From Shigella phage JK16: a stretch of 51,854 bases of DNA. The stretch is from the sequence record MK962751; one strand, written 5' to 3'. Positions 1 to 51,854 of this stretch are shown here, piece by piece (the stretch's first letter is position 1; each line of letters opens with the position of its first letter). Both the position numbers and the translations under genes were made by a program. The notes under the pieces were generated by a model. That model saw nothing but the letters and a program-made list of their open reading frames with translations, had not been told where the DNA came from and made no database searches.

Positions 1-930
1 TTATAGCAGTGATTCGGGCTTGTAGAGTTTTCTTTCTACTCCCTGTTTAAAATTATCGTTAACAGGCATCATTATGTCAAGTCCTCTTTCCTCTGCCGCG
101 ATTATCACATCACGATCATCTTTCCGGCAGACTACGCGCATTCTTCTTTCTCCTTTATATCTATGCGCAACCATTTCAAGATTTGAAGGAGTAAAACAGG
201 CCCACACCTCTTGACCAGTTGATAAATGAACATGCTGAGAATCAACCCAATCAAGGCACAAATAGATCGTCTTATCTGTACTACCTGTTTTAACAACAGA
301 TCCGCGCGTGTAGTCGCGAGCTAAAAACCAATCCTTTCCATCCTCATCAATGAAAAGCACGTTACACATTTCATCATCCAGCCCGTCATCATGCACCAGG
401 TGACAAGGTAGCGCGTGAATGTATCGACCATCCTTGACGCCGCAATCATAATGACAATCTTCCGGCGGATATATCCCCTCATAAACGCTTAAAGGTGTGC
501 GATCGAATTTTAATGTTTTTGCCATCACTTTTTCGCAACATTCATGACTTGCCTGTTTCCCGAACGAGTAACCAGAAGAACGCGAAGCGCGTTTGTTTGC
601 TCTGATCCTGTAATCTTGTGGCACTTTTCCGAGGAAGCGGCCCAAAATGTTGATGGCCTCGCTGTAAGGTTCGCCAGTTAATTTCATTAACCAACCGATC
701 CCCGTGTCGTTGCCGCACACGTTGCAGATCGCGCCGCCGTCGCCCTCTTCATTTAGCTTATCAGTCCATCTAAAACGATCCTTACCGCCGCAGTGTGGGC
801 AAGGTTGATGCTTTTTGTTGAAAACATCGCTATGCAGTCCGCAAATGCTTTGTAGTGCTTCACGCCATAACCCCTTCATATATGGCAAAACATCTTCTTT
901 CTGATAGGTCATAAAGTTTTCAGTATTCAT
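1..930 (-). CDS. DNA primase (zinc-ribbon plus Toprim-like region)
   Basis: CPHCGG...CNVCG zinc-binding motif followed by acidic Toprim-like segment (VVCRKDDRDVIIAAEERGLD); start chosen at MNTENF with GAGG RBS; longer ORF to 1008 would overlap upstream gene. Confidence 0.65.
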   Translation of the reverse strand: MNTENFMTYQKEDVLPYMKGLWREALQSICGLHSDVFNKKHQPCPHCGGKDRFRWTDKLNEEGDGGAICNVCGNDTGIGWLMKLTGEPYSEAINILGRFLGKVPQDYRIRANKRASRSSGYSFGKQASHECCEKVMAKTLKFDRTPLSVYEGIYPPEDCHYDCGVKDGRYIHALPCHLVHDDGLDDEMCNVLFIDEDGKDWFLARDYTRGSVVKTGSTDKTIYLCLDWVDSQHVHLSTGQEVWACFTPSNLEMVAHRYKGERRMRVVCRKDDRDVIIAAEERGLDIMMPVNDNFKQGVERKLYKPESLL

Positions 931-940
931 GGCAAACCTC

Positions 941-978
941 AATAAAAAAGCCCAGCAAATATTATCATTTCGCTGGGC
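941..978 (-). terminator. rho-independent terminator or attenuator between HTH gene and primase
   Basis: Minus-strand stem GCCCAGC/GCTGGGC with 15 nt loop followed by T-run. Confidence 0.5.
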
Positions 979-985
979 CTTATCA

Positions 986-1462
986 TTAGCTATTCGTGCT
1001 GTTATCACCTTTGTAGAATCGTCCGCCTGGTTCGTAGTCTGAATTTTTGACTACGCGCAACATATCGTATTTGTCGCAACGGGTAGTAAGAGGCTTACCG
1101 TTAGAATCAAACCGCAGATCTGGACGACAAAATGATGCGCGGTATCCTTTGCATCCATTATATTTGTAGTCGTTATGCACCTTTTGTGCTCCAGCGGCTG
1201 AAATCATACCACGCTTTCGCCACTGGTTAACGACTTGCTGAGATACGCGCAGACGTCGAGCCATAGCAGGAACGCCGCCGTAATACTCGATCAGAATGTC
1301 AAGGCGAGATTTCAGGCTTGCTTTTACCTCATCTCGCAGGATAAGAAATCCGGTTCGGTGTTTTCGTGGTTTTTTGTCTTTACCTCGTCGCGTTCCGTTG
1401 TTACCGTTAATAGTGCGCTTGTCGATCTCACCCGTAGATACTGCAATTCGTGCATCTTTCAT
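986..1462 (-). CDS. putative DNA-binding protein with Cro/YdaS-like helix-turn-helix
   Basis: Segment GGVPAMARRLRVSQQVVNQWRKRG resembles Cro/YdaS HTH; GAGGTGA RBS before start. Confidence 0.45.
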   Translation of the reverse strand: MKDARIAVSTGEIDKRTINGNNGTRRGKDKKPRKHRTGFLILRDEVKASLKSRLDILIEYYGGVPAMARRLRVSQQVVNQWRKRGMISAAGAQKVHNDYKYNGCKGYRASFCRPDLRFDSNGKPLTTRCDKYDMLRVVKNSDYEPGGRFYKGDNSTNS

Positions 1463-1474
1463 CTAGTCACCTCA

Positions 1475-1517
1475 TAGCATTTTTTGTTAAAACAGTTTAT
1501 TGTAATGAGTCTATTAT
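1475..1517 (+). promoter_or_regulatory. motif-class promoter upstream of helicase (TAGCATTTTTTGTTAAAAC, then 18 nt, then TATTAT)
   Basis: Conserved motif copy plus -10-like hexamer at fixed spacing, 33 nt before helicase start. Confidence 0.45.
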
Positions 1518-1549
1518 ATACTCCAAATGGCATTTTTTAAAGGTTTAAG

Positions 1550-3547
1550 ATGATTCCAAATATCGAAAAACAAATATCAGCATTAGGCGAGGCAGTAATA
1601 AAAAGCATCCAAGAGCGATTCACGGTTGGCAATATAGTGCCTTATCCTTATCAGTGCGTTGCGTATGCAGAGATCGCAAAGCGCATGAAAAACTATGAGC
1701 ATCCTTTCTTTGTTAAGGCTTCTGTATCGGCTGGCAAAACATTGATGTTTGCGATGGTTGCGGCGCAATGCCGCAAAATGGGATTGAAAATGATGGTCCT
1801 TGCTCGCCAGGCTGAAATTGTTGATCAGGATTCGGAAGAGATCAGCAATCTTGGCGTGCCAAACTCAATCTATTGCGCCGGACTGAAAACAAAAAGCGCA
1901 TACTTTCCGATCGTAGTCGGTTCTGAGGGCACTGTAGTAAACGGATTGTTTAAGTCGTTAGGTGATTATGTTCCGCACGTTATCGGTATTGATGAATGTC
2001 ACCAGGTGGATTGGGAGGATCTCGCGGACGCGATAGAAAATAATGAATCTTACCAGCAGATGACCACTAAGAAGGATTTGCCAGTACTGATTGGAGAAGA
2101 ACAGCAATTTGATTCCAATGGCGATCCAATGTTCGGAACAGGGCGCACACAGTACACCGTAATAATCATGGAAATGATGCGCAGGTGTCGCGAGGCATAC
2201 GGGCACGAATTGCGAATATTCGGCATGACTGGATCTGAGTTTCGCGGCGTGGTTCCAATACTGGTTGAAGATAAGAACAAAAAGGGATTCTGGCGTGAGC
2301 AAGTAACTAACATAGACACAAACTACTTAATCAAATTCGGTTCGGTAGTGCCAACAAATTTCGGCGACGTCGGCGACCTGGGGTATGACCTTTCAGAGTT
2401 CGAGGCCAGTAGCGAGGACGGCGTTTCAGACTTTGACGCTAAAACATTGCGCAAGATGGAAGAAAAGATCCATCAAGACGCAACAATGACACAGAAAATC
2501 ATGGCTAAAGTCCATGAGATATGCAAAGACAGGAACGGAGTTTTAGTTACATGCGCAGGGGAAAGGCACTGCAAGGAGGCCGCCGCCGCACTGCCGCCAG
2601 GCGTTGAATACAGGATCATAACTGGCAAGACTGGAGATAATCAGCGTAAAGAGTGGCTGAGGGAGGCATACGAGGGAAAAGTAAAATACATCTTCCAGGT
2701 ACAGGCGCTTACCACTGGCGTTAACGTTCCGTTTTGGGATACTTCGGTAATACTGAGAAAGATAGGATCTCTAACATTGCTTATCCAGCTTTTGGGGCGC
2801 GGCATGCGACTGCTTAAGCAATGGCACATTGAACAGGGATTCAAGAAAAAAGATCATCTTGTATTGGATTTTGCAGGTACTATGGATGAGTTAGGTGATT
2901 TGTATTTCGATCCAATCCTTGAGCAAGCGCAATTCCAAAAGAGATTTACAAACGGGAAAGAGCCTAAGACTTGTCCGATATGTGGAACGCTAAACAGCTT
3001 TTACGCTCGCCGATGTATGCACGTAGACGATAACGGGAAGCGATGTGAGCATTTTTGGACTTACAGAATTTGCGAGGACCAGGTAGATCCGAGAACGAAA
3101 AAGATAATCAAGCGCGGTTGTGGAACAAAAAACGACGTAGTGGCGAGAGTATGCCGTTGTTGCGATATTTCTCTTGTCGATCCTAACGAGAAGTTAAGCG
3201 GTAAGCACTACACCAAAAACGATTGGTGCAACGTTAAATCTTTCCGCGTTGATATGACGAAAAACCAGAAAGGAATTATTTTTTGCTATGAGCTTGAGGC
3301 CAACGGCGATACGTTCAAGGCATACGAAAGATTTTTCCCTGAGTCAGAAAGCAACATTTGCCGGACGATATGGAGAAAAATAGCATTGCAGCACATACCG
3401 GATCGCAAGATTGCTGGTATGGTGGCGAGCTATAGAAATGCTCGTAAAATAATGTCATACGCTCATCACATCATGCCGCCTGTACGCGTAACGCATCGCA
3501 AAAACGGCAAAGGTGAGGATAACATTGCAAAACGGGAGTTTGTTTAA
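1550..3547 (+). CDS. ATP-dependent DNA helicase (superfamily 2) with C-terminal Cys-rich zinc-ribbon region
   Basis: Walker A SAGKT, DExH-like IDECHQ, C-terminal CPICG...C...C clusters. Confidence 0.7.
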   Translation: MIPNIEKQISALGEAVIKSIQERFTVGNIVPYPYQCVAYAEIAKRMKNYEHPFFVKASVSAGKTLMFAMVAAQCRKMGLKMMVLARQAEIVDQDSEEISNLGVPNSIYCAGLKTKSAYFPIVVGSEGTVVNGLFKSLGDYVPHVIGIDECHQVDWEDLADAIENNESYQQMTTKKDLPVLIGEEQQFDSNGDPMFGTGRTQYTVIIMEMMRRCREAYGHELRIFGMTGSEFRGVVPILVEDKNKKGFWREQVTNIDTNYLIKFGSVVPTNFGDVGDLGYDLSEFEASSEDGVSDFDAKTLRKMEEKIHQDATMTQKIMAKVHEICKDRNGVLVTCAGERHCKEAAAALPPGVEYRIITGKTGDNQRKEWLREAYEGKVKYIFQVQALTTGVNVPFWDTSVILRKIGSLTLLIQLLGRGMRLLKQWHIEQGFKKKDHLVLDFAGTMDELGDLYFDPILEQAQFQKRFTNGKEPKTCPICGTLNSFYARRCMHVDDNGKRCEHFWTYRICEDQVDPRTKKIIKRGCGTKNDVVARVCRCCDISLVDPNEKLSGKHYTKNDWCNVKSFRVDMTKNQKGIIFCYELEANGDTFKAYERFFPESESNICRTIWRKIALQHIPDRKIAGMVASYRNARKIMSYAHHIMPPVRVTHRKNGKGEDNIAKREFV

Positions 3548-3966
3548 TGGCTATAACTGATAAAGGAGATTATCTTGAGTTTTACGAAAGAGATCCAACC
3601 GACACGAGAAAGGAAGTTAATCACCAGATAGATAGCTTTCAGTGGTTGACTTATGCTCATCCTTATTTGCTAGCTTGGCATACGGTAAACGAGAATGAGA
3701 AGTCGAAAGTAACGGCGATGATTGATCAGCAGTCCGGCTTGGTTAAGGGGGTAAGCGATTTCATCATCCTGATTGGTTCAAACGGAAAATACCCCTTTGC
3801 AGCGATTGAGATCAAACGAGTGAATAAATCAGGCAAGGGGAAAGCATCACCAGTCAGCGATGAACAAAAGGCTTTTTTGCGTCGCGTTCGCAGCTTAGGA
3901 GGATTCGCTGCGGTCGCCTACGGATTTAATCAGTTTAAGTTAGCTATTGAATACATGCTTAAATAG
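3547..3966 (+). CDS. VRR-NUC domain nuclease
   Basis: GVSDFIIL...AAIEIKR...Q pattern typical of VRR-NUC (PD-(D/E)XK) fold; start overlaps helicase stop. Confidence 0.6.
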   Translation: MAITDKGDYLEFYERDPTDTRKEVNHQIDSFQWLTYAHPYLLAWHTVNENEKSKVTAMIDQQSGLVKGVSDFIILIGSNGKYPFAAIEIKRVNKSGKGKASPVSDEQKAFLRRVRSLGGFAAVAYGFNQFKLAIEYMLK

Positions 3967-4006
3967 CACTTTTTGTTAAAACTGGCGCGATGGATTGCGC
4001 CATAAT
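3964..4006 (+). promoter_or_regulatory. motif-class promoter (motif, hairpin GGCGC..GCGCC, CATAAT)
   Basis: Motif provides TAG stop of upstream gene; -10-like hexamer 18 nt downstream. Confidence 0.45.
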
Positions 4007-4046
4007 TCAATAACACGAGATGGCTTTTAATAGCGGAGAAATGAAA

Positions 4047-4772
4047 ATGGCTAAAGATATTTTAGATAAAGACACCCATGACGCATTTGTTAGCTTTGAG
4101 CAGTTGGAGAGAGAAACGTTTATAGGAAATGCTCTTGCAACTGGAGGCCATTACCAGGCAGTAAAGCCAAATCAATATTATAAGGTAAGCGGCAACCGAT
4201 ACGCTGGAAGCACTACGCCGGACGTTGTGCGCGATATGTGGAGCACACCTCAAGAGATCGTGGAGTGGATGGAATCAGAATTTGGCGAATACGATCTCGA
4301 CGCGGCAGCAAGCCAGGAAAACGCAGTTTGCGAGAAGTTCTATAGCAAGGAAACAAACTGCTTAAAGCGTTGGTGGGGTAGCAACAAGCACGTATGGCTT
4401 AACCCGCCGTACAGCAACCCAACTCCATTTATCAAGAAAGCAATTGAGCAAATGGAGCACAACAACCAAATTGATGTTTTGTTGCCATCCGACAACTCTA
4501 CAGCATGGTTTTATGAGGCGCAGAAAAACGCGGCTGAAATCATCTGGATCACTGGCGAGGTTTACGAAGAGGGGGGAGTGGAATATTCCCGCACCGGAAG
4601 AATCGCCTTTGTGTCTGGATTGACTGGCGAGCCTGTACAGGGCAACAATAAGGGAAGCGTGATTTTTGTCATGCGCAAACTTAAAGAAGGCGAGGAGCAG
4701 AAAACGCGATACGTTAAGATCAGCGATATTTGCCCCTCTGTAACCGAACGCCGCGCGCGCAAACGGAGCTAA
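4047..4772 (+). CDS. dam: DNA N6-adenine methyltransferase (phage Dam family)
   Basis: DLDAAAS ... WLNPPYS catalytic motif (NPPY); start chosen 8 nt after GGAG. Confidence 0.8.
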   Translation: MAKDILDKDTHDAFVSFEQLERETFIGNALATGGHYQAVKPNQYYKVSGNRYAGSTTPDVVRDMWSTPQEIVEWMESEFGEYDLDAAASQENAVCEKFYSKETNCLKRWWGSNKHVWLNPPYSNPTPFIKKAIEQMEHNNQIDVLLPSDNSTAWFYEAQKNAAEIIWITGEVYEEGGVEYSRTGRIAFVSGLTGEPVQGNNKGSVIFVMRKLKEGEEQKTRYVKISDICPSVTERRARKRS

Positions 4773-4776
4773 CACG

Positions 4777-5034
4777 ATGAAAAAAGAGAGAAGCGTTTAT
4801 TTAAATGAAACTGGCGAGTGGTTGTTATTTCGCGCTATGGTGTGCGATGCACTTGATAAAAACCCTAACGTGAAAAAGATGATTGATTGCGATCCGTGGG
4901 AATTTTCAAGCGCATTAGATATGAGCTTTGATGAGACAAGAAAACTCCCTCTTGAAAAATGGCACGAACAAATCAGAAATGATATGCAAGAGTTTGTAGA
5001 TTCGTGGAATTTTCAGAACGGAATGATCCACTAA
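4777..5034 (+). CDS. hypothetical protein
   Basis: ORF directly after dam, ends in conserved motif (TAA TAG). Confidence 0.45.
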   Translation: MKKERSVYLNETGEWLLFRAMVCDALDKNPNVKKMIDCDPWEFSSALDMSFDETRKLPLEKWHEQIRNDMQEFVDSWNFQNGMIH

Positions 5035-5077
5035 TAGCACTTTTTGTTAAAACGCCCGGCATTTTGTCGGGCATAAT
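5035..5077 (+). promoter_or_regulatory. motif-class promoter (motif, hairpin GCCCG..CGGGC, CATAAT)
   Basis: Same architecture as other copies. Confidence 0.45.
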
Positions 5078-5103
5078 TATTTCATCGAAACGAACGTGAG
5101 GAA

Positions 5104-5289
5104 ATGAAAATGGTAGTATATAGCAAGAAAGCATTTGACAAGGCGCAACAAGCCGCACGCGAGGCGGTAAAAGGTGGAACGAAAAACAATATGCAGCTTG
5201 ATTGGGGCGCTGCAATGATTCTACTTCGCGTTGCATATGGTCACTACCCATTAGAATTTGCGGAGGCATATTATAAGCATGAAGATTGA
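5104..5289 (+). CDS. hypothetical protein
   Basis: ORF with GAGGAA RBS. Confidence 0.4.
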   Translation: MKMVVYSKKAFDKAQQAAREAVKGGTKNNMQLDWGAAMILLRVAYGHYPLEFAEAYYKHED

Positions 5290-5521
5290 ACAAGGTAGAG
5301 AGGCGGTATGGAATCACGCTAAAGAATGCGGAATAGCCGACGATATAAAGAAGATCGCGCAATACTTTGATATTGCAGATGTGAGCATAATTAGCGGCGA
5401 TAAGATGACTTTCCTCAAGGAAAGGCCGCGAAAAATGGTAAGAGTTCCAGCAGTTCCAACAAAAATTGATTTCAAAGAGGCAATGGCTAAAATCCGAGAG
5501 CCTCGCAAATATTATAAATGA
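5279..5521 (+). CDS. hypothetical protein
   Basis: ORF overlapping upstream stop; start MKIEQG. Confidence 0.4.
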   Translation: MKIEQGREAVWNHAKECGIADDIKKIAQYFDIADVSIISGDKMTFLKERPRKMVRVPAVPTKIDFKEAMAKIREPRKYYK

Positions 5522-5615
5522 GGATAGTTATCATGTGGCGCTTGTTTGTTCTACCGTTACCCGTTATCATCGCTGTTACAGTTATGTACCATATAGTGAT
5601 GAGATAGGTGGCAGA

Positions 5616-6731
5616 ATGAAAAATGTAAAAATTACAGATGAGCAATTCAAGATCGAACGGGCGGCGGGTAAGACATATAAACAGATCGCTCAAGAGTACG
5701 GAATGAATGTGAGAAGCGTCGAGCGTCGCGCGGCGCGACTTGCAAAGCAAGGCCAGGTATCCACCATTGGAGCGCCTTGTTTTGGCGTTCATGGTGAGTC
5801 AGTAATGACTGACAAAGAAGGCAACATAATCCTAAAGTGGACTAAAACCAGCAAGGATAAAGAGCAATTAGAAGCATTAATGCGCGCAGCAATGGAGGCA
5901 TTTAGCGAGGAAGTGCCGCGATTAGATCCGGTTCCATTACAGGAGCGTGACTATAACGAAACGCTTTCCTTGTATCCGATCTTTGACATGCACTTAGGAG
6001 CTATGGCCCATAAGCACGAATGCGGCGAAAATTGGGATACTGCCACGGCAGAGCGCGTTATGAATAACTTTATCGACTATGCTTTAATGTGCGCACCGGA
6101 TAGCGAAAAGGCTGTCATCCTGATTGGTGGCGATATGCTGCATAGCGACGGCCTGGAGGCGGTTACACCTGCAAGCGGTCACGTACTGGATCAAGATAGT
6201 CGATATGCAAAATTGGTTTACGTTGCCATCCGTGCAATGCGACGCGCAATCAATAAAATGTTGTTAAAGCATAAACATGTTGAAGTCCAGATCGTAGAGG
6301 GCAATCATGACCAATCAGGAATGATTTGGCTACGCGCAGCAATGGCGGCAGCATATGAAAACGAGCCGCGCGTTTACGTTGATGTTTCCCCTCGCGTTGT
6401 GCACCACACGCAATACGGAAAAACTTTCCTTGCGTACCATCACGGGCACACAGTGCGTAAACCGGAGGCTTTGCTAATGATGTGCGCGTCAGATTGGCGG
6501 GAGGACTTCGGAAACTCAAAAACGATGTATGCGCACGTAGGGCACTGGCATCACCAGACCGTGACAGAAACGTCGCTTGGCATCGTTGAGGTGCATAGCA
6601 CCCTGGCGGCAAAAGACGCATACGCCGCGCGAGGTGGCTGGAGATCTCGACGCCGTGCGGCGGTTATCATTTACGACAAAGAGCATGGAGAGGTGGGGCG
6701 ATTTGTTCACTATCCAGAAATGATGAATTGA
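5616..6731 (+). CDS. calcineurin-like metallophosphoesterase with N-terminal HTH-like segment
   Basis: Motifs DMHLG, GGDMLHSDG, EGNHD, HHGH, GHWHH; AGGTGG RBS; N-terminal ...NVRSVERRAARL... Confidence 0.6.
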   Translation: MKNVKITDEQFKIERAAGKTYKQIAQEYGMNVRSVERRAARLAKQGQVSTIGAPCFGVHGESVMTDKEGNIILKWTKTSKDKEQLEALMRAAMEAFSEEVPRLDPVPLQERDYNETLSLYPIFDMHLGAMAHKHECGENWDTATAERVMNNFIDYALMCAPDSEKAVILIGGDMLHSDGLEAVTPASGHVLDQDSRYAKLVYVAIRAMRRAINKMLLKHKHVEVQIVEGNHDQSGMIWLRAAMAAAYENEPRVYVDVSPRVVHHTQYGKTFLAYHHGHTVRKPEALLMMCASDWREDFGNSKTMYAHVGHWHHQTVTETSLGIVEVHSTLAAKDAYAARGGWRSRRRAAVIIYDKEHGEVGRFVHYPEMMN

Positions 6732-6775
6732 TGAATTTTTATTTAAATCAATGACAAATTAAATCAAAAACTTGC

Positions 6776-6808
6776 AAGGGGGCGGCGTTTGTCGCCTCTT
6801 TTTTTTGT
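6776..6808 (+). terminator. rho-independent terminator after phosphoesterase gene
   Basis: GC-rich stem with G-U pairs followed by T8. Confidence 0.5.
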
Positions 6809-6876
6809 TTAATTTTTTACCATGTACGTTTATCATGCGGTCAATATATTGACTTTAATTAATATGGAGAATAAAA

Positions 6877-7092
6877 ATGAAAGATTTTATTAACGCAGCT
6901 ACCGCCGGATCTGGCGGTTCATCTATCGCAAGCGCCGCTACAGGGCAGTTAACCATTGCTATTGCCAGCTTTGTTTTAATGGCTGCATTCGGTGCATGGG
7001 GCGCTTACCTTCGCTGGCGTGATAGTAAAAAATTCCACGAGGCGATCGAAAAAGGTGATATTCAAAAAGCTATTGAAATCAGGGGCAAGTAA
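6877..7092 (+). CDS. holin
   Basis: 71 aa, single hydrophobic helix with charged C-terminus, immediately upstream of endolysin. Confidence 0.55.
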
Positions 7093-7583
7093 TGAGCATA
7101 AAGAACAAGGTAGCGGCTGCGGCCTTTGGCGTTGCGGTTGCCTTGACTTCTCCACTTCTTGAAGAGATCGAAGGGGTAAGATACAAGCCATACAAAGATA
7201 TTGCTGGAGTATGGACGGTTTGCGCAGGAATCACCGGACCAGATGTTATCCTGGGGAAAACGTACACTAAAAAAGAGTGTGATGCTTTGTTGGCTAAGCA
7301 TATCCAGGTTGCTAAAAAGGAAGTTGACAAGCAAGTTAAGGTTGACATTCCTGATAGTATGCGTGCAGCAATGTACTCATTCACTTACAATGCAGGTGTG
7401 GGAGCTTTCAGAAATTCAACAATGCTGAAACTCATAAACCAGGGGAAATTAAACGAGGCTTGCGATCAGCTTTATCGTTGGACTTATTACCATAACCAAA
7501 AAACAGGAAAGCGCGAGAAGTCTAAAGGCTTACTTAACAGGCGCAAGGTCGAATACAAATATTGCACAATGGATCTGAAATGA
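7092..7583 (+). CDS. SAR endolysin, GH24 lysozyme
   Basis: N-terminal Ala/Gly-rich weakly hydrophobic signal-anchor-release segment then E..D..T catalytic triad pattern ([26 protein letters not shown]). Confidence 0.8.
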
Positions 7584-7975
7584 TGAAGAATTTTTTACTT
7601 ACACCAATCGCAATGGCGGTGATCTTGTCTGGATGTTCAAGCGTTACGCCACTGACCGGATTAATCGGCAGTAAGCCGGAAATCACAGCACAGGCTGGAG
7701 CGGAGAACGTGAAGCAGACAGTTGGCATTACAGCAAAGCAGGACGCCAGCACAAAACAGGAAACCACAATAAAGGAATCTGCGGTTGACAAGGTGGACAC
7801 GTCCAGCAAGAAGGATTTCACAACATCAACCATTCAGGCCAATACCATCAAGGCAGACAAAATTCAGGTCGTGCAGGGTAATAACGGCAGATGGTACGAT
7901 CCGGTAATCATATGCGTGGTTGTGTTAATTGTGCTGATTTGTCTTTACTGGAGAGAAAAGAAAAAGGAGGCTTAA
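7580..7975 (+). CDS. unimolecular spanin (T1 gp11-like)
   Basis: N-terminal lipoprotein signal with lipobox LSGC and C-terminal transmembrane helix ([16 protein letters not shown]); start overlaps endolysin stop. Confidence 0.7.
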
Positions 7976-7992
7976 TGCCTCCTTTATTTTTA
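7963..7992 (+). terminator. rho-independent terminator after lysis cassette
   Basis: Stem AAGGAGGC/GCCTCCTT followed by TATTTTTAT; stem overlaps spanin stop. Confidence 0.6.
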
Positions 7993-8214
7993 TGCGTCGG
8001 GCCACATATGAGTTTCGTTTGTTGGCTTGTTCGATTCGTCGTACTGCCTTACTTCAATGCTGCAAGTGTCGCCGTACATTTCTGCAATCTTGCGCTCATT
8101 TTCAAACGCCGATTGCTCACTCCAGCCTGAATCCTTATCGTAAACTGTCGGGATTTCAGAAGAAGATCCATTTGCATGATTGTATACGCGAACTACTAAA
8201 AACTTGCTGGACAT
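7990..8214 (-). CDS. hypothetical protein
   Basis: Minus ORF with AAGGA RBS. Confidence 0.4.
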   Translation of the reverse strand: MSSKFLVVRVYNHANGSSSEIPTVYDKDSGWSEQSAFENERKIAEMYGDTCSIEVRQYDESNKPTNETHMWPDA

Positions 8215-8251
8215 GATTTTTCCTTTTTGGTTGGTTCGTTTCGATGAAACA

Positions 8252-8294
8252 AATATACCCGACACAATGTCGGGAGTTTTAACAAAAAATGCTA
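8252..8294 (-). promoter_or_regulatory. motif-class promoter, minus strand (TAGCATTTTTTGTTAAAAC, hairpin, TATATT)
   Basis: Motif variant plus -10-like hexamer 18 nt downstream on minus strand. Confidence 0.4.
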
Positions 8295-8486
8295 TTCCAT
8301 ACGCTTTACTGTAACCAATAACACACCATCATCATTGCATAAAACGTGTTCATTGGTGCTAAAAGCGCGCATATCTGAATAAAGCAGCGTAAGTAACGCA
8401 TGAATAAGATCCTCATGTGATATTGAATTTACGGCGCAGTGCTTCAAGATCTTGTCTATTAGCTTTTGCCTGGAACAATTCATCAT
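8292..8486 (-). CDS. hypothetical protein
   Basis: ORF whose stop lies in motif copy; overlaps neighbour, start uncertain. Confidence 0.3.
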   Translation of the reverse strand: MMNCSRQKLIDKILKHCAVNSISHEDLIHALLTLLYSDMRAFSTNEHVLCNDDGVLLVTVKRME

Positions 8487-8808
8487 CGCCCATCTCCCCT
8501 ATTCTAGCCATATCCCTGATCCAGTCGTTGCGCATACCATCCAGGCTATACAATTCGAATCCGAAAGGCCGCTTTGACGATCCTTTGGACCAGTATTTTC
8601 CGCAGACTCCATCTATATAACCAGCCGTCATCATTCTTGCGCAAAATTCCTTAGATGCAAGGCTGGCGAACATTCGCGGCGTAAGTCCGGCGGCCCGTGC
8701 GAGCCGCTCACATTCTCTATGCTGATAGATAAATTTGGCTATGTGCTGCCTGTTAAACCAATCGTATGACTCACACCATTTATACAGATCAAGCAAAAAC
8801 ATAATCAT
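8413..8808 (-). CDS. hypothetical protein
   Basis: 131 aa ORF, start overlaps stop of upstream gene. Confidence 0.45.
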   Translation of the reverse strand: MIMFLLDLYKWCESYDWFNRQHIAKFIYQHRECERLARAAGLTPRMFASLASKEFCARMMTAGYIDGVCGKYWSKGSSKRPFGFELYSLDGMRNDWIRDMARIGEMGDDELFQAKANRQDLEALRRKFNIT

Positions 8809-10385
8809 CCCAGCAGTATTGGATTGACAAAAATAACACCATTAATCACACAAACATAATTTCTTTCTTCCAGCATTGGCAGTAAGTGCCCTTCTATCCT
8901 TTTCATTACGCCAGCCTGACCAACGAAAGGTTTTACCTTTCTCGCTGATTCGTACAGGGCGCGGATATTCAGAATACCTTTATTAGCCTTGCCGTGCCTC
9001 GTGATCAATTCAATCAATTTACCCATTTCAGCATCATCACCAGCATAACCAGAAGCATTGGCGGCGCTAATGTATGTTTTGCTCAATTCCTGAAACATGA
9101 TCAACGCCTCTTGCATTGTTTCCACGTCGATCTCTTTCGACTTCTGCGGGTATCCGGCAGGATTAAACCAGTTACGGATAACATGCAGGACGGAAGCAAG
9201 CCTGATCACCTGTTTATCCATTTTACCCAGCGCACCGCGTAACATTGTATGAGAATACTTTCCTCCGTCTGCAAGATGCGGTTCCATATCCTGGCGAGCA
9301 ATGTTGAGCACTCGCATAGCTGAACGGCTTATTTTCAGCGATATATTTGATTCGCTCATGATGTTATGCACCAATTGATAATATTGGGCTTTCAATTCAG
9401 AATCCACCGCCTCATAGGTAGAATCACCATTTTCATCAATGAATGAGCGACGGCCTAAGAATGATTCCTCTCGGACCAACAAAAAACGCTCACTAACACC
9501 GATGCCTCGCGATCCAGCGTCCATGATTCCGCTTATCGTTTCATCCTGGGCTATGACGCTCATACATCCAAGCGCGCGAAAACTCATATTATTGTCAGCA
9601 TTAGCACGGGCAATTGATACGTGACCATTATCCCACGCCTTAAGCACTAACTCACTGTTAGTCTTCCTTTCGCTATTTGCATAGGTCAAGCCTAACAGAC
9701 TGTTAATACTTGTTGCTTCATCAGATATTACGGCAAAGTTACCTTGCTTGTTGTTGATTTTCGCCAAGCCTTCTGGAGTTGTATCTGAAACAGGAAAAGT
9801 TATATCACACATTTTTTCCAGCTTTTCCTCCAGATCCTCTTTTTCCTGGTATAGAGATTCCATATCAGCGCCGGATCTTTCGCTTTTCATCTCCTTTGCA
9901 AGACCTGCCAGCTTTGCCTGTATTTTCTTTCTTTCCTTGCGGCGTTGCTCGTTGATCTTCTCAACTTCCGCAATCATCGGAGCAATAGCCATGCTGTTGA
10001 TCGCAGATTTACCAGTTGACGGCGGCTGGCTTGTAACGACGTAAAGCGCAGTCGGCTGATCGGTTCCGTGATAGTCAACCGTAAAGCGTCCAAGCATAGC
10101 GGCAGAAATGCAGCCGATAAAGTGCATGTAAGCCGATGATTCAGGGAATTGAACGGATCGCGCAATGCTGCGTGATAACTTGCCGACAACATCAATATCA
10201 TTACCAAGAGAAATAACGGGGTAGCGATCGTGACCGCTATTCACATCCTTTACGTCGCCCCAAAAGCTGGACGACTGGCGATAGCCGTTAGCCTGAATTG
10301 ATACGCGAACTGGCGAAAGGTTCTGGCTTTCAGCCATAGCGATTATTTGTTGTGGAGTTAATTTGTTCGTTTCTAATGAAAACAT
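8805..10385 (-). CDS. DUF3987-like P-loop protein
   Basis: PPSTGKS P-loop-like segment and overall similarity to YfjI/DUF3987-type proteins; AAGGAG RBS. Confidence 0.5.
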   Translation of the reverse strand: MFSLETNKLTPQQIIAMAESQNLSPVRVSIQANGYRQSSSFWGDVKDVNSGHDRYPVISLGNDIDVVGKLSRSIARSVQFPESSAYMHFIGCISAAMLGRFTVDYHGTDQPTALYVVTSQPPSTGKSAINSMAIAPMIAEVEKINEQRRKERKKIQAKLAGLAKEMKSERSGADMESLYQEKEDLEEKLEKMCDITFPVSDTTPEGLAKINNKQGNFAVISDEATSINSLLGLTYANSERKTNSELVLKAWDNGHVSIARANADNNMSFRALGCMSVIAQDETISGIMDAGSRGIGVSERFLLVREESFLGRRSFIDENGDSTYEAVDSELKAQYYQLVHNIMSESNISLKISRSAMRVLNIARQDMEPHLADGGKYSHTMLRGALGKMDKQVIRLASVLHVIRNWFNPAGYPQKSKEIDVETMQEALIMFQELSKTYISAANASGYAGDDAEMGKLIELITRHGKANKGILNIRALYESARKVKPFVGQAGVMKRIEGHLLPMLEERNYVCVINGVIFVNPILLG

Positions 10386-10437
10386 TCGTTAGCTTCTCCT
10401 TTGTGGGCCGTAAATTTTAACGGCCCAATACTACCCC

Positions 10438-10456
10438 GTTTTGTCAAAAAGTGCTA
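10438..10456 (-). promoter_or_regulatory. motif copy (TTGACA variant) followed by hairpin GGGCCGT..ACGGCCC, upstream of DUF3987 gene
   Basis: Motif variant TAGCACTTTTTGACAAAAC; no clear -10 at standard spacing. Confidence 0.35.
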
Positions 10457-10729
10457 TTTGATCCGCTCTATTGCAACCAGAAGTCGATCAGGCTGGCGGT
10501 CGCTGTAGCATTCTCCTGTAATCCCATCCTTAAACGTAAAGTAAAGCGCCTTATGATATGAAAAACCAATCAGCCAACCTACCGCCGTTTTTTTGATGGG
10601 CCTGACTATATCGCCAGGCTTGAAGGTTTTTGTTGCTGAATGAGTCACCTTATAGCGATATTCAGCCTTGATCATAAGGCTTCTCGCTTCCGTGGTTTTT
10701 GTGGAATCCGTACTTTTTCCAAATGGCAT
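10454..10729 (-). CDS. hypothetical protein
   Basis: ORF ending in motif TAG; may start at internal Met. Confidence 0.35.
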   Translation of the reverse strand: MPFGKSTDSTKTTEARSLMIKAEYRYKVTHSATKTFKPGDIVRPIKKTAVGWLIGFSYHKALYFTFKDGITGECYSDRQPDRLLVAIERIK

Positions 10730-11183
10730 CTCTTGATGCTACAGCGCTATCAATTGATGCATGATAACCACCAGAAATACACCTGCCATCAACAGTTACT
10801 TGTACGCACCATTTAGACACCCTCTTATTCCACATCACGCCAGTATAACCAGATTTATTTGTCGATCTCCTTGTGTGGTTTTGTGAGTTTTGTTTTCTTG
10901 TGACAAGCCGGAGGTTTTCGATTCTATTGTCATCTCTTATGTGATTCACGTGATCTATCTCCATTCCTTTTGGTATTGTTTTTCCATGCATCCACCAAAC
11001 AATCCAATGCGCCGGATACTCTCTGCCACCAATACCTATACGTCTATATCCGTTTTTAGTTATATAACCTGCCTCATCGCCAATTTTTGCCCGTCTTCCT
11101 GATGGGCTTTTCCATAATAGACGACCATTTTCATATATAAATAAATTTAGAAGTACTTGCCTTGAAATTCCGCTATTGCACAT
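10662..11183 (-). CDS. HNH homing endonuclease with AP2 DNA-binding domain
   Basis: HNH motif IDHVNHIRDDNRIENLRLVTRKQN; AP2-like SGYTGVMWNKRVSKWCVQV...; N-terminal NUMOD-like YENGRLLW. Confidence 0.75.
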   Translation of the reverse strand: MCNSGISRQVLLNLFIYENGRLLWKSPSGRRAKIGDEAGYITKNGYRRIGIGGREYPAHWIVWWMHGKTIPKGMEIDHVNHIRDDNRIENLRLVTRKQNSQNHTRRSTNKSGYTGVMWNKRVSKWCVQVTVDGRCISGGYHASIDSAVASRDAIWKKYGFHKNHGSEKPYDQG

Positions 11184-11374
11184 TTAAATCCCACCTCGCA
11201 TCTTTCAAGAGTCCATTGCTCACCTTGAGCATCAACAACGTAACCAGCTACAGCGCCTAAAACCCTTCCCATAATTATCTCATAGCGTTTCCCTTCCTTA
11301 AAATGCTGACCTGGCTTTACGCTGTTCATGTGGTGGTAAACTTTTGAGCATTTTATTGTTCTCTTCTTTGCCAT
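11147..11374 (-). CDS. hypothetical protein
   Basis: 75 aa ORF. Confidence 0.4.
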   Translation of the reverse strand: MAKKRTIKCSKVYHHMNSVKPGQHFKEGKRYEIIMGRVLGAVAGYVVDAQGEQWTLERCEVGFKCAIAEFQGKYF

Positions 11375-11404
11375 CGTTTATTTCTCCTTTCGTTTCGGTG
11401 AAGT

Positions 11405-11448
11405 GATTATGCCAGGTTTTTACACCTGGCTTTTAACAAAAAGTGCTA
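11405..11448 (-). promoter_or_regulatory. motif-class promoter, minus strand (motif, hairpin CCAGGTG..ACCTGG, ATAATC)
   Basis: -10-like hexamer 19 nt downstream of motif. Confidence 0.45.
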
Positions 11449-12156
11449 TTTTGAGTTTGACTCAAATACGGCGCGAGCAAATCCGCGCGGAGTGAGGGAG
11501 CGGATCATCTTTGTGCGTGATGAATTGCCGCCAGTTTTGGCCCAGCCTGGATTATCTTTGTCTTTCTCTTTCGGCAGGATTAAAGCGCGTGGAGGAATAA
11601 CAAAGCCGTTGCCAGTCCAGAGGCATGTTTTCTTAAAGTAGCGATCCCGCGCCGGAATAATATCAGGGAAGTCGGGATGTTTATCATCTTCCGGCAGATA
11701 GCCAGCGTAATCGCACGGATGGAACGTATAATCAGGCTTACGCCATAACGTTGACAACTTGCCAACCGGATTTTCGATCATGTAAGGAACACCGAAATAA
11801 TCAGCTATATCAGCCGCGATTCTGCAAGTGTCGGCGGCCTCATCCTGGAACGATGGATTCTCAAGGCGTTTTTTGGCCCAATGGCGAGATCCGCTATTTG
11901 CAAGGTCGGTGCAAGGAGGGAACGCCATAATAAAATCAGGATTGCCCCACTCATTATTGATTGCCTTAACATAAAAAGCATCATCAATCCAGACGTTAAC
12001 GTATTCGATATTCTCATGCTGTATGCGCACTGACTGGTAATCACCGTGATCGCCGCCGTCAGCATTAAAGCAAATGCACTTATATCCATTATCAGCCCAA
12101 TCTTTAACGGCTTTACCAGATCCATCAAATAGGGAGAATATTAAACCTTTATACAT
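11446..12156 (-). CDS. DNA cytosine-5 methyltransferase-like protein (short, no obvious target-recognition domain)
   Basis: Motif I-like FSLFDGSGK, motif IV-like FPPCTDLANSG (PCT rather than PCQ), motif VI-like MIENPVG, C-terminal RSLTPRGFARAVF. Confidence 0.5.
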   Translation of the reverse strand: MYKGLIFSLFDGSGKAVKDWADNGYKCICFNADGGDHGDYQSVRIQHENIEYVNVWIDDAFYVKAINNEWGNPDFIMAFPPCTDLANSGSRHWAKKRLENPSFQDEAADTCRIAADIADYFGVPYMIENPVGKLSTLWRKPDYTFHPCDYAGYLPEDDKHPDFPDIIPARDRYFKKTCLWTGNGFVIPPRALILPKEKDKDNPGWAKTGGNSSRTKMIRSLTPRGFARAVFESNSK

Positions 12157-12166
12157 CGTCATTACC

Positions 12167-12391
12167 TCAAAACGGAAAACAGCGCGGACAACCAGGATCG
12201 AAATCGCATCCACAATCATTAACAATCATAGTGGGATCTGCAAATATTGCGCTTGATTCAAGATCCATATCCATATCACCTAAAGCCTCATCAAGACTCT
12301 TAATTTTATATGCCACTTCAAGCGCCGCCTCTTTATTTAGTCCGGCATCTTCTGCCATTTGAAGGCGCTCAAAAAATCCTTCTTGACTCAT
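12167..12391 (-). CDS. hypothetical acidic protein
   Basis: 74 aa ORF. Confidence 0.4.
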   Translation of the reverse strand: MSQEGFFERLQMAEDAGLNKEAALEVAYKIKSLDEALGDMDMDLESSAIFADPTMIVNDCGCDFDPGCPRCFPF

Positions 12392-12504
12392 CGCATAATC
12401 CCCTTAATAACAGCCAAGATAATAGCCAGGCCAGCAGCAGTAACCAAAAAGCCAACCGCGCCAATAATCGAATAAAAAAAGAAATCAATAGCCTTATCTA
12501 TCAT
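12388..12504 (-). CDS. putative 38 aa membrane peptide
   Basis: Found by manual translation; GAGGTGG RBS; hydrophobic; stop overlaps next start (ATGA). Confidence 0.25.
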   Translation of the reverse strand: MIDKAIDFFFYSIIGAVGFLVTAAGLAIILAVIKGIMR

Positions 12505-12545
12505 TTCCACCTCATTTAAAAGGCGGCAAAACGCCGCCATATTAA

Positions 12546-12773
12546 TTAAAGAGCACGCCAGCTTTGAATATAGAAAGCGTTTTCTTCCAGTAATTCTTTT
12601 ACCTGATCTTTATTGTATTTGCGCACCTTACCGCCTGGATGGATACCAATAAGATAGCCGCCTTTGCCCTCGGTGATAGTGATTTGGCTAATTCCGCAAG
12701 ACTTATCAAGTTTTACAGCCACGCGGTGATGAGCGTCAATAGTTGCCATAATGTTTAAAACTTTTACTTTCAT
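12546..12773 (-). CDS. hypothetical protein
   Basis: 75 aa ORF. Confidence 0.4.
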   Translation of the reverse strand: MKVKVLNIMATIDAHHRVAVKLDKSCGISQITITEGKGGYLIGIHPGGKVRKYNKDQVKELLEENAFYIQSWRAL

Positions 12774-12881
12774 TTAAATATCCTCAATTGAAATATGAAT
12801 GGCGTCGTGCTCTTTTTCCGTCGCCGCCGTAATGGTCATTTGCAGCCGATACCATCCAGGCATTTTTGAAAATAAATAGCC

Positions 12882-13094
12882 TCATTTCTTATTTTTCATC
12901 TTAAATTTATGGCCCGGAACACCAGCGCCAATATAGCCATCGCTGTATTCCATTAAATAAAGGTGAAGACCATTATCTGAAATTACATGAGGATCTTCTT
13001 TGAGATTTCCCATTAGTGGATATTCTTTTTCGCGCGTGAATTTCCAAATTGAGTTATAAGTTTCTACGCATTTAAGTTTTAATTGCTTTGCCAT
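12882..13094 (-). CDS. hypothetical protein
   Basis: 70 aa ORF. Confidence 0.4.
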   Translation of the reverse strand: MAKQLKLKCVETYNSIWKFTREKEYPLMGNLKEDPHVISDNGLHLYLMEYSDGYIGAGVPGHKFKMKNKK

Positions 13095-13291
13095 TAGATG
13101 ATCTCCATGTATGTTTCAAAGCCATTTAACTTGAACAGGCCGTTTTCACATTTGCGAACGTTCCAAGTTAGCCCTGAGTGGTACGCCTCCATATCATCAA
13201 GGTCAATGGTGATTTCAGCACCTTTCTTAAACAAACATTTTTCGTGAGACTTGTCGCGCTTAACAACTTTAACATCAACCTGATTTTCCAT
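13094..13291 (-). CDS. hypothetical protein
   Basis: 65 aa ORF contiguous with neighbour. Confidence 0.4.
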   Translation of the reverse strand: MENQVDVKVVKRDKSHEKCLFKKGAEITIDLDDMEAYHSGLTWNVRKCENGLFKLNGFETYMEII

Positions 13292-13322
13292 CTTTAAATC
13301 CTCGTTTGTTGTCGATGCGCTT

Positions 13323-13365
13323 ACTATACCAATCAGCAGCGCATCGTTTTTAACAAAAAGTGCTA
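13323..13365 (-). promoter_or_regulatory. motif-class promoter, minus strand (motif, hairpin GATGCGCT..AGCGCATC containing TATAGT)
   Basis: Leader CAACAAACGAGGATTTAAAG ATG shared with the plus-strand copy at 19829. Confidence 0.45.
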
Positions 13366-13366
13366 T

Positions 13367-13630
13367 TTAGTCCAGAAATTCGATTTCACGCTCTCCAGTT
13401 AACGGATCTACAAGCCAGAATCCGAGCGGTTCGCCGTGAGCACCGCCATAGAATCCAAGCGCCGTCAGATCTTCACCTTTAACGAATACAAGGTTTCCGC
13501 TAAGGCTTACGTGAGACACGTTAACGATAACCGGAAATGTGCGATCCTTAAATGCAGGCCGCAGGGCGTAACATCCGTTATTGAGCAATCGTGCTTTGCG
13601 CTTAACTGGAATAGGTGCATTAATTTTCAT
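13367..13630 (-). CDS. hypothetical protein
   Basis: 87 aa ORF with AAGGAG RBS. Confidence 0.45.
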   Translation of the reverse strand: MKINAPIPVKRKARLLNNGCYALRPAFKDRTFPVIVNVSHVSLSGNLVFVKGEDLTALGFYGGAHGEPLGFWLVDPLTGEREIEFLD

Positions 13631-13856
13631 GGTTATTACTCCTTATCGTAAAGATTTAAAGACGTATAGTTTATTGCGGTAACTATATATCCGCATTGTT
13701 ATTTCTCGCAACGCAATATATTCCTTCCTGTTTTCCGGAATCCTGGCGAGCAATAACAGGCAGTATTTATAAGCGCGGTCAAGATTCCTTTCCGTGCCCC
13801 TGCAATATCCCTTGTTGCGCCTGGAGCGGCACAGCCATAACAATTTCTTGAACATT

Positions 13857-14090
13857 TCAGATACGCCCATACAGATCGCAAACTTCATTGATAAAACAGC
13901 GTTGAGACTCTTTATCCTGCTTCTCAAACATCGCACGGCACTCATAGCGGTGATTATGCACGATGACAACAACCATATTTTCAGGTGCTGACGGGTGACG
14001 CGCTGACGCGTCGCAGATTGAAACATCCATACCCATCTCATGTGCTTTCTTGATCACATCCAACATTTTTTCTTCTCCTGCAATAAGCAA
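13857..14090 (-). CDS. hypothetical protein
   Basis: 77 aa ORF. Confidence 0.35.
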   Translation of the reverse strand: MLIAGEEKMLDVIKKAHEMGMDVSICDASARHPSAPENMVVVIVHNHRYECRAMFEKQDKESQRCFINEVCDLYGRI

Positions 14091-14320
14091 ACATCATTGA
14101 TAAAATCAGCACGGCCCTTAATGTTGCTGATGTGGAACGTCTTTTCAGCGTACAGGCCATCACCTTCAATCACGATCATTACGCGAGTCGGTTTATTCAC
14201 GGGCGCACACGAAAAGAGTGGTCGCGCCGGAAGAAATTTAGTAGCCACATCCAGGTTAGCCCTGGCGGCCCTGCAAAACGCCTCCGCCAGATCCAAATCA
14301 TTTTCGGTAATCACCGCCAT
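14054..14320 (-). CDS. hypothetical protein
   Basis: 88 aa ORF. Confidence 0.4.
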   Translation of the reverse strand: MAVITENDLDLAEAFCRAARANLDVATKFLPARPLFSCAPVNKPTRVMIVIEGDGLYAEKTFHISNIKGRADFINDVCLLQEKKKCWM

Positions 14321-14592
14321 TACTTCTTGATCTCCTTACTGATAAATTTCAGCACCTGGCGCAAGAAAACTTCGTTGTTGATAGTCGCTGGCAATTCTTC
14401 TTTCACTTCTTGCGGCAGATAGATATTGCCGTGCCAGGTCAAGCAATCGTAGTTGATACGATAAGAGCAAAGCCACTCGCAATCGTTATCTGCTTCCCAA
14501 ATGCAGAGTTGCAGAACATCGCCAAAATCTTCAACAGTCAGATCCAGACCGTGACGCTTAGCGAAATTGAAAGTGGTTTTGCTGATGTTCAT
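14320..14592 (-). CDS. hypothetical protein (first gene of minus-strand cluster)
   Basis: 90 aa ORF downstream of motif promoter. Confidence 0.45.
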   Translation of the reverse strand: MNISKTTFNFAKRHGLDLTVEDFGDVLQLCIWEADNDCEWLCSYRINYDCLTWHGNIYLPQEVKEELPATINNEVFLRQVLKFISKEIKK

Positions 14593-14627
14593 TTACTATC
14601 TCCTGAGCGGTTCGTTTCGATGTGTGT

Positions 14628-14670
14628 AATGTACCCGATCAGGCGGCCTGAGTTTTAACAAAAAGTGCTA
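14628..14670 (-). promoter_or_regulatory. motif-class promoter driving the minus-strand cluster (motif, 18 nt, TACATT)
   Basis: No gene upstream on minus strand, so this copy cannot be a terminator. Confidence 0.45.
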
Positions 14671-14694
14671 TTTGACGGTTAGCACCAGGATTGT

Positions 14695-14795
14695 GATCGA
14701 AATAATCAAAAGTAATCATTCGTAATCAAATCACGTCAAAATGATGATTGCATTTGCAAATTTGATGAGAAAAGTAATCACGTTTAATCATTGGT
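14695..14795. repeat. iteron-like cluster of (G)TAATCA repeats
   Basis: Five direct TAATCA copies plus inverted TGATGATT and TTTGCAAA palindrome in the divergent control region. Confidence 0.4.
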
Positions 14796-15210
14796 TGCAG
14801 GGGAGATAGTGAAACCTTCCCCTCTTGCCTCACTTTCCCGCCTGGCTGTCAGTGGTTGTTATGTTCCGTTCCCGCCTGTTCTTTTGTTGACCTTCCGCAA
14901 AATACGATAACAAAAAATAACAAACAATACCTATATAATACATTGAAAAATAAGGATTATTTATTTATATGTATCTATATATTATCTTTTGTTATCTTGG
15001 TTATTGTGGTATTTGGTGGGGGTATATAGTTTTTGTGTATCTATATGTGTGTATGGGTATGTAGGGGCATATATATCTATATGGCACTTTCCGCGAGAAA
15101 ACTTCGATAACAGCCAATGATAACATTGATTTATAAGGAAAAATAACGCCAATATTGTTATTGTGCCACCATATAAAATTGATAAAACACGCGGGAACAA
15201 GAAAAAACAG

Positions 15211-15239
15211 TTGACACATTAAATAGCATTATTGATAAT
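15211..15239 (+). promoter_or_regulatory. sigma70-type promoter, copy 1 (TTGACA, 17 nt, GATAAT)
   Basis: Consensus -35, 17 nt spacer, near-consensus -10, 30 nt upstream of ATG. Confidence 0.6.
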
Positions 15240-15268
15240 GCCGACACCTAACAACCAGGAGGTAGAAA

Positions 15269-15475
15269 ATGAGCGAGCAATCATTAACTGACACGCTGCG
15301 CCGTGCAGCTATTATGCTGGCTAATGGCGAGGAAGAGGCGATCAAGATTCCTGACGCGTATTTGCAGGTCCACATGTTCGGCAAGAAGTCGGCAAGCAAT
15401 CCGGCGGCCTACATTCGCCAGATCATGAGTCGAGTTCCAGAAGTCGCCGAGCGTTCCCGCCTGTTCTTTTGTTGA
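15269..15475 (+). pseudogene. truncated duplicate of the 5-prime part of the first early gene
   Basis: First 61 codons identical to the 15854 gene, then runs out of the repeat unit into a short unrelated tail. Confidence 0.6.
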
Positions 15476-15795
15476 CCTTCCGCAAAATACGATAACAAAA
15501 AATAACAAACAATACCTATATAATACATTGAAAAATAAGGATTATTTATTTATATGTATCTATATATTATCTTTTGTTATCTTGGTTATTGTGGTATTTG
15601 GTGGGGGTATATAGTTTTTGTGTATCTATATGTGTGTATGGGTATGTAGGGGCATATATATCTATATGGCACTTTCCGCGAGAAAACTTCGATAACAGCC
15701 AATGATAACATTGATTTATAAGGAAAAATAACGCCAATATTGTTATTGTGCCACCATATAAAATTGATAAAACACGCGGGAACAAGAAAAAACAG

Positions 15796-15824
15796 TTGAC
15801 ACATTAAATAGCATTATTGATAAT
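15796..15824 (+). promoter_or_regulatory. sigma70-type promoter, copy 2 (TTGACA, 17 nt, GATAAT)
   Basis: Identical to copy 1, upstream of intact gene. Confidence 0.6.
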
Positions 15825-15853
15825 GCCGACACCTAACAACCAGGAGGTAGAAA

Positions 15854-16318
15854 ATGAGCGAGCAATCATTAACTGACACGCTGCGCCGTGCAGCTATTAT
15901 GCTGGCTAATGGCGAGGAAGAGGCGATCAAGATTCCTGACGCGTATTTGCAGGTCCACATGTTCGGCAAGAAGTCGGCAAGCAATCCGGCGGCCTACATT
16001 CGCCAGATCATGAGTCGAGTTCCAGAAGTCGCCGAGCGGGGGCGCGTATCCGTTACCCGTGGAGTTTACGGGCCGGAAGATGAAAACTTCGGTAGCACTT
16101 TCTACGAGGTGCGCATTGTTGAAGGACGTCGCAAGGTTTACAACAAAGAGGCACTGGAAAGGGCAGTACGCCAGGCTAAGCGCAAGGTTGCAGAGGCGAT
16201 CATTGATATGTCACCAAACCTAGCAAACTATGCGCCGGAAGAGTATGAAACATTATCAAAGGCCGTCGCTGACTTTCACGCGATGATCAAAAAAACTTTC
16301 CTGGAGGATGAGCAATGA
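15854..16318 (+). CDS. hypothetical early protein
   Basis: 154 aa; AGGAGG RBS; first gene after strong promoter. Confidence 0.55.
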   Translation: MSEQSLTDTLRRAAIMLANGEEEAIKIPDAYLQVHMFGKKSASNPAAYIRQIMSRVPEVAERGRVSVTRGVYGPEDENFGSTFYEVRIVEGRRKVYNKEALERAVRQAKRKVAEAIIDMSPNLANYAPEEYETLSKAVADFHAMIKKTFLEDEQ

Positions 16319-16587
16319 AAAAGGCGTTAATCGGTGTTTTGGTGGCAATGGCATTCCTGACCGGATGTAAAGAAGATGGCGCGCATGTTGGCAATGTGCA
16401 GATGGCTAACCCTGGCGATGACTACAACGTAAGGGAGCTATTCACCGCTGACGGATGCACTGTTTACCGATTCTATGACGATCGCACTGTTTACTTCACC
16501 AACTGCAAGGGAACTACTAGCTGGGAAGTGTCGAAAAGCAATGGCAAAGGCACGAAGACAGAACATATGACCGTCGAGACAAAATAG
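16315..16587 (+). CDS. lipoprotein, possible superinfection-exclusion (Cor/Llp-like)
   Basis: Signal peptide with lipobox LTGC; 90 aa with three Cys. Confidence 0.5.
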   Translation: MKKALIGVLVAMAFLTGCKEDGAHVGNVQMANPGDDYNVRELFTADGCTVYRFYDDRTVYFTNCKGTTSWEVSKSNGKGTKTEHMTVETK

Positions 16588-16627
16588 CACTTTTTGTTAA
16601 AACTCAAAAACGATAACCAGGCATAAT
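16585..16627 (+). promoter_or_regulatory. motif-class promoter (motif, 18 nt, CATAAT)
   Basis: Motif supplies TAG stop of lipoprotein gene. Confidence 0.45.
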
Positions 16628-16832
16628 ACACACATAGACGGGCGGCAAGGATTGCTGCGGGAGAGGAGCGACGCAGGGGCTTGATCGAAGTGTCAGGATT
16701 CCCAACCGTGAGGCCAGAACTATCACACTCGCCACCAGGCAGAACGCTAGATAGGTCACTGAACTGAGGCTACCGACGAAGTGAAGCCCGTCACCAAAGA
16801 TTAAACGGTTATTTATGTGAAAGGGGTTAATG

Positions 16833-17012
16833 ATGGATAAGATCATCAAAATGAGCGAAGTCAAGCCGGGAATGATGGTTAAATTTGCTGGCAAATATCG
16901 CCTAGTGCTGGATAACTGCCGCAAAGAGAACATTCTTACAATTCGTGTAAATGGCAAGGCGCAGCTATTCGCCCCTAACGCAGATATTGACGTTGAAGTT
17001 AGAATTAAGTAA
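16833..17012 (+). CDS. hypothetical protein
   Basis: 59 aa; AAAGGGG RBS. Confidence 0.4.
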   Translation: MDKIIKMSEVKPGMMVKFAGKYRLVLDNCRKENILTIRVNGKAQLFAPNADIDVEVRIK

Positions 17013-17027
17013 TTAGGAGAAATCACC

Positions 17028-18152
17028 ATGTTAAAACTTGCTGACATTAAATTCCCGATCACCTTCGAATCTCGCGGCATTGGTCATTACATTTTTACTG
17101 ATGAAAAAACATGCCATAAGGTTAATATGAATAGCGACAAACTAAGCCCATCAACAATGGAGATTGAACACTTTATTGATGCGCACAATACGCAGTACAA
17201 CGCACTTAAAGACTATGGCTATGCAATGCCAGGCTACACATGTTTGCACTACAAGCCATATAAAGGCCAGGTGTTGCCAGTAAAAGAGAACAAGCAATTC
17301 CTGCTGGATAGCGAGGAGATTGTATACCCGATCACCTTTGAAACGGCAGGAAATAGCGTTGTGACTTTCACATCTCGCGACAACGGCACATATGGAAACG
17401 GCTTGAGAACAAGTTATAATGTTGATTACTTCGTCGCCTGTCATAACATGGCTAATCCTAACAACGATAAGAACAAGGTGTACTACGTGCGCGATATTGA
17501 AAGGCAGTGGCCTAAGAAAGACTCCCAGGCAGAGATTCCGATGGTTCATATGAAAACCTGCGACTACAAAAAGCTGTGGTGCTTAAGTCTGGACAATATC
17601 AAGTATCCGATCACGTTCCGCACGACTGGTAAGTCAACGATTCGCTACACATCGCGCGAAAATGGCGTTTATAGCGATGGTACGAAATCAGGGTTGAAAG
17701 TTGATTTCTTTGTCAACGGTCACAATAGATACAATCCGCACAACGAAGAGGATAAAGTGTACTACGTGGAAGACATTACAAAACACTTATTTGGAGAAAC
17801 TCCATTCGGCGGCGGTAAGACGTCAATTCAAAAAATCATTGGCGATGAGATCCACAAAGCGGCTGCCGAAATGAAAGCTCCTGGAGGCTGGCGTATTGAC
17901 AAGAGCGCATTTGCAAATCAAGAAATCGTAACGCAGGGCGCAATTGAAGATATGCCAGTTGCAGCCACTCTAAAAGGAGTCCGGCTTGATGACGGCACCT
18001 GGTATGAAGTAACGGCTACACCAAAGACGATCGAGATTCATGATGACGTTGTTATCCTTCTGCTTCACTACGGCGGCTATAAAAACCGGACGATTGCAGG
18101 TGAGATCAGCATTAAGCGCGGAACGATGATTAAGTGGAAGGTGAAGATTTGA
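17028..18152 (+). CDS. protein with three tandem repeats of a ~60-residue unknown domain
   Basis: Repeats start KFPITFESRG / VYPITFETAG / KYPITFRTTG and end HN..NP.N.(D/E)..KVYYV.DI; AGGAG RBS. Confidence 0.6.
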   Translation: MLKLADIKFPITFESRGIGHYIFTDEKTCHKVNMNSDKLSPSTMEIEHFIDAHNTQYNALKDYGYAMPGYTCLHYKPYKGQVLPVKENKQFLLDSEEIVYPITFETAGNSVVTFTSRDNGTYGNGLRTSYNVDYFVACHNMANPNNDKNKVYYVRDIERQWPKKDSQAEIPMVHMKTCDYKKLWCLSLDNIKYPITFRTTGKSTIRYTSRENGVYSDGTKSGLKVDFFVNGHNRYNPHNEEDKVYYVEDITKHLFGETPFGGGKTSIQKIIGDEIHKAAAEMKAPGGWRIDKSAFANQEIVTQGAIEDMPVAATLKGVRLDDGTWYEVTATPKTIEIHDDVVILLLHYGGYKNRTIAGEISIKRGTMIKWKVKI

Positions 18153-18228
18153 GTTTGCTCACTGCGGCGCACGTCGCCGCATGGATCGGATTGTTTTCCT
18201 ACCTGTTTAGCTTTTATTGAGGTGAGAG

Positions 18229-18381
18229 ATGGCTACCTGGATTTTGCTGATTCTTATGATTGATGGCGGCGTTGACCATATCGAAATGAATAGCCAGCAA
18301 TCTTGCATTGAGGCACGAGAGCAGATCAAGAACAACAACAGTTTTTATGCGTACACTCACACGCTATGTATTAAGAAATAG
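18229..18381 (+). CDS. small membrane protein (50 aa), paralog of 19670 gene
   Basis: Found by manual translation; GAGGTGAGAG RBS; N-terminal hydrophobic helix, conserved C..EAR.Q and C; stop inside motif. Confidence 0.35.
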   Translation: MATWILLILMIDGGVDHIEMNSQQSCIEAREQIKNNNSFYAYTHTLCIKK

Positions 18382-18420
18382 CACTTTTTGTTAAAACTCA
18401 AATGTGGGGCCAGGTATAAT
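18379..18420 (+). promoter_or_regulatory. motif-class promoter (motif, hairpin GGCCA..TGGCC containing TATAAT)
   Basis: -10 hexamer 17 nt after motif. Confidence 0.45.
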
Positions 18421-18450
18421 GGCCTCACTTTCAACGAAGGAGATAAAACG

Positions 18451-18672
18451 ATGTACATTAAAAATAAGATGAAATGCGTTTCCGTTAACTATGCTTGCTC
18501 TGGCATGTTCAAGCCTGGCGAAATCTATACGGCGCAAAAACTGAAAACATCAACCGGATCTTTTTACGTGAGCAATAGTAAGGGGTATCGCATGTTCCTG
18601 AACGGCGGCGAAGGCACTAAGGTTATGGCACACGCTATGGTAATGGCTGAATTTGAGGAAGTGAAACAATGA
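18451..18672 (+). CDS. hypothetical protein, tandem paralog A
   Basis: AAGGAG RBS; shares motifs with next gene. Confidence 0.45.
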   Translation: MYIKNKMKCVSVNYACSGMFKPGEIYTAQKLKTSTGSFYVSNSKGYRMFLNGGEGTKVMAHAMVMAEFEEVKQ

Positions 18673-18914
18673 TCATTGAAAACAATTTTCTTTGCGTTAA
18701 GAGCAATAGACCATTCTTCACACCTGGCAAGGTGTACCAGGGCAAGAAGGACACAAGAGATGGTCACTCTTATCATGTTCACTGCAACAACGGATACAAG
18801 TTTTACCTTAACGGCGAGAATGGAACTGAGATTGTTGCGTTTGAAAACGTAGTTGCCGAGTTCGAGCAGATTACAGACGCGGAATTTGAGGAAGTGAAAG
18901 ATGAAAACAAATAA
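18669..18914 (+). CDS. hypothetical protein, tandem paralog B
   Basis: Overlapping start; shares motifs with previous gene. Confidence 0.45.
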   Translation: MIIENNFLCVKSNRPFFTPGKVYQGKKDTRDGHSYHVHCNNGYKFYLNGENGTEIVAFENVVAEFEQITDAEFEEVKDENK

Positions 18915-19122
18915 GCGCGTCAAGCACAGGTTTACTGATAACCACGGCGACGCGATTGATGTATACAAGTTCGGCGATCGCGTGTTTATTGATGGCACGT
19001 TTGAAGGTGGTCGTAGGCCGGATTTTAGGTCGATACTTACCGTTGACCAAGTGCGCAAGCTGGCAGATAAGTTAAATGATCTGGCAGATGAAATAGAATA
19101 CAAGCAAATCCATTTTAATTGA
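18901..19122 (+). CDS. hypothetical protein
   Basis: 73 aa ORF. Confidence 0.4.
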   Translation: MKTNKRVKHRFTDNHGDAIDVYKFGDRVFIDGTFEGGRRPDFRSILTVDQVRKLADKLNDLADEIEYKQIHFN

Positions 19123-19133
19123 TAGGTTTTATA

Positions 19134-19673
19134 ATGAAAAAATACACTTTCGAACTATGGGGCAAGAAGTACGAATTAATCACCAGCAAGCCGATTGTTA
19201 TCGTTGACCTGGACGGCACACTATCGGACGGATCGCATCGTTTGCATTTGCTGCCAACTGAAAGCTTGCACCTTACGGAATCGTGGCGCGAGTTTAACAG
19301 GGCCGCAGCAGGAGATTCACCGATTAAAAGCACGATCGCGATTGTTAACGGTTTGTGGGTGTCGGGATTTGCCATCGTCATCTTGACCGGACGCAGCGAC
19401 GAGGTGCGCTATGAAACCTGCAAATGGTTGAATGAGAGCGGCGTGAAGTTTGACGAAATCATCATGCGCCGCCAGGAGGACAACCGAAAGGATACGGTTA
19501 TTAAAGAAGAAGCCTTGCGCGCTATTGGCCTGGACAATATTGTTTGCGCCTTTGACGATTCGCCGAACGTTGTTAAGCACTTCCGCAGCCTGGGAATCAC
19601 AACCTATCAGGTCACGGAATACGACAAGCCACACGCTCACCTGCAATCTCACGGCGTGGAGTGTTTAAAATGA
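19134..19673 (+). CDS. HAD-superfamily phosphatase (nucleotidase-like)
   Basis: HAD motif I IVIVDLDGTLSDG; later TGRSD and acidic motif CAFDDSPN. Confidence 0.55.
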   Translation: MKKYTFELWGKKYELITSKPIVIVDLDGTLSDGSHRLHLLPTESLHLTESWREFNRAAAGDSPIKSTIAIVNGLWVSGFAIVILTGRSDEVRYETCKWLNESGVKFDEIIMRRQEDNRKDTVIKEEALRAIGLDNIVCAFDDSPNVVKHFRSLGITTYQVTEYDKPHAHLQSHGVECLK

Positions 19674-19831
19674 CTTGGTTGCTTTTAATCTTTGTCACAA
19701 GTTACAACTCCGCAGCTATTGAGTCGCAGGAGTTCCACGGCGAATCAAGATGCCAGGAAGCGCGAAAGCAAGTTATTCTCCACATGTCAGATAGTGGGAA
19801 GGATGTAACAGCGTTATGCGTTCGTAAATAG
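19670..19831 (+). CDS. small membrane protein (53 aa), paralog of 18229 gene
   Basis: Found by manual translation; start overlaps HAD stop (ATGA); hydrophobic N-terminus; stop inside motif. Confidence 0.35.
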   Translation: MTWLLLIFVTSYNSAAIESQEFHGESRCQEARKQVILHMSDSGKDVTALCVRK

Positions 19832-19872
19832 CACTTTTTGCAAAAAACAGATCATCGGGCTTGCTGTATAGT
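19829..19872 (+). promoter_or_regulatory. motif-class promoter (motif variant TTGCAAAAAAC, hairpin GGGCTT..AAGCCC containing TATAGT)
   Basis: 19 nt gap to TATAGT; leader CAACAACAAACGAGGATTAAATC ATG. Confidence 0.45.
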
Positions 19873-19903
19873 AAGCCCATCAACAACAAACGAGGATTAA
19901 ATC

Positions 19904-20167
19904 ATGGCTAACAAGATCGAGTTTTTTAAAGCTGTAGACATTATCGACGGCGCGCCTAGCTTCTTTGCTATCCATTCTATTGACGGCAAGGATATTGGGT
20001 ACAACGTTATCCGTCGAGATGGAATCTCAAAAATTAGTGACCTGGTAGGCCATATTGTGTCAAACGGGAAATGCGCATGGCCCGATTCGCCACGAGAGCC
20101 ACGCCGCCGCGACATGGTAGAGCCTGTTCTGCTTTACACTCTGGTAGTAGAGGGAGAAAATAAATGA
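19904..20167 (+). CDS. hypothetical protein
   Basis: 87 aa; GAGGA RBS. Confidence 0.45.
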   Translation: MANKIEFFKAVDIIDGAPSFFAIHSIDGKDIGYNVIRRDGISKISDLVGHIVSNGKCAWPDSPREPRRRDMVEPVLLYTLVVEGENK

Positions 20168-20349
20168 TTTGGTTACTTGCTTTTTTGGTTGCTTTTCTCT
20201 ACATTTCAGGCTTATTTACGTTCCGCGCTTTTGTGAAATATTCTGGCACGACAGACAAGGACGATAAAATCGTTCTCGCTTTCTGGTTTGTTTGGGTGTG
20301 GTTAGCAATTTACGAGATCATTAGAGACAAACAGAAATTTGAGTGGTGA
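20164..20349 (+). CDS. small membrane protein
   Basis: 61 aa, two hydrophobic helices. Confidence 0.4.
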   Translation: MIWLLAFLVAFLYISGLFTFRAFVKYSGTTDKDDKIVLAFWFVWVWLAIYEIIRDKQKFEW

Positions 20350-20408
20350 TTCTTGCTATGGCGCATTCATGCAGTGCGCCATGTTGAGAAAACCTAAAGG
20401 GGGAGACG

Positions 20409-20558
20409 ATGCGTAACTTTGAAAAAATCATTACCAAAAAGAAGCGTCGCGGGTACGATGAGCATGTGGAGCTTGTGAAAAAGCAACGCAAGAAGCGCAA
20501 CGAAGACAAGAAGCGCGGGAAAAAAATTAATGCGATTTTTCGCTATGGAGATCATTAA
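20409..20558 (+). CDS. small highly basic protein (49 aa)
   Basis: Found by manual translation; GGGGGAG RBS; Lys/Arg-rich. Confidence 0.3.
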   Translation: MRNFEKIITKKKRRGYDEHVELVKKQRKKRNEDKKRGKKINAIFRYGDH

Positions 20559-20560
20559 TC

Positions 20561-21151
20561 ATGAAACGAGACATTATCATCCTTAATGGGCCGCCAGGTT
20601 GCGGGAAGGACACTATTGCAGCTTACCTAACGGGCCATCGTTACCCAGCGGTTAATGCGTCATTCAAACAGCCGATGTTCGATATTGCGTTTTCCATGCT
20701 TGGCACGACTCGATATGATGAGTTTATTGACCTGTACAACGACCGAGAGCAAAAAGAAAAGCCTCAAGTTATCTTAGGCGGCAAGTCACCTCGACAATTC
20801 ATGATCTGGATTAGCGAGGATGTAATGAAGCCAGTCTTTGGGGAGCAGTATTTCGGGCGTCGAATGGTTGAAGAGATTAACGAGATGTACCGAGATTTGG
20901 CGGTTGTGATCAGTGATGGCGGATTCCACGAAGAAATCAAGCCGCTTGTTAAGGCAGGGCATGAAGTGCATATTTGCCGATTGCATCGCGACGGCTTCAC
21001 GTTTGCTGGCGATTCGAGAGACTACATTGACCTGAGCGGTTATCACTATCGAATCCATCACTATGACTTCCACTTGCAGGACGGCAAGCCGGAACTGGCT
21101 GTAAACGAGATCGTCAATGCTGTCAAATGGAAGCACACACAGATTAAATAG
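20561..21151 (+). CDS. deoxynucleoside monophosphate kinase (T4 gp1-like)
   Basis: Walker A LNGPPGCGKDT and downstream GGKSP motif resembling T4 gp1 dNMP kinase. Confidence 0.55.
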   Translation: MKRDIIILNGPPGCGKDTIAAYLTGHRYPAVNASFKQPMFDIAFSMLGTTRYDEFIDLYNDREQKEKPQVILGGKSPRQFMIWISEDVMKPVFGEQYFGRRMVEEINEMYRDLAVVISDGGFHEEIKPLVKAGHEVHICRLHRDGFTFAGDSRDYIDLSGYHYRIHHYDFHLQDGKPELAVNEIVNAVKWKHTQIK

Positions 21152-21191
21152 CACGAATTGCTAAACGCGGGGCGCAATGCCTCGCTATAAT
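21149..21191 (+). promoter_or_regulatory. motif-class promoter variant (TAGCACGAATTGCTAAACG, 18 nt, TATAAT)
   Basis: Variant motif supplies TAG stop; consensus -10. Confidence 0.45.
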
Positions 21192-21221
21192 GCAAACACC
21201 AATCAACGAGAGGAAACAATC

Positions 21222-21623
21222 ATGGTGGAGTTAAACGACATTCGCGTTGGAACAAAATTTCGCGTAACCTGGGCAGATAAATATTGTGGCGTTAGCAAGG
21301 GCCAGGTTGTTGCGGTGGATAGTATTTATCGTGGTGTTAGTGGTGACTTTCGCCGTCCGCGCATCAATAATGGCTATATCATTACTCGCCGTATTGGCTT
21401 TGATAATTATTGCGTAGTGGCGACTCAAGGAGTTTTGATTGAGCTTAAGAGAATCAGCGATCATCGCGGTCGTCATGTTAAGGCAATGAAAACACCATTT
21501 CAGCGAGCGAGATACGATGCGCGACGTATGCGCCGACTTGCGCGAAATGCGATCAAGTTCAAAAAGCCTGGCGATGATTTTTACGGCATGTATAAGGGGA
21601 TTGCGCGCAATGCTGGGAAATAA
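21222..21623 (+). CDS. hypothetical protein
   Basis: 133 aa; GAGAGGAAA RBS. Confidence 0.45.
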   Translation: MVELNDIRVGTKFRVTWADKYCGVSKGQVVAVDSIYRGVSGDFRRPRINNGYIITRRIGFDNYCVVATQGVLIELKRISDHRGRHVKAMKTPFQRARYDARRMRRLARNAIKFKKPGDDFYGMYKGIARNAGK

Positions 21624-21722
21624 CAATAACGCAACGAATCCTAAGACACCTTTTGATTTTCATTCCGCAATGATTGCGGTATTATCAATGCTACTTTTTC
21701 TTTATAGCATGAGGGCGCTACT

Positions 21723-21971
21723 ATGGTTTTTAACGCATTGAAACGACTGTTTAAGCCGGAATACCGGATCGTATTTTGCCGCGACTGTTCTACTTATCAT
21801 GTGCAGCGACGCAGCTTAGGCGGCAATTGGCACTATGTTACAGACGACTTTTTCGGCATCATTGCCACTGAATTTAAGTATTACAGCGATGCTTATATGT
21901 ACGTCAAGAAGCGCCACCGCTTACGCAAGTGTCGTTTTTCCGTGCTGATTCACGTTAATGATTGTTACTGA
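21723..21971 (+). CDS. hypothetical Cys-containing protein
   Basis: 82 aa ORF. Confidence 0.4.
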   Translation: MVFNALKRLFKPEYRIVFCRDCSTYHVQRRSLGGNWHYVTDDFFGIIATEFKYYSDAYMYVKKRHRLRKCRFSVLIHVNDCY

Positions 21972-21978
21972 GGTGAAA

Positions 21979-22161
21979 ATGAAAACTGGTATTATTATTC
22001 TTTTCCTGATTCTTTTCGGCAGTCATTTAACCATTAACTATGAGGGCATTATGGCCTTTTGGGGCAACTTGATGATGTTTGCCGCTGGTTCAATTGCTGG
22101 CTACTCTGACGGGAAAAAGGATGGTGTGCGCAAGATGCTGATGGGGCTTAAACAAAAATAA
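21979..22161 (+). CDS. small membrane protein
   Basis: GAGGTGAAA RBS; two hydrophobic helices. Confidence 0.4.
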   Translation: MKTGIIILFLILFGSHLTINYEGIMAFWGNLMMFAAGSIAGYSDGKKDGVRKMLMGLKQK

Positions 22162-22172
22162 GGGGATATGAA

Positions 22173-22463
22173 ATGGCAAACAAAACTTACCGCAAACTAC
22201 TGGTTAACGCTTTTGAAAACATCGCGCAGTGTAACAAGTGGAACGACTCTAAACACTCGCCAATCACAATGAAGCGCGCCGGATTCAAAAATACTCGTTC
22301 ATGGGCGCGAGCTTTCGCAGCTTGCTATATGCCGGATGGCGGACTAGGGGTGATGAACGATTTTTTGATCAACATGATAGAGGAAGCGGCGCGAGAGGAT
22401 CGACCGCTGACACAGCGAGATTTTGACGGCTTCGCGCGCGATGAGCTTTACTATCTGAGTTAA
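22173..22463 (+). CDS. hypothetical protein
   Basis: 96 aa; AAGGGGA RBS; followed by motif. Confidence 0.45.
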   Translation: MANKTYRKLLVNAFENIAQCNKWNDSKHSPITMKRAGFKNTRSWARAFAACYMPDGGLGVMNDFLINMIEEAAREDRPLTQRDFDGFARDELYYLS

Positions 22464-22506
22464 TAGCACTTTTTGTTAAAACTTCCGCAAGGGCATTTGG
22501 TAAAGT
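22464..22506 (+). promoter_or_regulatory. motif-class promoter (motif, hairpin AAGGGCA..TGCCCTT, weak -10 TAAAGT)
   Basis: Motif after TAA stop; weak -10-like hexamer at 18 nt. Confidence 0.4.
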
Positions 22507-22538
22507 GCCCTTATTGAAGCGAAACAGAGGAAAGCGCA

Positions 22539-22751
22539 ATGAAAATCAAAATCACCAAAATCGACACTATCAACGGCGACGGATCAATCACTCTTGAGCA
22601 ATGTGGCTTGGTTGTTGGTGATGTGCTGGAAGTTGACGGACATTTCAGCGACGGATCTTATTGTGTTATTGCGCCGCGCAACAGCGAGTTTATCAAGGCT
22701 GGCGACAATATTAGTGTTAACCATGACGAATGCGAGGTAGTAGAAGAATGA
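22539..22751 (+). CDS. hypothetical protein
   Basis: 70 aa; AGAGGAAA RBS. Confidence 0.45.
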   Translation: MKIKITKIDTINGDGSITLEQCGLVVGDVLEVDGHFSDGSYCVIAPRNSEFIKAGDNISVNHDECEVVEE

Positions 22752-22981
22752 TCACGATTAACCTTTCAGAGAAGCAAGCATATCAAGTGATGCGCTACAT
22801 TTCTGGCTTTGGTATGGAAGGCGCTATGGGTGAAGTTGCGGATCAGATTTGCCGTCAACTTACACCAGCACCAACGCGAGCGGCAGAAACTGCCGCATGG
22901 CGCAACGAGGCTGGATACATCCAGAAAGCTATTGAAGACTGGAAGCGCATAAACGAGACTATGGAGGAATCAGGTTTATGA
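22748..22981 (+). CDS. hypothetical protein
   Basis: 77 aa, overlapping start. Confidence 0.4.
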   Translation: MITINLSEKQAYQVMRYISGFGMEGAMGEVADQICRQLTPAPTRAAETAAWRNEAGYIQKAIEDWKRINETMEESGL

Positions 22982-23292
22982 TTTATATTCACTACTACCA
23001 AATCGGAACTAACGAGAACAAGAAAGAGCATCGTTTCATCCATGATGATTTGGACAAGGCAAAGGCACAGCAACAGGTTTTAGGCGGTGTCATTCAGGCT
23101 TTTGAGCCTGTAGAAGATATTGAGTACCGCGAGCATTTAAAAGATGTTGTTATTGATGAGATCTCTTGCTTGATTGATGATATGACAAATCACGGCCCTG
23201 GTTCACCGTGGGAAGATGCAGGATCTGTAACGTGGGATAAGGCCAAAGTTAAGACGCTAAACAACTTTCGAGAGATTCTCGACGGTTTTTAA
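22978..23292 (+). CDS. hypothetical protein
   Basis: 104 aa, overlapping start. Confidence 0.45.
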   Translation: MIYIHYYQIGTNENKKEHRFIHDDLDKAKAQQQVLGGVIQAFEPVEDIEYREHLKDVVIDEISCLIDDMTNHGPGSPWEDAGSVTWDKAKVKTLNNFREILDGF

Positions 23293-23362
23293 TTAAAAAC
23301 GCATAGCCGTTAGAGCGCCTAAATCGCATTCTAACGAGCTATTTTTCTGGTAAGGTGATTTA

Positions 23363-23491
23363 ATGGATGAGTACAAACAACCCTCGCAATGGTGCAAAGA
23401 GAAGCAGGAGGAAGCACTTGAGCGCGGAGATGTAGAAGAAGCTATGAACTATTTCAAACTTGCGGAAGAATGGAAGGGGAGAGGATACTGA
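23363..23491 (+). CDS. small hypothetical protein (42 aa)
   Basis: Found by manual translation; AAGGTGA RBS; stop overlaps next start. Confidence 0.3.
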   Translation: MDEYKQPSQWCKEKQEEALERGDVEEAMNYFKLAEEWKGRGY

Positions 23492-23721
23492 TGTTCGGCA
23501 TGAACGAGGCGCAATTCAACGCAGCTAAACGCCAGGCTAAAAAGTGCGGCGAGGCAATGAAAGCGGATGTGGAAAAGCGCGGGAAGTATGTTGATGAAGT
23601 AATGAAGGGAATCATTGCAGAACACTACCAGCCAATCGCGCCAATGTTGACGATCACTCAATTCATTTGGCTATGTGGTTACTTGCGCGGACGTTGGGGG
23701 AACGCTTTCGACAGGGAATGA
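23491..23721 (+). CDS. hypothetical protein
   Basis: 76 aa; GGGAGAGGA RBS. Confidence 0.4.
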   Translation: MFGMNEAQFNAAKRQAKKCGEAMKADVEKRGKYVDEVMKGIIAEHYQPIAPMLTITQFIWLCGYLRGRWGNAFDRE

Positions 23722-23883
23722 TTGACAACTCTTTCCTGATTGGTTAGCATGGCGTCGTTTACATAAGAGCGGCTTTGTCCGAACGCGTGACGCGATAGTC
23801 ACACAACAACGGCGATATGCAGGAGGTTTTTGCAATGCAAAATAATCCGTAAGACGTATCGCCTTTTTTAATGGAGATCCAAA

Positions 23884-24117
23884 ATGATTAAATACAAATT
23901 AACCGTTTCTTTCCGTGATACCGTTATTCATCCTTTCTACAATAGCTTTGTTAACAGCTTTACAGTAGAAGCGACAAGTGATCAGCTTGACGGTGACGAA
24001 ACTTGCATTTCTATCGGCAATGTTGCTTATCCGATTCACAACATTACCAGCATTAAGCGTGAGGTTGTCGCTGATGAATTACAAAGTGAAGATGACGATC
24101 CGGCGAATGGGGCGTAA
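23884..24117 (+). CDS. hypothetical protein
   Basis: 77 aa; GGAG RBS. Confidence 0.4.
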   Translation: MIKYKLTVSFRDTVIHPFYNSFVNSFTVEATSDQLDGDETCISIGNVAYPIHNITSIKREVVADELQSEDDDPANGA

Positions 24118-24259
24118 CTGCCAATCATGCAAACAGGAATATGAATGCGTAGTCGATGCTCTTGATGAACTGGAAGCAGTAGCAAAAGCAAAAGAGCAAT
24201 CGGGCGCTAATCCTGAAACACATCAATTTTCAATTAATCTTGTGAGGGCTTTACAATGA
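24074..24259 (+). CDS. hypothetical Cys-containing protein
   Basis: ORF overlapping previous; start uncertain. Confidence 0.3.
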   Translation: MNYKVKMTIRRMGRNCQSCKQEYECVVDALDELEAVAKAKEQSGANPETHQFSINLVRALQ

Positions 24260-24480
24260 TCGCATTATCTTTCTGCATTGGTTTTATCATGGCTATCATT
24301 ATCTTTTCCGTTGTCATGCGCTTTGCTTATAAGTTCGTGATTAATAAAGGTTGGTACGCTTCTGCCATCTGGAGCGAAAAACAAAAGAAATGGCTTGTAC
24401 GTGGTCAATACCTGATGATCGGCAGCAAGATCCTAAATTCCATTCGAGCCAAAGATGGAAAAGTAAAATATACAGCTTAA
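24256..24480 (+). CDS. small membrane protein
   Basis: 74 aa, N-terminal transmembrane helix. Confidence 0.4.
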   Translation: MIALSFCIGFIMAIIIFSVVMRFAYKFVINKGWYASAIWSEKQKKWLVRGQYLMIGSKILNSIRAKDGKVKYTA

Positions 24481-24485
24481 AAATT

Positions 24486-24509
24486 ACCCGCCGCACGGCG
24501 GGTTTTTTA
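24486..24509 (+). terminator. rho-independent terminator ending the early/accessory operon
   Basis: Stem CCCGCCG/CGGCGGG followed by T6. Confidence 0.7.
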
Positions 24510-24521
24510 TTGCCAGTTGTT

Positions 24522-24530
24522 TGGTATAAT
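24522..24530 (+). promoter_or_regulatory. extended -10 promoter (TGgTATAAT) for the structural operon
   Basis: TGnTATAAT directly after terminator, 28 nt upstream of terS start; no good -35. Confidence 0.45.
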
Positions 24531-24558
24531 CAGGCATCTAACCAAAGGAGGATTAACA

Positions 24559-25086
24559 ATGGCTAAAAACGTTGAGCCTGCTGTAAAGGCATTAAATTTC
24601 AAAGAGTTATATAATAAAACTTATGGCGATATTGTCACGCTAAACAACCGCCACAAGTACACGCCGGAACAGGTTTTTGATATGGCGATCCGCTATTTCA
24701 CTTGGGCAGAAGAGAATCACATCCAGGCGGCTGAAACTGCTTCCTTTCAGGGTGACGTGTACGAGAGCAGAGTTTACAAGCCTCGCGTTTTCACGGTTAA
24801 CGGATTCAGCTTGTATCTCGGCGTGACTGAGGCTGCCGTAAGCAAATGGCGTAAAGAGCCTGGATTCTGCGATGTGATGGAGTTTGTTGATAAAGTAATT
24901 TACGAGCAAAAATTCCAGCTTGCGGCAAATAACATGATTAATGCTGGATTTATCGGTAAAGAGATCGGCGTAGAGAAGCCAGCAACAGTGAGCGTTGAAG
25001 CTAGCGCGGCAGCTAATGCAAGCATTGACGCAGTAACTGCCGATGAGGTGAAAGAGGCTGTTATTGATATTCTGGAGCAACTTTAA
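24559..25086 (+). CDS. terminase small subunit
   Basis: Position immediately upstream of terminase large subunit; AAAGGAGG RBS; size and charge profile. Confidence 0.55.
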   Translation: MAKNVEPAVKALNFKELYNKTYGDIVTLNNRHKYTPEQVFDMAIRYFTWAEENHIQAAETASFQGDVYESRVYKPRVFTVNGFSLYLGVTEAAVSKWRKEPGFCDVMEFVDKVIYEQKFQLAANNMINAGFIGKEIGVEKPATVSVEASAAANASIDAVTADEVKEAVIDILEQL

Positions 25087-26654
25087 TGATCATATGGGAA
25101 GATTTGACGGCGGCGCAAAAGCGAGCCATTAAAGAAATCAGTGAGCATTCATTCGAAAAGATGATCAGAATCTGGTTTCAGTTATTGCAGGGGCAAAAAT
25201 TCCAGAGCAACTGGCATTTTAGCTTATTGTGCAGTGAGGTAGAGAAGATCATCAATGGAGAGTCGCAGAATGTGATTTTCAACATTACGCCAGGTAGCGG
25301 TAAGACTGAGATTTTCTCGATCCACATGTCACCCTACGCGTCATTGAAAAGTCGGAAGGTGAGAAACCTTAACCTTTCGTTTAGTGATGGACTTGTCCAG
25401 CAAAACAGCAACAGGATAAAGGAGATTATCGGTTCTCCTGAGTGGCAAGAGCTATGGCCAGGAAAACTGGCAAAGGCGAGCGCAAAAGATCTCATAGTTA
25501 CGGATGGCGGCAAGGTTAAATTGCAAGTTAACTCACGTTCTATTGGCGGACAGGTAACAGGTTTGCGTGGCGGCTATATGGACGATGGTTTTACTGGTAT
25601 GCTGGTTCTGGACGATCCAGACAAGCCGGATGATATGCTTTCTAAGGTCAAGCGTGAGGCGATCCACATGCGGTTAAAAAACACAGTGCGATCGCGTCGA
25701 ATGAAAGACACTACGCCGATTGTTATGGTGCAACAGCGACTACACGTTAATGATTCCACCTGGTTCATGCTTAATGGCGGTATGGGCGGTATTGAGTTTA
25801 AAGTTGTGAGCATTCCTGCGCTGGTTACGAAAGAATACCGCGAAACGCTTCCTGATTGGTTGAAGCCTGAATTTGATCGTGATGTGTTGTCAAGTAAGCC
25901 AGTGATGATAGATGGCGTTGCTCATTATTCATTTTGGCCTGCGAAGGAAAGCGCGGAGGAATTGCTTGCATTGCGCAATGCAGATCCTTATACGTTCGCC
26001 AGTCAGTACCAACAGCAACCCATCGCGCTTGGCGGCAACGTGTTTAAAACAGAGTGGTTCCAGTATTACGGCAGCGGCGAAAAATGCGCACTTCCTAAAC
26101 CGGATCGCTTTGAATACACATTTATTACTGGTGATACCGCGCAGAAGGCCGGAGAGCTTAACGACTATTCAGTTTTTTGTTATTGGGGGATGTATAAGAA
26201 TCGCGTTTACTTCATTGATGGCATTCGCGGAAAGTGGGAAGCGCCGGATCTTGAATTAAATTTTATTGCCTTCGTTAATCAGTGCTGGAAGCGCAATAAG
26301 GAGTGTGGCAGCTTGCGACGTATCCACATTGAGGATAAGGCCAGCGGCACGGGTTTGATTCAGGGGGCCAAAAAGAAGATCCCGATTGATATAAATCCCG
26401 TTCAGCGAAGCAATGACAAGGTAACGCGAGCAATGGACGCCGCGCCAGTAATGAGGGCCGGACGTGTGGCACTGCCAGAAAGTCATCCCATGTTACCTGA
26501 GATACTGGCAGAGGTTGCAGCGTTCACTTTTGACGATTCTCATCCCCATGATGATATTGTCGATAATATAGTTGATGCTGTTAACGTCGAAATGAACTTG
26601 GCTGATGATCCGGTAGCAAGGATGAAAAAGCTGGCTGGTCTACGCAATAAATAG
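25086..26654 (+). CDS. terminase large subunit
   Basis: ATPase P-loop-like ITPGSGKTE, acidic Walker B-like MLVLDDPD, C-terminal nuclease-like acidic residues; 522 aa. Confidence 0.8.
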   Translation: MIIWEDLTAAQKRAIKEISEHSFEKMIRIWFQLLQGQKFQSNWHFSLLCSEVEKIINGESQNVIFNITPGSGKTEIFSIHMSPYASLKSRKVRNLNLSFSDGLVQQNSNRIKEIIGSPEWQELWPGKLAKASAKDLIVTDGGKVKLQVNSRSIGGQVTGLRGGYMDDGFTGMLVLDDPDKPDDMLSKVKREAIHMRLKNTVRSRRMKDTTPIVMVQQRLHVNDSTWFMLNGGMGGIEFKVVSIPALVTKEYRETLPDWLKPEFDRDVLSSKPVMIDGVAHYSFWPAKESAEELLALRNADPYTFASQYQQQPIALGGNVFKTEWFQYYGSGEKCALPKPDRFEYTFITGDTAQKAGELNDYSVFCYWGMYKNRVYFIDGIRGKWEAPDLELNFIAFVNQCWKRNKECGSLRRIHIEDKASGTGLIQGAKKKIPIDINPVQRSNDKVTRAMDAAPVMRAGRVALPESHPMLPEILAEVAAFTFDDSHPHDDIVDNIVDAVNVEMNLADDPVARMKKLAGLRNK

Positions 26655-26680
26655 CACTAATTGCTAAAAAGTTATATAAT
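26652..26680 (+). promoter_or_regulatory. motif variant (TAGCACTAATTGCTAAAAA) with TATAAT only 4 nt downstream
   Basis: Variant copy supplying TAG stop of terL; spacing atypical. Confidence 0.3.
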
Positions 26681-26683
26681 CAA

Positions 26684-26708
26684 GGCTGGATTTTTCCAGC
26701 CTTTTTTA
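26684..26708 (+). terminator. rho-independent terminator or attenuator between terL and portal
   Basis: Stem GGCTGGA/TCCAGCC followed by T6. Confidence 0.55.
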
Positions 26709-26724
26709 TTATGGAGATTTGACG

Positions 26725-28017
26725 ATGAGCGAAAAAACAAGGCTAGTTAAGGCCGATGGATACAACGAGATTTTCAAGGGTAGTAAGGGCAATGGGCGTG
26801 TAGAGTTGCCTTTCTTTATGCAGGGGTTCGAATACACCACGCACGATGATTTTTACATTCGTGACGGCCTAGCAAAACGAATCATCGACGTTGTTCCAGA
26901 AGAAATGGTGACGCCTGGATTTAATATTGATGGCGTGGAAGATGAGGAAAGTTTTAGATCTTTGTGGGATGAGAAGCGACTAAACGATAAAATCATTGAT
27001 GCGCTTTGCTGGTCGCGTCTTTTTGGTGGCGCTGCAATCGTGGCAATCGTCCAGGATGGCAGGGCTTTAAAGTCACCTGTAGCGCCTGGTGCAATCCTTG
27101 AAGATGTTCGCGTTTACGATCGCTTTCAGGTTCGCGTAGAAAAGCGCGAAACTAATCCACGCAAGGTAAGATATGGTGAGCCATTAATTTACACCATTTC
27201 ACCTGGTGCCGACTTGCCAGAATACCAGGTTCACTATTCGCGAGTCTGTATTATCGACGGTGAGCGGCTACCAAATCAGCGGCGTCAATCAAATGATGGG
27301 TGGGGTGAGTCGATCCTGAATAAGAGACTTGTTGAGGCTATTTGTGATTATAACTACTGCGAAAACTTAGCAACTCAATTGTTGCGACGTAAGCAACAGG
27401 CGGTATGGAAAGTTAAAGGTCTTGCTGATCTTTGTGATGATGATGATGGTGTTAGTGCCGCACGTTTGCGACTTGCTCAAGTTGATGATGAGGGTGGCGT
27501 AGGCCGTGCGATCGGCATTGATGCGGAAGATGAGGAATATGATGTTTTAAATTCTGATATTTCTGCCGTCGATTCATTCCTGGAAAAGAAGATGGATCGC
27601 ATTGTATCTCTTTCCGGCATCCATGAAATCATCCTCAAAAACAAGAACGTTGGCGGTGTTAGCGCGAGCCAAAACACGGCGCTTGAAACCTTCTGCAAGC
27701 TGATCGACCGAAAGCGAAAGGAAGAATACAAACCAATCCTTGAATTTCTGATCCCGTTCCTTATTCAAGAGGAAGAATGGAGCATTCAGTTTGCGCCGTT
27801 AAGCGTTCCCAGCGAAAAGGACCAGGCCGAGATCTTGAACAAGAATATTGATTCTTTGAGCAAGGCTATTGACGGTCAATTCATGGATGCAGAAGAGGCG
27901 CGCGACACATTGCGAGCCATTGCGCCTAACGTTAAACTAAAAGACGGCAATGACATTAAATTACCTGAGCAAGACGTAGAGCCGGAGCCAGGAACAACAG
28001 AGGGTAGCAATCAATGA
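26725..28017 (+). CDS. portal protein
   Basis: Size and position after terL; GGAG RBS. Confidence 0.7.
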   Translation: MSEKTRLVKADGYNEIFKGSKGNGRVELPFFMQGFEYTTHDDFYIRDGLAKRIIDVVPEEMVTPGFNIDGVEDEESFRSLWDEKRLNDKIIDALCWSRLFGGAAIVAIVQDGRALKSPVAPGAILEDVRVYDRFQVRVEKRETNPRKVRYGEPLIYTISPGADLPEYQVHYSRVCIIDGERLPNQRRQSNDGWGESILNKRLVEAICDYNYCENLATQLLRRKQQAVWKVKGLADLCDDDDGVSAARLRLAQVDDEGGVGRAIGIDAEDEEYDVLNSDISAVDSFLEKKMDRIVSLSGIHEIILKNKNVGGVSASQNTALETFCKLIDRKRKEEYKPILEFLIPFLIQEEEWSIQFAPLSVPSEKDQAEILNKNIDSLSKAIDGQFMDAEEARDTLRAIAPNVKLKDGNDIKLPEQDVEPEPGTTEGSNQ

Positions 28018-28769
28018 TAGTGAAAGGCGTCGTTAAACAATGGCGCTTTCCTGAAGCAAGCGAGCGGCAATTGCGCCGCTCAATTCAGGAGGCGATAAGG
28101 GATCTTGTTGTGCTGATGCGCAGCAAAACAAAGGAAATGAAATTTGACGCGGACACCGAAGAAATCAACGCCGCAGAGGATGAGATTAGTAGCTTCGCGT
28201 TAAAGCTAATAGCTGGCATCGCCGCATCACTTCCGGCTATCGGTTTTGCTGTTTATAAATTCAACGCGAAGCAATTTATTAACGTAGCCAAATCAACTGG
28301 AGGCAAGTCAAATTCAGCCGTTATCATCCTTATGGCTATTGGGGCCAATGCGAATGAGAGTTGGTATAGGACGCTATACGGTCAATGGCATGACATGACG
28401 ATCGCATCTCTTCAAAAGCTATTTGGAAACATCGTGTCTGACTGGTCAACCAATATTAGATTGGCAAACTTTCGCGGAATGAGAGATAGCCAGGTTAATG
28501 AATTGGCTGGTAAGAGGTTCGCAGTGTATAGCTCTTGGGGTAAGACAAGGGCGGAAAACATCATAGGCGCTTGGAATAGTAGACTCATGCGCCAGCGTCT
28601 TTATGATTCAAAAGTAACTCATTATTTTTGGCATGGTATGCTTGATGACAGAGAGCGATTGCAGCATGTACAATGGGAAGGTAAGCGCATTGCGCTAGAT
28701 TCTGAACATGATTTTCCTGGTGAGCCTTTCGGTTGTCGTTGTTGGGCCATACCAGATTGGAACAGTTAA
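28014..28769 (+). CDS. head morphogenesis protein (Mu F / SPP1 gp7-like)
   Basis: C-terminal HYFWHG...GCRCWAI pattern typical of this family; position after portal. Confidence 0.6.
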   Translation: MIVKGVVKQWRFPEASERQLRRSIQEAIRDLVVLMRSKTKEMKFDADTEEINAAEDEISSFALKLIAGIAASLPAIGFAVYKFNAKQFINVAKSTGGKSNSAVIILMAIGANANESWYRTLYGQWHDMTIASLQKLFGNIVSDWSTNIRLANFRGMRDSQVNELAGKRFAVYSSWGKTRAENIIGAWNSRLMRQRLYDSKVTHYFWHGMLDDRERLQHVQWEGKRIALDSEHDFPGEPFGCRCWAIPDWNS

Positions 28770-28779
28770 GAGGTATTAA

Positions 28780-29895
28780 ATGAAGGCAAAACAAAGATTT
28801 GATAGCGCCAAAGTAAAGGCGCACTTTGATGATAACGGGTTTTTAGTTGATCGCCCTATCGTGGCGCGAATTGGTTTACAAGTCTATCAGACTCCTTTCG
28901 GTGAGCGCCGAGAATTTCGCCCTGCGTCAGAAGTATTCAAGGCCGACTCGCTCGCCACCTTTGCAGGGAAGCCGGTCACGGTTGGTCACGTCACGGTAAC
29001 GCCAGAAAACGCCGAAAAGGTTGTAGTTGGTTCTTGTGCTGGCGCTGGTGTGCCGAACGGGATCGGCGTAGAGGTTCCGTTAAGCATTTACTCAAAACGA
29101 GCAATCGAAAGCGCAAAGAAGCGAGACACGGCGGAAATTTCAGTTGGTTATACATCGGTTGATATTGATAAACCAGGCTGGGGCAATAATAAAACTGGTG
29201 AGTACGTTTTCGATGAGGACGTTAGCGAAGACTGGAAACCTGATTCTCCTGATTGGGTTAAGTTTGATGCAATCCAGACTGAAATCAAGGTAAACCACAT
29301 CGCGTTAGTTTTCCGAGGTCGAGCTGGCATTGCAAAATTAAACCTTGATAGCCAGCAAGATTTTCCGTATAGTGACGACGTTATTAACAACAAAGAGGAT
29401 CAAATCATGACTGTAAAAATTAAACTGGATGGCGCTGTAGAGTTTGACGTGCCGAAAGCGGTTGCGGATCACATTGAATCACTGAAAGCTGATACCAAAG
29501 CGCAGAAAGAAAAGGCTGACAGCCTGGAAGCTGAGCGAGACGCACTGCAAACCAAAGTAGATGGCATTCAGGATCAGATTGATGCCGCAGTCAAGAAGGC
29601 CAAAGAAGATGCCGAGCAATATGCTCAATTAGTGGCAGACGCTAAAGAGTTAGGCATCAAGTGCGACGGCCTGGATGCGAAAGCAATCAAGGTTGCATAC
29701 ATCAAGGAAGTTATGGGCAATGACGTTTCTGATAAAACTGATGCCTATATCGAAACAGCTTTCGACATCGCCAAAAACTCTGATAAAATGGCGGCGCAGC
29801 GTAAGAGCATTAAAGGTGACTCTTTCGCGAATGAAAAGCAGGATGACGCAGGTTCTAAGCTGAATCCTAACGCTCGTTTTGAGAAACTGAAATAA
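28780..29895 (+). CDS. scaffold protein (possible prohead protease-scaffold fusion)
   Basis: C-terminal half is charged coiled-coil (KADTKAQKEKADSLEAERDALQTKVDGIQDQID...); position before capsid genes. Confidence 0.45.
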   Translation: MKAKQRFDSAKVKAHFDDNGFLVDRPIVARIGLQVYQTPFGERREFRPASEVFKADSLATFAGKPVTVGHVTVTPENAEKVVVGSCAGAGVPNGIGVEVPLSIYSKRAIESAKKRDTAEISVGYTSVDIDKPGWGNNKTGEYVFDEDVSEDWKPDSPDWVKFDAIQTEIKVNHIALVFRGRAGIAKLNLDSQQDFPYSDDVINNKEDQIMTVKIKLDGAVEFDVPKAVADHIESLKADTKAQKEKADSLEAERDALQTKVDGIQDQIDAAVKKAKEDAEQYAQLVADAKELGIKCDGLDAKAIKVAYIKEVMGNDVSDKTDAYIETAFDIAKNSDKMAAQRKSIKGDSFANEKQDDAGSKLNPNARFEKLK

Positions 29896-29907
29896 GGAGT
29901 AATTAAA

Positions 29908-30417
29908 ATGGCTAAAATTGGAGCAAGTTATTTTGACACTATGGCGCGTGCGCTTCCTGGTCAGGTATCCGATACTTCGGCATATAACATCGACGGCGCT
30001 TGTGTTCTTGACAAGGAAGATGGCATCCCAATCCTGGTTGGCGTGGCTGTTAAGCTAAAAGGCGTTGACTCAATGGGTAATAAGCTGATCGACTCCATTT
30101 CCGCTGGCGGTGACGTTCCTTATGGCGTTGGCATCCGTTCTCACTTTCAAACAACGGCTGATAATGGTCGAATGGTTTATGAGGTTGGCGGCGGAATCAA
30201 CGTTATGACAGAGGGCCGCGTTTGGATGATTGGAGATGATTCAGATAAGGCCAAAAAGCCATCGTATCGTGAGCCTGTAAAAATTGATGAAAACACTGGC
30301 AAGGTAAAAAGTGGTGGCGCTATCAATACCAACTGGATTTACACGGGAGATAAAACCACATTTGGAACTGGCGAAGATGTGTTGACTTTGTTTGAAGTTC
30401 AGGTCTTCCCAAGCTAA
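29908..30417 (+). CDS. capsid-associated protein (decoration-like), paralog of next gene
   Basis: Shares YNIDG..C, INV.T.G.VW and WI.TGD motifs with 30468 gene. Confidence 0.45.
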   Translation: MAKIGASYFDTMARALPGQVSDTSAYNIDGACVLDKEDGIPILVGVAVKLKGVDSMGNKLIDSISAGGDVPYGVGIRSHFQTTADNGRMVYEVGGGINVMTEGRVWMIGDDSDKAKKPSYREPVKIDENTGKVKSGGAINTNWIYTGDKTTFGTGEDVLTLFEVQVFPS

Positions 30418-30421
30418 AATT

Positions 30422-30447
30422 AAGGCGCTCGCTTGAGCGCCTTTTTT
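30422..30447 (+). terminator. rho-independent terminator or attenuator
   Basis: Stem AAGGCGCTC/GAGCGCCTT followed by T-run. Confidence 0.55.
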
Positions 30448-30467
30448 ATTATGTAAGGAGAAATGAA

Positions 30468-31250
30468 ATGGCTAAAGATTATTCATCTGTTATGGGTCTT
30501 TCTTGCCCTGGTTGTTTGGTTGACTCTACTCGCTACAATATTGATGGAACTGGCGTTTGTGGTTCTGAGTCGATTATTGCTGGTAAGGTTGTTTTCTTCA
30601 AAGAGAGAGTAGAAGGTTATAGCATATTTGTTGATCATAAAGAGCATGATGCGGTTGTTGCTGGCGTCGCGCTAAGGAGCAACATAACAACGACAGTTAA
30701 CGAGGAAGACGGGTATTCAGACTACAAGGAAGGAGACGCCATCAACATTTTGACAAGAGGTGTTGTATGGTGTGTAACTCAAACAATTGAATCTCCTCCT
30801 GAACATGGCGATCTTGTTTATGTTAACAATGATGGCTTTGTAGCAAAGAGTGACGGGGATGAAATCGTCGATGGCTGGATTTTTACTGGTGACTTCTACA
30901 AGTTTGATGAAACAATAAACATAGTAGGAGTAAGGATAACGCCGCTTCATCATAGAAAATACCTTCTTACTGGTGCGATAATTGAGGCTGAAAATGGCTA
31001 CATAGAGGGAACAGAGACGATTAATAACGTTCAATTAAAGGTAACGGTTGTTCCTACTTGGGCTGATGACAAAACGGGTCAGTGGACAATTACAAACGAG
31101 CAAGATCCAAAGGTTGCCAGCGTTAGCCGTACAGGTCTTGTTGTTCCTACTGGTGTAGGAGGCAGAGTTAACGTCAACTGGACTGCTAATGATGGTTCTG
31201 GAGTTGCTGACCAGTTTGATATTGTATTTAAGAAAACCGCTGGCGAATAA
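30468..31250 (+). CDS. head decoration protein with C-terminal Ig-like domain
   Basis: N-terminal paralogy to 29908 gene; C-terminal Ig-like segment (VTVVPTWADDKTGQWTI...VNVNWTANDGSG). Confidence 0.5.
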   Translation: MAKDYSSVMGLSCPGCLVDSTRYNIDGTGVCGSESIIAGKVVFFKERVEGYSIFVDHKEHDAVVAGVALRSNITTTVNEEDGYSDYKEGDAINILTRGVVWCVTQTIESPPEHGDLVYVNNDGFVAKSDGDEIVDGWIFTGDFYKFDETINIVGVRITPLHHRKYLLTGAIIEAENGYIEGTETINNVQLKVTVVPTWADDKTGQWTITNEQDPKVASVSRTGLVVPTGVGGRVNVNWTANDGSGVADQFDIVFKKTAGE

Positions 31251-31274
31251 CTGATAGCATAAAAAAACATTGCA

Positions 31275-31293
31275 CGTTTAACAAAAAGTGCTA
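31275..31293 (-). promoter_or_regulatory. motif copy in antisense orientation within the structural module
   Basis: Reverse-complement motif between decoration and capsid genes; no -10 at standard spacing. Confidence 0.3.
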
Positions 31294-31300
31294 TCATCTA

Positions 31301-31327
31301 GGCCGTTACATTTAACGGCCTTTTTTA
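31301..31327 (+). terminator. rho-independent terminator or attenuator immediately upstream of major capsid gene
   Basis: Stem GGCCGTTA/TAACGGCC followed by T6, then GGAGG RBS. Confidence 0.5.
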
Positions 31328-31340
31328 TGGAGGAAGCAAA

Positions 31341-32312
31341 ATGGCTAAAAAATACGATGAATTAGATGCTACCATTGTAGCAAATCATTTACAGGTTCAG
31401 GGCGTTAAGGGTGATGCTTCTGATATGGGTATTTGGACCGCTCAAGAGCTACACAAGATCCGTTCAACGGCATACGAGAAAGAGTATCCGGCAGGTTCCG
31501 CACTTCGCGTATTCCCTGTAACAAACGAGCTTTCTGATACTGATAAGACTTTTGAGTATCAGACTTTTGATAAGGTTGGCTACGCGAAAATTATCGCCGA
31601 CTACACCGACGATCTGCCGACCGTGGACGCGCTGATGACTTCTGAATTTGGCAAGGTGTTCCGCCTGGGTAACGCTTTTCTGATCTCCATTGATGAGATT
31701 AAAGCAGGTCAGCGAACTGGCAAGAGCCTGTCAACTCGCAAGGCTAACGCTGCGCAAAATGCGCATGATCAGTTGATTAACTTCCTGGTGTTCAAAGGTT
31801 CCAAGCCTCATAAGATCGTTTCCGTTTTCGATCACCCTAACCTTACGAAAATTGTTTCTAAAGGATGGATGAGCCAGGATGGAAACACCAAGTTCCCTGA
31901 TGTGGCAAGCGATGAACTGGAGGCTGCAATCGAGACTATCGAGGAAGTAACCAAAGGTCAGCACCGCGCGACTAACATCCTGATCCCGCCGTCCATGCGT
32001 AAAGTCTTGACGGTTCGAATGGAAAATACCACTGAAAGTTATCTTGAATACTTCCAGAAGCAAAACGGCGGCATCACTATCGACTCTATCGCAGAGCTTG
32101 AGGATATTGACGGCAAAGGTACGAAAGGTTGCTTGGTTTACGAAAAAGATCCAATGAACATGAGCATTGAGATTCCAGAAGCGTTTAACATGCTTCCGGC
32201 GCAGCCAAAAGACCTTCATTTCAAGGTTCCTTGCACTTCCAAGTGTACTGGCCTTACTATTTACCGTCCGTTTACGATGGTGCTTATTACTGGCTTGAAA
32301 AAGTCAGCTTAA
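31341..32312 (+). CDS. major capsid protein
   Basis: 323 aa, strong RBS, followed by strong terminator; position in head module. Confidence 0.7.
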   Translation: MAKKYDELDATIVANHLQVQGVKGDASDMGIWTAQELHKIRSTAYEKEYPAGSALRVFPVTNELSDTDKTFEYQTFDKVGYAKIIADYTDDLPTVDALMTSEFGKVFRLGNAFLISIDEIKAGQRTGKSLSTRKANAAQNAHDQLINFLVFKGSKPHKIVSVFDHPNLTKIVSKGWMSQDGNTKFPDVASDELEAAIETIEEVTKGQHRATNILIPPSMRKVLTVRMENTTESYLEYFQKQNGGITIDSIAELEDIDGKGTKGCLVYEKDPMNMSIEIPEAFNMLPAQPKDLHFKVPCTSKCTGLTIYRPFTMVLITGLKKSA

Positions 32313-32323
32313 TTAGATAACAT

Positions 32324-32351
32324 GGGGAGCCTTAAGGGTTCCCCTTTTTTT
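32324..32351 (+). terminator. rho-independent terminator after major capsid gene
   Basis: Stem GGGGAGCC/GGGTTCCCC followed by T7. Confidence 0.7.
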
Positions 32352-32370
32352 ATTTACGGAGTACACAAAA

Positions 32371-32637
32371 ATGAGCAAAACTTTAAAACTTAAAGTAACT
32401 GGCGTTTGCATGATTATTATGGACGGTAAGCGTTATCACCCTGGTGATGAGATTGAAATTGAATCTGATCGCATTAATGATTCCGCAATTGAATACCTGA
32501 TCGCTCGCGGCGATGTGGAAGTTAAAGACAATTCCGAAATTAACGAGCAAATCAAGGAGAAAGCGGAGAAGAAGCGCAAAAAAGATCCTACCGAGGGCAA
32601 GAGCCGCAAAGAGCTAGAGGATGGCGGCGAATATTAA
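32371..32637 (+). CDS. hypothetical structural protein
   Basis: 88 aa, Lys/Glu-rich C-terminus. Confidence 0.4.
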
Positions 32638-32683
32638 TAATTGGGGCGCTTATGCGCCCCTTGTCATATCTGGAGAAAGCAAA

Positions 32684-33103
32684 ATGGTAGATGAATTTTA
32701 CACAGACGCTGAAATCGTTCAGCAAATCGTAAAGTTGGCCCCACCAATGCAGCAGGTTGATCCCGATTTAATTGTGGCATGGATTGAGCTTGCTAAAGAA
32801 TTTGTTTGCAAAAAACGGTTTAAAAACTCATACCCGAAAGCGGTTGCGCTTTACACTCTTCACCTTATGACCTTAGACGGGGCAATGAAACAGGAAGGTG
32901 AAAGCGTAGAAAGCTATTCCCGCCGCGTTGCATCGTTCACTCTGACTGGTGAGTTTAGTCAGACGTTTGATCGAATTTCTTCCGATACAAGCGGAAAGCA
33001 GATCCGACAAACGCCGTGGGGCAAAATGTACGAAGTGTTAAACCGTAAGCACGGTGGCGGCTTTGGACTTGTAACTGGATTGCGCCGGAGATGTTGCCGA
33101 TGA
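32684..33103 (+). CDS. head-tail connector protein (putative)
   Basis: Position; GGAGAAAGC RBS. Confidence 0.4.
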
Positions 33104-33474
33104 ATTACAATGAGATTGCAAGAATGGCTACTGCTGGGATTAACTTTTTCAGCGACGCTAACGGTATGTTTAAGTGCATCACGCAGCAGGGAGGGGTTGA
33201 GATTATCGGCGGAGAGGAAGTTGCCAAGCCTGAGATTTCAGTGATGATAAAGGGGCTTGTTAGATCTCCGAGGACTAGAGAGGTTGACGGTGAAACGATC
33301 CGAGTAACCGACAAGTTGGGGGTATTCACCAATGAAACTGAGATCAAAAATGGTTATCAGATTGAAATTGATGGCGATCGTTATGTTGTCGTTGAAGCAA
33401 GACCAGTCAGACAGACTAACATCACGGCAGCTTATCGTCCGATATTAAGGAGGATTGCAGTGCATGGCGGATAA
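33091..33474 (+). CDS. head-tail joining protein (putative)
   Basis: Position; overlapping start. Confidence 0.4.
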
Positions 33475-33907
33475 TTATAAGATCAGGGAATTTCACGGTG
33501 ATATAAGCAGGTGGATTGATTCAGTAAGCAGCGGCCTTGTTGATTGCGTTGAAATGTTCGCGACAAACGTCCACGAGGATCTTGTAAAGCGTTCGCCAGT
33601 TGATACGGGCCGATATAAAGCTAACTGGCAGGTAACAGCAAACAAGCCGCCGCTATATGCTCTCAATCAATACGATCGCGATGGTAGTAAAACCATTGCA
33701 GAAGGCAAGCGAGCAATATATGCAATCATGCGGGGCGGTGGAGCGGTGCGGTCAATCTATTTTTCAAACATGCTTATTTACGCCAATGCGCTTGAATACG
33801 GGCATTCAAAACAAGCGCCGTCCGGCGTGCTGGGAATCGTGGCGGTAAAGCTGCGATCCTATATGACTAAGGCAATAAAGGATTCGAGGGCAAAAAATGC
33901 ACTATGA
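33464..33907 (+). CDS. neck / tail completion protein (putative)
   Basis: Position; AAGGAGG RBS. Confidence 0.4.
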   Translation: MADNYKIREFHGDISRWIDSVSSGLVDCVEMFATNVHEDLVKRSPVDTGRYKANWQVTANKPPLYALNQYDRDGSKTIAEGKRAIYAIMRGGGAVRSIYFSNMLIYANALEYGHSKQAPSGVLGIVAVKLRSYMTKAIKDSRAKNAL

Positions 33908-34298
33908 TTTAATGTTAGCGGCAAGAAAGGCGCTGGCGGAGGAATATGAATCACGATTCAAGATCGCCTATGAAAACGTTGATTTTGTTCCGCCTGGTGA
34001 TGGTTCGATGTGGTTAAAATTTGACTACATGGAAGCCGACACAGATCGCATATCTCTTGATAGAAAATGCGTTTCTTATATCGGATTGGTTCAGGTTGGA
34101 ATTGTTATGCCTCCTGGCGGCGGCACTGATAAAGCGCGTTTGCTGGCTAAAGAGATTGCGAGATTTTTCTATGATGGTAGAATGTTTGAAACTGGCTATA
34201 TTAGCGAGGGGGCAAACGTCCACGCATTACTAAAAAGTGAAACAGGTTGGTTCTTACCGATCCGTTTCAGTGTTAGGCTTGACACAAAGGAGGAATAA
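33897..34298 (+). CDS. tail terminator-like protein (putative)
   Basis: Position before major tail gene. Confidence 0.4.
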   Translation: MHYDLMLAARKALAEEYESRFKIAYENVDFVPPGDGSMWLKFDYMEADTDRISLDRKCVSYIGLVQVGIVMPPGGGTDKARLLAKEIARFFYDGRMFETGYISEGANVHALLKSETGWFLPIRFSVRLDTKEE

Positions 34299-34300
34299 TC

Positions 34301-34963
34301 ATGCACTTGCCTAATGGTTCTCAAATTTTCATCGGCGTTAATATGGGTGATCCGATTCAGGCTACGGCTATTTCAAATGCTAATGATCCTGTTTTTACGA
34401 CTGCAAACACTCAAAGCATCAAAAAAGGCGCTTATGTTCTTATTGAAACATCTTCTTGGGGCAAACTTGTTAGTCGAGTGCTTCGAGTTAAGGAAGTATC
34501 AGGTAATGTAAGTGTTACTCTTGAGGGCGTTAGCACCAAAGATACAAACGTATTTCCAGAAGGAAAGAACACAGCAACTTTCCGAGAAGTGAAATCTTGG
34601 GTAGAGGTTCCTTGCGTGCAGGATCTTGCGCAGGACGGCGGCGAGCAACAGTATTACACTTATCAGTGTTTGGCTGATGACCAGGAGCAGCAGTTACCGA
34701 CCTACAAGAGCGCGGTTTCTCTTACCTACACTTTCGCTCATGAATATGATAACCCGATTTATCCGATCTTGCGCGAGGCTGAGGAATCCGGCGACGTAAC
34801 CGCTTTGCGTATGTACGTGCCGAAAGCTAAAGAGATGCGTTGCTGGGCTGGCGTATTGTCTTTTAATGACATTCCGCAAACAACTATGAACGAAATGGAA
34901 ACTGTTTCCCTTTCTGTATCTCTGAAAGGCCGATTCACGTTCTTACCTTCCGACGTTAAGTAA
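34301..34963 (+). CDS. major tail protein
   Basis: 220 aa, followed by strong terminator, upstream of G/GT chaperone. Confidence 0.65.
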   Translation: MHLPNGSQIFIGVNMGDPIQATAISNANDPVFTTANTQSIKKGAYVLIETSSWGKLVSRVLRVKEVSGNVSVTLEGVSTKDTNVFPEGKNTATFREVKSWVEVPCVQDLAQDGGEQQYYTYQCLADDQEQQLPTYKSAVSLTYTFAHEYDNPIYPILREAEESGDVTALRMYVPKAKEMRCWAGVLSFNDIPQTTMNEMETVSLSVSLKGRFTFLPSDVK

Positions 34964-34967
34964 AACA

Positions 34968-34991
34968 AGGGGCGTTGCGCCCCTTTTTTCA
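34968..34991 (+). terminator. rho-independent terminator after major tail gene
   Basis: Stem AAGGGGCG/CGCCCCTT followed by T6. Confidence 0.7.
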
Positions 34992-35029
34992 TTCCTGTAA
35001 AATCAATCTATCAAATAAATTAATTCCAC

Positions 35030-35048
35030 TTTTAACAAAAAGTGCTAT
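35030..35048 (-). promoter_or_regulatory. motif copy in antisense orientation upstream of G chaperone gene
   Basis: Reverse-complement motif abutting the AAGGAG RBS. Confidence 0.3.
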
Positions 35049-35062
35049 AAGGAGATCTTAAG

Positions 35063-35380
35063 ATGGCAAAGATGAAACTAACGTTAGGCCCACTGCCTGA
35101 TTTTAAGCTGCCTGTTTCTTTCGTGCTTCCAAATGGTGATGAGCAAGTTATTATTTTTACCGTGCGCCACAAGAAGGCAAGCGAAATTCACGAACGATAC
35201 ACGGCAGAAAAGCCGATGAGCGACGTAGAAATGATCACCTTCCTTGCTTCCGGTTGGGATCTGGAAGATGAATTTAACGAGGAAAACGTTGCTAAATTGC
35301 TGGATTATTACCCGTCTGCGTCATTATCGCTGACTGGTCATTATATGAAAGCGCTTGCGGGGCAGCGGGTAAAAAACTAA
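35063..35380 (+). CDS. tail assembly chaperone G
   Basis: 105 aa, immediately upstream of tape measure; ends at slippery site. Confidence 0.65.
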   Translation: MAKMKLTLGPLPDFKLPVSFVLPNGDEQVIIFTVRHKKASEIHERYTAEKPMSDVEMITFLASGWDLEDEFNEENVAKLLDYYPSASLSLTGHYMKALAGQRVKN

Positions 35381-35697
35381 AGCGGGCGGTTTACCTGTTT
35401 TACCTCAAGCCGCCAACTGACGCACAATTAGAGGCCGTCGGCCTATCCCGTTCAGACTACGAAGGGGAGGAGCCGCCGGAGGTAATTTTTGATGAATCAA
35501 TGTTTCAATCTTGGGATCTGTTTTGCGCTATGCAGACGCAATGGAGATCGACTAGCGGCAGTGTGTATGGGTTCGACTATAACGTTTTGCCTATGCTTTT
35601 TGACATTTACAAGATTGAGGATCGGGAGATGGCGCTAAATGATTTGCGCATCATGGAACAAAAGGCGCTAGAAATGATTCATTCAAACAAAACATAA
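35063..35697 (+). CDS. tail assembly chaperone GT, made by -1 frameshift at 35371-35377
   Basis: Slippery heptamer A_AAA_AAC immediately before G stop; -1 frame open from 35296 through 35697. Confidence 0.55.
35371..35377 (+). other. programmed -1 ribosomal frameshift slippery site (AAAAAAC)
   Basis: X_XXY_YYZ heptamer in G frame just before TAA. Confidence 0.6.
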
Positions 35698-35718
35698 GCG
35701 CCGCGAGGCGCTTTTTTA
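35696..35718 (+). terminator. rho-independent terminator or attenuator after GT
   Basis: Stem AAGCGCC/GGCGCTT followed by T6. Confidence 0.55.
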
Positions 35719-35736
35719 ATATCTGGAGGTTTTAAA

Positions 35737-38418
35737 ATGGCTGAAAAATACGCTGGCCTAACGCTAGGCGTTGACGTGTCGCAGGTCAACAATGCTGTTA
35801 AATCATTGCAGCAATTCAAGAAGGCAAACGACGACGCAAAAAAAAGCGTTAATGAATTTGTTGATTCTGAGGTTGTGGCCCGACAGCAAGCAAAACAGCT
35901 TGCCGAAGAACTGGCGCGCCAGAAAGCAGAATTTAAGAAAATCCAGGAGTCAATTGATCCCACTGCATCAAAGATTGATAAGCTGCGAAAGGCAGCGACA
36001 CAGCTTGATGCGCTATGGAAAAAGGGCGTTGTTCCTGATCAGACTTTTTTTGAGCTTGGGGCAATTCTTGAGACGCAGCAAAACAAGCTGATCGCAACCA
36101 AAAAAGCGATGACAGAGGAAGGCCGCGCGGCGCTTGAGGAATCAAAGAACAAGGCGCGTGCAGCGGAAGAGGCTAAAAAATTCGTCCAGGCTTTGCGTGA
36201 GCAGGAAGAAGCAGCAGGAAAAAGCAAGTCTGAATTGCTGGAAATGAAAGCGGCACAGCTTGGAGTTAGCCAGGAGGCAGCACCTTACATCGCAAGGCTG
36301 AAAGAGCAGGAAAAGCAGATCCAGAAACTTGGGATTTCTACAGGCCAATACAAACAAGCAATGGCGCAATTGCCAATGCAGATCACAGACGTGGTGACTT
36401 CACTTGCTTCTGGTATGCCAGTTTGGTTGGTCGCAGTCCAGCAGGGTGGACAGATCAAGGATTCTTTTGGTGGTGCATCCAATGCTTTAAAAGCGTTGCT
36501 ATCTTTCCTGAATCCGGTAAACGTGGCGTTTGGCTTGCTTTCCGGCACGCTGGCAATTGCTGCATATAATGCCTACAAAGCACAGACAGAGCTTGAGGCA
36601 ATTAAAAAAACCGTTCAGGAAACAACTGGCTTGAGTGGTGAGTTTGCCGAAAAGATTGCTATAGGAATCAAGGAGCTTTCCGACAAGACAGGCGAAAGCG
36701 CCGAAGATCTGGCAAATGCTTACATCACCACGAAAGACGGCGCGAGCGAGGCGATTAAAAAACTGGTTGACGTTGGCATGACTTATGATGACGCAAAAAA
36801 GAAAGTCAACGAGTACAAGGGCGCGTCTAGCTTTGTCAGCTTGAATAACGAAATTGCAAACCACAAAAACAAAGTCCTTGAGTTGGGCGATTCGTGGTAT
36901 GAGGTTTTGAAAGCGAAGCGTGATTACGCTTCCCCGTCCGGCGGCCTGTTAGGTAAGGAGCTTGGCTATGTTAACCCTATGCTTAAGTTTGCACTTAACA
37001 CTTATGAAGACATTGGAAAGGTCGTAAAAGATGCGAATAAGGACATGGCGGAACGAGCGGAGCGAATCGACAAAGAAAACCTGGCCTTAAACAGAGTGCG
37101 CGCAGCACAGGAGGCTTTAAACAAAGCCATTGAGGATCAGAAAAATGTGGCGCGTTCGGCTGATGAAGAACTGAAAAAGCGCGCGGCTGAAAACGTGGAG
37201 TTTAGGCGCAAAGAGCTTGAGGAAATCAAGAAGCAGGAGCAGAAAAAGAAAGAGGCTAAAGGGGGAATAGTTCGCGGCCCTACTGAGCAGCTTGATAAAG
37301 AGTTGTACGTTTTAAAGGCGCAACTGGAAACTCTTAAAGAGCATCGCACTGTTAACGATGTTATTTCTCGCCAGCGTAAATCTTTATGGAGCATCGAAAA
37401 GCAGATCGAGATCCTGGAGAATGCGCAGAGCAAGCGTAAATTGACCGGAGCGGAACAGGCGCTACTAAACGAGCAAAAGGCCGTTCTTGAAATGGCAAGA
37501 CAAAAAGCTGAGCTAGGGGATCAGATTGTTTTGCAGGAGCGCAAAAACAAGCTGGAGCAAGATAGTCTTAAGTTTATCCGTGAAACTGAGGCTGCTATTG
37601 ATGCGATTGGCCTTAAGCAACTTGGCTACACTGAAAAGCAGATCGAGCGTGAGCTAGAGTTACGCAAGCTGCGCACCGACTACGAGGCGCAAGGCGGAAG
37701 CGTTAGCGACGAAGTTTTTCAGCAAATGGAGACGAAACTTAAGCTGTATTACCAGGCACAAGACGAGGCGCAAGGCAACTGGTTAGCCGGAGCAAAGAAC
37801 GCATGGGAGCTATTCGCGGAAGATGCAAACAATGCCTATGGCAATGTTCAGCAGATCGCAAGCGAGGCGTTAAACGGCCTTACAAACCAATTAGCGAATT
37901 TTATCGCTACTGGCAAGGCAAACTTTAAAGACTTCTCGACGGCTATCATCAAAATGATTATTCAGATGATCACGAAAATGGTCGTCTTTAATGCGTTATC
38001 TGGCCTGATGGGTGGTCAAACCTGGACGATGGGGAGCTTGCTTAAGAATATTGGCGGATTTGCTGGCGGTGGATACACTGGCGACGGCGGGAAGTATGAG
38101 CCAGCCGGAATTGTCCATAAAGGTGAATTTGTCATGACGAAGGAGGCGACGCAGCGTATTGGGGTAGGAAACTTGTACCGCATGATGCGAGGCTATGCTA
38201 ACGGCGGCGTTGTTGGTAGTTCCGGCTATACTGGCGGTGGCGCTGTAACTGGTGGAGCACCTCAATTTAACATCGGCGGGATTGATGTTAGCATCACTAA
38301 CGGAAACGATCCGAAGGGCATCGAAACTGGTGTTAAGATGATCTTTACTGATATGATTAAACGTTCCTGTATGCAGGGCGGCGAGGTTTACGAATTTGTT
38401 ATGAGCAAGCGAGGTTGA
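35737..38418 (+). CDS. tail tape measure protein
   Basis: 893 aa, long coiled-coil, Gly-rich C-terminal segment; position. Confidence 0.85.
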   Translation: MAEKYAGLTLGVDVSQVNNAVKSLQQFKKANDDAKKSVNEFVDSEVVARQQAKQLAEELARQKAEFKKIQESIDPTASKIDKLRKAATQLDALWKKGVVPDQTFFELGAILETQQNKLIATKKAMTEEGRAALEESKNKARAAEEAKKFVQALREQEEAAGKSKSELLEMKAAQLGVSQEAAPYIARLKEQEKQIQKLGISTGQYKQAMAQLPMQITDVVTSLASGMPVWLVAVQQGGQIKDSFGGASNALKALLSFLNPVNVAFGLLSGTLAIAAYNAYKAQTELEAIKKTVQETTGLSGEFAEKIAIGIKELSDKTGESAEDLANAYITTKDGASEAIKKLVDVGMTYDDAKKKVNEYKGASSFVSLNNEIANHKNKVLELGDSWYEVLKAKRDYASPSGGLLGKELGYVNPMLKFALNTYEDIGKVVKDANKDMAERAERIDKENLALNRVRAAQEALNKAIEDQKNVARSADEELKKRAAENVEFRRKELEEIKKQEQKKKEAKGGIVRGPTEQLDKELYVLKAQLETLKEHRTVNDVISRQRKSLWSIEKQIEILENAQSKRKLTGAEQALLNEQKAVLEMARQKAELGDQIVLQERKNKLEQDSLKFIRETEAAIDAIGLKQLGYTEKQIERELELRKLRTDYEAQGGSVSDEVFQQMETKLKLYYQAQDEAQGNWLAGAKNAWELFAEDANNAYGNVQQIASEALNGLTNQLANFIATGKANFKDFSTAIIKMIIQMITKMVVFNALSGLMGGQTWTMGSLLKNIGGFAGGGYTGDGGKYEPAGIVHKGEFVMTKEATQRIGVGNLYRMMRGYANGGVVGSSGYTGGGAVTGGAPQFNIGGIDVSITNGNDPKGIETGVKMIFTDMIKRSCMQGGEVYEFVMSKRG

Positions 38419-38420
38419 TA

Positions 38421-38771
38421 ATGAAGTTGGATCAGTTTAAGTGGTGTACGCAGGTTCAGAACGGCGGCGGGTCCATGACGTCATCAAATAACGATCGAGA
38501 GATTGCATTCGGTAACGGATACACTCAGGTAGCATCTGGAGGTTTTAACACAATCCGGCGAGAGTTTAGCATTGTTTACGCTGGGCTTGATTACAGAGAT
38601 GTTGTCAAGTTCCTGAATGAGCACAGGCTAAAACCTTTCTTGTGGATCATGCCAGATGGAAGCCCTGGATTGTTTAGGGTTAAAAGCGGTAGCGTCGGGC
38701 TTACCCCATTGTCGCCAACCGTTCAGGAAGTAAAAGCCACTTTTACGGAACAATTTACATCAATGCAGTAA
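38421..38771 (+). CDS. minor tail protein M (lambda gpM-like)
   Basis: Position after tape measure; size; GAGG RBS. Confidence 0.65.
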   Translation: MKLDQFKWCTQVQNGGGSMTSSNNDREIAFGNGYTQVASGGFNTIRREFSIVYAGLDYRDVVKFLNEHRLKPFLWIMPDGSPGLFRVKSGSVGLTPLSPTVQEVKATFTEQFTSMQ

Positions 38772-38776
38772 TTTTA

Positions 38777-38801
38777 AAGCCGCCTTTGTGCGGCTTTTTT
38801 C
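38777..38801 (+). terminator. rho-independent terminator or attenuator
   Basis: Stem AAGCCGC/GCGGCTT followed by T6. Confidence 0.55.
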
Positions 38802-38834
38802 TTGATGTTACAATGAGCAAAAAGGAGGTAGAAA

Positions 38835-39596
38835 ATGGCTAATAAAGAATCAGGTAGAGTTGAATTTGAGAACTGCCTACAAAGTTTGTACCCAGGCGAA
38901 ATTATAACGCTTGTAGAGATTGACGGGACGAAGTTCGGAGCAAATATTTACCGATTTCACAATGAGAACATCTCTTATACTGCCGAGGAATTAATGCAAG
39001 CGCAGCAAACCGGAATCTTGCCGCCGAAAGATATTATTTTTCAGGGTGATGTTTACGGAGCGCGGCCTTTCGGTGTGAGCGGGATTAACTTCACAAGTAA
39101 CGGCAGGGCAGATAAGCCTCAGCTTATAGTGTCAAACCTTGACAGCAGGGTGAGCGCCATGATCAGAAATTACAATGGCATGATGCAAGCAAAGGTGACT
39201 TTCTGGATAACGGCAAAGGAATTTATCGGAGAAGGCGGAGCAATCAAAGATGGCGCTTACAGAAAATTGGTTTATTACATTGAGCGCCCAAGCCAGTACA
39301 ATAGAGAGATAGCGAAATTTGATCTAACATCGCCTTACGATATGGATGGATTAATGATCCCGCCGCGCATCACTCAAAGCGTCTGCTATTGGGCGCAAAG
39401 GGGGTGGTACAGGAGCGGAAAGGGTTGCTCTTATAACGGATCGGCAATGTTCGATAAAGACAATAAGCCAGTAACAGATCCATCACAAGACTATTGCGCC
39501 GGAACTGTAACGGCTTGCAAATTGAGGTTCGGTCAGCAAAACGAGTTGGATTTCGGCGGTTGCGCGGTGGCGTCACTGCTACGGAGGAATCAATAA
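38835..39596 (+). CDS. minor tail protein L (lambda gpL-like)
   Basis: C-terminal Cys cluster (CYWAQ...GKGCSYNG...YCAGTVTACK); position. Confidence 0.7.
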   Translation: MANKESGRVEFENCLQSLYPGEIITLVEIDGTKFGANIYRFHNENISYTAEELMQAQQTGILPPKDIIFQGDVYGARPFGVSGINFTSNGRADKPQLIVSNLDSRVSAMIRNYNGMMQAKVTFWITAKEFIGEGGAIKDGAYRKLVYYIERPSQYNREIAKFDLTSPYDMDGLMIPPRITQSVCYWAQRGWYRSGKGCSYNGSAMFDKDNKPVTDPSQDYCAGTVTACKLRFGQQNELDFGGCAVASLLRRNQ

Positions 39597-40327
39597 TGAT
39601 TAGTGCAAAAATTAAACTTGAAATAATGCAGCACGTTAAAGAGGAATACCCTAAAGAGGCTTGCGGCGTCATAACTCAAAAGTCACGGGTACAGAAATAT
39701 CACCGCATAACCAACGTGCATGACGATCCAGAAAATCACTTTGAAATGGACGCCGTAGAATACGCTGAATCGCTCGACAAAGGCGAATTAATCGCGGTGG
39801 TGCATTCCCATTGCGGGGATGGTGCTAGCACGATACCGAGCGCGCACGACTCATGTATGTGCGATGAAATGGGTGTATCGTGGATTATAGTTTCATGGCC
39901 CGAAGGTGATATGAGAATTGTCGAGCCGCAGGAGAGGCCGCTTATCGGTCGCCCGTGGTCGCTGGGGTCGTTCGATTGCTGGGGTCTTATCATGGCATGG
40001 CATAAACAGCACGGAGTAGTATTGAATGACTTCCGAAAGCCTTACGAGTGGTGGAAGTCAGAATATGGTGAAAATCTTTACCAGGATAATTATTTGAAAG
40101 AGGGATTTGTTGAAACTAACGAGCCTCCAAAACCTGGTGATATGGTGATTATGCAACTATCATCACCAGTCTGGAATCATGCGGGAATTTATTTGGGTAA
40201 CAACCAGCTATTACATCATGCGTTTGGAAAGCTATCTCGCATCGACTTGTATTCTGGATGGTATCAGGAGCACACTGTAAAAATTTGCCGACATAAGGAT
40301 CTGAAATATGACATTGAAAGTAATTAA
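39596..40327 (+). CDS. tail assembly protein K (JAB/MPN plus NlpC/P60 domains)
   Basis: JAMM-like HSHCGDGASTIPSAHD and NlpC/P60 Cys-His pattern (FDCWGL...H...H). Confidence 0.75.
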   Translation: MISAKIKLEIMQHVKEEYPKEACGVITQKSRVQKYHRITNVHDDPENHFEMDAVEYAESLDKGELIAVVHSHCGDGASTIPSAHDSCMCDEMGVSWIIVSWPEGDMRIVEPQERPLIGRPWSLGSFDCWGLIMAWHKQHGVVLNDFRKPYEWWKSEYGENLYQDNYLKEGFVETNEPPKPGDMVIMQLSSPVWNHAGIYLGNNQLLHHAFGKLSRIDLYSGWYQEHTVKICRHKDLKYDIESN

Positions 40328-40904
40328 ACTATCCGGTTCCCTGGGGCGTAGATTTGGCGTCTTTCACAAAATGGCGGTTGACTCATACCCCGAAGCAATA
40401 CGCGCGTTATCTTCCCAGGTTGAAGGGTTCAAGGACTACATGCAAAGCGAAGTAGGATCGCGAATGAAGTATGCTGTATTCGTTGATGGAAAAAACGTTG
40501 GTCAGCATGATGAAAAATCATGGAAGTGCGCGCGAGAGGTTCGAATAGTTCCTGTTCCAACTGGTTCTAAGTCCGGCGGCCTGTTCAATGTTGTTTTTGG
40601 TGCTGTAATTATGGCTACTGCGTTCATTACTGGCGGTGCAAGCCTGGCGGCTATGGGCGCTTTTGCATCTTCCGCATTTATGATGGGTGGGGCTATCGCG
40701 TTGGGCGGTGTAATGCAAATGATCTCACCGCAGCAGGGAGGAATGAAACTGCAAAGCCAATCATCGGAAAACAAGCCTTCTTACGCTTTCGGCGGTGCTG
40801 TAAATACCACGGCGGCAGGTTATCCGGTTCCTTTGCCATATGGATATAGGACAGTAGGCGGCGCAATCTGGTCGGCTGGCAGCTACGCAGAAGATAAAGC
40901 ATAA
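40308..40904 (+). CDS. tail assembly protein I (lambda gpI-like)
   Basis: Gly/Ala-rich hydrophobic C-terminal half; position between K and J. Confidence 0.65.
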   Translation: MTLKVIKLSGSLGRRFGVFHKMAVDSYPEAIRALSSQVEGFKDYMQSEVGSRMKYAVFVDGKNVGQHDEKSWKCAREVRIVPVPTGSKSGGLFNVVFGAVIMATAFITGGASLAAMGAFASSAFMMGGAIALGGVMQMISPQQGGMKLQSQSSENKPSYAFGGAVNTTAAGYPVPLPYGYRTVGGAIWSAGSYAEDKA

Positions 40905-40908
40905 AAAA

Positions 40909-40934
40909 ATACCCGCCTTGCGCGGGTTTTTTTG
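40909..40934 (+). terminator. rho-independent terminator or attenuator before J
   Basis: Stem ACCCGC/GCGGGT followed by T7. Confidence 0.55.
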
Positions 40935-40982
40935 TGCATTTATAATGTGCAAACCAAGAAACAGCACAAAAGGTTAAAAGTC

Positions 40983-43900
40983 ATGGCTAAATATATGATA
41001 AGCGGCAGTAAGGGCGGAAGCAAAAAGCCATACGTGCCAAAAGAGATGGAAGATAACCTGATCTCGATAAACAAGATTAAAGTTTTGCTGGCTGTATCTG
41101 ATGGCGAGTGCGATCCAGATTTCACGTTGCGCGATCTTTATCTTGATGATGTTCCGGTTATTGCCAGCGATGGCACTGTTAACTACGAGGGAGTTACGGC
41201 TGAATATCGACCAGGTACGCAGACGCAAGATTACATCCAGGGTTTTACTGACACATCAAGTGAGGTGACAGTTGCAAGAGATATTACCGGAGACAATCCT
41301 TATGTTATTTCTGTTACAAATAAAAATCTATCTGCGGTAAGAATAAAGATCCTGATGCCAGTAGGCATTAAAACAGAGGATAACGGCGATCTTGTTGGCG
41401 TAAGGGTTGAGTATGCCGTAGATATGGCTGTTGATGGCGGTTCTTATAGCGAGGTTATGAGAGATGTAATTGACGGCAAGACAAGATCAGGATACGACCG
41501 CAGCAGAAGGATTGATCTTCCTAAGTTTGATGAGCGCGTTTTAATCCGAGTAAAGCGACTGACTCCAGACAGCACATCTTCAAAGGTGACTGATAAAATC
41601 AAGCTGCAAAGTTACGCTGAGGTTGTTGATGCAAAATTCCGCTATCCTCTGACTGGACTTGTATTCGTAGAATTTGACAGCGAATTGTTTCCTACGCAAA
41701 TCCCTAACATTTCTATAAAAAAGAAATGGAAGATTATTAATGTGCCAAGCAACTATGATCCAATATCAAGAGAATATCACGGGTCATGGGATGGGACTTT
41801 TAAAAAAGCGTGGTCAAATAATCCTGCTTGGGTTCTTTATGATCTGGTGACAAATCAGCGTTATGGACTTGATCAGCGAGAGTTAGGAATACAGATCGAC
41901 AAGTGGAGCTTATACGAAGCGGGCGTTTACTGCGATCAGAAAGTTCCAGACGGTAAAGGCGGCACTGAGCCTCGCTACCTATGCGATGTGGTGATTCAGA
42001 ATCAAGTTGAGGCTTATCAGCTAATCCGTGACATTTGCTCAATCTTTCGCGGAATGAGTTTTTGGAATGGTGAGAGCTTATCAATCGTGATTGATAAGCC
42101 GCGCGATCCATCATACGTGTTTACTAATGAAAACGTCATCAACGGTGATTTTCAGTACACAAACGCAAGCGAAAAAAGCATGTACACGCAGTGTAACGTG
42201 ACGTTTGACGACGAACAAAACATGTATCAGCAGGACGTAGAGGGGGTTTTTGATACTGAGGCTGCATTACGATTTGGATACAATCCAACAAGCATTACAG
42301 CGATCGGTTGTACACGCAGGAGCGAAGCGAATCGTCGCGGTCGGTGGGTTTTGAAAACAAACCTTAGAAGCACTACTGTAAACTTTGCTACCGGACTAGA
42401 GGGGATGATTCCATCAATAGGTGATGTGATTGCTATCGCTGATAATTTTCAGAGCAGCAACCTAACGTTAAACCTATCGGGCCGAGTGATGGAAGTTTCA
42501 GGATTGCAGGTTTTCGTTCCGTTTAAGGTTGATGCTCGTCCTGGTGATTTTATTATCATCAACAAGCCGGACGGAAAGCCAGTTAAGCGCACGATCTCAA
42601 AGGTTAGCGCAGACGGAAAAACCATTGAGTTAAATATTGGATTTGGTTTTGATGTTAAGCCTGATACTGTTTTTGCGATTGACCGTACTGACCTTGCGTT
42701 GCAGCAATACGTTGTGACAACTATCAGCAAGGGTGATGACGAAAACGAGTTTACCTATTCAATCACTGCTGTAGAGTACGATCCGAACAAATACGACGAG
42801 ATTGATTATGGAGTAAACATTGATGACAGACCGACTTCAATTGTTCAGCCTGACGTGATGGCAGCGCCTGAGAACGTTAAGATCTCATCTTATTCTCGCG
42901 TCGTGCAGGGTGTTAGCGTTGAGACTATGGTTGTTTCATGGGATAAGGTTCCTTACGCATCGCTTTATGAAATGCAGTGGCGAAAAGGTGATGGTAACTG
43001 GCTGAATACGCCGCAGACCGCTAACAAAGAGATAGAGGTAGAAGGGATTTACTCTGGCAACTACCAAGTAAGGGTGAGATCCGTTTCTGCAAGCGGTAAC
43101 GCTTCCCCGTGGTCAAAGATTGCAACCGCCACTCTGACAGGTAAAGTTGGAGAGCCAGGAGCGCCGATTAATCTTACGGCTTCTGATAATGAAGTTTTTG
43201 GCATTCGTGTCAAATGGGGTATGCCGGAAGGATCAGGCGATACGGCTTACATTGAGCTTCACCAATCGCCAGACGGAACGGTTGAAAACTCAAGTCTGCT
43301 TACGCTGATTCCATATCCTCAATATGAGTATTGGCATAGCACGTTACCAGCGGGGCAAGTTGTATGGTATAGAATCCGCAGCGTTGACAGAATAGGCAAC
43401 GTTTCAAGCTGGACTGACTTTGTTCGCGGCATGGCGTCAGATGACGTTGAATCTGTTTTGGGCGACATTCTGGACAAGATTTTTGATACAGAAGCTGGTC
43501 AAGAAATCAAAGAGAACGCCATAGACAGTGCCAATAAAATCAAAGACCAGGCGCAATCAATCATACAGAACGCGTTGGCAAATGATGCAGATGTGAAGTG
43601 GACGCGAGTGCAAAACGGAAAGCGCAAGGCTGAATATGGTCATGCTCTTGAGCTTATCGCCAATGAAACAGAAGCGCGCGTAACTCAAATCGAAGAATTA
43701 AGGGCATCAATTGATGGCGAGATAACATCAAGCATCAAGACAGTGCAGGAGGCAATTGCCACTGAATCAGAGACGCGAGCGACTCAAATTCAGCAGCTTG
43801 ATTCTAAATTCACAAAAGAAATCGACGGCGTGCGCAAGGATACTTCTGCAAGCATTAGCGATGTAAGGCAGACAATCACTAACGAGTCAGAAGCGCGCGC

Positions 43901-44561
43901 TCAGGCCGTTCAGCAGCTTGACGCTAAGTTCACGAAAGAGATAAACGACCTTGACGGAGTTATCAAAACAGAAGTCGAGGCTAACATCTCAGAAGTGAAA
44001 CAGGCGATCGCCAATGAGACAGAGGCAAGGGTTCAGGCTGACCAGGCATTAACAGCACGATTTGGCGACGTTGAATCTGCATTGGTTGAAAAGTTGGATT
44101 CTTGGGCGAGCGTTGATTCAGTTGGGGCTAAATACGCTATGAAACTTGGCCTTACTTACAAAGGCCAGCAATACAGCGCAGGAATGGTGATGCAGCTTTC
44201 GCAGGGTTCATCCGGCCTTATCTCGCAAATTTTGTTTGATGCTAACAGGTTCGCCATTATGACTAGCTCTACTGGAGGGACTTTTACTTTGCCTTTCGTG
44301 GTTGAGAATAATCAGGTTTTCATTAATAGTCTTTTGGTGAAGAACGGTTCAATCACTAATGCGATGATTGGTAATGTGATTCAGTCAAACAACTTTGTTC
44401 AAAACCAGCAAGGATGGAGGCTTGATAAAAACGGAATCTTTGAGAATTACGGATCAACGCCAGGAGAAGGAGCTACTAAATTCACCAATGAGGGATTGAA
44501 GGTAAAAGATGCAAACGGAGTATTGAGGGTTGAAGTCGGAAGGATTACCGGAAGCTGGTAA
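40983..44561 (+). CDS. central tail fibre / host specificity protein J
   Basis: 1192 aa; two fibronectin-III-like segments; C-terminal tandem repeats; position after I. Confidence 0.85.
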   Translation: MAKYMISGSKGGSKKPYVPKEMEDNLISINKIKVLLAVSDGECDPDFTLRDLYLDDVPVIASDGTVNYEGVTAEYRPGTQTQDYIQGFTDTSSEVTVARDITGDNPYVISVTNKNLSAVRIKILMPVGIKTEDNGDLVGVRVEYAVDMAVDGGSYSEVMRDVIDGKTRSGYDRSRRIDLPKFDERVLIRVKRLTPDSTSSKVTDKIKLQSYAEVVDAKFRYPLTGLVFVEFDSELFPTQIPNISIKKKWKIINVPSNYDPISREYHGSWDGTFKKAWSNNPAWVLYDLVTNQRYGLDQRELGIQIDKWSLYEAGVYCDQKVPDGKGGTEPRYLCDVVIQNQVEAYQLIRDICSIFRGMSFWNGESLSIVIDKPRDPSYVFTNENVINGDFQYTNASEKSMYTQCNVTFDDEQNMYQQDVEGVFDTEAALRFGYNPTSITAIGCTRRSEANRRGRWVLKTNLRSTTVNFATGLEGMIPSIGDVIAIADNFQSSNLTLNLSGRVMEVSGLQVFVPFKVDARPGDFIIINKPDGKPVKRTISKVSADGKTIELNIGFGFDVKPDTVFAIDRTDLALQQYVVTTISKGDDENEFTYSITAVEYDPNKYDEIDYGVNIDDRPTSIVQPDVMAAPENVKISSYSRVVQGVSVETMVVSWDKVPYASLYEMQWRKGDGNWLNTPQTANKEIEVEGIYSGNYQVRVRSVSASGNASPWSKIATATLTGKVGEPGAPINLTASDNEVFGIRVKWGMPEGSGDTAYIELHQSPDGTVENSSLLTLIPYPQYEYWHSTLPAGQVVWYRIRSVDRIGNVSSWTDFVRGMASDDVESVLGDILDKIFDTEAGQEIKENAIDSANKIKDQAQSIIQNALANDADVKWTRVQNGKRKAEYGHALELIANETEARVTQIEELRASIDGEITSSIKTVQEAIATESETRATQIQQLDSKFTKEIDGVRKDTSASISDVRQTITNESEARAQAVQQLDAKFTKEINDLDGVIKTEVEANISEVKQAIANETEARVQADQALTARFGDVESALVEKLDSWASVDSVGAKYAMKLGLTYKGQQYSAGMVMQLSQGSSGLISQILFDANRFAIMTSSTGGTFTLPFVVENNQVFINSLLVKNGSITNAMIGNVIQSNNFVQNQQGWRLDKNGIFENYGSTPGEGATKFTNEGLKVKDANGVLRVEVGRITGSW
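43650..44060 (+). repeat. in-frame tandem repeats within J C-terminal region
   Basis: Repeated peptide ...ESE(A/T)RA.Q.QQLD(A/S)KFTKEI... about 40 residues apart. Confidence 0.6.
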
Positions 44562-44562
44562 A

Positions 44563-44590
44563 AAAGGGGGCATAGCCCCCTTTAATTTTA
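44563..44590. terminator. bidirectional rho-independent terminator between J (plus) and minus-strand genes
   Basis: Stem AAGGGGG/CCCCCTT flanked by A-run and T-run. Confidence 0.7.
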
Positions 44591-45202
44591 ATCATAGTGT
44601 GATGCATTTATAACCAAAACAGATGAAGCGGTGTAAATACCAACAGGTCCAGGAGTTTGTGCAACCTGCCTAGAAAAAGAGTAGATCCCGTTACCATACG
44701 CGGCAGCTTGAGACTCAAAAATCATGAATCCACCTAAAGCCGGATTAGGAACAGAGTTTAATGCTGTCAGTGATGGCATTATGGCGCAAGGATAGCCCAT
44801 GTTAACATCAAATGCGATCCCGCTTACGCCTACTTGCTTTGCATCTAGCGGCCTCATTTTTCCATGATAAACCATTTCACCATGAGCATTATAAAACGCT
44901 ATGCCGTGACTACCTGGGGGAGTCACCATATTACTAAAAGCATAAACAATAACCTCACCCTGATTATCAGATCTATCAAGTCTTATTGCGTGCCTTCCAC
45001 CATTGTTAAATTGCGTGAATGATATGTATGATTTAGCGGTCAATCTAACAAAGAAAAAACATACCCTATCAACAGGAATTGACGAAGTAAAAACGGTTCC
45101 GGTATTAGCAGATATTACGGCCCGATCAATTAGATTAACTGGAGTGAAATCTGGACTTAACCATAACGATCCGTCTGATTTTTTTATACTCATCCCGTAC
45201 AT
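44588..45202 (-). CDS. hypothetical protein
   Basis: 204 aa; GGGGTG RBS. Confidence 0.4.
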   Translation of the reverse strand: MYGMSIKKSDGSLWLSPDFTPVNLIDRAVISANTGTVFTSSIPVDRVCFFFVRLTAKSYISFTQFNNGGRHAIRLDRSDNQGEVIVYAFSNMVTPPGSHGIAFYNAHGEMVYHGKMRPLDAKQVGVSGIAFDVNMGYPCAIMPSLTALNSVPNPALGGFMIFESQAAAYGNGIYSFSRQVAQTPGPVGIYTASSVLVINASHYD

Positions 45203-45204
45203 TA

Positions 45205-45483
45205 TCACCCCCAAAAAGTATATATATATCTTGAATCAGATCCAGAAAGCCCACTCCATGTAACGGTGTCGCCACTTACCCCTAAGTTTGGTGCGCCAGG
45301 GTCGCCACCACGCCAGGAATTCATGCCAACATATATTGCTTTCAATGATTTACCTGGCGGCCTGTTTTGGTAAGTCTTGCTACCTGATGGCTGAGTGAAT
45401 TTATCAAGGAAGAAAACAGGCGTTAAAAGACCTGTAACTTCCCTTCCTCGATCGTCATATATTGCATAACCATATTGCGCCAT
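45205..45483 (-). CDS. hypothetical protein
   Basis: 92 aa ORF. Confidence 0.4.
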   Translation of the reverse strand: MAQYGYAIYDDRGREVTGLLTPVFFLDKFTQPSGSKTYQNRPPGKSLKAIYVGMNSWRGGDPGAPNLGVSGDTVTWSGLSGSDSRYIYTFWG

Positions 45484-45758
45484 TAATTACACCTCAAATC
45501 AATAAATTTACTTTCATTTTGCCAACGGTTGATAAATTTAACTTCTTTATTGTCAACGCTCAACCTGTATTGCTTTTGGCTGAATCTGTTTTCTCGGACT
45601 GCATTAATTTTGACTTCATGTAATCCGTTAACAGGGAATGTTTTAACGTTAAATTTTGCCGTGCAATCGATCTCCTTGAAGTTGCCAGTAGGCGACGCTG
45701 CGCATCCTGTCAGAGCGGCTACAGTGGCGATAACTGCGATTAACTTTTTCATCTTCAA
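45483..45758 (-). CDS. lipoprotein, candidate superinfection-exclusion protein (Llp/Cor-like)
   Basis: Signal peptide with lipobox LTGC; about 90 aa with Cys near both ends; AAGGAG RBS; next to tail fibre gene J. Confidence 0.5.
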   Translation of the reverse strand: MKMKKLIAVIATVAALTGCAASPTGNFKEIDCTAKFNVKTFPVNGLHEVKINAVRENRFSQKQYRLSVDNKEVKFINRWQNESKFIDLRCN

Positions 45759-45783
45759 TACTCCTTAGTTGTTGTTGGCTGCA

Positions 45784-45825
45784 ACTATACACGATCTTGG
45801 GCATCGCGTTTAGCAAAAAGTGCTA
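45784..45825 (-). promoter_or_regulatory. motif-class promoter, minus strand (TAGCACTTTTTGCTAAACG, 17 nt, TATAGT)
   Basis: No minus-strand gene upstream; drives lipoprotein operon. Confidence 0.45.
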
Positions 45826-45889
45826 TTTGTTATTTTTTGTTTTCCGGTGTTATCGAATTTAAGACGGCGTAAATTTAGCGCAAAATTTA

Positions 45890-46190
45890 GACAACATAAG
45901 ATCAATAAACAATCAATAAAATAGATATATACATATAAAATCAATAGTTTATTTATTTATGTATGTATATTTGTTTTTTCTTGTTATCTGCGTTTCTTGT
46001 GGTTTTGGTTGTTTGTGGTGATTTTTCTTTCTGAGTATCTGTATGTGCCATCATTCATGTGTATGTATATAATCCGGCGTATCTGAGAGAACAGGGGAAC
46101 AAGAAAAATAACACACATTAATCATTAACTTATGAGTCAAATCTGTTTTCTTGCCATCTGAGAACGTTTAGAAAACAGAAAAAACAAAAC
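45890..46190. repeat. AT-rich non-coding region paralogous to 14925-15250
   Basis: Shared blocks TTATTTATTTATGTATGTAT, TTGTTATCT, TTGTGG repeats, GGGAACAAGAAAAA, ACACATTAA. Confidence 0.55.
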
Positions 46191-46195
46191 AGCTA

Positions 46196-46223
46196 TTGAC
46201 TAAATCAACCAAATGGCTACAAT
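46196..46223 (+). promoter_or_regulatory. sigma70-type promoter for recombination operon (TTGACT, 16 nt, TACAAT)
   Basis: Near-consensus hexamers 30 nt upstream of exonuclease start. Confidence 0.55.
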
Positions 46224-46253
46224 GCACGCATAAAGCAACAAGGAGCATTAAAG

Positions 46254-47309
46254 ATGAGTGATTTTAACGCCTACACTAGCGAAGAAATGAGCAACGAGCT
46301 TTATCATGATCCTAACGCGTGGACGGCTGAATATGTCAGCGGTTCCAGCCTAGCGGAGATTTACAGCACTTGCCCGGCGTACTGGAAGTACAAGCCGCGC
46401 CAGGAAACTAAAGCACTTGTTTTCGGTACGCAGTCGCATACCAACTTTGAAAGCAAGGAGCTATTCGAAAAAACATATCGCCGCGCACCGTCGCAGGATG
46501 ATTTTAAAGACCTGATCACTAGTCAAACGGCGTTAGCATCAAAGCTGAAATCTTTTGGCCTGAAAGGTACGACGGGTAAACAATACCCTGAATTACTGGA
46601 AATGCTGTACAAGTGCGGCGAGGATCTCAATGTGTGGTGGCTTATCGAAATGATGGCAGAATGCCAGGCCGCAGCGGACGGAGTGCAGTTAATAGACGCT
46701 AAAGATTATGATGCCTGTGTAGCGATGCGGCGCGTACTTGAGGCCATACCGGAGCATAACGCTTGCATGAACAGCCCAACCGCGCAGCGTGAAATGTCAA
46801 TATTTGGGATCATCAACGGCGTAAAAGTAAAAGTGCGTCTTGATCACGTTGACGTAAACAAGGATGTAAAGGCAACAATCATTAACGGTTACGACGAAAA
46901 AGGCAGGCCGATTTATGAAGAAGTCACCTATCCAGAAGCGGTGATTATCACTGACTACAAAACAACGGTTAGCGCAAATCCGGTTGACTTCCAGCGCCTG
47001 GCTTACAATCACGGCTATTATCTTAAAATGGCTTTGCAACATGACTTATTCAAAAAGGCTTATCCAGACGAGGAAAGGCCAGTAATTGTAAGATTGCTTG
47101 CGCAGGAGAAGAAAGAGCCTTACTTGCCGCTTGCTTTCCGCATGAATATTGAGCAATTGAAGATCGGGCGCATCCAGTACATGAGCGTGATCAACAAGTT
47201 CAACGTTTGCCAGCAGTTAGACGAATGGCCTTCGTATGCAAACGGGCAACCGGAAATTGATCTTGATACTCCTGATTGGGTTCGTGCTCAATTCAGGCAT
47301 TATCTTTGA
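46254..47309 (+). CDS. recombination exonuclease (PD-(D/E)XK family)
   Basis: IITDYKTT motif typical of RecB-like nuclease core; first gene of exonuclease-Erf-SSB operon. Confidence 0.6.
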   Translation: MSDFNAYTSEEMSNELYHDPNAWTAEYVSGSSLAEIYSTCPAYWKYKPRQETKALVFGTQSHTNFESKELFEKTYRRAPSQDDFKDLITSQTALASKLKSFGLKGTTGKQYPELLEMLYKCGEDLNVWWLIEMMAECQAAADGVQLIDAKDYDACVAMRRVLEAIPEHNACMNSPTAQREMSIFGIINGVKVKVRLDHVDVNKDVKATIINGYDEKGRPIYEEVTYPEAVIITDYKTTVSANPVDFQRLAYNHGYYLKMALQHDLFKKAYPDEERPVIVRLLAQEKKEPYLPLAFRMNIEQLKIGRIQYMSVINKFNVCQQLDEWPSYANGQPEIDLDTPDWVRAQFRHYL

Positions 47310-47384
47310 TAAACTAAACAAATAGCTAAACTTTTATAATGGTTGGTGATATAATTCGCCAACCAGATAACGGGAGAATGAGGA

Positions 47385-47642
47385 ATGACAGACAAAGACA
47401 ATGCCACATTATTGCATTTAGAACGATTCATTGATCGAGTAACCATTGCAATGAAAGAATTTATTAAGCCGATGAACATTAAAGAGTCGGAAGAAATGAA
47501 GACTTACATCAAGGACGTGGTTGCATCCATTGACAACGTTATCCTTGTTGCAACGATGAGCAAGGGAAACAAAGAGCGCGAGAGGTTGGTTGCTGAATCA
47601 ACAGAAGAATTTATTAAAATGCTTGAAAGCGAGAAGGAATAA
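47385..47642 (+). CDS. hypothetical protein
   Basis: 85 aa; GGGAGAATGAGG RBS. Confidence 0.4.
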   Translation: MTDKDNATLLHLERFIDRVTIAMKEFIKPMNIKESEEMKTYIKDVVASIDNVILVATMSKGNKERERLVAESTEEFIKMLESEKE

Positions 47643-48299
<657 letters not shown>

Positions 48300-48342
48300 T
48301 AAACGGGGCGCTTGCGCCCCTTTTGTCATAGGAGAAAACAAA

Positions 48343-48795
48343 ATGCACGTTATTACAGGTGAGATTCGAAAAGAGCCAAAAGTAAAGCAAATGCCTAACG
48401 GCAGCACGCTATATGTTATTGAGCTTTCCGAACGATACAAAGACCGAGAAGGAAATTGGCAGTATACAAACTATGTGTTTTTCTTTAACGCGAAAACAGA
48501 CGGCCTGAATGGTTGGTATGCTGAGGCGTTCCAGGTGGGCAAGGTTATTTCTGTTTCCTGCGATACCTTGCGAGTTGAAACGCGAGAATACAACGGAAAG
48601 ATTTACAGTACCGTGCAGCCTGGCGGATTTGCAAACTTGCTATTTAGCCAGAGAGGTGAAAGCCAGCAACAATATCAGCAGCGAACGCAAGGAGGATGGG
48701 GGCAACCACAACAGCAACAGCAACAAAATACTCAACAGCAGCCGCAGCAAAGCAATCAGCCTCCGATTGACTTTGACGACGATATACCATTCTGA
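48343..48795 (+). CDS. ssb: single-stranded DNA-binding protein
   Basis: OB-fold N-terminus, Gln/Gly-rich linker, acidic tail DFDDDIPF; AGGAGAAAAC RBS. Confidence 0.85.
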   Translation: MHVITGEIRKEPKVKQMPNGSTLYVIELSERYKDREGNWQYTNYVFFFNAKTDGLNGWYAEAFQVGKVISVSCDTLRVETREYNGKIYSTVQPGGFANLLFSQRGESQQQYQQRTQGGWGQPQQQQQQNTQQQPQQSNQPPIDFDDDIPF

Positions 48796-48799
48796 TAAC

Positions 48800-48830
48800 A
48801 AAAAGCCCCGCATATGCGGGGCATTTTTTA
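48800..48830. terminator. bidirectional rho-independent terminator between ssb (plus) and tail-fibre module (minus)
   Basis: Perfect palindrome GCCCCGCATATGCGGGGC flanked by A-run and T-run. Confidence 0.75.
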
Positions 48831-49502
48831 TTCTAACGTGGTTGGTTTGTTTACCAGTGCCGCTACAACCGCTTTTAGCTCGTCAATTTCTTTTCTCATC
48901 TCATCGTTTTCCGCTTTCAGTTTCTTAACGTGGTGAATCAGTGGAACAGTGAGGCGGTCATACATAACGCCTTTCGCCACCATGCCATTACTTGAAGCAA
49001 TGGCAGGATCTTCTCCTTCTTGCAGCGGTCGCCAGTGAACGTACTCCGGCGCAATTTCTCCAACCTCTTCCGCGATTAGCCCGTACCATCCCCAATCTTT
49101 ACGGTCGCTTTCACAAGTTGACCGATACCAAACAGGACGCATTTCAAGCATCAGATCCGCATATTCATCAATAACCGATTCTACGCTGCTCTTATAACGA
49201 GAAGAGGAAGTGGATCGTAAAACTTGCGACACTCCAGCATTTGGATCAAGCCATAAGTTTGCTGATTGAGCGGTTGTGTTAAGATTAAATAAATAAAATG
49301 CATCGTTACCAGTTAGGGGGTAAAAACTCCCACTATACCTTCCGCTATCCAACTCGGATGATAGATCAGTTTGTTTTAGATACAGCTTCAACTTATTGTC
49401 AACATCAGTAGTTGATGCTTTTCCTGCGACATCCTGTTTTAGTGTTGAAACTTCATTTTTCAGCTTCGTTATATCACTAGGTATAACAGTTACTGTAGCC
49501 AT
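48828..49502 (-). CDS. tail fibre-associated protein with C-terminal intramolecular-chaperone (peptidase S74-like) domain
   Basis: C-terminal GLIAEEVGEIAPEYVHW ... VMYDRLTVPLIHHVKKLKAENDEMRKEIDELK resembles endosialidase-chaperone domain. Confidence 0.5.
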   Translation of the reverse strand: MATVTVIPSDITKLKNEVSTLKQDVAGKASTTDVDNKLKLYLKQTDLSSELDSGRYSGSFYPLTGNDAFYLFNLNTTAQSANLWLDPNAGVSQVLRSTSSSRYKSSVESVIDEYADLMLEMRPVWYRSTCESDRKDWGWYGLIAEEVGEIAPEYVHWRPLQEGEDPAIASSNGMVAKGVMYDRLTVPLIHHVKKLKAENDEMRKEIDELKAVVAALVNKPTTLE

Positions 49503-49514
49503 TTTCCTAACTCC

Positions 49515-49793
49515 TTAAGCCCATTCTCTAATAGGCTGATCTAACTCAACCACGTATCCATTAAAAATTACGGCATCAAACTTATCATCAATGATTCGCA
49601 CATTGACGAAATAGCCGTCGTTCTTTCGCGCAATCTCATCGCCATCGTCAGATCGTGCAATTACTGTGTAAGTATTGCCGATCACATCGAGCAGGATTGT
49701 ATCCTGAATGGATTCGTTTTCGTTCCATTCAATTTCTTCCAGAAAGGCGGAAAACTCCGCCTTGTCTACAAATTTCAGTGTTAAATCACGCAT
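49515..49793 (-). CDS. hypothetical protein (possible fibre assembly factor)
   Basis: Start overlaps fibre stop (TAATG). Confidence 0.4.
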   Translation of the reverse strand: MRDLTLKFVDKAEFSAFLEEIEWNENESIQDTILLDVIGNTYTVIARSDDGDEIARKNDGYFVNVRIIDDKFDAVIFNGYVVELDQPIREWA

Positions 49794-51748
49794 TATACAA
49801 TTTCCCCCAATTGATGATCTGTTAGTGCCTTGTGCCATATACGGAAGTTTCTAACGTGCCCGAAAAGATGACGTTCGCCCGTAGTTGTTTGTCCGCCAAT
49901 CCTTATAGTAGCCGTTGATACTATATATCTCCATTCCGTTTTTGTTTCGCTTGATATTCTGGCATTACTTACACAACAAGTATTGTAATCACTCTTTACT
50001 CTCATTCCTATGATCATCTTTTTTAGTTTCGCATTCTCGTTAACCCTTCTGTTTGATTTACCTATATCGCAATAAGGGAATCCATCACTATCGCCCTTGG
50101 CAGATCCGAAAGCAAGAATAATTTCCGCACCAGATTGATGACCTCCAGAACCAAAAACACGAGGCGCAGCACTTGGCGTCATACTCCAGTTTTTATGAGC
50201 TTCCACAAGCACTGTAAACGGCAAATTGTAAAGGTTGTTTTTTATTGGCAATGTAACCATATCGCTTGCCCTTGTTGTCGGACTTTCATTAGTTATAATG
50301 AATGATGAAGCGCAAGATCCAACCTCTACTTGAGGAGTTGTTAAATCCATAAAGCTATTTTCATCAAAAACTTCTCCTTGTTTATTAACGACCTGTATTA
50401 CCCCCCTAATGGAAGTTGATTCATCAGTAACTTTGTAAACTATTTCTGCAAAAATCCATTCCCCGTCTATGGTAGCGTTCTTTAGCACTATGTTTTTTGC
50501 GTCAACTCCAGAAGTTGCCACCCCTAAGTTATCGCAATCAATAATAGCAGAAGCAACAGAAGATAAAGGATCTCCCTTGTCAAATCTTGCTGCAAATCTT
50601 ACATTTTTCCCCTTAGCCCTAAAAGATATTGTAACTCCATCACCCTTTACAACTGCAATATTATTTGTAGTAAGTCCAGCTATAATAGTGTAAGAGCCTA
50701 CGCCACCTAAATATTTCCCTGGTTTAAATGTTGCATACTTAAACCCCCTTTCATCAGTCTTAGTTTCACCTCTTTCTAATCCTGTATTTGGATTCCATGA
50801 TTCAGGCTTATTTGAATTTACAAAATAGTTTGTTCTCTGCCCTTCAATCAAAAGACCATCCTTTTCAAATCTAGGTTCATCAATAGCAGCATCAGTAAGC
50901 AACCCAGACTTATTAATGTAAGTAGCGGTTGATGCACGTTTAAACTTAACAATCTTGTCACCTGGCATCGTGATCTCATCATCACCTATGACAATCTTTT
51001 TGTATGACGGCGAGAATCCGGTGATCATATCCAGGGAATCATTAAATGGTATCCACACGTCAGGTAGAGGCTGCAATAAATCTTTGTAAGGTTCTGCGGC
51101 CTGTTTTGCGTATTCCTCCGCTTGATCTCGCGCACTTTCAGCGCCTGCCTTTGCGGTGTTCGCAGCATCACGCGCAGTTTCAGCGCCTTTTCTTGCAGTT
51201 TCAGCGCCAGTCTTTGCAGTGTTTGCAGCGTCGCGCGCGGATTCAGCGGCAGCCTTTGCAGTGTCAGCACCTTTCTTGCTATTCTCTGCATTTGTTGCGC
51301 TTGTCTTTGCGTTATTCTCGCTAGTTTTAGCTGCCTTCTGGCTTGCTGCGGCTGCGTCAGCATTTGTCTTTACGTCTTCCTGGATCTTCTGTAGCTTATC
51401 CCAATCAAAATCCTTGATGATCTCAATAAATCCAGCAAGCTCCGACTCCTTTCCCTGGTAATAACGCAACGTTTCCGCTACGTCTTGCGCAAGACCGTCA
51501 ACCGTTAACGAGTCATGAAGCAAGATCAGGTAATTTGTCTTCTGTACTACCGCGCCGCCAGTAGTAATTGCGCGAATGCTTGTATCGCTAATCACTTCTG
51601 TAATCACAGCAGCTTGCAAAGGTTGAGCAAGAAAGAAAATAGTTGCGCCTGGGCGAATCAAGGTTAATTGCTCACGCCATTTTGTACCGTAACCAGTTAC
51701 ATAACCTTGCGCGTCCATAGACGCTTGGCCTTGTCTGTAAATCGCCAT
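49793..51748 (-). CDS. tail fibre protein with Ala-rich repeat region and C-terminal lectin-like domain
   Basis: N-terminal fibre-anchor-like segment, 10-11 residue Ala-rich repeats (ARDAANTAK.GAE.AR), C-terminal GHVRNFRIWHKALTDHQLGEI resembling LamG/ConA-like lectin folds; AGGAGG RBS. Confidence 0.7.
   Translation of the reverse strand: MAIYRQGQASMDAQGYVTGYGTKWREQLTLIRPGATIFFLAQPLQAAVITEVISDTSIRAITTGGAVVQKTNYLILLHDSLTVDGLAQDVAETLRYYQGKESELAGFIEIIKDFDWDKLQKIQEDVKTNADAAAASQKAAKTSENNAKTSATNAENSKKGADTAKAAAESARDAANTAKTGAETARKGAETARDAANTAKAGAESARDQAEEYAKQAAEPYKDLLQPLPDVWIPFNDSLDMITGFSPSYKKIVIGDDEITMPGDKIVKFKRASTATYINKSGLLTDAAIDEPRFEKDGLLIEGQRTNYFVNSNKPESWNPNTGLERGETKTDERGFKYATFKPGKYLGGVGSYTIIAGLTTNNIAVVKGDGVTISFRAKGKNVRFAARFDKGDPLSSVASAIIDCDNLGVATSGVDAKNIVLKNATIDGEWIFAEIVYKVTDESTSIRGVIQVVNKQGEVFDENSFMDLTTPQVEVGSCASSFIITNESPTTRASDMVTLPIKNNLYNLPFTVLVEAHKNWSMTPSAAPRVFGSGGHQSGAEIILAFGSAKGDSDGFPYCDIGKSNRRVNENAKLKKMIIGMRVKSDYNTCCVSNARISSETKTEWRYIVSTATIRIGGQTTTGERHLFGHVRNFRIWHKALTDHQLGEIV
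51100..51350 (-). repeat. in-frame tandem DNA repeats (~33 bp units) inside tail fibre gene
   Basis: Repeated GCAGTTTCAGCGCC / CTTTGCAGTG units; all six frames open here in the ORF track. Confidence 0.7.
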
Positions 51749-51765
51749 TTGTAAAATCCTCCTAA

Positions 51766-51784
51766 ATAGCACTTTTTGCTAATG
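51766..51784 (+). promoter_or_regulatory. motif copy (TAGCACTTTTTGCTAATGA) at window end
   Basis: Plus-orientation copy with no plus-strand gene downstream in the window. Confidence 0.3.
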
Positions 51785-51812
51785 ACAATGCAGATAATAG
51801 CATTTTCAAGTG

Positions 51813-51839
51813 CAAAAAAAAACCCCGCATAAGCGGGGC
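51813..51839 (-). terminator. rho-independent terminator (minus strand) upstream of tail fibre gene
   Basis: Stem CCCCGC/GCGGGG followed by T9 on minus strand. Confidence 0.6.
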
Positions 51840-51854
51840 AATACTAGCGGAGTT

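What the first reader, a model, noticed from the sequence alone, without database searches (positions are those of the whole stretch)
14867..16036. Exact 585 bp tandem duplication spanning the early promoter region and the first 61 codons of the first early gene
Units 14867-15451 and 15452-16036 are identical base for base. Each carries the AT-rich upstream region, the TTGACA-17-GATAAT promoter, the RBS and the 5-prime end of the MSEQSL gene. The first copy yields a truncated 68-codon ORF; the second is the intact 154-codon gene. Possible explanations are a real promoter duplication (dosage or regulatory variation), an assembly artefact, or a direct terminal repeat captured in tandem, in which case the physical genome ends would lie at the repeat boundaries (about 14867, 15452, 16036), next to the early promoter as in phages with short terminal repeats.
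Basis: seen in the sequence. Interest (0 to 1): 0.7.

Follow-up and report, generated by a model that had tools for sequence, protein, structure and literature searches.

The report
Untrimmed contig overlap, not a duplication
The exact 585-bp tandem repeat is really in this phage genome record (Shigella phage JK16), but it is almost certainly left over from joining the overlapping ends of a linear assembly of a circularly permuted genome, so the true genome is 51,269 bp with one promoter and one gene copy.

Summary
Window 14867-15451 and 15452-16036 are identical base for base, and each copy carries the AT-rich region, TTGACA-17-GATAAT, the RBS and 61 codons of the MSEQSL gene.

The window is the complete GenBank genome of Shigella phage JK16 (MK962751, 51,854 bp). 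JK16 is a T1-like phage (Drexlerviridae, Warwickvirus) assembled with MIRA from 2x250 MiSeq reads.

Four results point to a finishing artefact:
- All 14 close relatives have one copy, and the de-duplicated sequence aligns to them without a gap.
- Independent k=31 assemblies of public runs SRR6379773 and SRR6379774 are 100% identical to the whole window but carry one copy. Each is 51,299 bp, which equals 51,269 + 30. That is the length of a single-copy circle; a real duplication would break the graph into 50,742 + 587 + 58 bp.
- The authors' own gene table lists orf29 as 15269..15451, 61 aa, with no stop codon. It ends on the last base of copy 1, as a gene call cut by a contig end would.
- The record was re-opened exactly at the primase stop codon.

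Together these indicate that contig ends overlapping by 585 bp were abutted without trimming.

The repeat lies about 110-120 bp to the right of where the T1 and TLS records place pac. The contig end may therefore reflect the packaging end, but T1-like phages package by headful and have no short fixed terminal repeat. Biological interest is low.

The parts
14867..15451 (+). Copy 1 of the 585-bp unit. It was the 3' end of the original linear contig and is the redundant copy that should have been trimmed.
   Evidence: Identical to 15452-16036. Absent as a second copy in AV105, JLBYU10 and 12 other close relatives and in the Logan contigs.
15452..16036 (+). Copy 2 of the unit. It was the 5' end of the original linear contig and continues into the intact gene.
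15451..15452 (.). Join of the two contig ends (…GTCGCCGAG|CGTTCCCGCC…). It carries a 2-bp CG overlap with the sequence that follows copy 2.
   Evidence: The junction 40-mer is absent from IMG/VR, the JGI metagenome contigs and the GTDB genomes. The authors' orf29 ends at exactly 15451 without a stop codon.
15269..15475 (+). Spurious 68-codon ORF (GenBank gp29, QEG04984.1): 61 real N-terminal codons plus 7 codons read across the join.
   Evidence: ORF; 68-aa protein known only from JK16; paper's Table S2: 15269..15451, 61 aa.
15854..16318 (+). Intact first rightward gene (gp30, 154 aa, Pfam DUF7174).
15211..15239 (+). Promoter-like TTGACA-17-GATAAT, copy 1. The RBS AGGAGG lies at 15256-15261.
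15796..15824 (+). The same promoter-like site in copy 2. In the true genome there is only one.
14700..14795 (.). Cluster of 10-bp-phased TAATCA/TGATT motifs just left of the repeat. The record starts (assigned pac ends) of T1 and TLS align here, at about 14747 and 14758, so this is a candidate pac/TerS recognition region.
   Evidence: 7 motifs in 96 bp against 0.5 per 100 bp genome-wide; local alignments score 81 and 147 against shuffle means of about 33-35.
14652..14673 (-). Perfect copy of the 22-mer intergenic repeat AAATAGCACTTTTTGTTAAAAC, upstream of the first leftward gene.
   Evidence: The repeat type is described for TLS in PMC11447400.
14320..14592 (-). First leftward gene (gp28, 90 aa). 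Together with gp30 it bounds the 676-bp divergent intergenic region of the true genome.
1..930 (-). Primase gene. The record begins exactly on its stop codon, which shows the sequence was deliberately re-opened after assembly.
   Evidence: orf1 1..930. The window end joins the window start seamlessly in AV105 and in Logan contig L017.

Best explanation
The repeat is a finishing artefact in the deposited genome of Shigella phage JK16 (MK962751). JK16 is a T1-like phage whose virion DNA is circularly permuted and terminally redundant, so its reads assemble into a circle. The overlap-layout assembler MIRA returned a linear contig whose two ends overlapped by 585 bp: the contig began at what is now 15452 and ended at what is now 15451. 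Genes were called on that linear contig, which cut the first rightward gene at the contig end after 61 codons. The sequence was then re-opened at the primase gene by abutting the two ends without removing the overlap, and this created an exact tandem repeat. The real genome unit is 51,269 bp, with one promoter region and one 154-codon gene; gp29 does not exist. Shown here: the single copy in independent assemblies and in relatives, the truncated gene call, and the re-opened start. Inferred: the exact order of the authors' editing steps and MIRA's behaviour.
For: 1. Identity of the window. Its proteins are QEG04985.1 and QEG04988.1 of Shigella phage JK16, on a longest contig of 51,854 bp. The paper's Table 3 gives MK962751 as 51,854 bp, assembled with MIRA v4.0.2 from 2x250 MiSeq reads and edited in Artemis, with no mention of termini or repeats.
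2. Independent assemblies. Logan contigs SRR6379774_552 and SRR6379773_1363, plus fragments from SRR6379770, tile the entire window at 100% identity with 0 mismatches and 0 gaps, and they carry one copy of the unit.
3. Contig length. Both full Logan contigs are 51,299 bp. My k=31 simulation gives exactly 51,299 for the single-copy circle, and 50,742 + 587 + 58 bp if the duplication were present.
4. Relatives. All 14 close relatives (97-98% identical) span about 1,515 bp where the window spans 2,101 bp. The de-duplicated window aligns to AV105 over 1,516 bp with no gap.
5. Gene table. Supplementary Table S2 of the JK16 paper lists orf29 as 15269..15451, + strand, 61 aa. That ends on the last base of copy 1 (codon GAG) with no stop codon, which is the signature of a gene call running off a sequence end. 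GenBank later carries it as 68 aa, running to the stop at 15475.
6. Re-opening. The record starts exactly on the primase stop codon, and the window end and start are contiguous in relatives and in the Logan contigs, so the sequence was re-opened after assembly.
7. Junction searches. The junction 40-mer is absent from three public contig collections.
Against: I could not inspect JK16's own reads. The provenance of SRR6379770, SRR6379773 and SRR6379774 is unknown (no paper cites them), so they may be another stock of the same phage. A de Bruijn assembly would also hide a duplication carried by a minority of genomes. The statement that MIRA leaves overlapping ends on circular molecules rests on my own knowledge, not on a test here. 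An overlap of 585 bp is longer than two 250-nt reads, so a plain 'ends meet' overlap is slightly longer than I would expect. The left boundary lies only about 110-120 bp from the presumed pac end. That would be a roughly 0.5% coincidence for a random contig end, so the contig end probably owes something to packaging-related coverage.
Confidence: 0.88

Rival explanations
1. Partial capture of the true terminal redundancy. The left boundary (14867) is the pac cleavage end of first-headful virion DNA, reads pile up there, and the surplus coverage of the redundant region let both contig ends extend across it. The repeat would still not be an internal duplication of the replicating genome, but its left edge would carry real information about the physical end.
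For: The T1 record is opened in the homologous divergent intergenic region, with repeat_region 1..2800 running rightward over the same early genes. The TLS record is opened there too. The TLS and SU57 papers place pac and the terminal repeat in this untranslated region. The T1 and TLS record starts align to window positions of about 14747 and 14758, about 110-120 bp from 14867, beside a phased TAATCA cluster. A random contig end would fall this close in only about 0.5% of cases (my arithmetic: 240 / 51,269).
Against: The T1 and TLS starts do not coincide with 14867. Those starts come from restriction mapping and, for TLS, from motif resemblance, so they are approximate. Headful right ends are imprecise, so 16036 cannot be a defined end. 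PhageTerm often finds no sharp termini in T1-like phages (KanT1; SU57). No read-level data are available.
Confidence: 0.3
2. Genuine internal tandem duplication in the sequenced JK16 stock. It would have arisen by illegitimate recombination, or by end-joining of a terminally redundant molecule, at a 2-bp CG microhomology, doubling the promoter region and producing a 68-aa N-terminal peptide.
For: The repeat is exact and has a 2-bp microhomology at the junction. Headful packaging tolerates a small increase in genome size. Tandem duplications are known in other phages (own knowledge: lambda, T4 rII).
Against: A 100% identical genome assembled from at least two public runs has one copy, with a contig length that excludes the junction. 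No relative has the duplication. The authors' orf29 stops on the last base of copy 1 with no stop codon, which a gene caller working on a true continuous duplication would not produce. The phage encodes an exonuclease and an ERF-family recombinase, which would delete a 585-bp perfect tandem repeat quickly. No selective benefit is evident.
Confidence: 0.06
3. JK16 has fixed short direct terminal repeats of 585 bp (T7/T5-style ends). The linear virion sequence, with both repeats, was rotated so that the repeats became adjacent.
For: In this reading the original contig had identical 585-bp ends, which is how a DTR genome looks after assembly (inferred). The repeat sits next to the first rightward promoter.
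Against: The family is documented as pac/headful with partial permutation (T1 and TLS). The window encodes a P22-gp3-type small terminase (PF16677 GP3_package) and a Terminase_6C large subunit, collinear with T1. No relative's record shows such repeats.
Confidence: 0.04

Closest known systems
Untrimmed end overlap of a linear contig from a circular or circularly permuted genome (a common assembly or finishing artefact)
   Same: The repeat is exact. It is private to one record and absent from independent assemblies of identical sequence. The junction coincides with a gene call truncated at a sequence end. An overlap-layout assembler was used. The record was re-opened at a gene boundary.
   Different: The repeat is usually seen at the two ends of a record. 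Here it became internal and tandem because the sequence was rotated before deposition. At 585 bp the overlap is longer than a k-mer overlap from a de Bruijn assembler.
Terminal redundancy of pac/headful T1-like phages (T1 repeat_region 1..2800; TLS about 1 kb)
   Same: It occupies the same genomic place: it starts in the divergent intergenic region upstream of the rightward small genes and extends rightward from the pac side.
   Different: True redundancy is 1-2.8 kb, has an imprecise far end, and exists only on virion molecules, not as a tandem repeat in the unit genome. The T1 and TLS starts map about 110-120 bp left of this repeat.
Short fixed direct terminal repeats (T7, T5, SP6-type phages)
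   Same: Similar repeat length (hundreds of bp) and an early promoter region next to an end.
   Different: Terminase type, family and documented packaging mode are all different, and no relative has such repeats.
Genuine tandem duplications in phage genomes (lambda, T4 rII; own knowledge)
   Same: Head-to-tail exact copies with a short microhomology at the junction.
   Different: Those are supported by physical or genetic evidence. Here the junction is missing from independent read sets.

Membership tests
Contig-end overlap artefact | The two copies are exactly identical | tested here: met
   585/585 identical.
Contig-end overlap artefact | The extra copy is absent when the same genome is assembled independently | tested here: met
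   Logan contigs from SRR6379773 and SRR6379774 are 100% identical over the whole window and carry one copy. Their length of 51,299 bp equals the single-copy circle plus k-1. Caveat: the origin of these runs is unknown.
Contig-end overlap artefact | The junction coincides with a former sequence end | tested here: met
   The authors' orf29 is 15269..15451, 61 aa, without a stop codon. The record is re-opened at the primase stop codon.
Contig-end overlap artefact | The assembler does not circularise or trim | not testable with these tools
   The paper states MIRA v4.0.2. That MIRA leaves overlapping ends on circular molecules is my own knowledge.
Contig-end overlap artefact | Read depth over the unit equals the flanks and no reads span the junction | not testable with these tools
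   Raw reads cannot be mapped here.
Real tandem duplication | Junction sequence present in independent data or in relatives | tested here: not met
   Absent from 14 close relatives, from the Logan assemblies, and from IMG/VR, the JGI metagenomes and the GTDB genomes.
Short fixed direct terminal repeat genome (T7/T5-type) | Family and terminase associated with fixed-end packaging | tested here: not met
   The phage is Drexlerviridae, Warwickvirus. Its TerS is PF16677 GP3_package and its TerL is Terminase_6C, collinear with T1. T1 and TLS are documented as pac/headful.
Short fixed direct terminal repeat genome (T7/T5-type) | Defined virion DNA ends at both repeat boundaries | not testable with these tools
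   This needs read-start analysis or restriction mapping of virion DNA.
T1-like pac/headful phage (Drexlerviridae) | Genome synteny and nucleotide identity with family members | tested here: met
   95-99% identity to AV105 over most of its length, the same gene order as T1 and TLS, and the NCBI lineage Warwickvirus JK16.
T1-like pac/headful phage (Drexlerviridae) | The pac-proximal end lies in the divergent intergenic region upstream of the rightward small genes | tested here: inconclusive
   The T1 and TLS record starts align to about 14747-14758 within a homologous intergenic region. The JK16 pac site itself has not been mapped.

The most novel reading that the evidence does not exclude
The duplication is physically real in the JK16 stock that was sequenced. 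In this reading a first-headful molecule, cut at pac (14867) and at a headful end (16036), was re-circularised by microhomology-mediated end-joining (the 2-bp CG) instead of homologous recombination. That would fix its terminal redundancy as an internal tandem repeat and mark the pac cut at base resolution. The single-copy public read sets would then represent the parental stock.
Probability: 0.04. Interest if true: 0.4.

Novelty: not a real feature. Interest (0 to 1): 0.08.

Why it matters
There is no new biology here: no promoter duplication and no short terminal repeat. The practical value is curation. MK962751 and its RefSeq copy are the exemplar genome of the ICTV species Warwickvirus JK16, and later genomes such as JLBYU10 are opened at the same point. 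The record overstates the genome by 585 bp (51,269 bp is correct) and contains a non-existent gene, gp29 (QEG04984.1 / YP_009900914.1). Scans for terminal repeats, promoter duplications or gene-dosage variants in phage databases will pick up such artefacts. This case also gives a quick test for them: compare the record with an independent k-mer assembly, and look for gene calls that stop at the junction.

Tried and rejected
- BLASTN of T1 and TLS against the window found no usable alignment across the intergenic region. A Smith-Waterman alignment with shuffle controls was needed.
- I looked for close relatives whose records start at the repeat boundary. None of the 14 records that share this intergenic region is opened there.
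- I searched for the junction 40-mer in IMG/VR, the JGI metagenome contigs and the GTDB genomes: 0 hits. The normal left-boundary 40-mer is also absent from IMG/VR, so this strain is not represented there and that negative is weak.
- I searched the literature for SRR6379770 and SRR6379774 to learn what those runs are: nothing found.
- MK962751 is not in the phage collection, so its GenBank feature table could not be read. I used the paper's supplementary Table S2 and an exact protein look-up instead.
- An exact look-up of the 68-aa ORF in the gene-position index gave nothing, although the protein is in the protein collection. This is uninformative.
- Tandem Repeats Finder cannot see a period of 585.
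- I rejected 'dosage or regulatory duplication' because it has no support in independent data.
- I rejected 'fixed 585-bp DTR' because of the family's documented headful packaging.
- I chose not to spend a large protein search on testing whether the SRR runs belong to the JK phage study.

Full report
OBSERVATION

The two units, 14867-15451 and 15452-16036, are identical at all 585 positions (family D1). Period-585 identity continues for two more bases, so the junction …GTCGCCGAG|CGTTCCCGCC… shares a 2-bp CG with the sequence that follows copy 2.

Each unit holds three elements:
- a GC-poor stretch (GC 0.29 over 14900-15210, against 0.446 genome-wide);
- a TTGACA-17-GATAAT site (15211-15239 and 15796-15824; 11 of 12 matches);
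- AGGAGG and an ATG.

The first ATG opens a 68-codon ORF that reads across the junction (15269-15475). The second opens the intact 154-codon ORF (15854-16318).

WHAT THE WINDOW IS

The region matches 123 phage records, nearly all T1-like coliphages. The closest are Warwickvirus members at 97-98% identity.

The window is a complete genome:
- its last base and first base are adjacent in phage AV105;
- they are also adjacent in an independent contig (L017);
- the window's own ends do not repeat.

It starts exactly on the stop codon of the minus-strand primase gene.

An exact protein look-up identifies it as Shigella phage JK16, with a longest contig of 51,854 bp. The describing paper (Kaczorowska et al. 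2019, PMC6832132) gives GenBank MK962751 at 51,854 bp. It reports MiSeq 2x250 reads assembled with MIRA v4.0.2, ORFs called with Prodigal, and editing in Artemis. It says nothing about termini, circularity or repeats. JK16 is the exemplar of the species Warwickvirus JK16.

RELATIVES HAVE ONE COPY

In all 14 records that share this intergenic region, the 2,101-bp query spans only about 1,515 bp. Removing one unit from the window gives a 1,516-bp gap-free alignment to AV105 (98.2%) and a 1,514-bp alignment with one gap to JLBYU10 (97.9%).

INDEPENDENT ASSEMBLIES OF THE SAME GENOME HAVE ONE COPY

Exact look-ups of four window proteins returned Logan (k=31) contigs from public runs:
- SRR6379774_552, 51,299 bp;
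- SRR6379773_1363, 51,299 bp;
- fragments from SRR6379770.

Further similar places were reported but not shown. Together these contigs cover every base of the window at 100% identity, with no mismatch or gap, except that left flank, unit and right flank are contiguous with a single unit.

I built the k=31 graph for both versions of the sequence:
- The single-copy circle has no branching and prints as exactly 51,299 bases (51,269 + 30).
- With the duplication, the graph breaks into 50,742, 587 and 58 bp.

The observed contig length is therefore what the single-copy genome gives and not what a clonal duplication gives. The junction 40-mer is also absent from IMG/VR, the JGI metagenome contigs and the GTDB genomes.

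THE JUNCTION WAS A SEQUENCE END

Supplementary Table S2 of the JK16 paper lists orf29 as 15269..15451, + strand, 61 aa. Position 15451 is the last base of copy 1. The codon there is GAG, and the reading frame actually continues to a TGA ending at 15475. A coding call that stops on that base without a stop codon is what a gene caller reports for a gene running off the end of its input.

GenBank now carries the product as 68 aa (QEG04984.1). That sequence exists nowhere else. The only other member of its cluster is a frameshifted normal gene without the junction.

With orf1 at 1..930, the simplest history has three steps:
1. MIRA produced a linear contig running from 15452 through the record's ends to 15451, with 585 bp repeated at both ends.
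2. Genes were called on that contig.
3. The sequence was re-opened at the primase gene by abutting the ends without trimming.

MIRA's tendency to leave overlapping ends on circular molecules is my own knowledge and was not tested here.

WHY HERE? THE PACKAGING END

The repeat sits in a 676-bp (true length) divergent intergenic region. It lies between the first leftward gene (14320-14592) and the first rightward gene.

- The T1 record is opened in the corresponding region and annotates repeat_region 1..2800 running rightward.
- The TLS record is opened there as well.
- The TLS paper describes pac-initiated headful packaging with about 1 kb of redundancy, and a pac assignment made by restriction mapping plus motif resemblance.
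- The SU57 paper places the end and the terminal repeat in this untranslated region.

Local alignments of the T1 and TLS end-to-start junctions to the JK16 intergenic region score 81 and 147, against shuffle means of 35 and 33. They put T1 position 1 at about 14747 and TLS position 1 at about 14758. Both fall inside a cluster of 10-bp-phased TAATCA/TGATT motifs (7 in 96 bp, against 0.5 per 100 bp genome-wide).

The repeat's left edge (14867) is thus about 110-120 bp to the right of the presumed pac end. That is close enough to suggest the contig end was influenced by packaging-related read pile-up or excess coverage of the redundant region. I give that about 0.3. It is not coincident, however, and the reference positions are approximate. 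In either case the tandem repeat is a product of how the sequence was represented, not a feature of the replicating genome.

RIVALS

A real duplication in the sequenced stock remains possible only under three conditions: the public runs come from a different stock, the orf29 end is a coincidence, and the phage's own exonuclease and ERF recombinase had not yet removed a perfect 585-bp repeat. I give this about 0.06.

A fixed 585-bp direct terminal repeat conflicts with the family's documented headful mode and with the P22-gp3-type small terminase. I give this about 0.04.

VERDICT

The correct JK16 genome is 51,269 bp, with one copy of the promoter region and of the DUF7174 gene, and gp29 is spurious. 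The value of this finding is in database curation, not in biology.

Noticed in passing
window 1472, 3961, 5032, 8276(-), 10438(-), 11430(-), 13347(-), 14652(-), 16582, 18376, 19826, 22461, 35029(-), 45807(-): The 22-mer AAATAGCACTTTTTGTTAAAAC occurs 14 times at 3 or fewer mismatches, with 0 expected. In the two early-gene arms either side of the repeat (minus-strand copies 8276-14652, plus-strand copies 16582-22461) the copies point the way the genes are transcribed. It corresponds to the 21-base intergenic direct repeats reported for TLS, whose function (promoter, enhancer or regulator site) is still unknown (PMC11447400).
   Followed up: partly
window 14700-14795: Seven AATCA/TGATT motifs lie in 96 bp, with TAATCA phased at 10 bp (14703/14713/14723 and 14775/14785). 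The T1 and TLS record starts align inside this cluster. It is a candidate pac / small-terminase binding array for Warwickvirus and has not been mapped experimentally.
   Followed up: partly
window 14957-15017 and 45949-46009: A 61-nt AT-rich stretch inside the repeated unit is 70% identical to a stretch in the genome's other divergent intergenic region, upstream of the recE-like exonuclease gene at 46254 (family D2). It may be a shared promoter-upstream or regulatory element.
   Followed up: no
window 17028-18152 (within 16608-18376): This 374-aa ORF has no Pfam hit and carries three internal modules of the form (K/V)(F/Y)PITF..G…SR.NG.Y. It lies in a 1.8-kb segment missing from the closest relative, AV105. 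The exact protein is known only from JK16 and a few Logan contigs.
   Followed up: no
Loci L007-L012 and L017 (runs SRR6379770, SRR6379773, SRR6379774, plus two not shown): Several consecutive public runs of unknown provenance contain a genome 100% identical to JK16, apart from the extra 585 bp. The high contig numbers (552, 1363, 5611) suggest complex samples. They could be the JK16 libraries, a cocktail experiment, or contamination by a T1-like phage.
   Followed up: partly
window 15269-15475; paper Table S2: The paper lists orf29 as 61 aa (15269..15451), while GenBank QEG04984.1 is 68 aa. The CDS was evidently extended to the next stop at submission. Table S2 also has a typo for orf16 ('10454..1675').
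   Followed up: yes
window 51132-51268: A 63-bp tandem repeat (2.2 copies, 78% matches) lies inside the side tail fibre gene (49793-51772, minus strand).
   Followed up: no
window 5033-5095 and 8234-8296: A 63-nt inverted repeat (89% complementary) brackets the phosphoesterase and lysis cassette. A third, weaker copy lies at 14610-14672. Each includes a copy of the 22-mer repeat (I1/I2).
   Followed up: no
window 10664-12159, 16608-18376, 30232-31251: These segments have no megablast match in AV105. The first contains an HNH endonuclease gene (orf17). This is typical mosaic variation among Warwickviruses.
   Followed up: no

Follow-up and report, generated by a model that had tools for sequence, protein, structure and literature searches.

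We identified ORF-B, an 89-aa lipoprotein precursor gene of Shigella phage JK16, as a predicted superinfection-exclusion factor that would block the receptor BtuB and that belongs to a BtuB-type receptor-specificity cassette, and we assigned ORF-A, the second small lipoprotein gene of this phage, to a different class, DUF4884. We put the probability of this combined reading at roughly 60%. On present evidence ORF-B is best read as the putative BtuB-specific counterpart of Cor and Llp. The window analyzed, a 51,854-nt stretch (record MK962751), is that of a T1-like coliphage of the genus Warwickvirus (Drexlerviridae); coordinates of the features are collected in the table below.

An earlier note on this DNA had pointed to two small lipoprotein ORFs with an LTGC lipobox, and both were confirmed. 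When ORFs of 40 aa or more in all six frames were scanned with a strict lipobox pattern, ORF-A and ORF-B were the only matches, compared with a mean of 0.07 matches in 100 shuffled windows, none of which reached two or more. A relaxed scan added a single match, a u-spanin-like gene at 7583-7975. Both ORFs encode a K-rich n-region, an uncharged hydrophobic h-region and the L-T-G-C lipobox; the N-terminus up to cleavage is MKKALIGVLVAMAFLTGC in ORF-A, continuing KED, and MKKLIAVIATVAALTGC in ORF-B, continuing AAS. The residue following the lipid Cys governs Lol sorting (the +2 rule); it is Lys in ORF-A and Ala in ORF-B, and since neither is Asp, sorting to the outer membrane is predicted for both. 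Judged by their sequences, both are genuine lipoprotein precursors. Homology between the two was considered and rejected, the match being confined to the signal peptides, and PADLOC defence models gave no match.

Table. Features of the two lipoprotein loci of phage JK16 (positions in the window)
Feature	Position	Strand	Remarks
Near-consensus sigma-70 promoter TTGACA-17-GATAAT	15796..15824	+	30 nt upstream of DUF7174/ORF-A unit
DUF7174 gene	15854..16318	+	stop overlaps ORF-A start as ATGA (translational coupling)
ORF-A, 90-aa DUF4884 lipoprotein precursor	16315..16587	+	PF16225
J-like central tail fibre/tail-tip gene	40932..44561	+	convergent with cassette
Exchangeable receptor-specificity cassette	44562..45700	.	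~36% (random-level) identity to FhuA-type congener
204-aa protein, probable BtuB receptor-binding protein	44588..45202	-	phrog_425, family of T1 ST31
92-aa host-recognition accessory protein	45205..45483	-	phrog_557, family of T1 ST32
ORF-B, 89-aa lipoprotein precursor	45483..45752	-	predicted BtuB-specific receptor-blocking (Cor/Llp-like) lipoprotein
ORF-B signal peptide and lipobox	45702..45752	-	DNA common with PeterMerian Cor gene until lipobox Cys codon
Probable ORF-B operon promoter	45809..45826	-	copy of 18-mer, then TATAGT -10-like element

ORF-B had been listed at 45483-45758 on the minus strand. The ORF stands, but the TTG with which that interval begins lies merely 2 nt past AAGGAG, whereas ATG 45752 has normal RBS spacing and corresponds to the annotated start in phage tonn; ATG 45752 is thus the most likely start. 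The lipid Cys17 (45702-45704), Cys30 (45663-45665) and Cys88 (45489-45491) are all invariant across 34 sequences, and Cys30 and Cys88 are candidates for a disulfide stapling the termini of the 72-aa mature domain. The probable operon promoter contains the 18-mer ATAGCACTTTTTGCTAAA, a module class that mainly precedes genes lying outside the block of structural genes.

Downstream of J, ORF-B is the first gene of a translationally coupled minus-strand operon of three genes, the other two being the host-recognition genes. The ORF-B stop and the start of the 92-aa gene overlap as TAATG, and the likely start of the 204-aa gene is ATG 45202, the one given in the tonn annotation, in preference to TTG 45214. 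The J-like gene converges on the cassette, and a bidirectional terminator-like hairpin lies at 44563-44583. ORF-B therefore lies near the tail fibre gene J, as had been proposed, but does not directly adjoin it, because the two recognition genes intervene. Exclusion factors are expected early, and that ORF-B shares a transcript with what are presumably late virion genes is a surprising arrangement that counts against a blocker.

Comparison with an FhuA-type congener delimited the cassette: identity is 64-72% in the flank at the J 3' end and 90-100% in the opposite flank, which comprises promoter, 5'UTR and signal peptide, with 70-90% in the signal-peptide stretch against PeterMerian. PeterMerian, an FhuA-using Warwickvirus, carries at the exact site of ORF-B a T1-type Cor that is 56% identical to T1 Cor. 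The two genes have promoter, RBS and signal peptide in common, and their homology stops at the lipobox Cys. As judged from these identity profiles, the mature domain of ORF-B is shown to have been swapped along with both recognition genes upon receptor change. The cassette order of lipoprotein, ~90-aa and ~215-aa genes is retained in family members just 36% and 23% identical; a narrow-alignment search for loci related to ORF-B returned two near-identical IMG/VR loci only.

The receptor association rests on the BASEL phages checked with an ORF-B allele, Bas04 (97.8% identical) and Bas06 (55.7% identical, same three-gene locus), both of which use BtuB. The presence of ORF-B tracks BtuB specificity and not FhuA specificity; it did not mark FhuA-dependent phages, since the FhuA-type congener carries the other allele, a true Cor. 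A Bas06 receptor-binding protein has been modelled with BtuB (preprint 10.64898/2026.04.02.716166), and Cor-like proteins have been inferred in BtuB-using Tempevirinae (PMC13164509). The literature already contains an in silico prediction of a BtuB-blocking role for a lipoprotein of the ORF-B type.

ORF-B was compared with known exclusion proteins, beginning with Cor (T1, phi80, N15 and HK022). ORF-B occupies the identical position, flanked by the J-distal recognition genes and by the gene for exonuclease VIII, and lies on the strand opposite J; its partner genes share their PHROGs with ST32 and ST31, the companions of Cor in T1. In addition to the LTGC lipobox and the +2 Ala, its mature chain has a pair of Cys close to its two ends; in an end-to-end alignment with Cor both of these Cys match, as do the C-T-A-x-Y and E-x-x-F-x4-C motifs. 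However, ORF-B scored 19.3 bits against NCBIfam NF047972 (lamb_exclu_cor), below the curated cut-off of 31, and the phrog_1119 (Cor) match of 33 bits disappeared on removal of the signal peptide. HMMER detected nothing between the mature domain and Cor, and hhalign returned an HH probability of 3%. BLAST and PHROG matches to Cor are confined to the N-terminus of ORF-B because its signal peptide is common with the congener Cor; with the signal peptide carrying the match and the NCBIfam score below cut-off, the PHROG label "Cor" was rejected. ORF-B also differs from Cor in its predicted receptor, BtuB instead of FhuA, and in that the recognition genes are inverted in JK16, so that ORF-B and both genes form one operon. 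By position and cassette structure, ORF-B corresponds to T1 Cor and Rtp45, but it is not a sequence member of Cor.

The mature domain aligned weakly with T5 Llp (hhalign score 22.7, P 2e-4, probability 47%), a score reached by 0 of 100 shuffles; the weak alignment sets KDIKCEAYY against EIDCTAKF and includes a DRxG and a G-x-W motif. Both are small outer-membrane lipoproteins whose genes adjoin a receptor-binding gene, and the Cys topology of ORF-B matches the Cys11-Cys58 staple that ties the N- and C-termini of Llp in the FhuA-Llp structure (PDB 8A60; PMC9586334). The predicted target of ORF-B is likewise a TonB-dependent transporter, although it is BtuB and not FhuA; ORF-B further differs in its longer mature domain (72 aa versus 61 aa) and in its co-transcription with the receptor-binding genes. 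A PDB sequence search with the ORF-B family profile returned nothing, Llp included, and a Foldseek search of PDB with an AlphaFold2 model gave no significant match, Llp being absent from the top 50.

A fold search of BFVD placed the "Receptor-blocking protein" of Yersinia phage phiR2-01, a BtuB-dependent T5-like phage, at rank 4 (E 0.025, probability 1.0), and hhalign gave a weak match to bas27_0200, the exclusion protein of the BtuB-type T5-like phage Bas27 (16.6, 0 of 100 shuffles). The lipoproteins of BtuB-dependent T5-like phages (BF23 Llp, bas27_0200 and phiR2-01) share with ORF-B the predicted target BtuB, the precursor size (88-89 aa) and the alignment of all three Cys. They differ in that identity to ORF-B is only ~27-34% and concentrated at the N-terminus, that their partner receptor-binding protein is pb5-like, unlike that of JK16, and that bas27_0200 is a clear phrog_1119 member (77 bits), which ORF-B is not.

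These comparisons suggest a mechanism in which ORF-B would be lipidated and Lol-transported to the inner leaflet of the outer membrane, where it would bind the periplasmic face of BtuB, a plugged TonB-dependent transporter. By analogy with T5 Llp on FhuA, it may lock BtuB in a state whose extracellular loops refuse the phage receptor-binding protein. Superinfection by BtuB-using phages would then be blocked, and progeny would not be wasted on cell debris. Alternatively, ORF-B could block BtuB by steric intrusion into the barrel or loops, in the manner of Rtp45 on LptD, instead of by Llp-like reverse allostery through the plug. Phage Rtp belongs to the same family as JK16, and its experimentally proven rtp45-rtp44 pair has the ORF-B layout of a minus-strand lipoprotein gene followed by a receptor-binding gene, downstream of and opposite to J. 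Cryo-EM of Rtp45 on LptD showed that Rtp45 physically displaces extracellular loop 4 (10.1101/2025.07.07.663478), and the greater size of the ORF-B mature domain relative to Llp would also suit intrusion. Nevertheless, we consider this route unlikely: ORF-B has no sequence similarity to Rtp45 (hhalign P 0.07; Rtp45 belongs to phrog_4281), yet it is weakly similar to Llp, and BtuB, a plugged TonB-dependent transporter as FhuA is, offers no open lumen on the periplasmic side. The Rtp45 target LptD is not a TonB-dependent transporter.

A role outside exclusion is very improbable, either as an accessory for host recognition or receptor-binding-protein function, or, for one of the two lipoproteins, as the o-spanin component of lysis. 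The translational coupling of ORF-B to both recognition genes is compatible with an accessory role, as are k-mer models that flag co-localised accessory proteins as specificity-predictive (10.64898/2026.04.02.716166), but a Sec/Lol-exported lipoprotein could not act in cytoplasmic virion assembly, and exclusion is the role of each of its positional counterparts, Cor, Llp and Rtp45. An o-spanin (Rz1-like) assignment was rejected for both ORFs on gene context: they are distant from the lysis genes, neither lies within or next to an i-spanin gene, and the lysis cassette with its u-spanin-like lipoprotein lies elsewhere. The proposal that ORF-B is an exclusion factor is supported as a prediction by the Cor/Rtp45 position and the cassette; of the receptors suggested for it, BtuB is the predicted one and FhuA is disfavoured.

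ORF-A, preceded by the RBS GGAGGA 6 nt upstream of its start, forms with the DUF7174 gene a pair that is also present at the left end of phage Rtp (rtp1/rtp3). A second copy of its sigma-70 promoter lies at 15211-15239 through a 585-bp tandem repeat, and from this position and the consensus promoters ORF-A apparently belongs to an early unit. It matched Pfam DUF4884 (PF16225) at 31.9 bits against a GA of 30 and is therefore a member; the same match was present in 22 of 24 database homologues. Besides the lipobox, with its lipid Cys18 at 16366-16368, ORF-A shares with DUF4884/phrog_6360 proteins such as Rtp rtp3 the invariant Cys48 and Cys64, which flank a conserved beta-hairpin core DGCTVYRFYDDRTVYFTNC; the JK16 allele differs in having lost a second Cys pair (SCGKxC) present in most homologues. 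To our knowledge, no DUF4884 member has a known function. Foldseek found no fold match in PDB for a weak AlphaFold2 model (pLDDT 64). PDB profile matches to designer beta-propeller "Cake" repeats were rejected as summed weak stretches of ~3.5 bits each, which are therefore not evidence.

The homologues of ORF-A occur irrespective of receptor, in BtuB phages, FhuA phages (Bas05, Bas07) and LptD phages (Bas02 and Rtp rtp3). SLUR29 combines a JK16-type ORF-A (95.6%) with a Cor-type locus, and atuna, mar001J1 and tiwna combine a 97% identical ORF-B with an ORF-A of merely 46-49% identity; ORF-A alleles thus assort independently of the receptor locus. ORF-A lies ~29 kb from the receptor-binding genes, and hhalign against Llp and Cor stayed at null level (P 0.3-0.36). 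With presence and allele type independent of the receptor, the proposal of the earlier note is not supported for ORF-A as a Cor/Llp-type blocker of the phage's own receptor; this argument is correlative. Homologues are also present in unrelated phages of Serratia, Pseudomonas and Xanthomonas, in unrelated myoviruses and jumbo phages, and in one prophage of Pseudomonas, and the neighbourhoods inspected held nucleotide-metabolism genes, methyltransferase genes and small genes of no assigned role. A genome-collection scan with the ORF-A profile yielded seven loci, six from Pseudomonas and one from a deltaproteobacterial MAG; inspection of one of the seven showed a prophage region.

As a weak best guess, ORF-A may be an accessory factor that acts independently of the receptor on a conserved component of the envelope, possibly for post-adsorption exclusion. 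More broadly, DUF4884 lipoproteins, spread over siphoviruses, myoviruses, jumbo phages and prophages of several Proteobacteria, may form a class acting on such a component through receptor-independent exclusion or envelope takeover, a tentative proposal of low probability. That both lipoproteins block receptors, with ORF-A masking a second one (FhuA or another TonB-dependent transporter) against competing phages, is quite unlikely. ORF-A is a bona fide lipoprotein with predicted outer-membrane sorting in a unit with consensus sigma-70 promoters, and its mature domain is hypervariable, being exchanged between near-identical genomes with a breakpoint exactly at the lipobox Cys, as in ORF-B, which fits an arms-race interaction. 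Against this, its similarity to Llp, Cor and Rtp45 does not rise above null, it is linked to no receptor-binding gene, and its core DGCTVYRFYDDRTVYFTNC is common to Escherichia, Serratia, Pseudomonas and Xanthomonas phages; because the receptors of these phages differ, a conserved target is favoured over a specific porin or transporter.

BtuB serves vitamin B12 uptake, E colicins and BF23-like phages. If the prediction for ORF-B holds, the Llp model of jamming a transporter from the periplasm would extend from FhuA to a second TonB-dependent transporter and a second phage family, and ORF-B would provide a small protein tool to shut BtuB. It would also bear on phage cocktail design, because phages sharing BtuB would exclude one another. 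ORF-A, for its part, flags a widespread phage lipoprotein family. The breakpoint between signal peptide and mature domain shows how a receptor-binding gene and the blocker that matches it move together in a single cassette, which is useful for receptor prediction and engineering.

The earlier note had proposed two small lipoprotein genes with an LTGC lipobox as superinfection-exclusion candidates resembling Llp of T5 and Cor of T1, and both are present with their signals confirmed in the sequence: ORF-A, a DUF4884 lipoprotein gene, and ORF-B, which two genes separate from J, the J-like central tail fibre or tail-tip gene. Each N-terminus combines a basic n-region, a hydrophobic core without charge and the LTGC lipobox. 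An RBS, GGAGGA, precedes the ORF-A ATG, which overlaps the stop codon that ends the DUF7174 gene upstream. The listed ORF-B start, TTG 45758, lies only 2 nt past AAGGAG; ATG 45752 has proper RBS spacing and is the start annotated in phage tonn. A strict lipobox scan of all six frames of the window returned ORF-A and ORF-B only, and shuffled windows, which gave a mean of 0.07 ORFs, never reached two. The residue after the lipobox cysteine (+2) governs outer-membrane sorting, and because it is Lys in ORF-A and Ala in ORF-B, both proteins are predicted to be sorted to the outer membrane. The lysis region encodes the sole further lipobox protein, a third one of 130 aa, adjoining a 163-aa ORF and probably representing a unimolecular spanin (u-spanin-like) of the lysis cassette, like T1 gp11.

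Features of the window and their positions
Feature	Position	Strand	Remark
Third lipobox protein	7583-7975	+	lysis region
585-bp tandem copies	14867-15451; 15452-16036
ORF-A	16315-16587	+	90-aa DUF4884 precursor
ORF-A breakpoint	16366-16370		lipobox Cys codon
ORF-A core	16420-16530
374-aa ORF	17028-18152	+	downstream of ORF-A
J	40932-44561	+	ORF-B operon converges on it
Putative exchangeable cassette	44562-45700
Hairpin	44563-44583		between J and ORF-B operon
204-aa gene	44588-45202	-	third in ORF-B operon
92-aa gene	45205-45483	-	TAATG overlap with ORF-B
ORF-B	45483-45752	-	89-aa precursor, first in operon
ORF-B breakpoint	45700-45704		lipobox Cys codon
18-mer, example sites	3963-3980; 5034-5051; 16584-16601
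18-mer, upstream of ORF-B	45809-45826	-

Escherichia phages JLBYU19, tonn, swan01, SECphi27 and others match the window at 99.2-99.8% identity around J, which places the window by sequence in the genus Warwickvirus (Drexlerviridae, Tempevirinae). The surroundings of ORF-A are mosaic, with 15500-17500 covered to at most 70% by any relative. Two near-consensus sigma-70 promoters lie upstream of the DUF7174/ORF-A unit, a gene pair also found at the left end of the Rtp genome. Two sigma-70-like promoters and the initial 185 nt of the DUF7174 gene fall within a stretch of 585 bp that is exactly duplicated in tandem. Less one copy, the window would measure 51,269 nt (51,854 minus 585), as do the genomes of close relatives, so the repeat may not be a genuine duplication but instead terminal redundancy or an assembly overlap left untrimmed. 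Three stretches of the 374-aa ORF match phrog_7116 (173 positions); its product is an internally repeated protein.

ORF-A is the less ordinary of the two lipoproteins. It scores above threshold for Pfam DUF4884 and also matches phrog_6360, a family without assigned function. The lipobox, the core LFTVDGCTVYRFYDDRTVYFTNCKG and two invariant cysteines, Cys48 and Cys64, are common to 24 database homologues; a further Cys pair, absent from the window allele, is present in most of them. In unrelated phages, the homologues lie in early or accessory regions: one is on a 124-kb contig that also encodes T4-type RNA ligase and Lar, another shares a 71-kb contig with queuosine genes, and further carriers are Serratia myoviruses, Pseudomonas phage Dolphis, Xanthomonas jumbo phage X1 and a Pseudomonas prophage. 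The structure model is weak (pLDDT 64), and neither its fold search nor PADLOC gave a hit. Summed weak matches link the core to designer PQQ-like beta-propeller blade repeats ('Cake' proteins) at about 3.5 bits per repeat; chance may account for this, or the core may form one blade-like hairpin unit.

The proposal that ORF-A blocks the receptor used by this phage in the manner of Cor or Llp found no support, and the evidence speaks against it. Within Drexlerviridae, homologues occur in BtuB users, FhuA users (Bas05, Bas07) and LptD users (Bas02; Rtp rtp3). ORF-A alleles show no linkage to the receptor locus: ORF-A of SLUR29 is 95.6% identical yet accompanies a Cor-type receptor locus, and phages atuna, mar001J1 and tiwna combine an ORF-B of about 97% identity with an ORF-A of 46-49%. 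DNA identity to tiwna is 93-100% over the promoter region, the DUF7174 gene and the codons of the 18-aa ORF-A signal peptide and collapses directly past the lipobox Cys, so the mature ORF-A domain is a swapped or hypervariable module. The pattern hints at engagement in a contested interaction. ORF-A may have a receptor-independent envelope function. Both lipoprotein genes have their mosaic breakpoint against near-identical relatives at the lipobox Cys codon, the signal peptide being kept (70-100% DNA identity) and the mature domain exchanged.

By sequence, ORF-B is not a member of Cor proper. The BLASTP alignment with T1 Cor was confined to residues 1-34, the match to phrog_1119 'Cor' (E 9e-8 with the signal peptide) disappeared once the signal peptide was removed, and the curated NCBIfam Cor model scored 19.3 bits, under its cut-off of 31. 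The database 'Cor' label is explained by similarity in a signal peptide conserved across the cassette swap; one GenBank record already names this protein Cor. A profile search of 1.84 billion representatives found only 25 relatives. Several GenBank 'Campylobacter phage' records (MG0656xx, ~47-50 kb, host C. jejuni) contain these Drexlerviridae coliphage genes, including an ORF-B homologue at 52% identity; the records may be misnamed or assigned to the wrong host.

In an ORF-B alignment of 34 sequences, among them the protein annotated for exclusion in the BtuB-using T5-like phage Bas27, neither the lipid Cys nor Cys30 nor Cys88 varies. This topology matches the Cys11-Cys58 staple, which holds the two ends of Llp together and is also found in Cor (PMC9586334). 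Mature-domain profile comparison with T5 Llp scored 22.7 (P 2e-4, probability 47%; 0/100 shuffles, null 9.6 ± 2.3); scores were 16.6 for the Bas27 protein (0/100 shuffles) and 15.0 for the Cor family (reached by 2/100), with Rtp45 and ORF-A at null level. The AlphaFold2 model of ORF-B is all-beta (mean pLDDT 73, mature part ~80-88). Foldseek found no significant match in the PDB; in BFVD, the best matches were Proteus and Providencia phage lipoproteins (E 5e-5), followed at rank 4 by the 'Receptor-blocking protein' of Yersinia phage phiR2-01 (E 0.025), a phage cited in PMC10644984 as T5-like and BtuB-dependent. We read ORF-B as a probable distant branch of the Llp/Cor-like stapled lipoproteins, outside Cor proper.

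ORF-B heads a minus-strand operon with the 92-aa and 204-aa genes, whose products fall in phrog_557 and phrog_425, as do T1 ST32 and ST31, respectively, encoded between J and cor. In T1 and the FhuA-using Warwickvirus PeterMerian, the two recognition genes are co-oriented with J and cor lies opposite; in the window the pair is inverted, and therefore all three genes form a single unit. The same order (lipoprotein, ~90 aa, ~215 aa) accompanies ORF-B family members at 36% and 23% identity, with homologous partners. Pairwise BLASTP between the window proteins (44588-45483, minus strand) and ST32/ST31 (T1 28607-29601) was insignificant; because they share PHROGs, the BtuB-type and FhuA-type cassettes are distant homologues in opposite orientation. 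The motif (Y/W)G-x-x-(I/V)-(Y/W/F)-(D/N)-x-x-G occurs in both proteins and at an internal site of the 204-aa protein.

The 18-mer ATAGCACTTTTTGTTAAA has 18 window sites at ≤3 mismatches, against 0.2 expected by chance, and seven exact copies in T1. It nearly always follows local gene orientation, and its start often coincides with the upstream gene's stop codon; on its 3' side follow a short GC-rich inverted repeat, a CATAAT/TATAAT -10-like element, an RBS and an ATG. The unit looks like a repeated phage promoter (or terminator/promoter) module. The class to which the ORF-B site belongs mostly precedes genes outside the structural-gene block, which suggests that the operon may be expressed before late genes.

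The proposal of receptor blocking was right in kind for ORF-B, with BtuB as the predicted target and Llp/Cor as distant relatives only. The analysis establishes its lipoprotein signals, its operon, its inheritance together with the receptor-binding genes and a correlation with BtuB. According to the BASEL supplement, BtuB is the terminal receptor of FritzSarasin/Bas04, a Warwickvirus with a 97.8% identical ORF-B homologue, and the receptor of KarlJaspers/Bas06, a Hanrivervirus with the same three-gene locus and a 55.7% identical homologue. In the FhuA user PeterMerian/Bas05, of the window's own genus, the protein at this site is 56% identical to T1 Cor. JLBYU19 carries an identical (100%) ORF-B, and the JLBYU warwickviruses, to which it belongs, reportedly do not depend on FhuA as their sole receptor (PMC10373560). 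Such a role had been put forward before: cognate exclusion lipoproteins were placed at this locus by Maffei et al. 2021, van den Berg et al. 2022 and the KanT1 paper, the last explicitly noting Cor-like proteins in BtuB-using Tempevirinae, so that it was already anticipated in silico.

By analogy with Llp-FhuA, ORF-B would be anchored in the inner leaflet of the outer membrane and bind BtuB at its periplasmic face or plug; the extracellular loops would then close, and the 204-aa putative receptor-binding protein could no longer bind. The main alternative is a steric mode like that of Rtp45, which by cryo-EM binds the periplasmic side of LptD and blocks receptor-binding protein binding (10.1101/2025.07.07.663478); the rtp45-rtp44 layout is that of the ORF-B operon, and the weak profile resemblance of ORF-B is to Llp.

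Aligned with PeterMerian, the window retains 90-100% identity over the exonuclease side, the promoter-like module, RBS and signal-peptide codons, drops to ~36% exactly at the ORF-B lipobox Cys codon, remains at that level as far as the J stop and regains 64-72% in the J 3' end. The mature lipoprotein domain therefore moves together with the receptor-binding genes, and the two appear to constitute one exchangeable cassette.

What the first reader, a model, noticed from the sequence alone, without database searches (positions are those of the whole stretch)
16600..16830. GC-rich structured 230 nt leader between the lipoprotein gene and the next gene: candidate regulatory RNA
Downstream of the motif promoter at 16585-16627 lies a 200+ nt stretch with no plausible ORF and much higher GC than the surrounding genome. 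It has several internal stems (GCGGCAAGGATTGCTGC; a long-range GACGGGC at 16638 pairing with GCCCGTC at 16786 followed by ACCA; CGAAGTG repeated) before the RBS of the 16833 gene. The only ORF here is an antisense 158 aa frame that overlaps two plus-strand genes.
Basis: seen in the sequence. Interest (0 to 1): 0.5.

Follow-up and report, generated by a model that had tools for sequence, protein, structure and literature searches.

The report
New structured leader RNA of coliphages
The GC-rich gap encodes a real, conserved folded RNA of about 156 nt at the very 5' end of a phage early-gene transcript; it matches no catalogued RNA family, three unrelated groups of enterobacterial phages share it, and its function is unknown.

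Summary
Window 16637-16792 (+) encodes a ~156-nt structured RNA. It starts 9 nt after the -10 box of a phage promoter (16588-16627) and ends ~25 nt before the SD of a 60-aa gene.

Homologues occur in 170 of 50,697 phage records, in Drexlerviridae/Tempevirinae, Dhillonvirus and Jilinvirus-like phages. None were found in E. coli genomes or plasmids. There is no Rfam, tRNA or tmRNA match.

On 38-40 distinct variants, 94-95% of cells are paired, against 27-42% when partners are slid. About 70 core nucleotides are nearly invariant. G-U pairs place the structure on the + strand.

In all 38 variants scanned a -10-like hexamer ends 6-10 nt before P1, behind three different promoter types. Downstream genes are unrelated. 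No terminator follows in the window and the SD is not sequestered. No reading frame is conserved.

The core G-run has two competing pairings. Function is unknown. My best guess (about 0.3) is a cis-acting nascent leader RNA that acts on host expression machinery, as HK022 put does, plus 5'-end protection. It is not a put homologue. Rivals: ligand- or protein-responsive switch, released stable RNA or decoy, plain stabiliser.

The parts
16588..16627 (+). Phage promoter motif (CACTTTTTGTTAAAAC ... CATAAT; -10-like CATAAT at 16622-16627). The predicted transcription start is about 16633-16636.
   Evidence: The motif CTTTTTGTTAAA occurs 14 times in the window against 0.8 expected. The aligned copies all carry a -10 box about 19 nt downstream. 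In all 38 variants scanned a -10-like hexamer ends 6-10 nt before P1. The start site itself is inferred.
16637..16792 (+). The conserved structured RNA domain, from P1 5' strand to P1 3' strand.
   Evidence: The covariance-model hit spans 16631-16798 at 150.8 bits, E = 3.1e-38, and is the only hit in the window. Covariation is shown. Homologues are listed.
16637..16643 (+). P1 5' strand, GACGGGC. It pairs with 16786-16792.
   Evidence: 7 of 8 aligned P1 pairs have changes on both sides. Examples: GACGGGUG/CACCUGUC in Motto, GUCGAC/GUCGAC in KarlBarth, GGGCGGCG/CGCCGCCC in L029, AGGCAG/CUGCCU in L051.
16786..16792 (+). P1 3' strand, GCCCGTC, followed by ACCA.
16645..16655 (+). P2 hairpin, GCAA-GGA-UUGC. 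The loop (A)GGA(U) is conserved.
   Evidence: Stems GCAA/UUGC, GCA/UGC, UGC/GCA and UAUA/UAUA all keep the GGA loop.
16660..16668 (+). Invariant purine-rich joiner, GGAGAGGAG (SD-like).
   Evidence: GGAGAGG is identical in all 40 variants.
16668..16674 (+). P3 outer, 5' strand (GC..CGC). It pairs with 16775-16782.
   Evidence: 98.5-98.9% of cells are paired, but the only changes are GU to GC. Support is weak.
16676..16703 (+). Core hairpin 'Halt': GGGGCUUGAU (16676-16685) / GUCAGG-AU-UCCC (16692-16703). The same G-run 16676-16681 can instead pair with 16768-16774 ('P3 inner').
   Evidence: Compensatory double changes occur in L051 (C-G to U-A), L046 (G-C to A-U) and L033 (U-A to G.U). P3 inner is 100% paired, but only through wobble changes. 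The two folds are within about 1 kcal/mol in 5 of 9 variants.
16704..16711 (+). Invariant AACCGUGA, joining the core hairpin to the variable arm.
16712..16766 (+). Variable arm. Px: GGCCAG / CUGAACUG. P5: CUAUC(A) / (U)AGAUAG. Conserved internal loop: CA / AACGC. P6: CU-C-GCC-ACCA-GGC-AG.
   Evidence: 6 of 7 P5 pairs and 3 of 5 P6 pairs are compensatory. Px is replaced wholesale by an AU-rich version, and one lineage shows a 1-bp co-deletion.
16767..16782 (+). Conserved 3' strand AGGCUACCGACGAAGU. It is the partner of P3 outer and P3 inner.
16793..16829 (+). Unstructured A/C/U-rich linker with the SD (AAAGGGG), upstream of the start codon.
   Evidence: The first start codon lies 31-54 nt (mostly 41-45) after the CGACGA block in most lineages. 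The linker sequence is not conserved between lineages.
16830..17012 (+). First gene of the cassette: 60 aa, phrog_8121, function unknown.
   Evidence: Relatives that lack the RNA interior also lack this gene.
17028..18152 (+). Second gene of the cassette: 374 aa, three phrog_7116 repeats, function unknown.

Best explanation
SHOWN: window 16637-16792 (+) encodes a ~156-nt RNA domain of a family absent from Rfam. A closing helix P1 encloses three elements: a small GGA-loop hairpin (P2), an almost invariant ~70-nt core, and a long variable arm (Px-P5-P6). P1 begins 6-10 nt after a -10 box in every variant scanned, so the RNA is the extreme 5' end of a primary transcript. An A/C-rich linker then leads straight into the SD of whatever gene comes first in a short early/accessory cassette.

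INFERRED, most likely mechanism (about 0.3): the RNA acts in cis as it is made.
1. The terminal P1 helix leaves no single-stranded 5' tail. That would shield the triphosphate end from RppH and from 5'-end-dependent RNase E attack.
2. The invariant core is a binding surface for a conserved host component. I favour the transcribing RNA polymerase. The nascent RNA would make it resistant to pausing and to intrinsic or Rho-dependent termination, as the put RNAs of phage HK022 do. This would guarantee expression of the cassette and, in Dhillonvirus, of genes behind an internal terminator.

This is a 'works like put' proposal. The element is not a put homologue.
For: Structure:
- 94-95% of cells are paired, against 27-42% for slid partners.
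- 22-24 of 45 pairs are compensatory, and 0 of 500 shuffles reach the observed values.
- G-U pairs are valid on the + strand only.

Position:
- A -10-like hexamer ends 6-10 nt before P1 in 38 of 38 variants.
- This holds behind three unrelated promoter types: the T1-type motif, TTGACA-N18-TATTAT, and TTGCAA/TTGACA-N16-17-TATAGT.

A generic module, not gene-specific:
- The downstream proteins are unrelated (phrog_8121, phrog_3127, phrog_24586 and others).

No riboswitch-type platform:
- No terminator follows the RNA in the window.
- Core-to-SD complementarity is not above chance.

Host-directed:
- About 70 nucleotides are nearly invariant across three phage groups that share no flanking genes.
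- The element was found only in phage or phage-like sequences, largely from Enterobacterales phages. It is absent from E. coli genomes and plasmids.

Need for read-through:
- In EP23 (Dhillonvirus) a strong terminator, GGCCCGC-ATATTA-GCGGGCC-UCUUUUU, sits ~650 nt downstream and abuts the SD of the next gene.
- No promoter-like site follows until after the 476-aa gene.

5'-hairpin role:
- Relatives that lost the RNA interior still keep a 7-bp P1-type hairpin at the same place.

Weak parallels to putL:
- It is promoter-proximal.
- A -10-like NANNAT hexamer, (C/A)AGGAT, lies at about +12 to +20.
- Its hairpin loop is AGGAU.
Against: - There is no sequence or architectural homology to put. The model R1 finds nothing in HK022. 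Local alignments to putL and putR fall within shuffle scores. put is ~70 nt with two stems; this RNA is ~156 nt with two junctions.
- In the window and in Arya no terminator lies inside the cassette.
- In L019 the cassette's terminator is followed directly by a promoter-like site, and in L024 a promoter-like site lies just upstream of the terminator, so read-through is not obviously needed there.
- The element is dispensable in Warwickvirus. Only about 19 of 254 related records carry it in full.
- The competing core pairings fit a switch better than a constitutive device.
- No transcript, binding or termination data exist.
Confidence: 0.3

Rival explanations
1. Ligand- or protein-responsive switch (riboswitch-like leader). 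The invariant core is an aptamer, for a metabolite or ion, or for a host protein such as CsrA binding the GGA hairpin. It toggles between two pairings of the G-run (core hairpin versus P3 inner). This would change P1/5'-end protection, RNase access or ribosome loading on the first gene.
For: - The architecture is aptamer-like: closed by P1, with multiple junctions, invariant joiners and variable peripheral stems.
- Two mutually exclusive pairings are both kept in all 40 variants.
- Compensatory changes support one of them, and L046 changed G23, C34 and G50 together.
- The two folds are nearly isoenergetic.
- The distance to the SD is short and roughly constant.
- The P2 loop (A)GGA(U) in a 3-5-bp hairpin matches the CsrA-site consensus known to me from the literature.
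Against: - The downstream genes belong to unrelated families.
- There is no terminator and no conserved SD-sequestering pairing.
- No candidate ligand exists.
- Evidence for P3 inner rests on wobble changes only, so the 'switch' may be a single fold.
Confidence: 0.2
2. A trans-acting stable RNA. Its 5' end is set by the promoter and its 3' end by RNase cleavage in the A/U-rich linker. It would act as a decoy, sponge or anti-defence or host-takeover RNA. The mRNA behind it would be operon economy only.
For: - The RNA is the only thing conserved across lineages. The neighbouring genes are variable accessory genes inside insulated terminator-promoter-...-terminator cassettes.
- It shows presence/absence polymorphism, as an accessory gene does.
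- The 5' end coincides with the transcription start.
- P1 is followed by RCC(A/U) in most P1 types, which is tRNA-like.
- From my own knowledge: leader- or operon-embedded phage RNAs are processed out in T4 (tRNAs, species 1 and 2 RNAs), P1/P7 (C4) and P4 (CI).
Against: - No terminator or defined 3' end exists.
- The linker is A/C-rich in all phage leaders here, so the 'CCA' may simply reflect composition.
- ARAGORN and the Rfam C4, tRNA and tmRNA models find nothing.
- No complementarity to a known target is established. The 16S 3'-tail complementarity is only a weak lead.
Confidence: 0.2
3. A constitutive 5' stabiliser or translation enhancer with no specific partner. A very stable 5'-terminal fold followed by an unstructured A/C-rich ribosome landing site.
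For: - P1 lies at +1 to +4 in every variant scanned.
- Deletion variants retain a bare P1 hairpin.
- An A/C-rich linker precedes the SD.
Against: A stabilising hairpin does not need ~70 invariant nucleotides, conserved internal loops and junctions maintained across three phage groups. The consensus fold is 13-30 kcal/mol less stable than the unconstrained MFE, so raw stability is not what selection preserves.
Confidence: 0.15
4. A self-cleaving or otherwise catalytic RNA (a new ribozyme class) that processes the leader.
For: - It has a compact, highly conserved core with variable peripheral helices.
- From my own knowledge: phage intergenic regions are rich in small ribozymes.
Against: - No match to any ribozyme family in Rfam.
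- No obvious conserved cleavage-site context.
- More nucleotides are conserved than is typical for small nucleolytic ribozymes.
Confidence: 0.05
5. Not an RNA. Either protein-coding (the antisense 158-aa ORF, or a + strand ORF/N-terminal extension as annotated in some GenBank records), or a DNA-level element such as a replication origin or ssDNA priming signal near primase/helicase genes.
For: - A frame is open through the element in 32 of 38 variants.
- CDSs are annotated over it in KarlBarth, HeidiAbel and tunus.
- It lies next to primase or helicase genes in Jilinvirus and Dhillonvirus.
Against: - The invariant core is read in different frames in Dhillonvirus and Jilinvirus types, by my reading of the sequences.
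- The frame has 4 stops in the window and in Motto.
- Lengths differ by 1-2 nt, and 1-bp co-deletions occur.
- Substitutions come as base-pair partners, not as codon-wobble changes.
- G-U pairs work on one strand only, and a promoter always sits directly upstream.
Confidence: 0.03

Closest known systems
HK022 put RNAs (putL, putR): cis-acting, factor-independent antiterminator RNAs (Hwang et al. 2022, PMC9378689)
   Same: - It is a phage-encoded nascent RNA just downstream of an early promoter.
- It is independent of the identity of the genes that follow.
- It belongs to enterobacterial phages that use host RNA polymerase.
- A -10-like hexamer lies in the early transcribed region, and the hairpin loop is AGGAU.
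   Different: - put is ~70 nt with two stem-loops in a V shape; this RNA is ~156 nt with a closing helix and two junctions.
- No sequence or covariance-model similarity was found.
- These phages are virulent siphoviruses, not lambdoid.
- Antitermination is untested here.
Riboswitch aptamer domains in 5' leaders
   Same: - It is closed by P1 with multiple helices, invariant joiners and covarying peripheral stems.
- It sits just upstream of an SD.
- Alternative pairings are possible in the core.
   Different: - No association with one gene family exists.
- No terminator or SD-sequestering platform was found.
- There is no Rfam match and no candidate ligand.
Leader-derived phage regulatory RNAs: P1/P7 C4 and P4 CI, and the T4 stable RNAs species 1 and 2 (all from my own knowledge)
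   Same: - It is encoded at the start of, or inside, an operon transcript.
- It has a helical end followed by a CCA-like sequence.
- It could be released by host RNases.
   Different: - Those RNAs are about 77-140 nt with tRNA-like processing signals, and C4 and CI have defined antisense targets.
- Here there is no Rfam C4 hit.
- No target complementarity above chance was found in the downstream initiation region.
- The 3' end is unknown.
5'-terminal stabiliser hairpins and CsrA-protected 5' leaders (ompA and flhDC leaders; from my own knowledge)
   Same: - The helix starts within a few nucleotides of the 5' end.
- A GGA-loop hairpin lies close to the 5' end.
- Deletion variants retain the terminal hairpin alone.
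   Different: Those elements are short and poorly conserved in sequence. This RNA has a large invariant core that such a role does not explain.

Membership tests
Any Rfam 15 family (4227 models) | The covariance-model score reaches the family's gathering threshold. | tested here: not met
   There are no matches in the whole window at gathering thresholds. Nothing overlaps the element at E <= 10 in 16400-17100, or at E <= 5 in the Arya, WFI, Motto and L048 copies.
tRNA / tmRNA / tRNA-like | Cloverleaf or tRNA-like domain detectable by ARAGORN. | tested here: not met
   ARAGORN finds no genes in the window.
tRNA / tmRNA / tRNA-like | Acceptor-type helix followed by an NCCA 3' end. | tested here: inconclusive
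   ACCA follows P1 in the window, and RCC(A/U) follows it in about 10 of 15 P1 types. However, all leaders of this phage are A/C-rich, and the 3' end of the RNA is unknown.
HK022 put antiterminator RNA | Homology to putL/putR: a ~70-nt two-stem structure with the conserved put sequence. | tested here: not met
   Model R1 finds nothing in the HK022 genome at E <= 10. Smith-Waterman scores against putL and putR fall within the shuffle distributions, whereas putL against putR is 0 of 500.
HK022 put antiterminator RNA | Promoter-proximal position, upstream of the terminators of the same operon. | tested here: inconclusive
   The position is always promoter-proximal. A strong terminator lies inside the operon, with no following promoter, in EP23. 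None lies in the window cassette or in Arya. In L019 a promoter-like site follows the cassette terminator; in L024 one lies just upstream of it.
HK022 put antiterminator RNA | Binds the RNA polymerase beta' zinc-binding domain and suppresses pausing and termination without protein factors. | not testable with these tools
   This needs in vitro transcription or reporter assays and rpoC mutants.
Riboswitch | Conserved aptamer with covarying helices and invariant junction nucleotides in a 5' leader. | tested here: met
Riboswitch | Consistent association with genes of one pathway or function. | tested here: not met
   The first downstream proteins are unrelated and fall in different PHROGs of unknown function.
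Riboswitch | Expression platform: an intrinsic terminator or SD-sequestering alternative pairing. | tested here: not met
   No terminator follows the RNA in the window. Core-to-initiation-region duplex energies are not better than shuffles across 15 lineage representatives. Alternative pairing exists only inside the core.
Riboswitch | Specific ligand binding. | not testable with these tools
   This needs in-line probing or ITC.
CsrA/RsmA-binding RNA | GGA motif presented in the loop of a short hairpin, with a second GGA 10-60 nt away. | tested here: met
   The P2 loop is (A)GGA(U/C) in all 40 variants despite four different stems. The invariant GGAGAGG lies about 10 nt downstream. This is sequence resemblance only; binding is not testable here, and it leaves the rest of the core unexplained.
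Protein-coding gene (either strand) | A reading frame conserved across homologues with a codon-like substitution pattern. | tested here: not met
   No frame is open in all variants. The window and Motto have 4 stops in the frame that is open elsewhere, and lengths differ by 1-2 nt. The core is read in different frames in different lineages, by my reading of the sequences. Substitutions are paired across helices.

The most novel reading that the evidence does not exclude
A previously undescribed class of phage RNA device. It would be a bistable, promoter-proximal nascent RNA found in virulent coliphages, including the BASEL model phages. Without any phage protein it would either reprogramme the host RNA polymerase or ribosome, or sense a host signal, to control an early accessory/anti-defence gene cassette. 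Alternatively it would be released as an RNA decoy against a host factor.
Probability: 0.3. Interest if true: 0.85.

Novelty: new variant of a known kind. Interest (0 to 1): 0.65.

Why it matters
Structured RNAs with this much covariation and no Rfam family are rare in well-studied E. coli phages. This one occurs in about 170 sequenced phages, including isolates from the BASEL collection and the classical phages HK578, EP23 and JL1. GenBank leaves it unannotated or annotates it as a protein.

It sits at the start of early gene cassettes. It may therefore reveal how virulent siphoviruses that rely on host RNA polymerase secure or tune early expression. If it proves put-like, RNA-only antitermination would extend beyond lambdoid phages. 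If it proves to be a switch or a decoy, it would be a new phage-host interface.

It is directly testable in tractable systems. Natural deletion variants such as BEK12A provide ready controls.

Tried and rejected
- **Known RNA families.** Rfam at gathering and permissive thresholds on four lineages and ARAGORN found nothing.
- **Thermodynamic stability of the single sequence.** Not better than shuffles on either strand. The consensus fold lies well above the MFE, so energy alone would have missed it.
- **MAFFT plus RNAalifold without hand alignment**. This recovered only P3, P4 and P6, because the variable stems were misaligned.
- **My first P4 (16693-16697 / 16706-16711).** Downgraded after L033, L046 and L051 broke it while compensating the alternative hairpin.
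- **Coding.** Rejected for the antisense 158-aa ORF, for + strand ORFs and for a uORF.
- **The CGAAGTG repeat.** Not conserved.
- **Host or plasmid origin.** No match in 5,426 E. coli genomes or in 72,556 plasmids.
- **Chance pattern hits.** L030 (Streptomyces) and L031 were checked and discarded.
- **A second copy.** None in the window or in any locus.
- **put homology.** Rejected.
- **SD sequestration or a C4/CI-like cis target.** Not above chance.
- **16S 3'-tail complementarity.** The colinear blocks AGGAG/UGAUC/CCAACCG chain to 16 nt, reached by 17 of 5000 shuffles. The 16S sequence was taken from memory, the idea was post hoc, and the match is weaker in Dhillonvirus. It is a lead only.
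- **Resemblance to the tmRNA 5' end, the sarcin-ricin loop and the T-loop.** Judged by eye and not pursued.
- **Literature searches**. No description of this element and no transcriptome of these phages was found.
Full report
**What the window is**

The 801 bases around the finding are 97-98.5% identical to Warwickvirus phages (Drexlerviridae, Tempevirinae; T1-like coliphages) such as Phunderstruck, swan01 and tunus. The region is a string of small + strand genes of unknown function: a 154-aa protein, a 90-aa lipoprotein, then the gap, then a 60-aa and a 374-aa protein.

**Checking the observation**

- No + strand ORF of 30 aa or more lies between 16588 and 16830.
- GC is 0.54-0.57 there, against about 0.39-0.47 on either side. 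Nearby coding DNA reaches similar values.
- The upstream 'motif promoter' is real. CTTTTTGTTAAA occurs 14 times in the window against 0.8 expected. Each copy is followed about 19 nt later by a (C/T)ATAAT box.
- The other copies run through a ~30-nt leader (..CAYCGAAACGAA..) into an SD. The copy at 16590 instead has the long GC-rich segment inserted.
- Rfam finds nothing at gathering or permissive thresholds, and ARAGORN finds nothing.
- The single sequence does not fold better than shuffles (z = +0.81 and -0.17). On the window alone the case would be weak.

**Relatives**

A sensitive blastn search with 16625-16832 finds 170 of 50,697 phage records (the same 170 with a Jilinvirus-type query). 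They fall into these groups:

- full length in about 19 Warwickvirus/Hanrivervirus genomes;
- about 150 nt at 83% in ~41-kb Jilinvirus-like phages (Arya, HeidiAbel_Bas97, Lumpael, IME279, BUCT618, MQ-4);
- a 52-nt core at 92% in well over 100 Dhillonvirus genomes (HK578, EP23, JL1, SO-1, several BASEL phages);
- single Tempevirinae such as 'Pseudomonas phage' Motto, and PHB17.

The neighbouring Dhillonvirus gene is found in 151 records, so the element is close to universal in that genus.

It is absent from 5,426 complete E. coli genomes and from 72,556 plasmids. A scan of 185,579 species genomes gave one real hit, a 42.7-kb phage-like contig, and one chance hit. Pattern scans of IMG/VR and JGI metagenomes added more variants, including the divergent L046, L051 and L052.

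Some Warwickviruses lack the element. SECphi27 has other genes there. BEK12A has lost both the RNA interior and the 60-aa gene, but keeps a 7-bp hairpin whose arms equal the Jilinvirus-type P1.

**Structure**

I aligned 38 distinct sequences by hand around the invariant blocks. I passed them N-padded through MAFFT, which left the alignment unchanged (A3). The model has these parts:

- P1 (16637-16643 / 16786-16792);
- P2 (16645-16655, GGA loop);
- the purine-rich joiner GGAGAGGAG;
- an irregular long-range helix P3;
- a conserved 30-nt centre;
- a variable arm Px-P5-P6 (16712-16766).

On this structure 95.3% of cells are standard pairs, against 27-42% when the 3' partners are slid by 1-3 columns. 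22 of 45 pairs change on both sides (3-7 when slid). The covariation score is 0.465 against 0.02-0.075, and 0 of 500 shuffles reach the observed values.

P5 is a different sequence in almost every lineage (CUAUC/GAUAG, CGCAC/GUGCG, CAUUGG/CCAAUG, CCAGGU/ACCUGG, CAUGAU/AUCAUG, CAUAAC/GUUAUG, CGCUGG/CCAGUG). P1 and P2 behave the same way. Px is replaced wholesale by an AU-rich version in Dhillonvirus, and one lineage has lost one base pair from both strands.

The alignment was fitted by me, which inflates the 'paired' figure. It cannot create the double substitutions.

Many G-U pairs (for example 19-22 sequences at three P3 pairs) would be C-A mismatches on the other strand, so the fold belongs to the + strand transcript.

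A covariance model built from A3 (R1) finds exactly one copy in the window (16631-16798, 150.8 bits) and one per related locus. It also recognises L051 and L052, which were not used to build it (126 and 142 bits).

**An unresolved point in the core**

The invariant G-run GGGGCY (16676-16681) can pair in two ways:

- with GGCYAYC at 16768-16774 ('P3 inner');
- locally, as the hairpin 16676-16685 / 16692-16703 ('Halt').

Halt has compensatory double changes in independent single variants: L051 C-G to U-A, L046 G-C to A-U, and L033 U-A to G.U. Several wobble-compatible changes add to this. The Dhillonvirus lineage breaks one Halt pair.

The hairpin I first called P4 is broken by three of those same changes and has one compensatory change (L046). 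P3 inner is paired in all 40 variants, but only through GU-to-GC changes.

The two folds are within about 1 kcal/mol in five of nine representatives. Both lie far above the unconstrained MFE. With Halt in place of P3 inner and P4, the whole-structure statistics are equally good (94.4% paired, 24 compensatory pairs).

Either Halt is the native pairing, or the RNA is bistable. I cannot decide between these.

**Not coding**

- A frame is open through the element in 32 of 38 variants, and some GenBank records annotate CDSs over it.
- That frame has four stops in the window and in Motto.
- By my reading of the aligned sequences, the invariant core is read in different frames in the Dhillonvirus and Jilinvirus types.
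- Element lengths differ by 1-2 nt.
- The substitutions are base-pair partners.
- The antisense 158-aa ORF of the window is not conserved.

**Context**

- In all 38 variants scanned a -10-like hexamer ends 6-10 nt before the first base of P1.
- The promoters themselves differ between lineages: the T1-type motif, TTGACA-N18-TATTAT, and TTGCAA/TTGACA-N16-17-TATAGT.
- The conserved constraint is therefore that the RNA forms the extreme 5' end of a primary transcript. This is inferred; no start site has been mapped.
- After P1 comes a non-conserved A/C-rich linker. The first start codon lies 31-54 nt (mostly 41-45) after the CGACGA block in most lineages.
- The proteins that follow are unrelated and of unknown function.
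- Where enough flank is available, the unit looks like an insulated cassette: terminator, promoter, RNA, two to four small genes, terminator (EP23, L019, L024).
- In EP23 the downstream terminator (seven G-C pairs plus UCUUUUU) abuts the SD of the next gene. No promoter-like site follows until after a 476-aa gene, so those genes need read-through.
- In the window and in Arya no terminator lies inside the cassette.
- No pairing between the conserved core and the downstream initiation region exceeds chance.

**Mechanism**

Shown: this is a conserved, structured, promoter-proximal RNA domain, specific to phages of Enterobacterales and independent of the genes behind it. Everything beyond that is inference. 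Three features guide the choice:

- a strictly 5'-terminal position;
- a large invariant core, which implies a conserved partner or an intricate fold;
- the absence of a gene-specific association or a classical expression platform.

From these I favour a cis-acting nascent leader (about 0.3). Its terminal helix would protect the 5' end. Its core would engage host machinery, most plausibly the transcribing RNA polymerase, as HK022 put RNAs do (PMC9378689). This would explain the Dhillonvirus terminator arrangement.

I tested membership in the put family and it fails. Only minor resemblances remain: the promoter-proximal position, a -10-like (C/A)AGGAT hexamer at about +12 to +20, and an AGGAU hairpin loop.

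The rivals are:

- a ligand- or protein-responsive switch (0.2), supported by the competing core pairings and by the CsrA-like GGA hairpin;
- a released stable RNA or decoy (0.2);
- a plain stabiliser or translation enhancer (0.15);
- a ribozyme (0.05);
- coding or DNA-level readings (0.03).

**Novelty**

No Rfam family, no literature description and no transcriptome of these phages turned up. The family is new. The kind of element, a structured 5' leader RNA of a phage operon, is known. I therefore rate it a new variant of a known kind. There is a substantial chance that its mechanism is something not yet described.

Noticed in passing
window 14867-16036: A perfect 585-bp tandem duplication: a 300-nt reference copy at 14867-15166 recurs at 100% identity 585 bp downstream. 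The ORFs at 14969-15064 / 15554-15649 and at 15229-15399 / 15814-15984 are identical. The first copy carries a truncated version (15269-15475) of the 154-aa gene at 15854-16318. It spans an AT-rich, promoter-like region. It could be an assembly artefact or a real duplication.
   Followed up: partly
window, 14 sites (811, 1480, 3969, 5040, 8289-, 11443-, 13360-, 14665-, 16590, 18384, 22469, 31288-, 35042-, 45820-): A phage-specific promoter motif, AATAGCACTTTTTGTTAAAAC, is followed after 18-19 nt by (C/T)ATAAT. It occurs 14 times against 0.8 expected. Several copies are followed by a conserved short leader, CAYCGAAACGAA, before the SD.
   Followed up: partly
L003 (Escherichia phage BEK12A) 1830-1860: Relatives that lack the RNA keep a 7-bp 5' hairpin, GGGCGGC-ACGGC-GUCGCCC, behind the same promoter. 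Its arms match the Jilinvirus-type P1, not the P1 of the window. It looks like a precise internal deletion of a horizontally exchanged copy, together with loss of the 60-aa gene.
   Followed up: partly
L010 1167-1793 (KarlBarth bas17_0049); L006 1249-1368 (HeidiAbel Bas97_0052); L002 2264-2506 (tunus CDS0074, antisense): Public records annotate protein-coding genes across the RNA. One is an N-terminal extension of the downstream gene that starts inside the -10 box. These are probably mis-annotations.
   Followed up: yes
window 17028-18152: The 374-aa protein contains three copies of the phrog_7116 domain (repeated YPITF... units). Homologues in Phunderstruck and BEK12A are 297-298 aa, so this phage appears to have one extra repeat.
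   Followed up: no
L017 (Shigella phage EP23) 6347-6328, minus strand: A strong intrinsic terminator sits ~650 nt downstream of the RNA and directly abuts the SD of the next gene. No promoter-like site follows before the 83-aa, 59-aa and 476-aa genes. In Dhillonvirus these genes must be expressed by terminator read-through.
   Followed up: partly
one search hit list; L029: 19 records named 'Campylobacter phage' match these Warwickvirus flanks at over 90% identity. A 42.7-kb phage-like contig carrying the RNA is binned as a Cereibacter sphaeroides MAG. Both are probably mislabelled or contaminant records.
   Followed up: no
L050 (HK022) about 28255-28275 (minus strand, putL) and 29490-29510 (putR): Both put RNAs have a hairpin with the loop AGGAU (GUUC-AGGAU-GAAC; GUCA-AGGAU-GAC), the same loop motif as P2 of the new RNA. 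putL also begins AUAGACG, as the window RNA does. Overall similarity is not significant.
   Followed up: partly

What the first reader, a model, noticed from the sequence alone, without database searches (positions are those of the whole stretch)
17028..18381. Unknown protein with three tandem ~60-residue repeats plus a coupled small membrane peptide
The 374 aa product has three internal repeats, each beginning (K/V)(F/Y)PITF(E/R)(S/T).G and ending HN..NP.N.(D/E)..KVYYV.DI, followed by a distinct C-terminal domain. I do not recognise this domain from any characterised family. Directly downstream is a 50 aa peptide (18229-18381) with a hydrophobic N-terminus and a conserved Cys pair. A paralogous 53 aa peptide (19670-19831) is translationally coupled to the HAD phosphatase gene. 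Such repeat protein plus membrane peptide arrangements in an early accessory region are candidates for host-interaction or anti-defence functions.
Basis: partly seen in the sequence, partly recalled or inferred. Interest (0 to 1): 0.65.

Follow-up and report, generated by a model that had tools for sequence, protein, structure and literature searches.

The report
Three-repeat allele of T1p70 family
This is a real but ordinary accessory gene of a T1-like coliphage: a rare three-repeat version of the uncharacterised T1p70 (PHROG 7116) protein, built only of small beta-rich binding-type modules, often followed by a 50-residue companion protein that does not look like a membrane peptide.

Summary
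The window is a T1-like siphophage (Drexlerviridae, Warwickvirus). ORF 17028-18152 is a genuine gene under purifying selection (dN/dS 0.20-0.38). It has three homologous ~67-aa modules (aa 1-67, 93-159, 186-252) and a conserved ~75-aa C-terminal beta-barrel. It belongs to PHROG 7116, the family of phage T1 ORF T1p70. That family is confined to Drexlerviridae: 42 clusters among 1.84 billion proteins, 225 phage records. Members carry one repeat (T1), two (most relatives, 297 aa) or, rarely, three. The extra repeat here is a clean 231-nt net cassette.

The 50-aa gene and its 53-aa paralog are both PHROG 5579. Where the 50-aa type occurs it lies directly after the T1p70-type gene: a 1-nt overlap in T1, a 76-nt spacer here. 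About two thirds of close relatives lack it. Its hydrophobic stretch is only 11-12 residues, and the first Cys is Phe in the commonest variant, so "membrane peptide" is unsupported.

Most likely this is a non-enzymatic, multivalent binding protein acting in the infected cell. The target is unknown and an anti-defence role is untested.

The parts
17015..17019 (+). Shine-Dalgarno AGGAG, 8 nt before the ATG of the repeat-protein gene
   Evidence: read directly
17028..18152 (+). T1p70-family (PHROG 7116) gene, 374 aa, three-repeat allele
   Evidence: (phrog_7116 E 2.1e-92); dN/dS 0.20-0.38 against four homologs
17028..17228 (+). repeat module R1 (aa 1-67), the diverged copy: keeps MLKL.DIKFPITF and HN, lacks NP.N/KVYYV
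   Evidence: HMM hit E 6.8e-13; BLASTP against R2/R3 27-31% identity
17282..17525 (+). 244-nt cassette that replaces 13 nt of the common 297-aa alleles (net +231 nt = 77 codons); it carries R2. Flanks are 95-96% identical to phage ityhuna.
   Evidence: R2 is found at 97% identity or more only in P0001 and phage BabyEgg
17304..17504 (+). repeat module R2 (aa 93-159)
   Evidence: HMM hit E 6.9e-28; 50% aa and 59% nt identity to R3
17583..17783 (+). repeat module R3 (aa 186-252), modelled as beta-beta-beta-alpha
   Evidence: HMM hit E 4.7e-29; AlphaFold block pLDDT 86-93 over most of the module
17922..18149 (+). conserved C-terminal small beta-barrel (aa ~299-374; motifs IEDMP.GA, IEVHDD, GE..IKRGT)
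18153..18228 (+). 76-nt spacer with a 7-bp GC hairpin (18163-18169 / 18175-18181) and a GAGGTGA ribosome-binding site (18219-18225)
   Evidence: fold no better than shuffles, z 0.13; conserved in ityhuna and tonnikala, absent with the peptide gene in swan01
18229..18381 (+). 50-aa PHROG 5579 protein, a frequent but optional companion of T1p70-type genes
18391..18420 (+). promoter-like site TTAAAA-18-TATAAT just after the 50-aa gene, a possible start of the next transcription unit (consensus match only)
   Evidence: conserved module boundary ATAGCAC...TTG.TAAAAC
19119..19673 (+). HAD-type phosphatase (PNKP phosphatase domain only), whose stop overlaps the start of the 53-aa paralog
   Evidence: (PF25109 E 3.7e-21)
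19670..19831 (+). 53-aa PHROG 5579 paralog, ATGA overlap with the HAD gene
   Evidence: the same arrangement is seen in swan01, BabyEgg, Henu7 and Motto

Best explanation
ORF 17028-18152 is a functional, non-structural accessory gene of a T1-like phage. It is a rare three-module allele of the T1p70 / PHROG 7116 family.

The protein is a string of small beta-rich modules joined by linkers. There are three copies of a ~67-aa beta-beta-beta-alpha module with a conserved FPITF...HN..NP.N surface motif. A conserved ~75-aa SH3-like barrel follows. No catalytic signature is present.

The most likely way it works (inferred, not shown) is as a non-enzymatic, multivalent binding protein in the cytoplasm of the infected cell. 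The constant C-terminal barrel would provide one fixed interaction, with a partner or with itself. The N-terminal modules would provide a second interaction, and their number (1, 2 or 3) is changed by gain or loss of whole-module cassettes.

The 50-aa PHROG 5579 protein is an optional companion. It is more likely a small soluble alpha/beta protein than a membrane peptide. It is made from the same transcript, and in T1 by coupled translation.

The target of the large protein is unknown.
For: Shown:
- Phage identity and synteny.
- Family membership: phrog_7116 E 2e-92.
- The family is narrow: 42 clusters at 50% identity among 1.84e9 proteins, and 225 phage records, almost all Escherichia, Shigella, Salmonella or Citrobacter phages; every one inspected is Drexlerviridae.
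- Repeat number is 1, 2 or 3. Counted over the P0001-P0162 hit clusters plus T1, BabyEgg and the window: 25 with one repeat, 125 with two (120 of them 296-298 aa), 3 with three.
- R2 is a clean cassette within 95-96% identical flanks.
- The two domain types shuffle independently (P0131, P0152, P0161, P0162).
- Purifying but relaxed selection, dN/dS 0.20-0.38.
- AlphaFold model with 34 sequences, pLDDT 78, both modules ~90.
- The only nearly invariant columns are one Pro in the repeat and E/M/P/A/E/L/E in the barrel. The HDD triplet is not conserved.
- No hits in Pfam, NCBIfam, PADLOC or PDB sequences.
- The homolog (CDS24) is not among the 22 proteins found in the Sfin-1 virion by LC-MS/MS (PMC6714547).
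- Companion-gene adjacency.
Against: - No experiment or informative domain fusion points to a target or even a compartment.
- 'Binding protein' is largely an argument from the absence of enzymatic features.
- The linkers and inter-domain geometry are poorly predicted (pTM 0.51). The full-length model failed (pLDDT 37).
- Early timing of expression is assumed from position, not measured.
Confidence: 0.45

Rival explanations
1. One reading: the repeat protein and a small membrane peptide form a two-part host-interaction or anti-defence module. The peptide inserts into the inner membrane.
For: - Accessory position, variable presence and fairly fast evolution: dN/dS up to 0.38.
- Repeat-number polymorphism.
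- Conserved adjacency of the two genes across Tunavirinae and Tempevirinae.
- A related phage has a small non-essential SH3-like protein, Gp54-Bas11, that is sensed by the CapRel defence system. This shows that such accessory barrels do meet host immunity (PMC11578894).
Against: - The hydrophobic run is 11-12 residues and the Kyte-Doolittle 19-residue maximum is 0.85-1.22, so no transmembrane helix is predicted.
- The first Cys is Phe in the commonest variant.
- About 58 of ~90 close relatives, including swan01 and SECphi27, lack the 50-aa gene.
- The paralog is coupled to an unrelated phosphatase gene.
- No match to PADLOC models. No anti-defence library was available.
- The SECphi27 homolog of Gp54-Bas11 is gene 19, not next to the T1p70-type gene gp30.
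Confidence: 0.2
2. A nucleic-acid- or ribosome-binding protein. The SH3-like, KOW-like or chromo-like barrels bind RNA, DNA or the translation machinery to redirect host gene expression.
For: - Foldseek's best matches include the DNA-binding Cren7 and chromo/Tudor barrels.
- Tandem small barrels are a common nucleic-acid-binding design (general knowledge).
Against: - The protein is near neutral (pI 8.07, net charge +2.6). The individual modules have pI 5.7-8.2, with no basic surface evident from sequence.
- No conserved Arg/Lys cluster other than the KR of IKRGT.
Confidence: 0.15
3. A virion or morphogenesis protein, for example a decoration or fibre accessory built of repeated beta modules.
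For: - A weak Pfam hit to Gp53-like_C, a tail-fibre C-terminus (E 0.094, 13.7 bits against a cut-off of 24.9).
- Repeated beta modules occur in fibres and decoration proteins (general knowledge).
Against: - The Pfam hit is far below the cut-off.
- The gene lies among small accessory genes upstream of the phosphatase, dNMP kinase and terminase genes, not in the head or tail modules.
- It is not among the Sfin-1 virion proteins.
- The gene is split by a frameshift in the viable isolate tonnikala.
- BFVD structural matches are only to uncharacterised Drexlerviridae proteins.
Confidence: 0.05

Closest known systems
T1p70, hypothetical protein of phage T1 (MK213796 2904-3389), and PHROG 7116 / pVOG VOG7646, VOG4991
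   Same: Same family. The C-terminal barrel and R3 align over aa 186-373 (37.6% identity, tblastn E 9e-29). The N-terminal MLKL.DI.FP motif is the same. The genomic position is the same, in the accessory block upstream of the PNKP-type phosphatase. T1 also has a PHROG 5579 gene immediately downstream.
   Different: T1p70 has one repeat (161 aa) and the window protein has three (374 aa). In T1 the small gene overlaps the stop codon by 1 nt; here a 76-nt spacer intervenes. Neither has a known function.
The common 297-aa two-repeat alleles of Warwickvirus and other Tempevirinae (e.g. swan01 gp54, SECphi27 gp30, ityhuna gp4)
   Same: 83-96% identical outside the cassette, with the same R1, R3, linker and barrel.
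   Different: They lack the 77-codon R2 cassette. Only P0001 and phage BabyEgg share it. BabyEgg also has a different, longer linker before the barrel and an unrelated 67-aa transmembrane protein downstream.
Gp54 of phage Bas11, the CapRel-SJ46 trigger (PMC11578894)
   Same: A small, non-essential accessory protein of unknown function from a related T1-like phage. Its crystal structure is an SH3-like beta-barrel. It shows how such modules can interact with host immunity.
SH3-like small barrels of translation proteins (EF-P domain I, ribosomal protein L2 C-terminal domain, eIF5A N-domain) and chromo-barrel/Tudor domains

Membership tests
PHROG 7116 / T1p70 family | Significant match to the family profile | tested here: met
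   phrog_7116 E 2.1e-92, 308.8 bits, three stretches, best aa 185-373 against profile 1-173/173
PHROG 7116 / T1p70 family | Conserved C-terminal barrel with the IEDMP.GA, IEVHDD and GE..IKRGT motifs | tested here: met
   alignments A2 and A3; E123, M125, P126, A129, E152 (all numbered from aa 185) are nearly invariant in both, and I151, L161, E175 in A2
PHROG 7116 / T1p70 family | One or more N-terminal FPITF...HN..NP.N modules, starting at the first residues (MLKL.DI.FP) | tested here: met
   three HMM hits in the window protein; one to three in family members
PHROG 7116 / T1p70 family | Position in the accessory gene block upstream of the PNKP-type phosphatase in Drexlerviridae genomes | tested here: met
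   ityhuna, swan01, T1, BabyEgg, Sazh, HCF1, SECphi27 and a Logan contig
PHROG 5579 small proteins | Profile match of both small ORFs | tested here: met
   E 5.7e-22 (50 aa) and 3.5e-9 (53 aa); a purpose-built HMM finds only these two in the six-frame translation of the window
Translationally coupled gene pair | Stop codon of the upstream gene overlaps or abuts the start codon of the downstream gene | tested here: met
   HAD gene and 53-aa gene: ATGA at 19670-19673. T1p70 and its 49-aa gene in T1 share nt 3389.
Translationally coupled gene pair | The same, for the 374-aa gene and the 50-aa gene in this window | tested here: not met
   a 76-nt spacer and a separate GAGGTGA site
Single-pass membrane peptide | A hydrophobic segment long enough to span the bilayer (about 18 or more residues; Kyte-Doolittle 19-residue mean above ~1.6) | tested here: not met
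   longest uncharged run 11-12 residues; maximum 19-residue mean 0.85-1.22 in six of the eight family members (the script stopped before Henu7 and Motto). No dedicated transmembrane or signal-peptide predictor was available.
Disulfide-bonded secreted peptide | An invariant Cys pair | tested here: not met
   the pair is present in the other seven of eight aligned members, but the most abundant cluster P0164 (267 contigs) has Phe at the first position
SH3-like small beta-barrel fold | Strong structural match to solved SH3-like barrels | tested here: inconclusive
Pfam PF21882 Gp53-like_C (tail fibre C-terminus) | Score above the gathering threshold | tested here: not met
   13.7 bits against a cut-off of 24.9, E 0.094
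Known defence-system protein families (the only defence-related library available) | Match to a curated model | tested here: not met
   no PADLOC hit for any of nine proteins of the region. PADLOC holds defence models, not anti-defence models.
Known anti-defence protein families | Match to a curated anti-defence model | not testable with these tools
   no anti-defence library was offered; no such search could be run

The most novel reading that the evidence does not exclude
T1p70-family proteins, with or without their PHROG 5579 companion, are a previously unrecognised class of modular phage effector. A new beta-beta-beta-alpha repeat module binds a host factor, for instance an immune sensor or a component of the expression machinery. 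Cassette gain or loss of modules tunes avidity or specificity in an arms race.
Probability: 0.15. Interest if true: 0.6.

Novelty: new variant of a known kind. Interest (0 to 1): 0.3.

Why it matters
Phage T1 is a classical model, yet its left-arm accessory genes have no assigned functions. This analysis defines a family confined to Drexlerviridae that has two portable modules and no Pfam entry. It documents repeat-number polymorphism by cassette exchange, and it shows a conserved but dispensable pairing with a small protein. That gives a defined pair of genes to delete or express in T1, SECphi27 or the BASEL Drexlerviridae phages, for example in host-takeover or counter-defence screens. On present evidence, however, it is one more uncharacterised accessory protein of a kind that fills phage early regions. 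It is not a surprising system.

Tried and rejected
- **Sequence families.** Pfam, NCBIfam and PADLOC scans of the protein and eight neighbours gave only sub-threshold noise for the target protein and the two small ORFs: Gp53-like_C at E 0.094, SigY at E 0.026. Three neighbours do have real Pfam domains (HAD_PNKP, DUF4884, DUF7174).
- **Pfam scan of all 34 diverse family members.** No family was hit by more than one member.
- **Profile search of PDB sequences.** With A1 there was nothing. With A3 there was only Nova-1 at E 0.27, which is chance.
- **Informative domain fusions.** P0131, P0145, P0148, P0152, P0161 and P0162 have no Pfam domains. The neighbourhood of P0152 is the same accessory block.
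- **Homology of the C-terminal barrel to the neighbouring small ORFs.** hhalign against 16830-17012, 18451-18672, 18669-18914 and 18901-19122 gave probability of 1% or less.
- **Full-length structure prediction** with nine close homologs failed (pLDDT 37).
- **AFDB50 Foldseek** was unavailable.
With the single protein it returned only 8 IMG/VR loci.
- **The spacer hairpin.** It folds no better than shuffled sequence (z 0.13) and has no adjacent T-run, so it was not called a terminator.
- **Literature.** No paper assigns a function to T1p70. The only mention is a genome table. The phage accessory-gene screen preprint does not mention T1-like phages. Gp54-Bas11 is not adjacent to the family.
- **Search for the 50-aa peptide in the 5.8-billion-protein set.** It gave only 4 clusters, because such short genes are rarely called.

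Full report
**What the window is.**
The region 16800-20200 matches 133 phage records. The best is Escherichia phage ityhuna at 97.9% identity. Close relatives include swan01, tuinn, tonn and tonnikala, all T1-like siphophages (Drexlerviridae, Tempevirinae, Warwickvirus) of about 51 kb. The finding lies in a run of small plus-strand genes that starts at a promoter-like site at 15796. The order is: DUF7174 protein, a lipoprotein, a 60-aa protein, the 374-aa protein, the 50-aa protein, two small paralogs, a 73-aa protein, a HAD phosphatase, the 53-aa protein and a dNMP-kinase-like gene. In related contigs the small terminase subunit follows.

**Checking the observation.**
ORF 17028-18152 is as described and has an AGGAG site 8 nt upstream. 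The repeats are real.
- R2 (aa 96-160) and R3 (aa 188-252) are 50% identical over 64 residues, E 2e-25.
- R1 matches them at 27-31% identity, E 3e-4 and 5e-6.
- An HMM built from R2, R3 and single-repeat homologs, without R1, recovers aa 1-67 (E 7e-13), 93-159 (7e-28) and 186-252 (5e-29).

So there are three ~67-aa modules spaced about 93 residues apart. R1 keeps KFPITFESRG and HN but not the NP.N...KVYYV.DI ending. The gene evolves under purifying but fairly relaxed selection, with dN/dS 0.20-0.38 against ityhuna, swan01, SECphi27 and BabyEgg.

**The family.**
No Pfam, NCBIfam or PADLOC model matches, and no profile search of PDB sequences finds anything. The protein does hit PHROG 7116 (unknown function) at E 2e-92. 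That profile is 173 positions long, which corresponds to one repeat plus the C-terminal domain.

An exhaustive HMMER scan of 1.84 billion cluster representatives finds only 42 clusters. tblastn finds 225 phage records, almost all Escherichia, Shigella, Salmonella and Citrobacter phages; every record I inspected is Drexlerviridae. One of them is phage T1 itself (MK213796 2904-3389, 161 aa). The Sazh annotation names this protein T1p70.

Repeat number varies across the family.
- One repeat in T1-type proteins of 143-192 aa.
- Two repeats in 120 of the listed 296-298-aa clusters.
- Three repeats only in the window, in cluster P0001 and in phage BabyEgg.

Against ityhuna, the window gene differs by a clean replacement of 13 nt with 244 nt (17282-17525, net +77 codons). 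The flanks are 95-96% identical. R2 is only 50-57% identical to any other repeat in the family and 59% identical to R3 at the DNA level. It is therefore an old, divergent module moved as a cassette, not a recent duplication.

The two domain types also occur apart. The barrel is found with unrelated N-termini in P0131, P0161 and P0162. The repeat is found with an unrelated C-terminus in P0152. None of these partner regions has a Pfam domain.

**Structure.**
A full-length model from nine close homologs failed (pLDDT 37). A model of aa 185-374 with 34 diverse sequences reached mean pLDDT 78, with both modules near 90. The repeat is three strands followed by a helix that carries the HN..NP.N motif. 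The C-terminal domain is a six- to seven-stranded small barrel.
- Foldseek against the PDB gave nothing significant. The best were the TIP60 chromo-barrel at E 0.13, Cren7, Tudor and chromodomains.
- BFVD returned only uncharacterised Drexlerviridae proteins.

These are fold-level resemblances only, and the tools do not say which module produced them. No catalytic-looking motif is conserved; the HDD of IEVHDD varies. The protein is near neutral, pI 8.07.

**The small proteins.**
ORFs 18229-18381 (50 aa) and 19670-19831 (53 aa) both match PHROG 5579. They are the only two such ORFs in the window. The 53-aa gene overlaps the stop of the HAD gene as ATGA. The same arrangement is seen in swan01, BabyEgg, Henu7 and Motto.

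The 50-aa gene is separated from the 374-aa gene by 76 nt and has its own GAGGTGA site. The hairpin in the spacer is no more stable than shuffled sequence.

The pairing is nevertheless conserved in evolution.
- In all 16 phage records listed in both tblastn searches, the peptide gene lies immediately downstream on the same strand.
- In the Tunavirinae records, including T1, the matched residues lie 2 nt apart, which corresponds to the 1-nt stop/start overlap annotated in T1. In Tempevirinae there is a spacer of about 80 nt.
- Contiguous DNA matches number 32 for the window type and 55 for the T1 type.

The pair is not obligatory. About 58 of ~90 close relatives lack the spacer and peptide, including swan01 and SECphi27. 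Tlsvirus and Sertoctavirus members have other small genes there.

The 'membrane' label is not supported. The uncharged N-terminal run is 11-12 residues and the best 19-residue hydropathy mean is 0.85-1.22. The Cys pair is common but not invariant: cluster P0164, on 267 contigs, has Phe at the first position. The conserved pattern is a hydrophobic strand, GG, a second strand (.IEF), a helix (C.EAR) and a final C.KK strand. It reads more like a small soluble alpha/beta protein. That is my inference.

**Function.**
Nothing identifies a target. Evidence against a virion role:
- The gene's position, outside the head and tail modules.
- The absence of the Sfin-1 homolog (CDS24) from that phage's virion proteome (PMC6714547).
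- A frameshift splitting the gene in the viable isolate tonnikala, although a sequencing error cannot be excluded there.

The best-supported reading is a non-enzymatic, multivalent binding protein acting inside the infected cell, with the number of N-terminal modules adjustable by cassette exchange. Counter-defence is possible. A related phage's small SH3-like accessory protein, Gp54-Bas11, is directly sensed by CapRel-SJ46 (PMC11578894). That protein is unrelated in sequence and not adjacent to the T1p70-type gene. No paper in the library assigns a function to T1p70.

**Verdict.**
The peptide is not a membrane peptide, the two genes are not coupled here, and the pair is not obligatory. The object is a repeat-number variant of a catalogued but uncharacterised family confined to Drexlerviridae. 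It is of modest interest, mainly as a defined candidate for T1 accessory-gene genetics and as a family that deserves a domain entry.

Noticed in passing
window 14867-15453 and 15452-16038: A perfect 587-bp tandem direct duplication with a 2-nt CG overlap at the junction. It carries a strong promoter-like site (TTGACA-17-GATAAT at 15211 and 15796) and the first 62 codons of the DUF7174 gene, which creates a truncated extra ORF at 15269-15475. In 14 related GenBank phages the segment is single-copy and the junction is absent. It is either a real duplication unique to this genome or an assembly artefact.
   Followed up: partly
window 18377-18395 and 19827-19845; L003 (T1) ~3535-3560; L002 (swan01) ~4120-4145: The motif AAATAGCAC-N5-TTG follows the stop codon of both PHROG 5579 genes and of T1's peptide gene. 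In swan01, which lacks the 50-aa gene, it follows the T1p70-type gene directly. It looks like a conserved module boundary beside a promoter-like site (TTAAAA-18-TATAAT, 18391-18420). Accessory cassettes may be exchanged at such a boundary.
   Followed up: partly
window 19119-19673: The gene annotated in relatives as 'polynucleotide kinase' or 'kinase-phosphatase' has only the HAD-type PNKP phosphatase domain (PF25109, aa 26-167 of 184). No kinase domain is present, so the public product name is probably an over-annotation.
   Followed up: no
window 16315-16587: A 90-aa protein with a lipoprotein signal (MKKALIGVLVAMAFLTGC) and a DUF4884 match (E 1e-7, 31.9 bits against a cut-off of 30). It is a possible surface or periplasmic accessory lipoprotein in the same transcription unit.
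   Followed up: no
window 18451-18672 and 18669-18914: Two adjacent small paralogous genes (both phrog_9122) with overlapping stop and start. They are unrelated to the T1p70 barrel by hhalign.
   Followed up: partly
L021 (phage tonnikala NC_049817) 618-1510 and 2258-2968: The T1p70-type gene is split by a frameshift into 204-aa and 93-aa ORFs. The HAD phosphatase carries an extra ~55-residue C-terminal extension in place of the 53-aa gene.
   Followed up: partly
proteins P0131, P0121, P0146: P0131 is a natural in-frame fusion of the N-terminal half of the ORF upstream of T1p70 in T1 (2344-2832) with the T1p70 barrel, joined at a shared IKP. P0121 (375 aa) and P0146 (729 aa, 8 stretches) look like concatemer or frameshift artefacts of metagenome assembly.
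   Followed up: no
phage records MG065636, MG065641, MG065643, MG065649, MG065685: Records named 'Campylobacter phage' with host C. jejuni carry T1-like coliphage sequence with a clear match to this gene (61% protein identity in tblastn, 85-87% DNA identity over the barrel region). They are probably contaminating E. coli phages or mislabelled records.
   Followed up: no
L004 (phage BabyEgg PP925846) 828-2224: The only GenBank three-repeat relative has a different, longer, helix-rich linker before the barrel (398 aa). It is followed, with an ATGA overlap, by an unrelated 67-aa protein with a genuine transmembrane segment. In Sazh and SRT8 a different two-transmembrane small protein sits beside the T1p70-type gene.
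   Followed up: partly

What the first reader, a model, noticed from the sequence alone, without database searches (positions are those of the whole stretch)
18229..19831. Two paralogous small membrane peptides, each appended to a larger gene and each ending in the conserved motif
Peptides MATWILLILMIDGGVDHIEMNSQQSCIEAREQIKNNNSFYAYTHTLCIKK and MTWLLLIFVTSYNSAAIESQEFHGESRCQEARKQVILHMSDSGKDVTALCVRK share an N-terminal hydrophobic helix, C.EAR.Q and a second Cys before a Lys-rich end. Both are below the 60 aa cut-off of the ORF track and both stop in the TAG of a motif copy. The second starts with ATGA overlapping the HAD phosphatase stop.
Basis: seen in the sequence. Interest (0 to 1): 0.5.

Follow-up and report, generated by a model that had tools for sequence, protein, structure and literature searches.

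The report
Two paralogous soluble phage mini-proteins
The two tiny genes are real, related and conserved, but they encode small soluble folded proteins of a widespread, uncharacterised phage family, not membrane peptides, and ending in the repeated motif is a general habit of this genome.

Summary
The window is the whole genome of a T1-like phage, Shigella phage JK16. Both ORFs exist exactly as described: 18229-18381 (50 aa) and 19670-19831 (53 aa, ATGA overlap with the HAD phosphatase stop). They are true paralogues: BLASTP E 3e-6, both hit PHROG 5579, and there is no third copy.

Both are already annotated as hypothetical proteins in this phage and its relatives, including T1 ORF69. Codon changes show purifying selection (12 synonymous to 1 non-synonymous).

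The family is large, with 306 clusters at 50% identity. It occurs in Drexlerviridae, Krischvirus and many uncultured phages, and has no Pfam, NCBIfam, PADLOC or PDB relative.

The membrane reading fails:
- The N-terminal hydrophobic run has a median of 8 residues and no basic n-region.
- AlphaFold models it with high confidence (pLDDT 89 and 94) as the first strand of a beta-beta-alpha-beta fold.
- Conservation periodicity and covariation agree with that fold.

Two cysteines are invariant, and the terminal Lys covaries with Glu19.

The motif is the published Drexlerviridae 21-nt repeat. Nine of its 18 copies supply the stop codon of an upstream gene. Function remains unknown; a soluble oligomeric protein binder is my best guess.

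The parts
18229..18381 (+). Mini-protein paralogue 1 (50 aa). It is JK16 gp34, YP_009900919.1, and the positional orthologue of T1 ORF69.
   Evidence: ORF and translation. PHROG 5579, E 5.7e-22. Exact match to the JK16 protein. 48% identical to T1 ORF69 by tblastn, and it follows the T1 ORF70 homologue as in T1. AF2 pLDDT 88.8, beta-beta-alpha-beta.
19670..19831 (+). Mini-protein paralogue 2 (53 aa, QEG04994.1). Its ATG overlaps the phosphatase stop codon (ATGA), which suggests translational coupling.
   Evidence: PHROG 5579, E 3.5e-9. 12 synonymous to 1 non-synonymous codon differences against pSf-1. AF2 pLDDT 93.8, strands 2-10, 15-23 and 45-52, helix 25-39. Orthologues directly follow the phosphatase gene in egaa, KarlJaspers, Henu7, Motto and PMBT35.
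18219..18225 (+). Shine-Dalgarno GAGGTGA of paralogue 1, 3 nt before the ATG
   Evidence: Read from the sequence.
19658..19661 (+). Shine-Dalgarno GGAG of paralogue 2, inside the 3' end of the phosphatase gene
   Evidence: Read from the sequence. The same GGAG lies at the same distance in egaa, KarlJaspers and Henu7.
19134..19673 (+). Stand-alone HAD 3'-phosphatase (PNKP phosphatase domain only). Relatives annotate it as 'polynucleotide kinase'.
   Evidence: Pfam HAD_PNKP, E 3.4e-21. PHROG 415. 44% identical to the Krischvirus 3'-phosphatase.
17028..18152 (+). 374-aa homologue of T1 ORF70, the gene upstream of paralogue 1
   Evidence: BLASTP against T1 ORF70, E 5e-38, with the N-terminal module matching three times. 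PHROG 7116.
18376..18396 (+). Copy of the Drexlerviridae 21-nt direct repeat (AAATAGCACTTTTTGTTAAAA). Its TAG is the stop codon of paralogue 1. A TTAAAA-18-TATAAT promoter-like site runs 18391-18420.
   Evidence: The consensus aaATAGCACnnnTTGnTAAAA was published for phage TLS (PMC11447400).
19826..19846 (+). Second copy of the 21-nt repeat (AAATAGCACTTTTTGCAAAAA). Its TAG is the stop codon of paralogue 2. A TATAGT lies at 19867-19872 inside a GGGCTT/AAGCCC hairpin.
18149..18220 (+). 23-codon hydrophobic micro-ORF (TTG start overlapping the upstream TGA) that fills the spacer before paralogue 1. It belongs to the same insertion/deletion cassette.
   Evidence: The peptide is conserved in phage egaa, where it has an ATG start and 52% identity on diverged DNA.

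Best explanation
The two ORFs are genuine, translated early accessory genes of a T1-like phage. They are paralogous members of a widespread, uncharacterised phage mini-protein family (PHROG 5579/3766).

Fold. Each folds into a compact soluble beta-beta-alpha-beta domain of about 50 residues.
- The hydrophobic N-terminus (xxW-I-L-I-I) is the first strand of a three-stranded sheet. It appears to be the central strand.
- One helix (S22 cap, C26, A29, I33) packs on one face of the sheet.
- Glu19 and the C-terminal Lys covary as a likely salt bridge at one end of the domain.
- Two cysteines are invariant: one in the first turn of the helix and one three residues from the C-terminus.

Genome position. 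Each gene is the last cistron of one of two consecutive early transcription units. Its stop codon therefore falls in the TAG of the 21-nt repeat that heads the next unit. This also happens to many unrelated genes in this genome. Paralogue 1 descends from the T1 ORF69 position and sits on a dispensable insertion/deletion cassette. Paralogue 2 sits at the post-phosphatase position, and its start codon overlaps the phosphatase stop (ATGA).

Function (inferred, not shown). Both faces of the first strand are hydrophobic, and by topology the helix covers only one face of the sheet. The protein probably buries the other face by dimerising or by docking onto a partner. I expect it to act in the cytoplasm as a small protein-binding modulator of a host or phage protein. 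The cysteine pair would serve as a structural cross-link or a shared metal site.
For: Real genes:
- The frames are conserved in 97 and 49 phage records.
- Codon changes are 12:1 and 13:0 synonymous to non-synonymous, almost all at third positions.
- Both have Shine-Dalgarno sites.
- Both are annotated CDSs in JK16, T1, pSf-1, ityhuna and Bas06.

Family:
- 306 clusters at E <= 1e-3, nearly all 47-65 aa.
- All 142 aligned members hit PHROG 5579.
- C26 and C47 are invariant. W4 is 91% conserved, L6 97%, E19 86%, F20 90% and A29 99%.

Fold:
- Two independent AF2 runs give pLDDT 88.8 and 93.8 with the same topology.
- BFVD models of relatives superpose at TM 0.8-0.89.
- Conservation is i/i+2 in strand 1 and i/i+3/i+7 in the helix, and position 22 carries N-cap residues.
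- MI-APC couplings are E19-K50 (z 8.2), 23-27, 8-15, 12-43, 8-45 and 11-44.

Not membrane: and the T1 annotation.

Operon-end position and generic use of the motif's TAG.

Cassette polymorphism of paralogue 1.
Against: No experiment bears on expression, localisation or function.

The invariant cysteine pair is unusual for a cytoplasmic E. coli-phage protein. It would be explained more simply by a periplasmic disulfide.

One automatic UniRef name for an orthologue of paralogue 2 is 'Secreted protein'. Its N-terminus (MTWLLLIFVTSYNSAA/IE) has a plausible signal-peptidase site.

I could not read the model coordinates, so the Cys-Cys distance and the strand order are inferred from topology and covariation only.

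The covariation signals for strand 1 are modest (z 2.6-3.3). AF2 used the same alignments, so the two lines of evidence are not fully independent.

A C26F variant of paralogue 1 is recorded on 267 contigs, so at least that paralogue tolerates loss of one cysteine.

Confidence: 0.6

Rival explanations
1. Exported mini-proteins. The N-terminal hydrophobic run acts as a short, atypical Sec or YidC signal, cleaved or not. The remaining 35-aa strand-helix-strand peptide is locked by a DsbA-made C26-C47 disulfide in the periplasm and acts on an envelope target, for example in superinfection exclusion.
For: - There are exactly two cysteines in 138 of 142 members, and both are invariant.
- A hydrophobic run of 8-10 residues is within the range of a signal h-region, and it is followed by small residues (G/S/A at alignment columns 12-14).
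- SAA/IE in paralogue 2 fits the -3,-1 rule.
- UniRef calls one orthologue 'Secreted protein'.
- The neighbouring operon ends in a lipoprotein gene.
Against: - 131 of 142 members have no Lys or Arg before the run, and 11 have an acidic residue there.
- A 14-residue signal would be shorter than known E. coli signals (established knowledge).
- W4 and L6 are conserved at 91-97%, unlike signal peptides.
- Residues 8-12 covary with residues 15 and 43-45 of the supposed mature part.
- AF2 builds the segment into the sheet at pLDDT 88-95.
Confidence: 0.15
2. Small single-pass membrane peptides with an N-terminal transmembrane helix. They would work like holin or antiholin-type or membrane-perturbing phage peptides.
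For: The hydrophobic N-terminus and basic C-terminus are visible in the sequence.
Against: - The run is 5-11 residues, median 8.
- The best 19-residue hydropathy is 1.22 and 1.05, with a family median of 1.19. Only 15 of 142 members reach 1.6.
- GRAVY is negative.
- The segment is predicted as a strand, not a helix.
- The T1 annotation has no transmembrane note for ORF69, while neighbouring small ORFs carry one.
Confidence: 0.04
3. Accessory subunit or regulator of the stand-alone 3'-phosphatase. The start/stop overlap would deliver the mini-protein in step with the enzyme, and it would bind the enzyme and modulate its activity or specificity.
For: - The gene directly follows and overlaps the HAD/PNKP phosphatase gene in JK16, egaa, KarlJaspers, Henu7, Motto, PMBT35 and most of the 49 records with paralogue 2.
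- In the unrelated Krischvirus, a tandem pair of family members lies about 1.2 kb upstream of a phosphatase that is 44% identical to this one.
Against: - T1 has a single copy, 1.4 kb from its phosphatase gene and coupled to ORF70 instead.
- In Stevie the gene follows a 72-aa ORF.
- In seven metagenomic contexts the upstream gene has no HAD Pfam hit on record, and the neighbours differ every time.
- ATGA overlaps are the rule in these arrays of small genes.
- The linkage can be explained by inheritance or transfer of an early-region block.
Confidence: 0.1
4. Chance ORFs, or ORFs imposed by a non-coding constraint such as the promoter repeat or RNA structure, and not translated.
For: They are short, and the last two codons overlap a conserved DNA motif.
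Against: - The excess of synonymous changes.
- Protein-level conservation down to 30% identity across phage families.
- Confident fold predictions.
- Homologues without the motif keep the same C-terminus.
Confidence: 0.01

Closest known systems
PHROG 5579 (with 3766 and 6794), which includes T1 ORF69 / CPTT1_009, pSf-1 gp39 and gp43, and Bas06_0072
   Same: Both window proteins match full-length (E 5.7e-22 and 3.5e-9). They share the same length, the same invariant residues and the same genomic positions as the orthologues.
   Different: Nothing differs. They are ordinary members. The family has no assigned function and no Pfam, NCBIfam or PDB entry.
Drexlerviridae 21-nt direct repeat aaATAGCACnnnTTGnTAAAA, described for phage TLS and noted in T1, Rtp and Rogue1 (PMC11447400)
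   Same: The consensus is the same and the repeat points in the direction of transcription. It starts 75-78 nt before the next start codon. The TTT and GAA sub-types are both present.
   Different: That paper leaves the function open (stoperator, enhancer site or UP element). It does not note that the TAG often serves as the stop codon of the preceding gene.
PeSL cassettes (promoter-early stem-loop) of T4-type phages RB49 and phi1 (PMC2839356)
   Same: A repeated promoter-type motif with a nearby stem-loop bounds small non-essential ORFs. One of them, the paralogue 1 cassette, is present or absent among close relatives exactly at the motif boundary.
   Different: The sequence motif and the phage family differ. 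No terminator activity, recombination or mini-circles have been shown here. This is an analogy only.
[not shown]
   Different: Sequence identity is 2-15% and no score indicates homology. There are no shared motifs, and the matches are not specific.

Membership tests
PHROG 5579 phage mini-protein family | Full-length match to the family HMM | tested here: met
   E 5.7e-22 (residues 1-50 on profile 1-52) and E 3.5e-9 (residues 1-53 on profile 2-52). All 142 aligned relatives also match.
PHROG 5579 phage mini-protein family | Signature derived here: N-terminal xxW-[IV]-L-[IL], E-F, S-x3-C-x2-A, and C-V-x-K near the C-terminus, in about 50 aa | tested here: met
   Both proteins carry W, L, C, A, C and the terminal K. 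Paralogue 1 has M in place of F20, and paralogue 2 has G in place of S22.
Single-pass (bitopic) small membrane proteins | An uninterrupted hydrophobic segment of about 18 or more residues (Kyte-Doolittle 19-residue mean of at least 1.6) | tested here: not met
   The runs are 8-10 residues. The best windows score 1.22 and 1.05, and the family median is 1.19.
Single-pass (bitopic) small membrane proteins | The segment is predicted as a helix or TM by structure or topology predictors | tested here: not met
   AF2 predicts a beta-strand at pLDDT 88-95. The T1 record has no TM note for ORF69, while ORFs 67, 68 and 73 carry one. No dedicated TM predictor was available here.
Sec-type signal peptide | Positively charged n-region | tested here: not met
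   Both proteins have no Lys or Arg before the hydrophobic run. The same holds for 131 of 142 family members.
Sec-type signal peptide | h-region of 7-15 residues followed by small residues at -3 and -1 | tested here: inconclusive
   The h-region length fits. SAA/I in paralogue 2 fits, but DGG/V in paralogue 1 is poor. Family columns 12-14 mix G, S and A with Y, K and N. No SignalP-type tool was available.
Sec-type signal peptide | The signal evolves independently of the mature domain | tested here: not met
   W4 is 91% and L6 97% conserved. Couplings 8-15, 8-45, 11-44 and 12-43 are among the top 25 of 1081 pairs.
Drexlerviridae 21-nt direct repeat (for the 'conserved motif') | Consensus aaATAGCACnnnTTGnTAAAA, oriented with transcription, about 76 nt upstream of a start codon | tested here: met
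   18376-18396 lies 75 nt before the ATG at 18451. 19826-19846 lies 78 nt before the ATG at 19904. There are 18 copies, oriented with the local genes.
PeSL-like mobile regulatory cassette | Strong promoter plus a stem-loop terminator, with recombination between copies producing gene gain or loss | tested here: inconclusive
   There is a promoter-like site (10 of 12 matches) and hairpins after many copies. The paralogue 1 cassette indel ends exactly at the motif. No T-tract terminators were found, and there is no evidence that the recombination junction lies inside the motif.

The most novel reading that the evidence does not exclude
The family is a widespread two-cysteine mini-protein (at least 306 clusters at 50% identity) that phages carry in one or two copies. 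It is linked to a stand-alone 3'-phosphatase in two unrelated coliphage lineages. It may act as a dedicated partner of that enzyme, or as a thiol- or metal-dependent inhibitor of a host factor such as a defence or RNA-repair component. In that case the hypervariable loop residue 38 of paralogue 1 (R, S, G, W or M among otherwise near-identical genes) would mark an interface under diversifying selection.
Probability: 0.12. Interest if true: 0.55.

Novelty: already known. Interest (0 to 1): 0.25.

Why it matters
As it stands, the result is a clean-up. Both ORFs are already annotated genes of a catalogued family, the motif is already published, and the membrane interpretation is wrong.

The modest value lies in the family description, which I did not find in the literature or in the curated libraries I searched:
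- a confident beta-beta-alpha-beta fold;
- an invariant cysteine pair and a covarying Glu-Lys pair;
- recurrent duplication, as dispersed paralogues in JK16 and as a tandem pair in Krischvirus;
- repeated linkage to a stand-alone 3'-phosphatase.

These features make it a tractable candidate for a small-protein functional study in well-behaved model phages (T1, BASEL Bas06).

Tried and rejected
- Sequence libraries found nothing. Pfam, NCBIfam and PADLOC scans of 142 members gave no hit. A profile search of PDB sequences gave E 1.1 at best.
- The search for related loci with the family alignment failed because no stretch was conserved enough. With single proteins it returned only 5 near-identical loci.
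- Seven metagenomic contexts showed arrays of small early genes but no recurrent neighbour.
- Literature searches for the PHROG id, for Drexlerviridae early transcription and for small proteins gave nothing on this family. The PNAS 2026 daunorubicin paper was irrelevant. The part of TLS supplementary table S2 that I read (gp01-gp41) lists no homologue of T1 ORF69.
- I considered and rejected several readings by inspection: a lipoprotein (no lipobox before the first Cys), a double-glycine leader (GG is not conserved and the leader is hydrophobic), and a thioredoxin- or glutaredoxin-like redox protein (no CxxC, different fold).
- The GTG start at 19661 for paralogue 2 is rejected because every family member begins 1-3 residues before the Trp.
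- The weak similarity between window ORF 18669-18914 and the Krischvirus ORF upstream of the tandem pair (E 0.011) is too weak to claim shared synteny.
Full report
**Identity of the window.** A 4-kb query around the finding matches 138 phage records. The best are 97-98% identical Tempevirinae (Drexlerviridae), such as ityhuna, Tuinin and swan01. An exact-sequence look-up shows that peptide 1 is 'hypothetical protein H1N78_gp34 [Shigella phage JK16]' on a contig of 51,854 bp, which is the window length. Peptide 2 is QEG04994.1 of the same phage. The window is therefore a complete T1-like phage genome, and both ORFs are already annotated CDSs.

**The observation.**
- Peptide 2 starts at ATG 19670, which overlaps the TGA (19671-19673) of a 179-aa protein. 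That protein is a stand-alone HAD/PNKP phosphatase domain (Pfam PF25109, E 3.4e-21).
- Peptide 1 is not overlapped with its upstream gene. It lies 76 nt downstream of the 374-aa ORF and has a strong Shine-Dalgarno, GAGGTGA, 3 nt before the ATG. Peptide 2 has GGAG 8 nt before its ATG.
- Both end in the TAG of exact copies of AAATAGCACTTTTTG.
- The similarity of the two peptides is beyond chance. BLASTP gives 31% identity and E 3e-6, and both match PHROG 5579. A family profile finds only these two ORFs in all six frames of the window.

**They are real genes.**
- tblastn finds peptide 1 in 97 phage records and peptide 2 in 49.
- Relatives annotate them as hypothetical proteins: ityhuna_5 and _10, pSf-1 gp39 and gp43, T1 ORF69 (CPTT1_009) and Bas06_0072.
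- Codon comparison of peptide 2 gives 12 synonymous to 1 non-synonymous differences (JK16 against pSf-1) and 13:0 (ityhuna against pSf-1). Almost all changes are at third positions.

**Two positional lineages.**
- The 374-aa upstream protein is a homologue of T1 ORF70 (E 5e-38), with its N-terminal module present three times. Peptide 1 is therefore the positional orthologue of T1 ORF69, to which it is 48% identical.
- Peptide 2 occupies the post-phosphatase position. The same position is seen in egaa, KarlJaspers, Henu7, Motto and PMBT35, always with a start/stop overlap.

**The family.** A profile search of 1.84 billion representative proteins gives 306 clusters at E <= 1e-3, nearly all 47-65 aa. 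In an alignment of 142 members with mean column identity of 19%:
- the only invariant residues are the two cysteines, C26 and C47 in peptide 1 numbering;
- W4 is 91% conserved, L6 97%, E19 86%, F20 90%, S22 73%, A29 99%, V48 78% and K50 75%;
- position 33 is hydrophobic in 99% of members.

No member matches Pfam, NCBIfam or PADLOC, and the profile matches no PDB sequence. The three PHROGs it hits have no function. The family also occurs in T4-like Krischvirus (RB49 group). There, two copies sit in tandem between nrdA and nrdB, about 1.2 kb upstream of a 3'-phosphatase that is 44% identical to the JK16 enzyme.

**Structure.** AlphaFold2 with a 33-sequence alignment gives pLDDT 88.8 for peptide 1 (strands 4-10, 15-20 and 43-49; helix 23-35). 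With the 142-sequence alignment it gives pLDDT 93.8 and pTM 0.74 for peptide 2, with the same beta-beta-alpha-beta topology. BFVD models of relatives superpose at TM 0.8-0.89. Several features that do not come from the AF2 models agree with this fold:
- Conservation in the N-terminal segment has i/i+2 periodicity (W4, L6).
- Conservation in the helix has i/i+3/i+7 periodicity (C26, A29, I33).
- Position 22 is occupied by classical N-cap residues (S, T, N, D).
- Corrected mutual information ranks E19-K50 first, at z 8.2. An acid-base pair is kept in 116 of 142 members, and the two residues are mostly lost together.
- The top 25 of 1081 pairs also include 23-27 (a helix turn), 8-15 (hairpin register) and 12-43, 8-45 and 11-44 (an antiparallel strand 1-strand 3 ladder).

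**Not a membrane peptide.**
- The hydrophobic run is 8-10 residues in these two proteins. The family median is 8 and the maximum is 11.
- The best 19-residue hydropathy windows are 1.22 and 1.05, against the usual threshold of 1.6. The family median is 1.19.
- 131 of 142 members have no basic residue before the run.
- The re-annotated T1 record marks predicted transmembrane domains on ORFs 73, 68 and 67, but not on ORF69.

A weaker rival survives. The invariant cysteine pair, the small residues after the run, the SAA/IE site of peptide 2 and one automatic 'Secreted protein' label are what an exported, disulfide-locked mini-protein would show. I give it about 0.15. The missing n-region charge, the strong conservation of W4 and L6, and the covariation of residues 8-12 with the rest of the domain all argue against a signal peptide.

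**The motif and the 'ending in the motif' point.** The motif is the 21-nt direct repeat aaATAGCACnnnTTGnTAAAA described for phage TLS. There it has 21 copies, is oriented with transcription, lies about 76 nt upstream of start codons, and is also noted in T1, Rtp and Rogue1. Its function is left open (PMC11447400).

JK16 has 18 copies. The two copies here start 75 and 78 nt before the next ATG. The first contains a TTAAAA-18-TATAAT promoter-like site. Nine of the 18 copies supply the TAG stop of an upstream ATG-ORF of 50, 53, 64, 90, 91, 139, 196, 257 or 522 aa. Three more have a stop codon directly abutting the TAG.

Ending in the motif therefore marks the last gene of a transcription unit in this compact genome and is not a property of the peptides. 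The terminal Lys is not an imprint of the AAA of the motif either. It is conserved family-wide, covaries with Glu19, and is present in Henu7 and Krischvirus, where no motif follows.

**Dispensability.** An alignment of the junction shows that the 229-nt block holding a 23-codon micro-ORF plus peptide 1 is present in JK16, ityhuna and pSf-1. It is cleanly absent in swan01 and KarlJaspers, where the ORF70-like gene runs straight into the repeat. Egaa retains only the micro-ORF. Peptide 1 is thus an accessory cassette bounded on its 3' side by the repeat. This resembles the PeSL cassettes of RB49 and phi1 (PMC2839356), but I did not show recombination at the motif. Peptide 2 is present in every relative examined.

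**Function.** Nothing tested identifies a function.
- Foldseek gives nothing below E 0.1.
- Seven metagenomic contexts show the gene in arrays of small early genes, often overlapping its upstream neighbour by 4 nt, with no recurrent partner.

My best inference is a soluble cytoplasmic mini-protein. Both faces of its first strand are hydrophobic, while by topology the single helix can cover only one face of the sheet. The protein should therefore dimerise or dock on a partner and act as a small binder or modulator. The cysteine pair would be a structural or metal site. This step is inference only.

The repeated linkage to the stand-alone 3'-phosphatase, in Drexlerviridae and again in Krischvirus, keeps a 'phosphatase partner' hypothesis alive at about 0.1. 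T1, Stevie and the metagenomic contexts do not show that linkage.

**Verdict.** Both genes, the family cluster and the motif are already in the public record, and the function is unknown. Interest is low to moderate.

Noticed in passing
window 18149-18220 (+): A 23-codon hydrophobic micro-ORF (LSLLTAAHVAAWIGLFSYLFSFY) has a TTG start overlapping the TGA of the 374-aa gene, and its stop lies inside the Shine-Dalgarno of peptide 1. Phage egaa has MSIYTLMHIAGWIGLFLYILMHY at the same place, with an ATGA overlap, 52% identical on diverged DNA. The best 19-residue hydropathy is 1.51-1.76. This is a better candidate for a small membrane peptide than the two reported ORFs, and it does not appear as a separate CDS in the records I inspected.
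   Followed up: partly
window 18149-18375, compared with L002, L016 and L017: The block holding the micro-ORF plus peptide 1 is an insertion/deletion polymorphism among close relatives. It is present in JK16, ityhuna and pSf-1 and absent in swan01 and KarlJaspers. Egaa keeps only the micro-ORF. The 3' boundary is exactly the AAATAGCAC repeat.
   Followed up: partly
window 18340-18342 (codon 38 of peptide 1): Among otherwise near-identical copies of peptide 1, residue 38 is R (AGG in pSf-1; the most frequent residue among the variants seen), S (AGT, this window), W (TGG, ityhuna), G or M. That is five alleles, all non-synonymous, in a surface loop, with almost no synonymous change elsewhere in the gene. 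This could be a hotspot or diversifying selection.
   Followed up: partly
peptide 1, residue 26 (window 18304-18306): A variant with the otherwise invariant first cysteine replaced by Phe (P0002) is recorded on 267 contigs. Either paralogue 1 tolerates the loss of this cysteine, or one lab-propagated phage was sequenced many times.
   Followed up: no
whole window, 18 copies (for example 3961, 5032, 16582, 18376, 19826, 21146, 22461, 26649, 51764 on +; 45828, 35050, 31296, 14673, 13368, 11451, 10459, 8297 on -): The 21-nt repeat aaATAGCACnnnTTGnTAAAA (published for TLS) heads most early transcription units. Its TAG is the stop codon of 9 upstream ORFs. The TTG-to--10 spacing is about 21-22 nt, too long for a TTGnnn -35 element. 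Many copies have a GC-rich hairpin between the repeat and the -10-like hexamer, or spanning the hexamer.
   Followed up: partly
window 17028-18152 (+): The 374-aa protein is a homologue of T1 ORF70 (161 aa). Its N-terminal 'KFPITFE...HN..NP' module is present three times, and the C-terminal half is conserved. No DNA-level repeat remains.
   Followed up: partly
window 18451-18672 and 18669-18914 (+): Two adjacent, overlapping small genes (73 and 81 aa) both hit PHROG 9122, so they look like another tandem paralogue pair in the same operon.
   Followed up: no
window 19134-19673 (+): The gene annotated as 'polynucleotide kinase' in most relatives contains only the HAD/PNKP 3'-phosphatase domain (179 aa, no kinase domain). 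It is 44% identical to the stand-alone 3'-phosphatase of Krischvirus. The annotation name is misleading.
   Followed up: partly
L007 1328-1668 (Escherichia phage UPWr_E1, Krischvirus): Two family members of 57 and 55 aa lie in tandem with start/stop overlaps between nrdA and nrdB. Most Krischvirus records listed show two places. The family has therefore duplicated independently in two phage lineages.
   Followed up: partly
window 16315-16587 (+): A 90-aa predicted lipoprotein (MKKALIGVLVAMAFLTGC lipobox; Pfam DUF4884, E 1e-7) is the last gene of the preceding unit and also stops in a repeat copy. It may be a superinfection-exclusion-type lipoprotein, but this was not examined.
   Followed up: no
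protein P0038 (125 aa, metagenomic): An ORF70-like N-terminal module is fused in frame to the mini-protein, which lacks its first strand. It is probably a deletion or frameshift product of a T1-like phage. P0003, P0004 and P0035 are similar chimeric or frameshifted variants.
   Followed up: no
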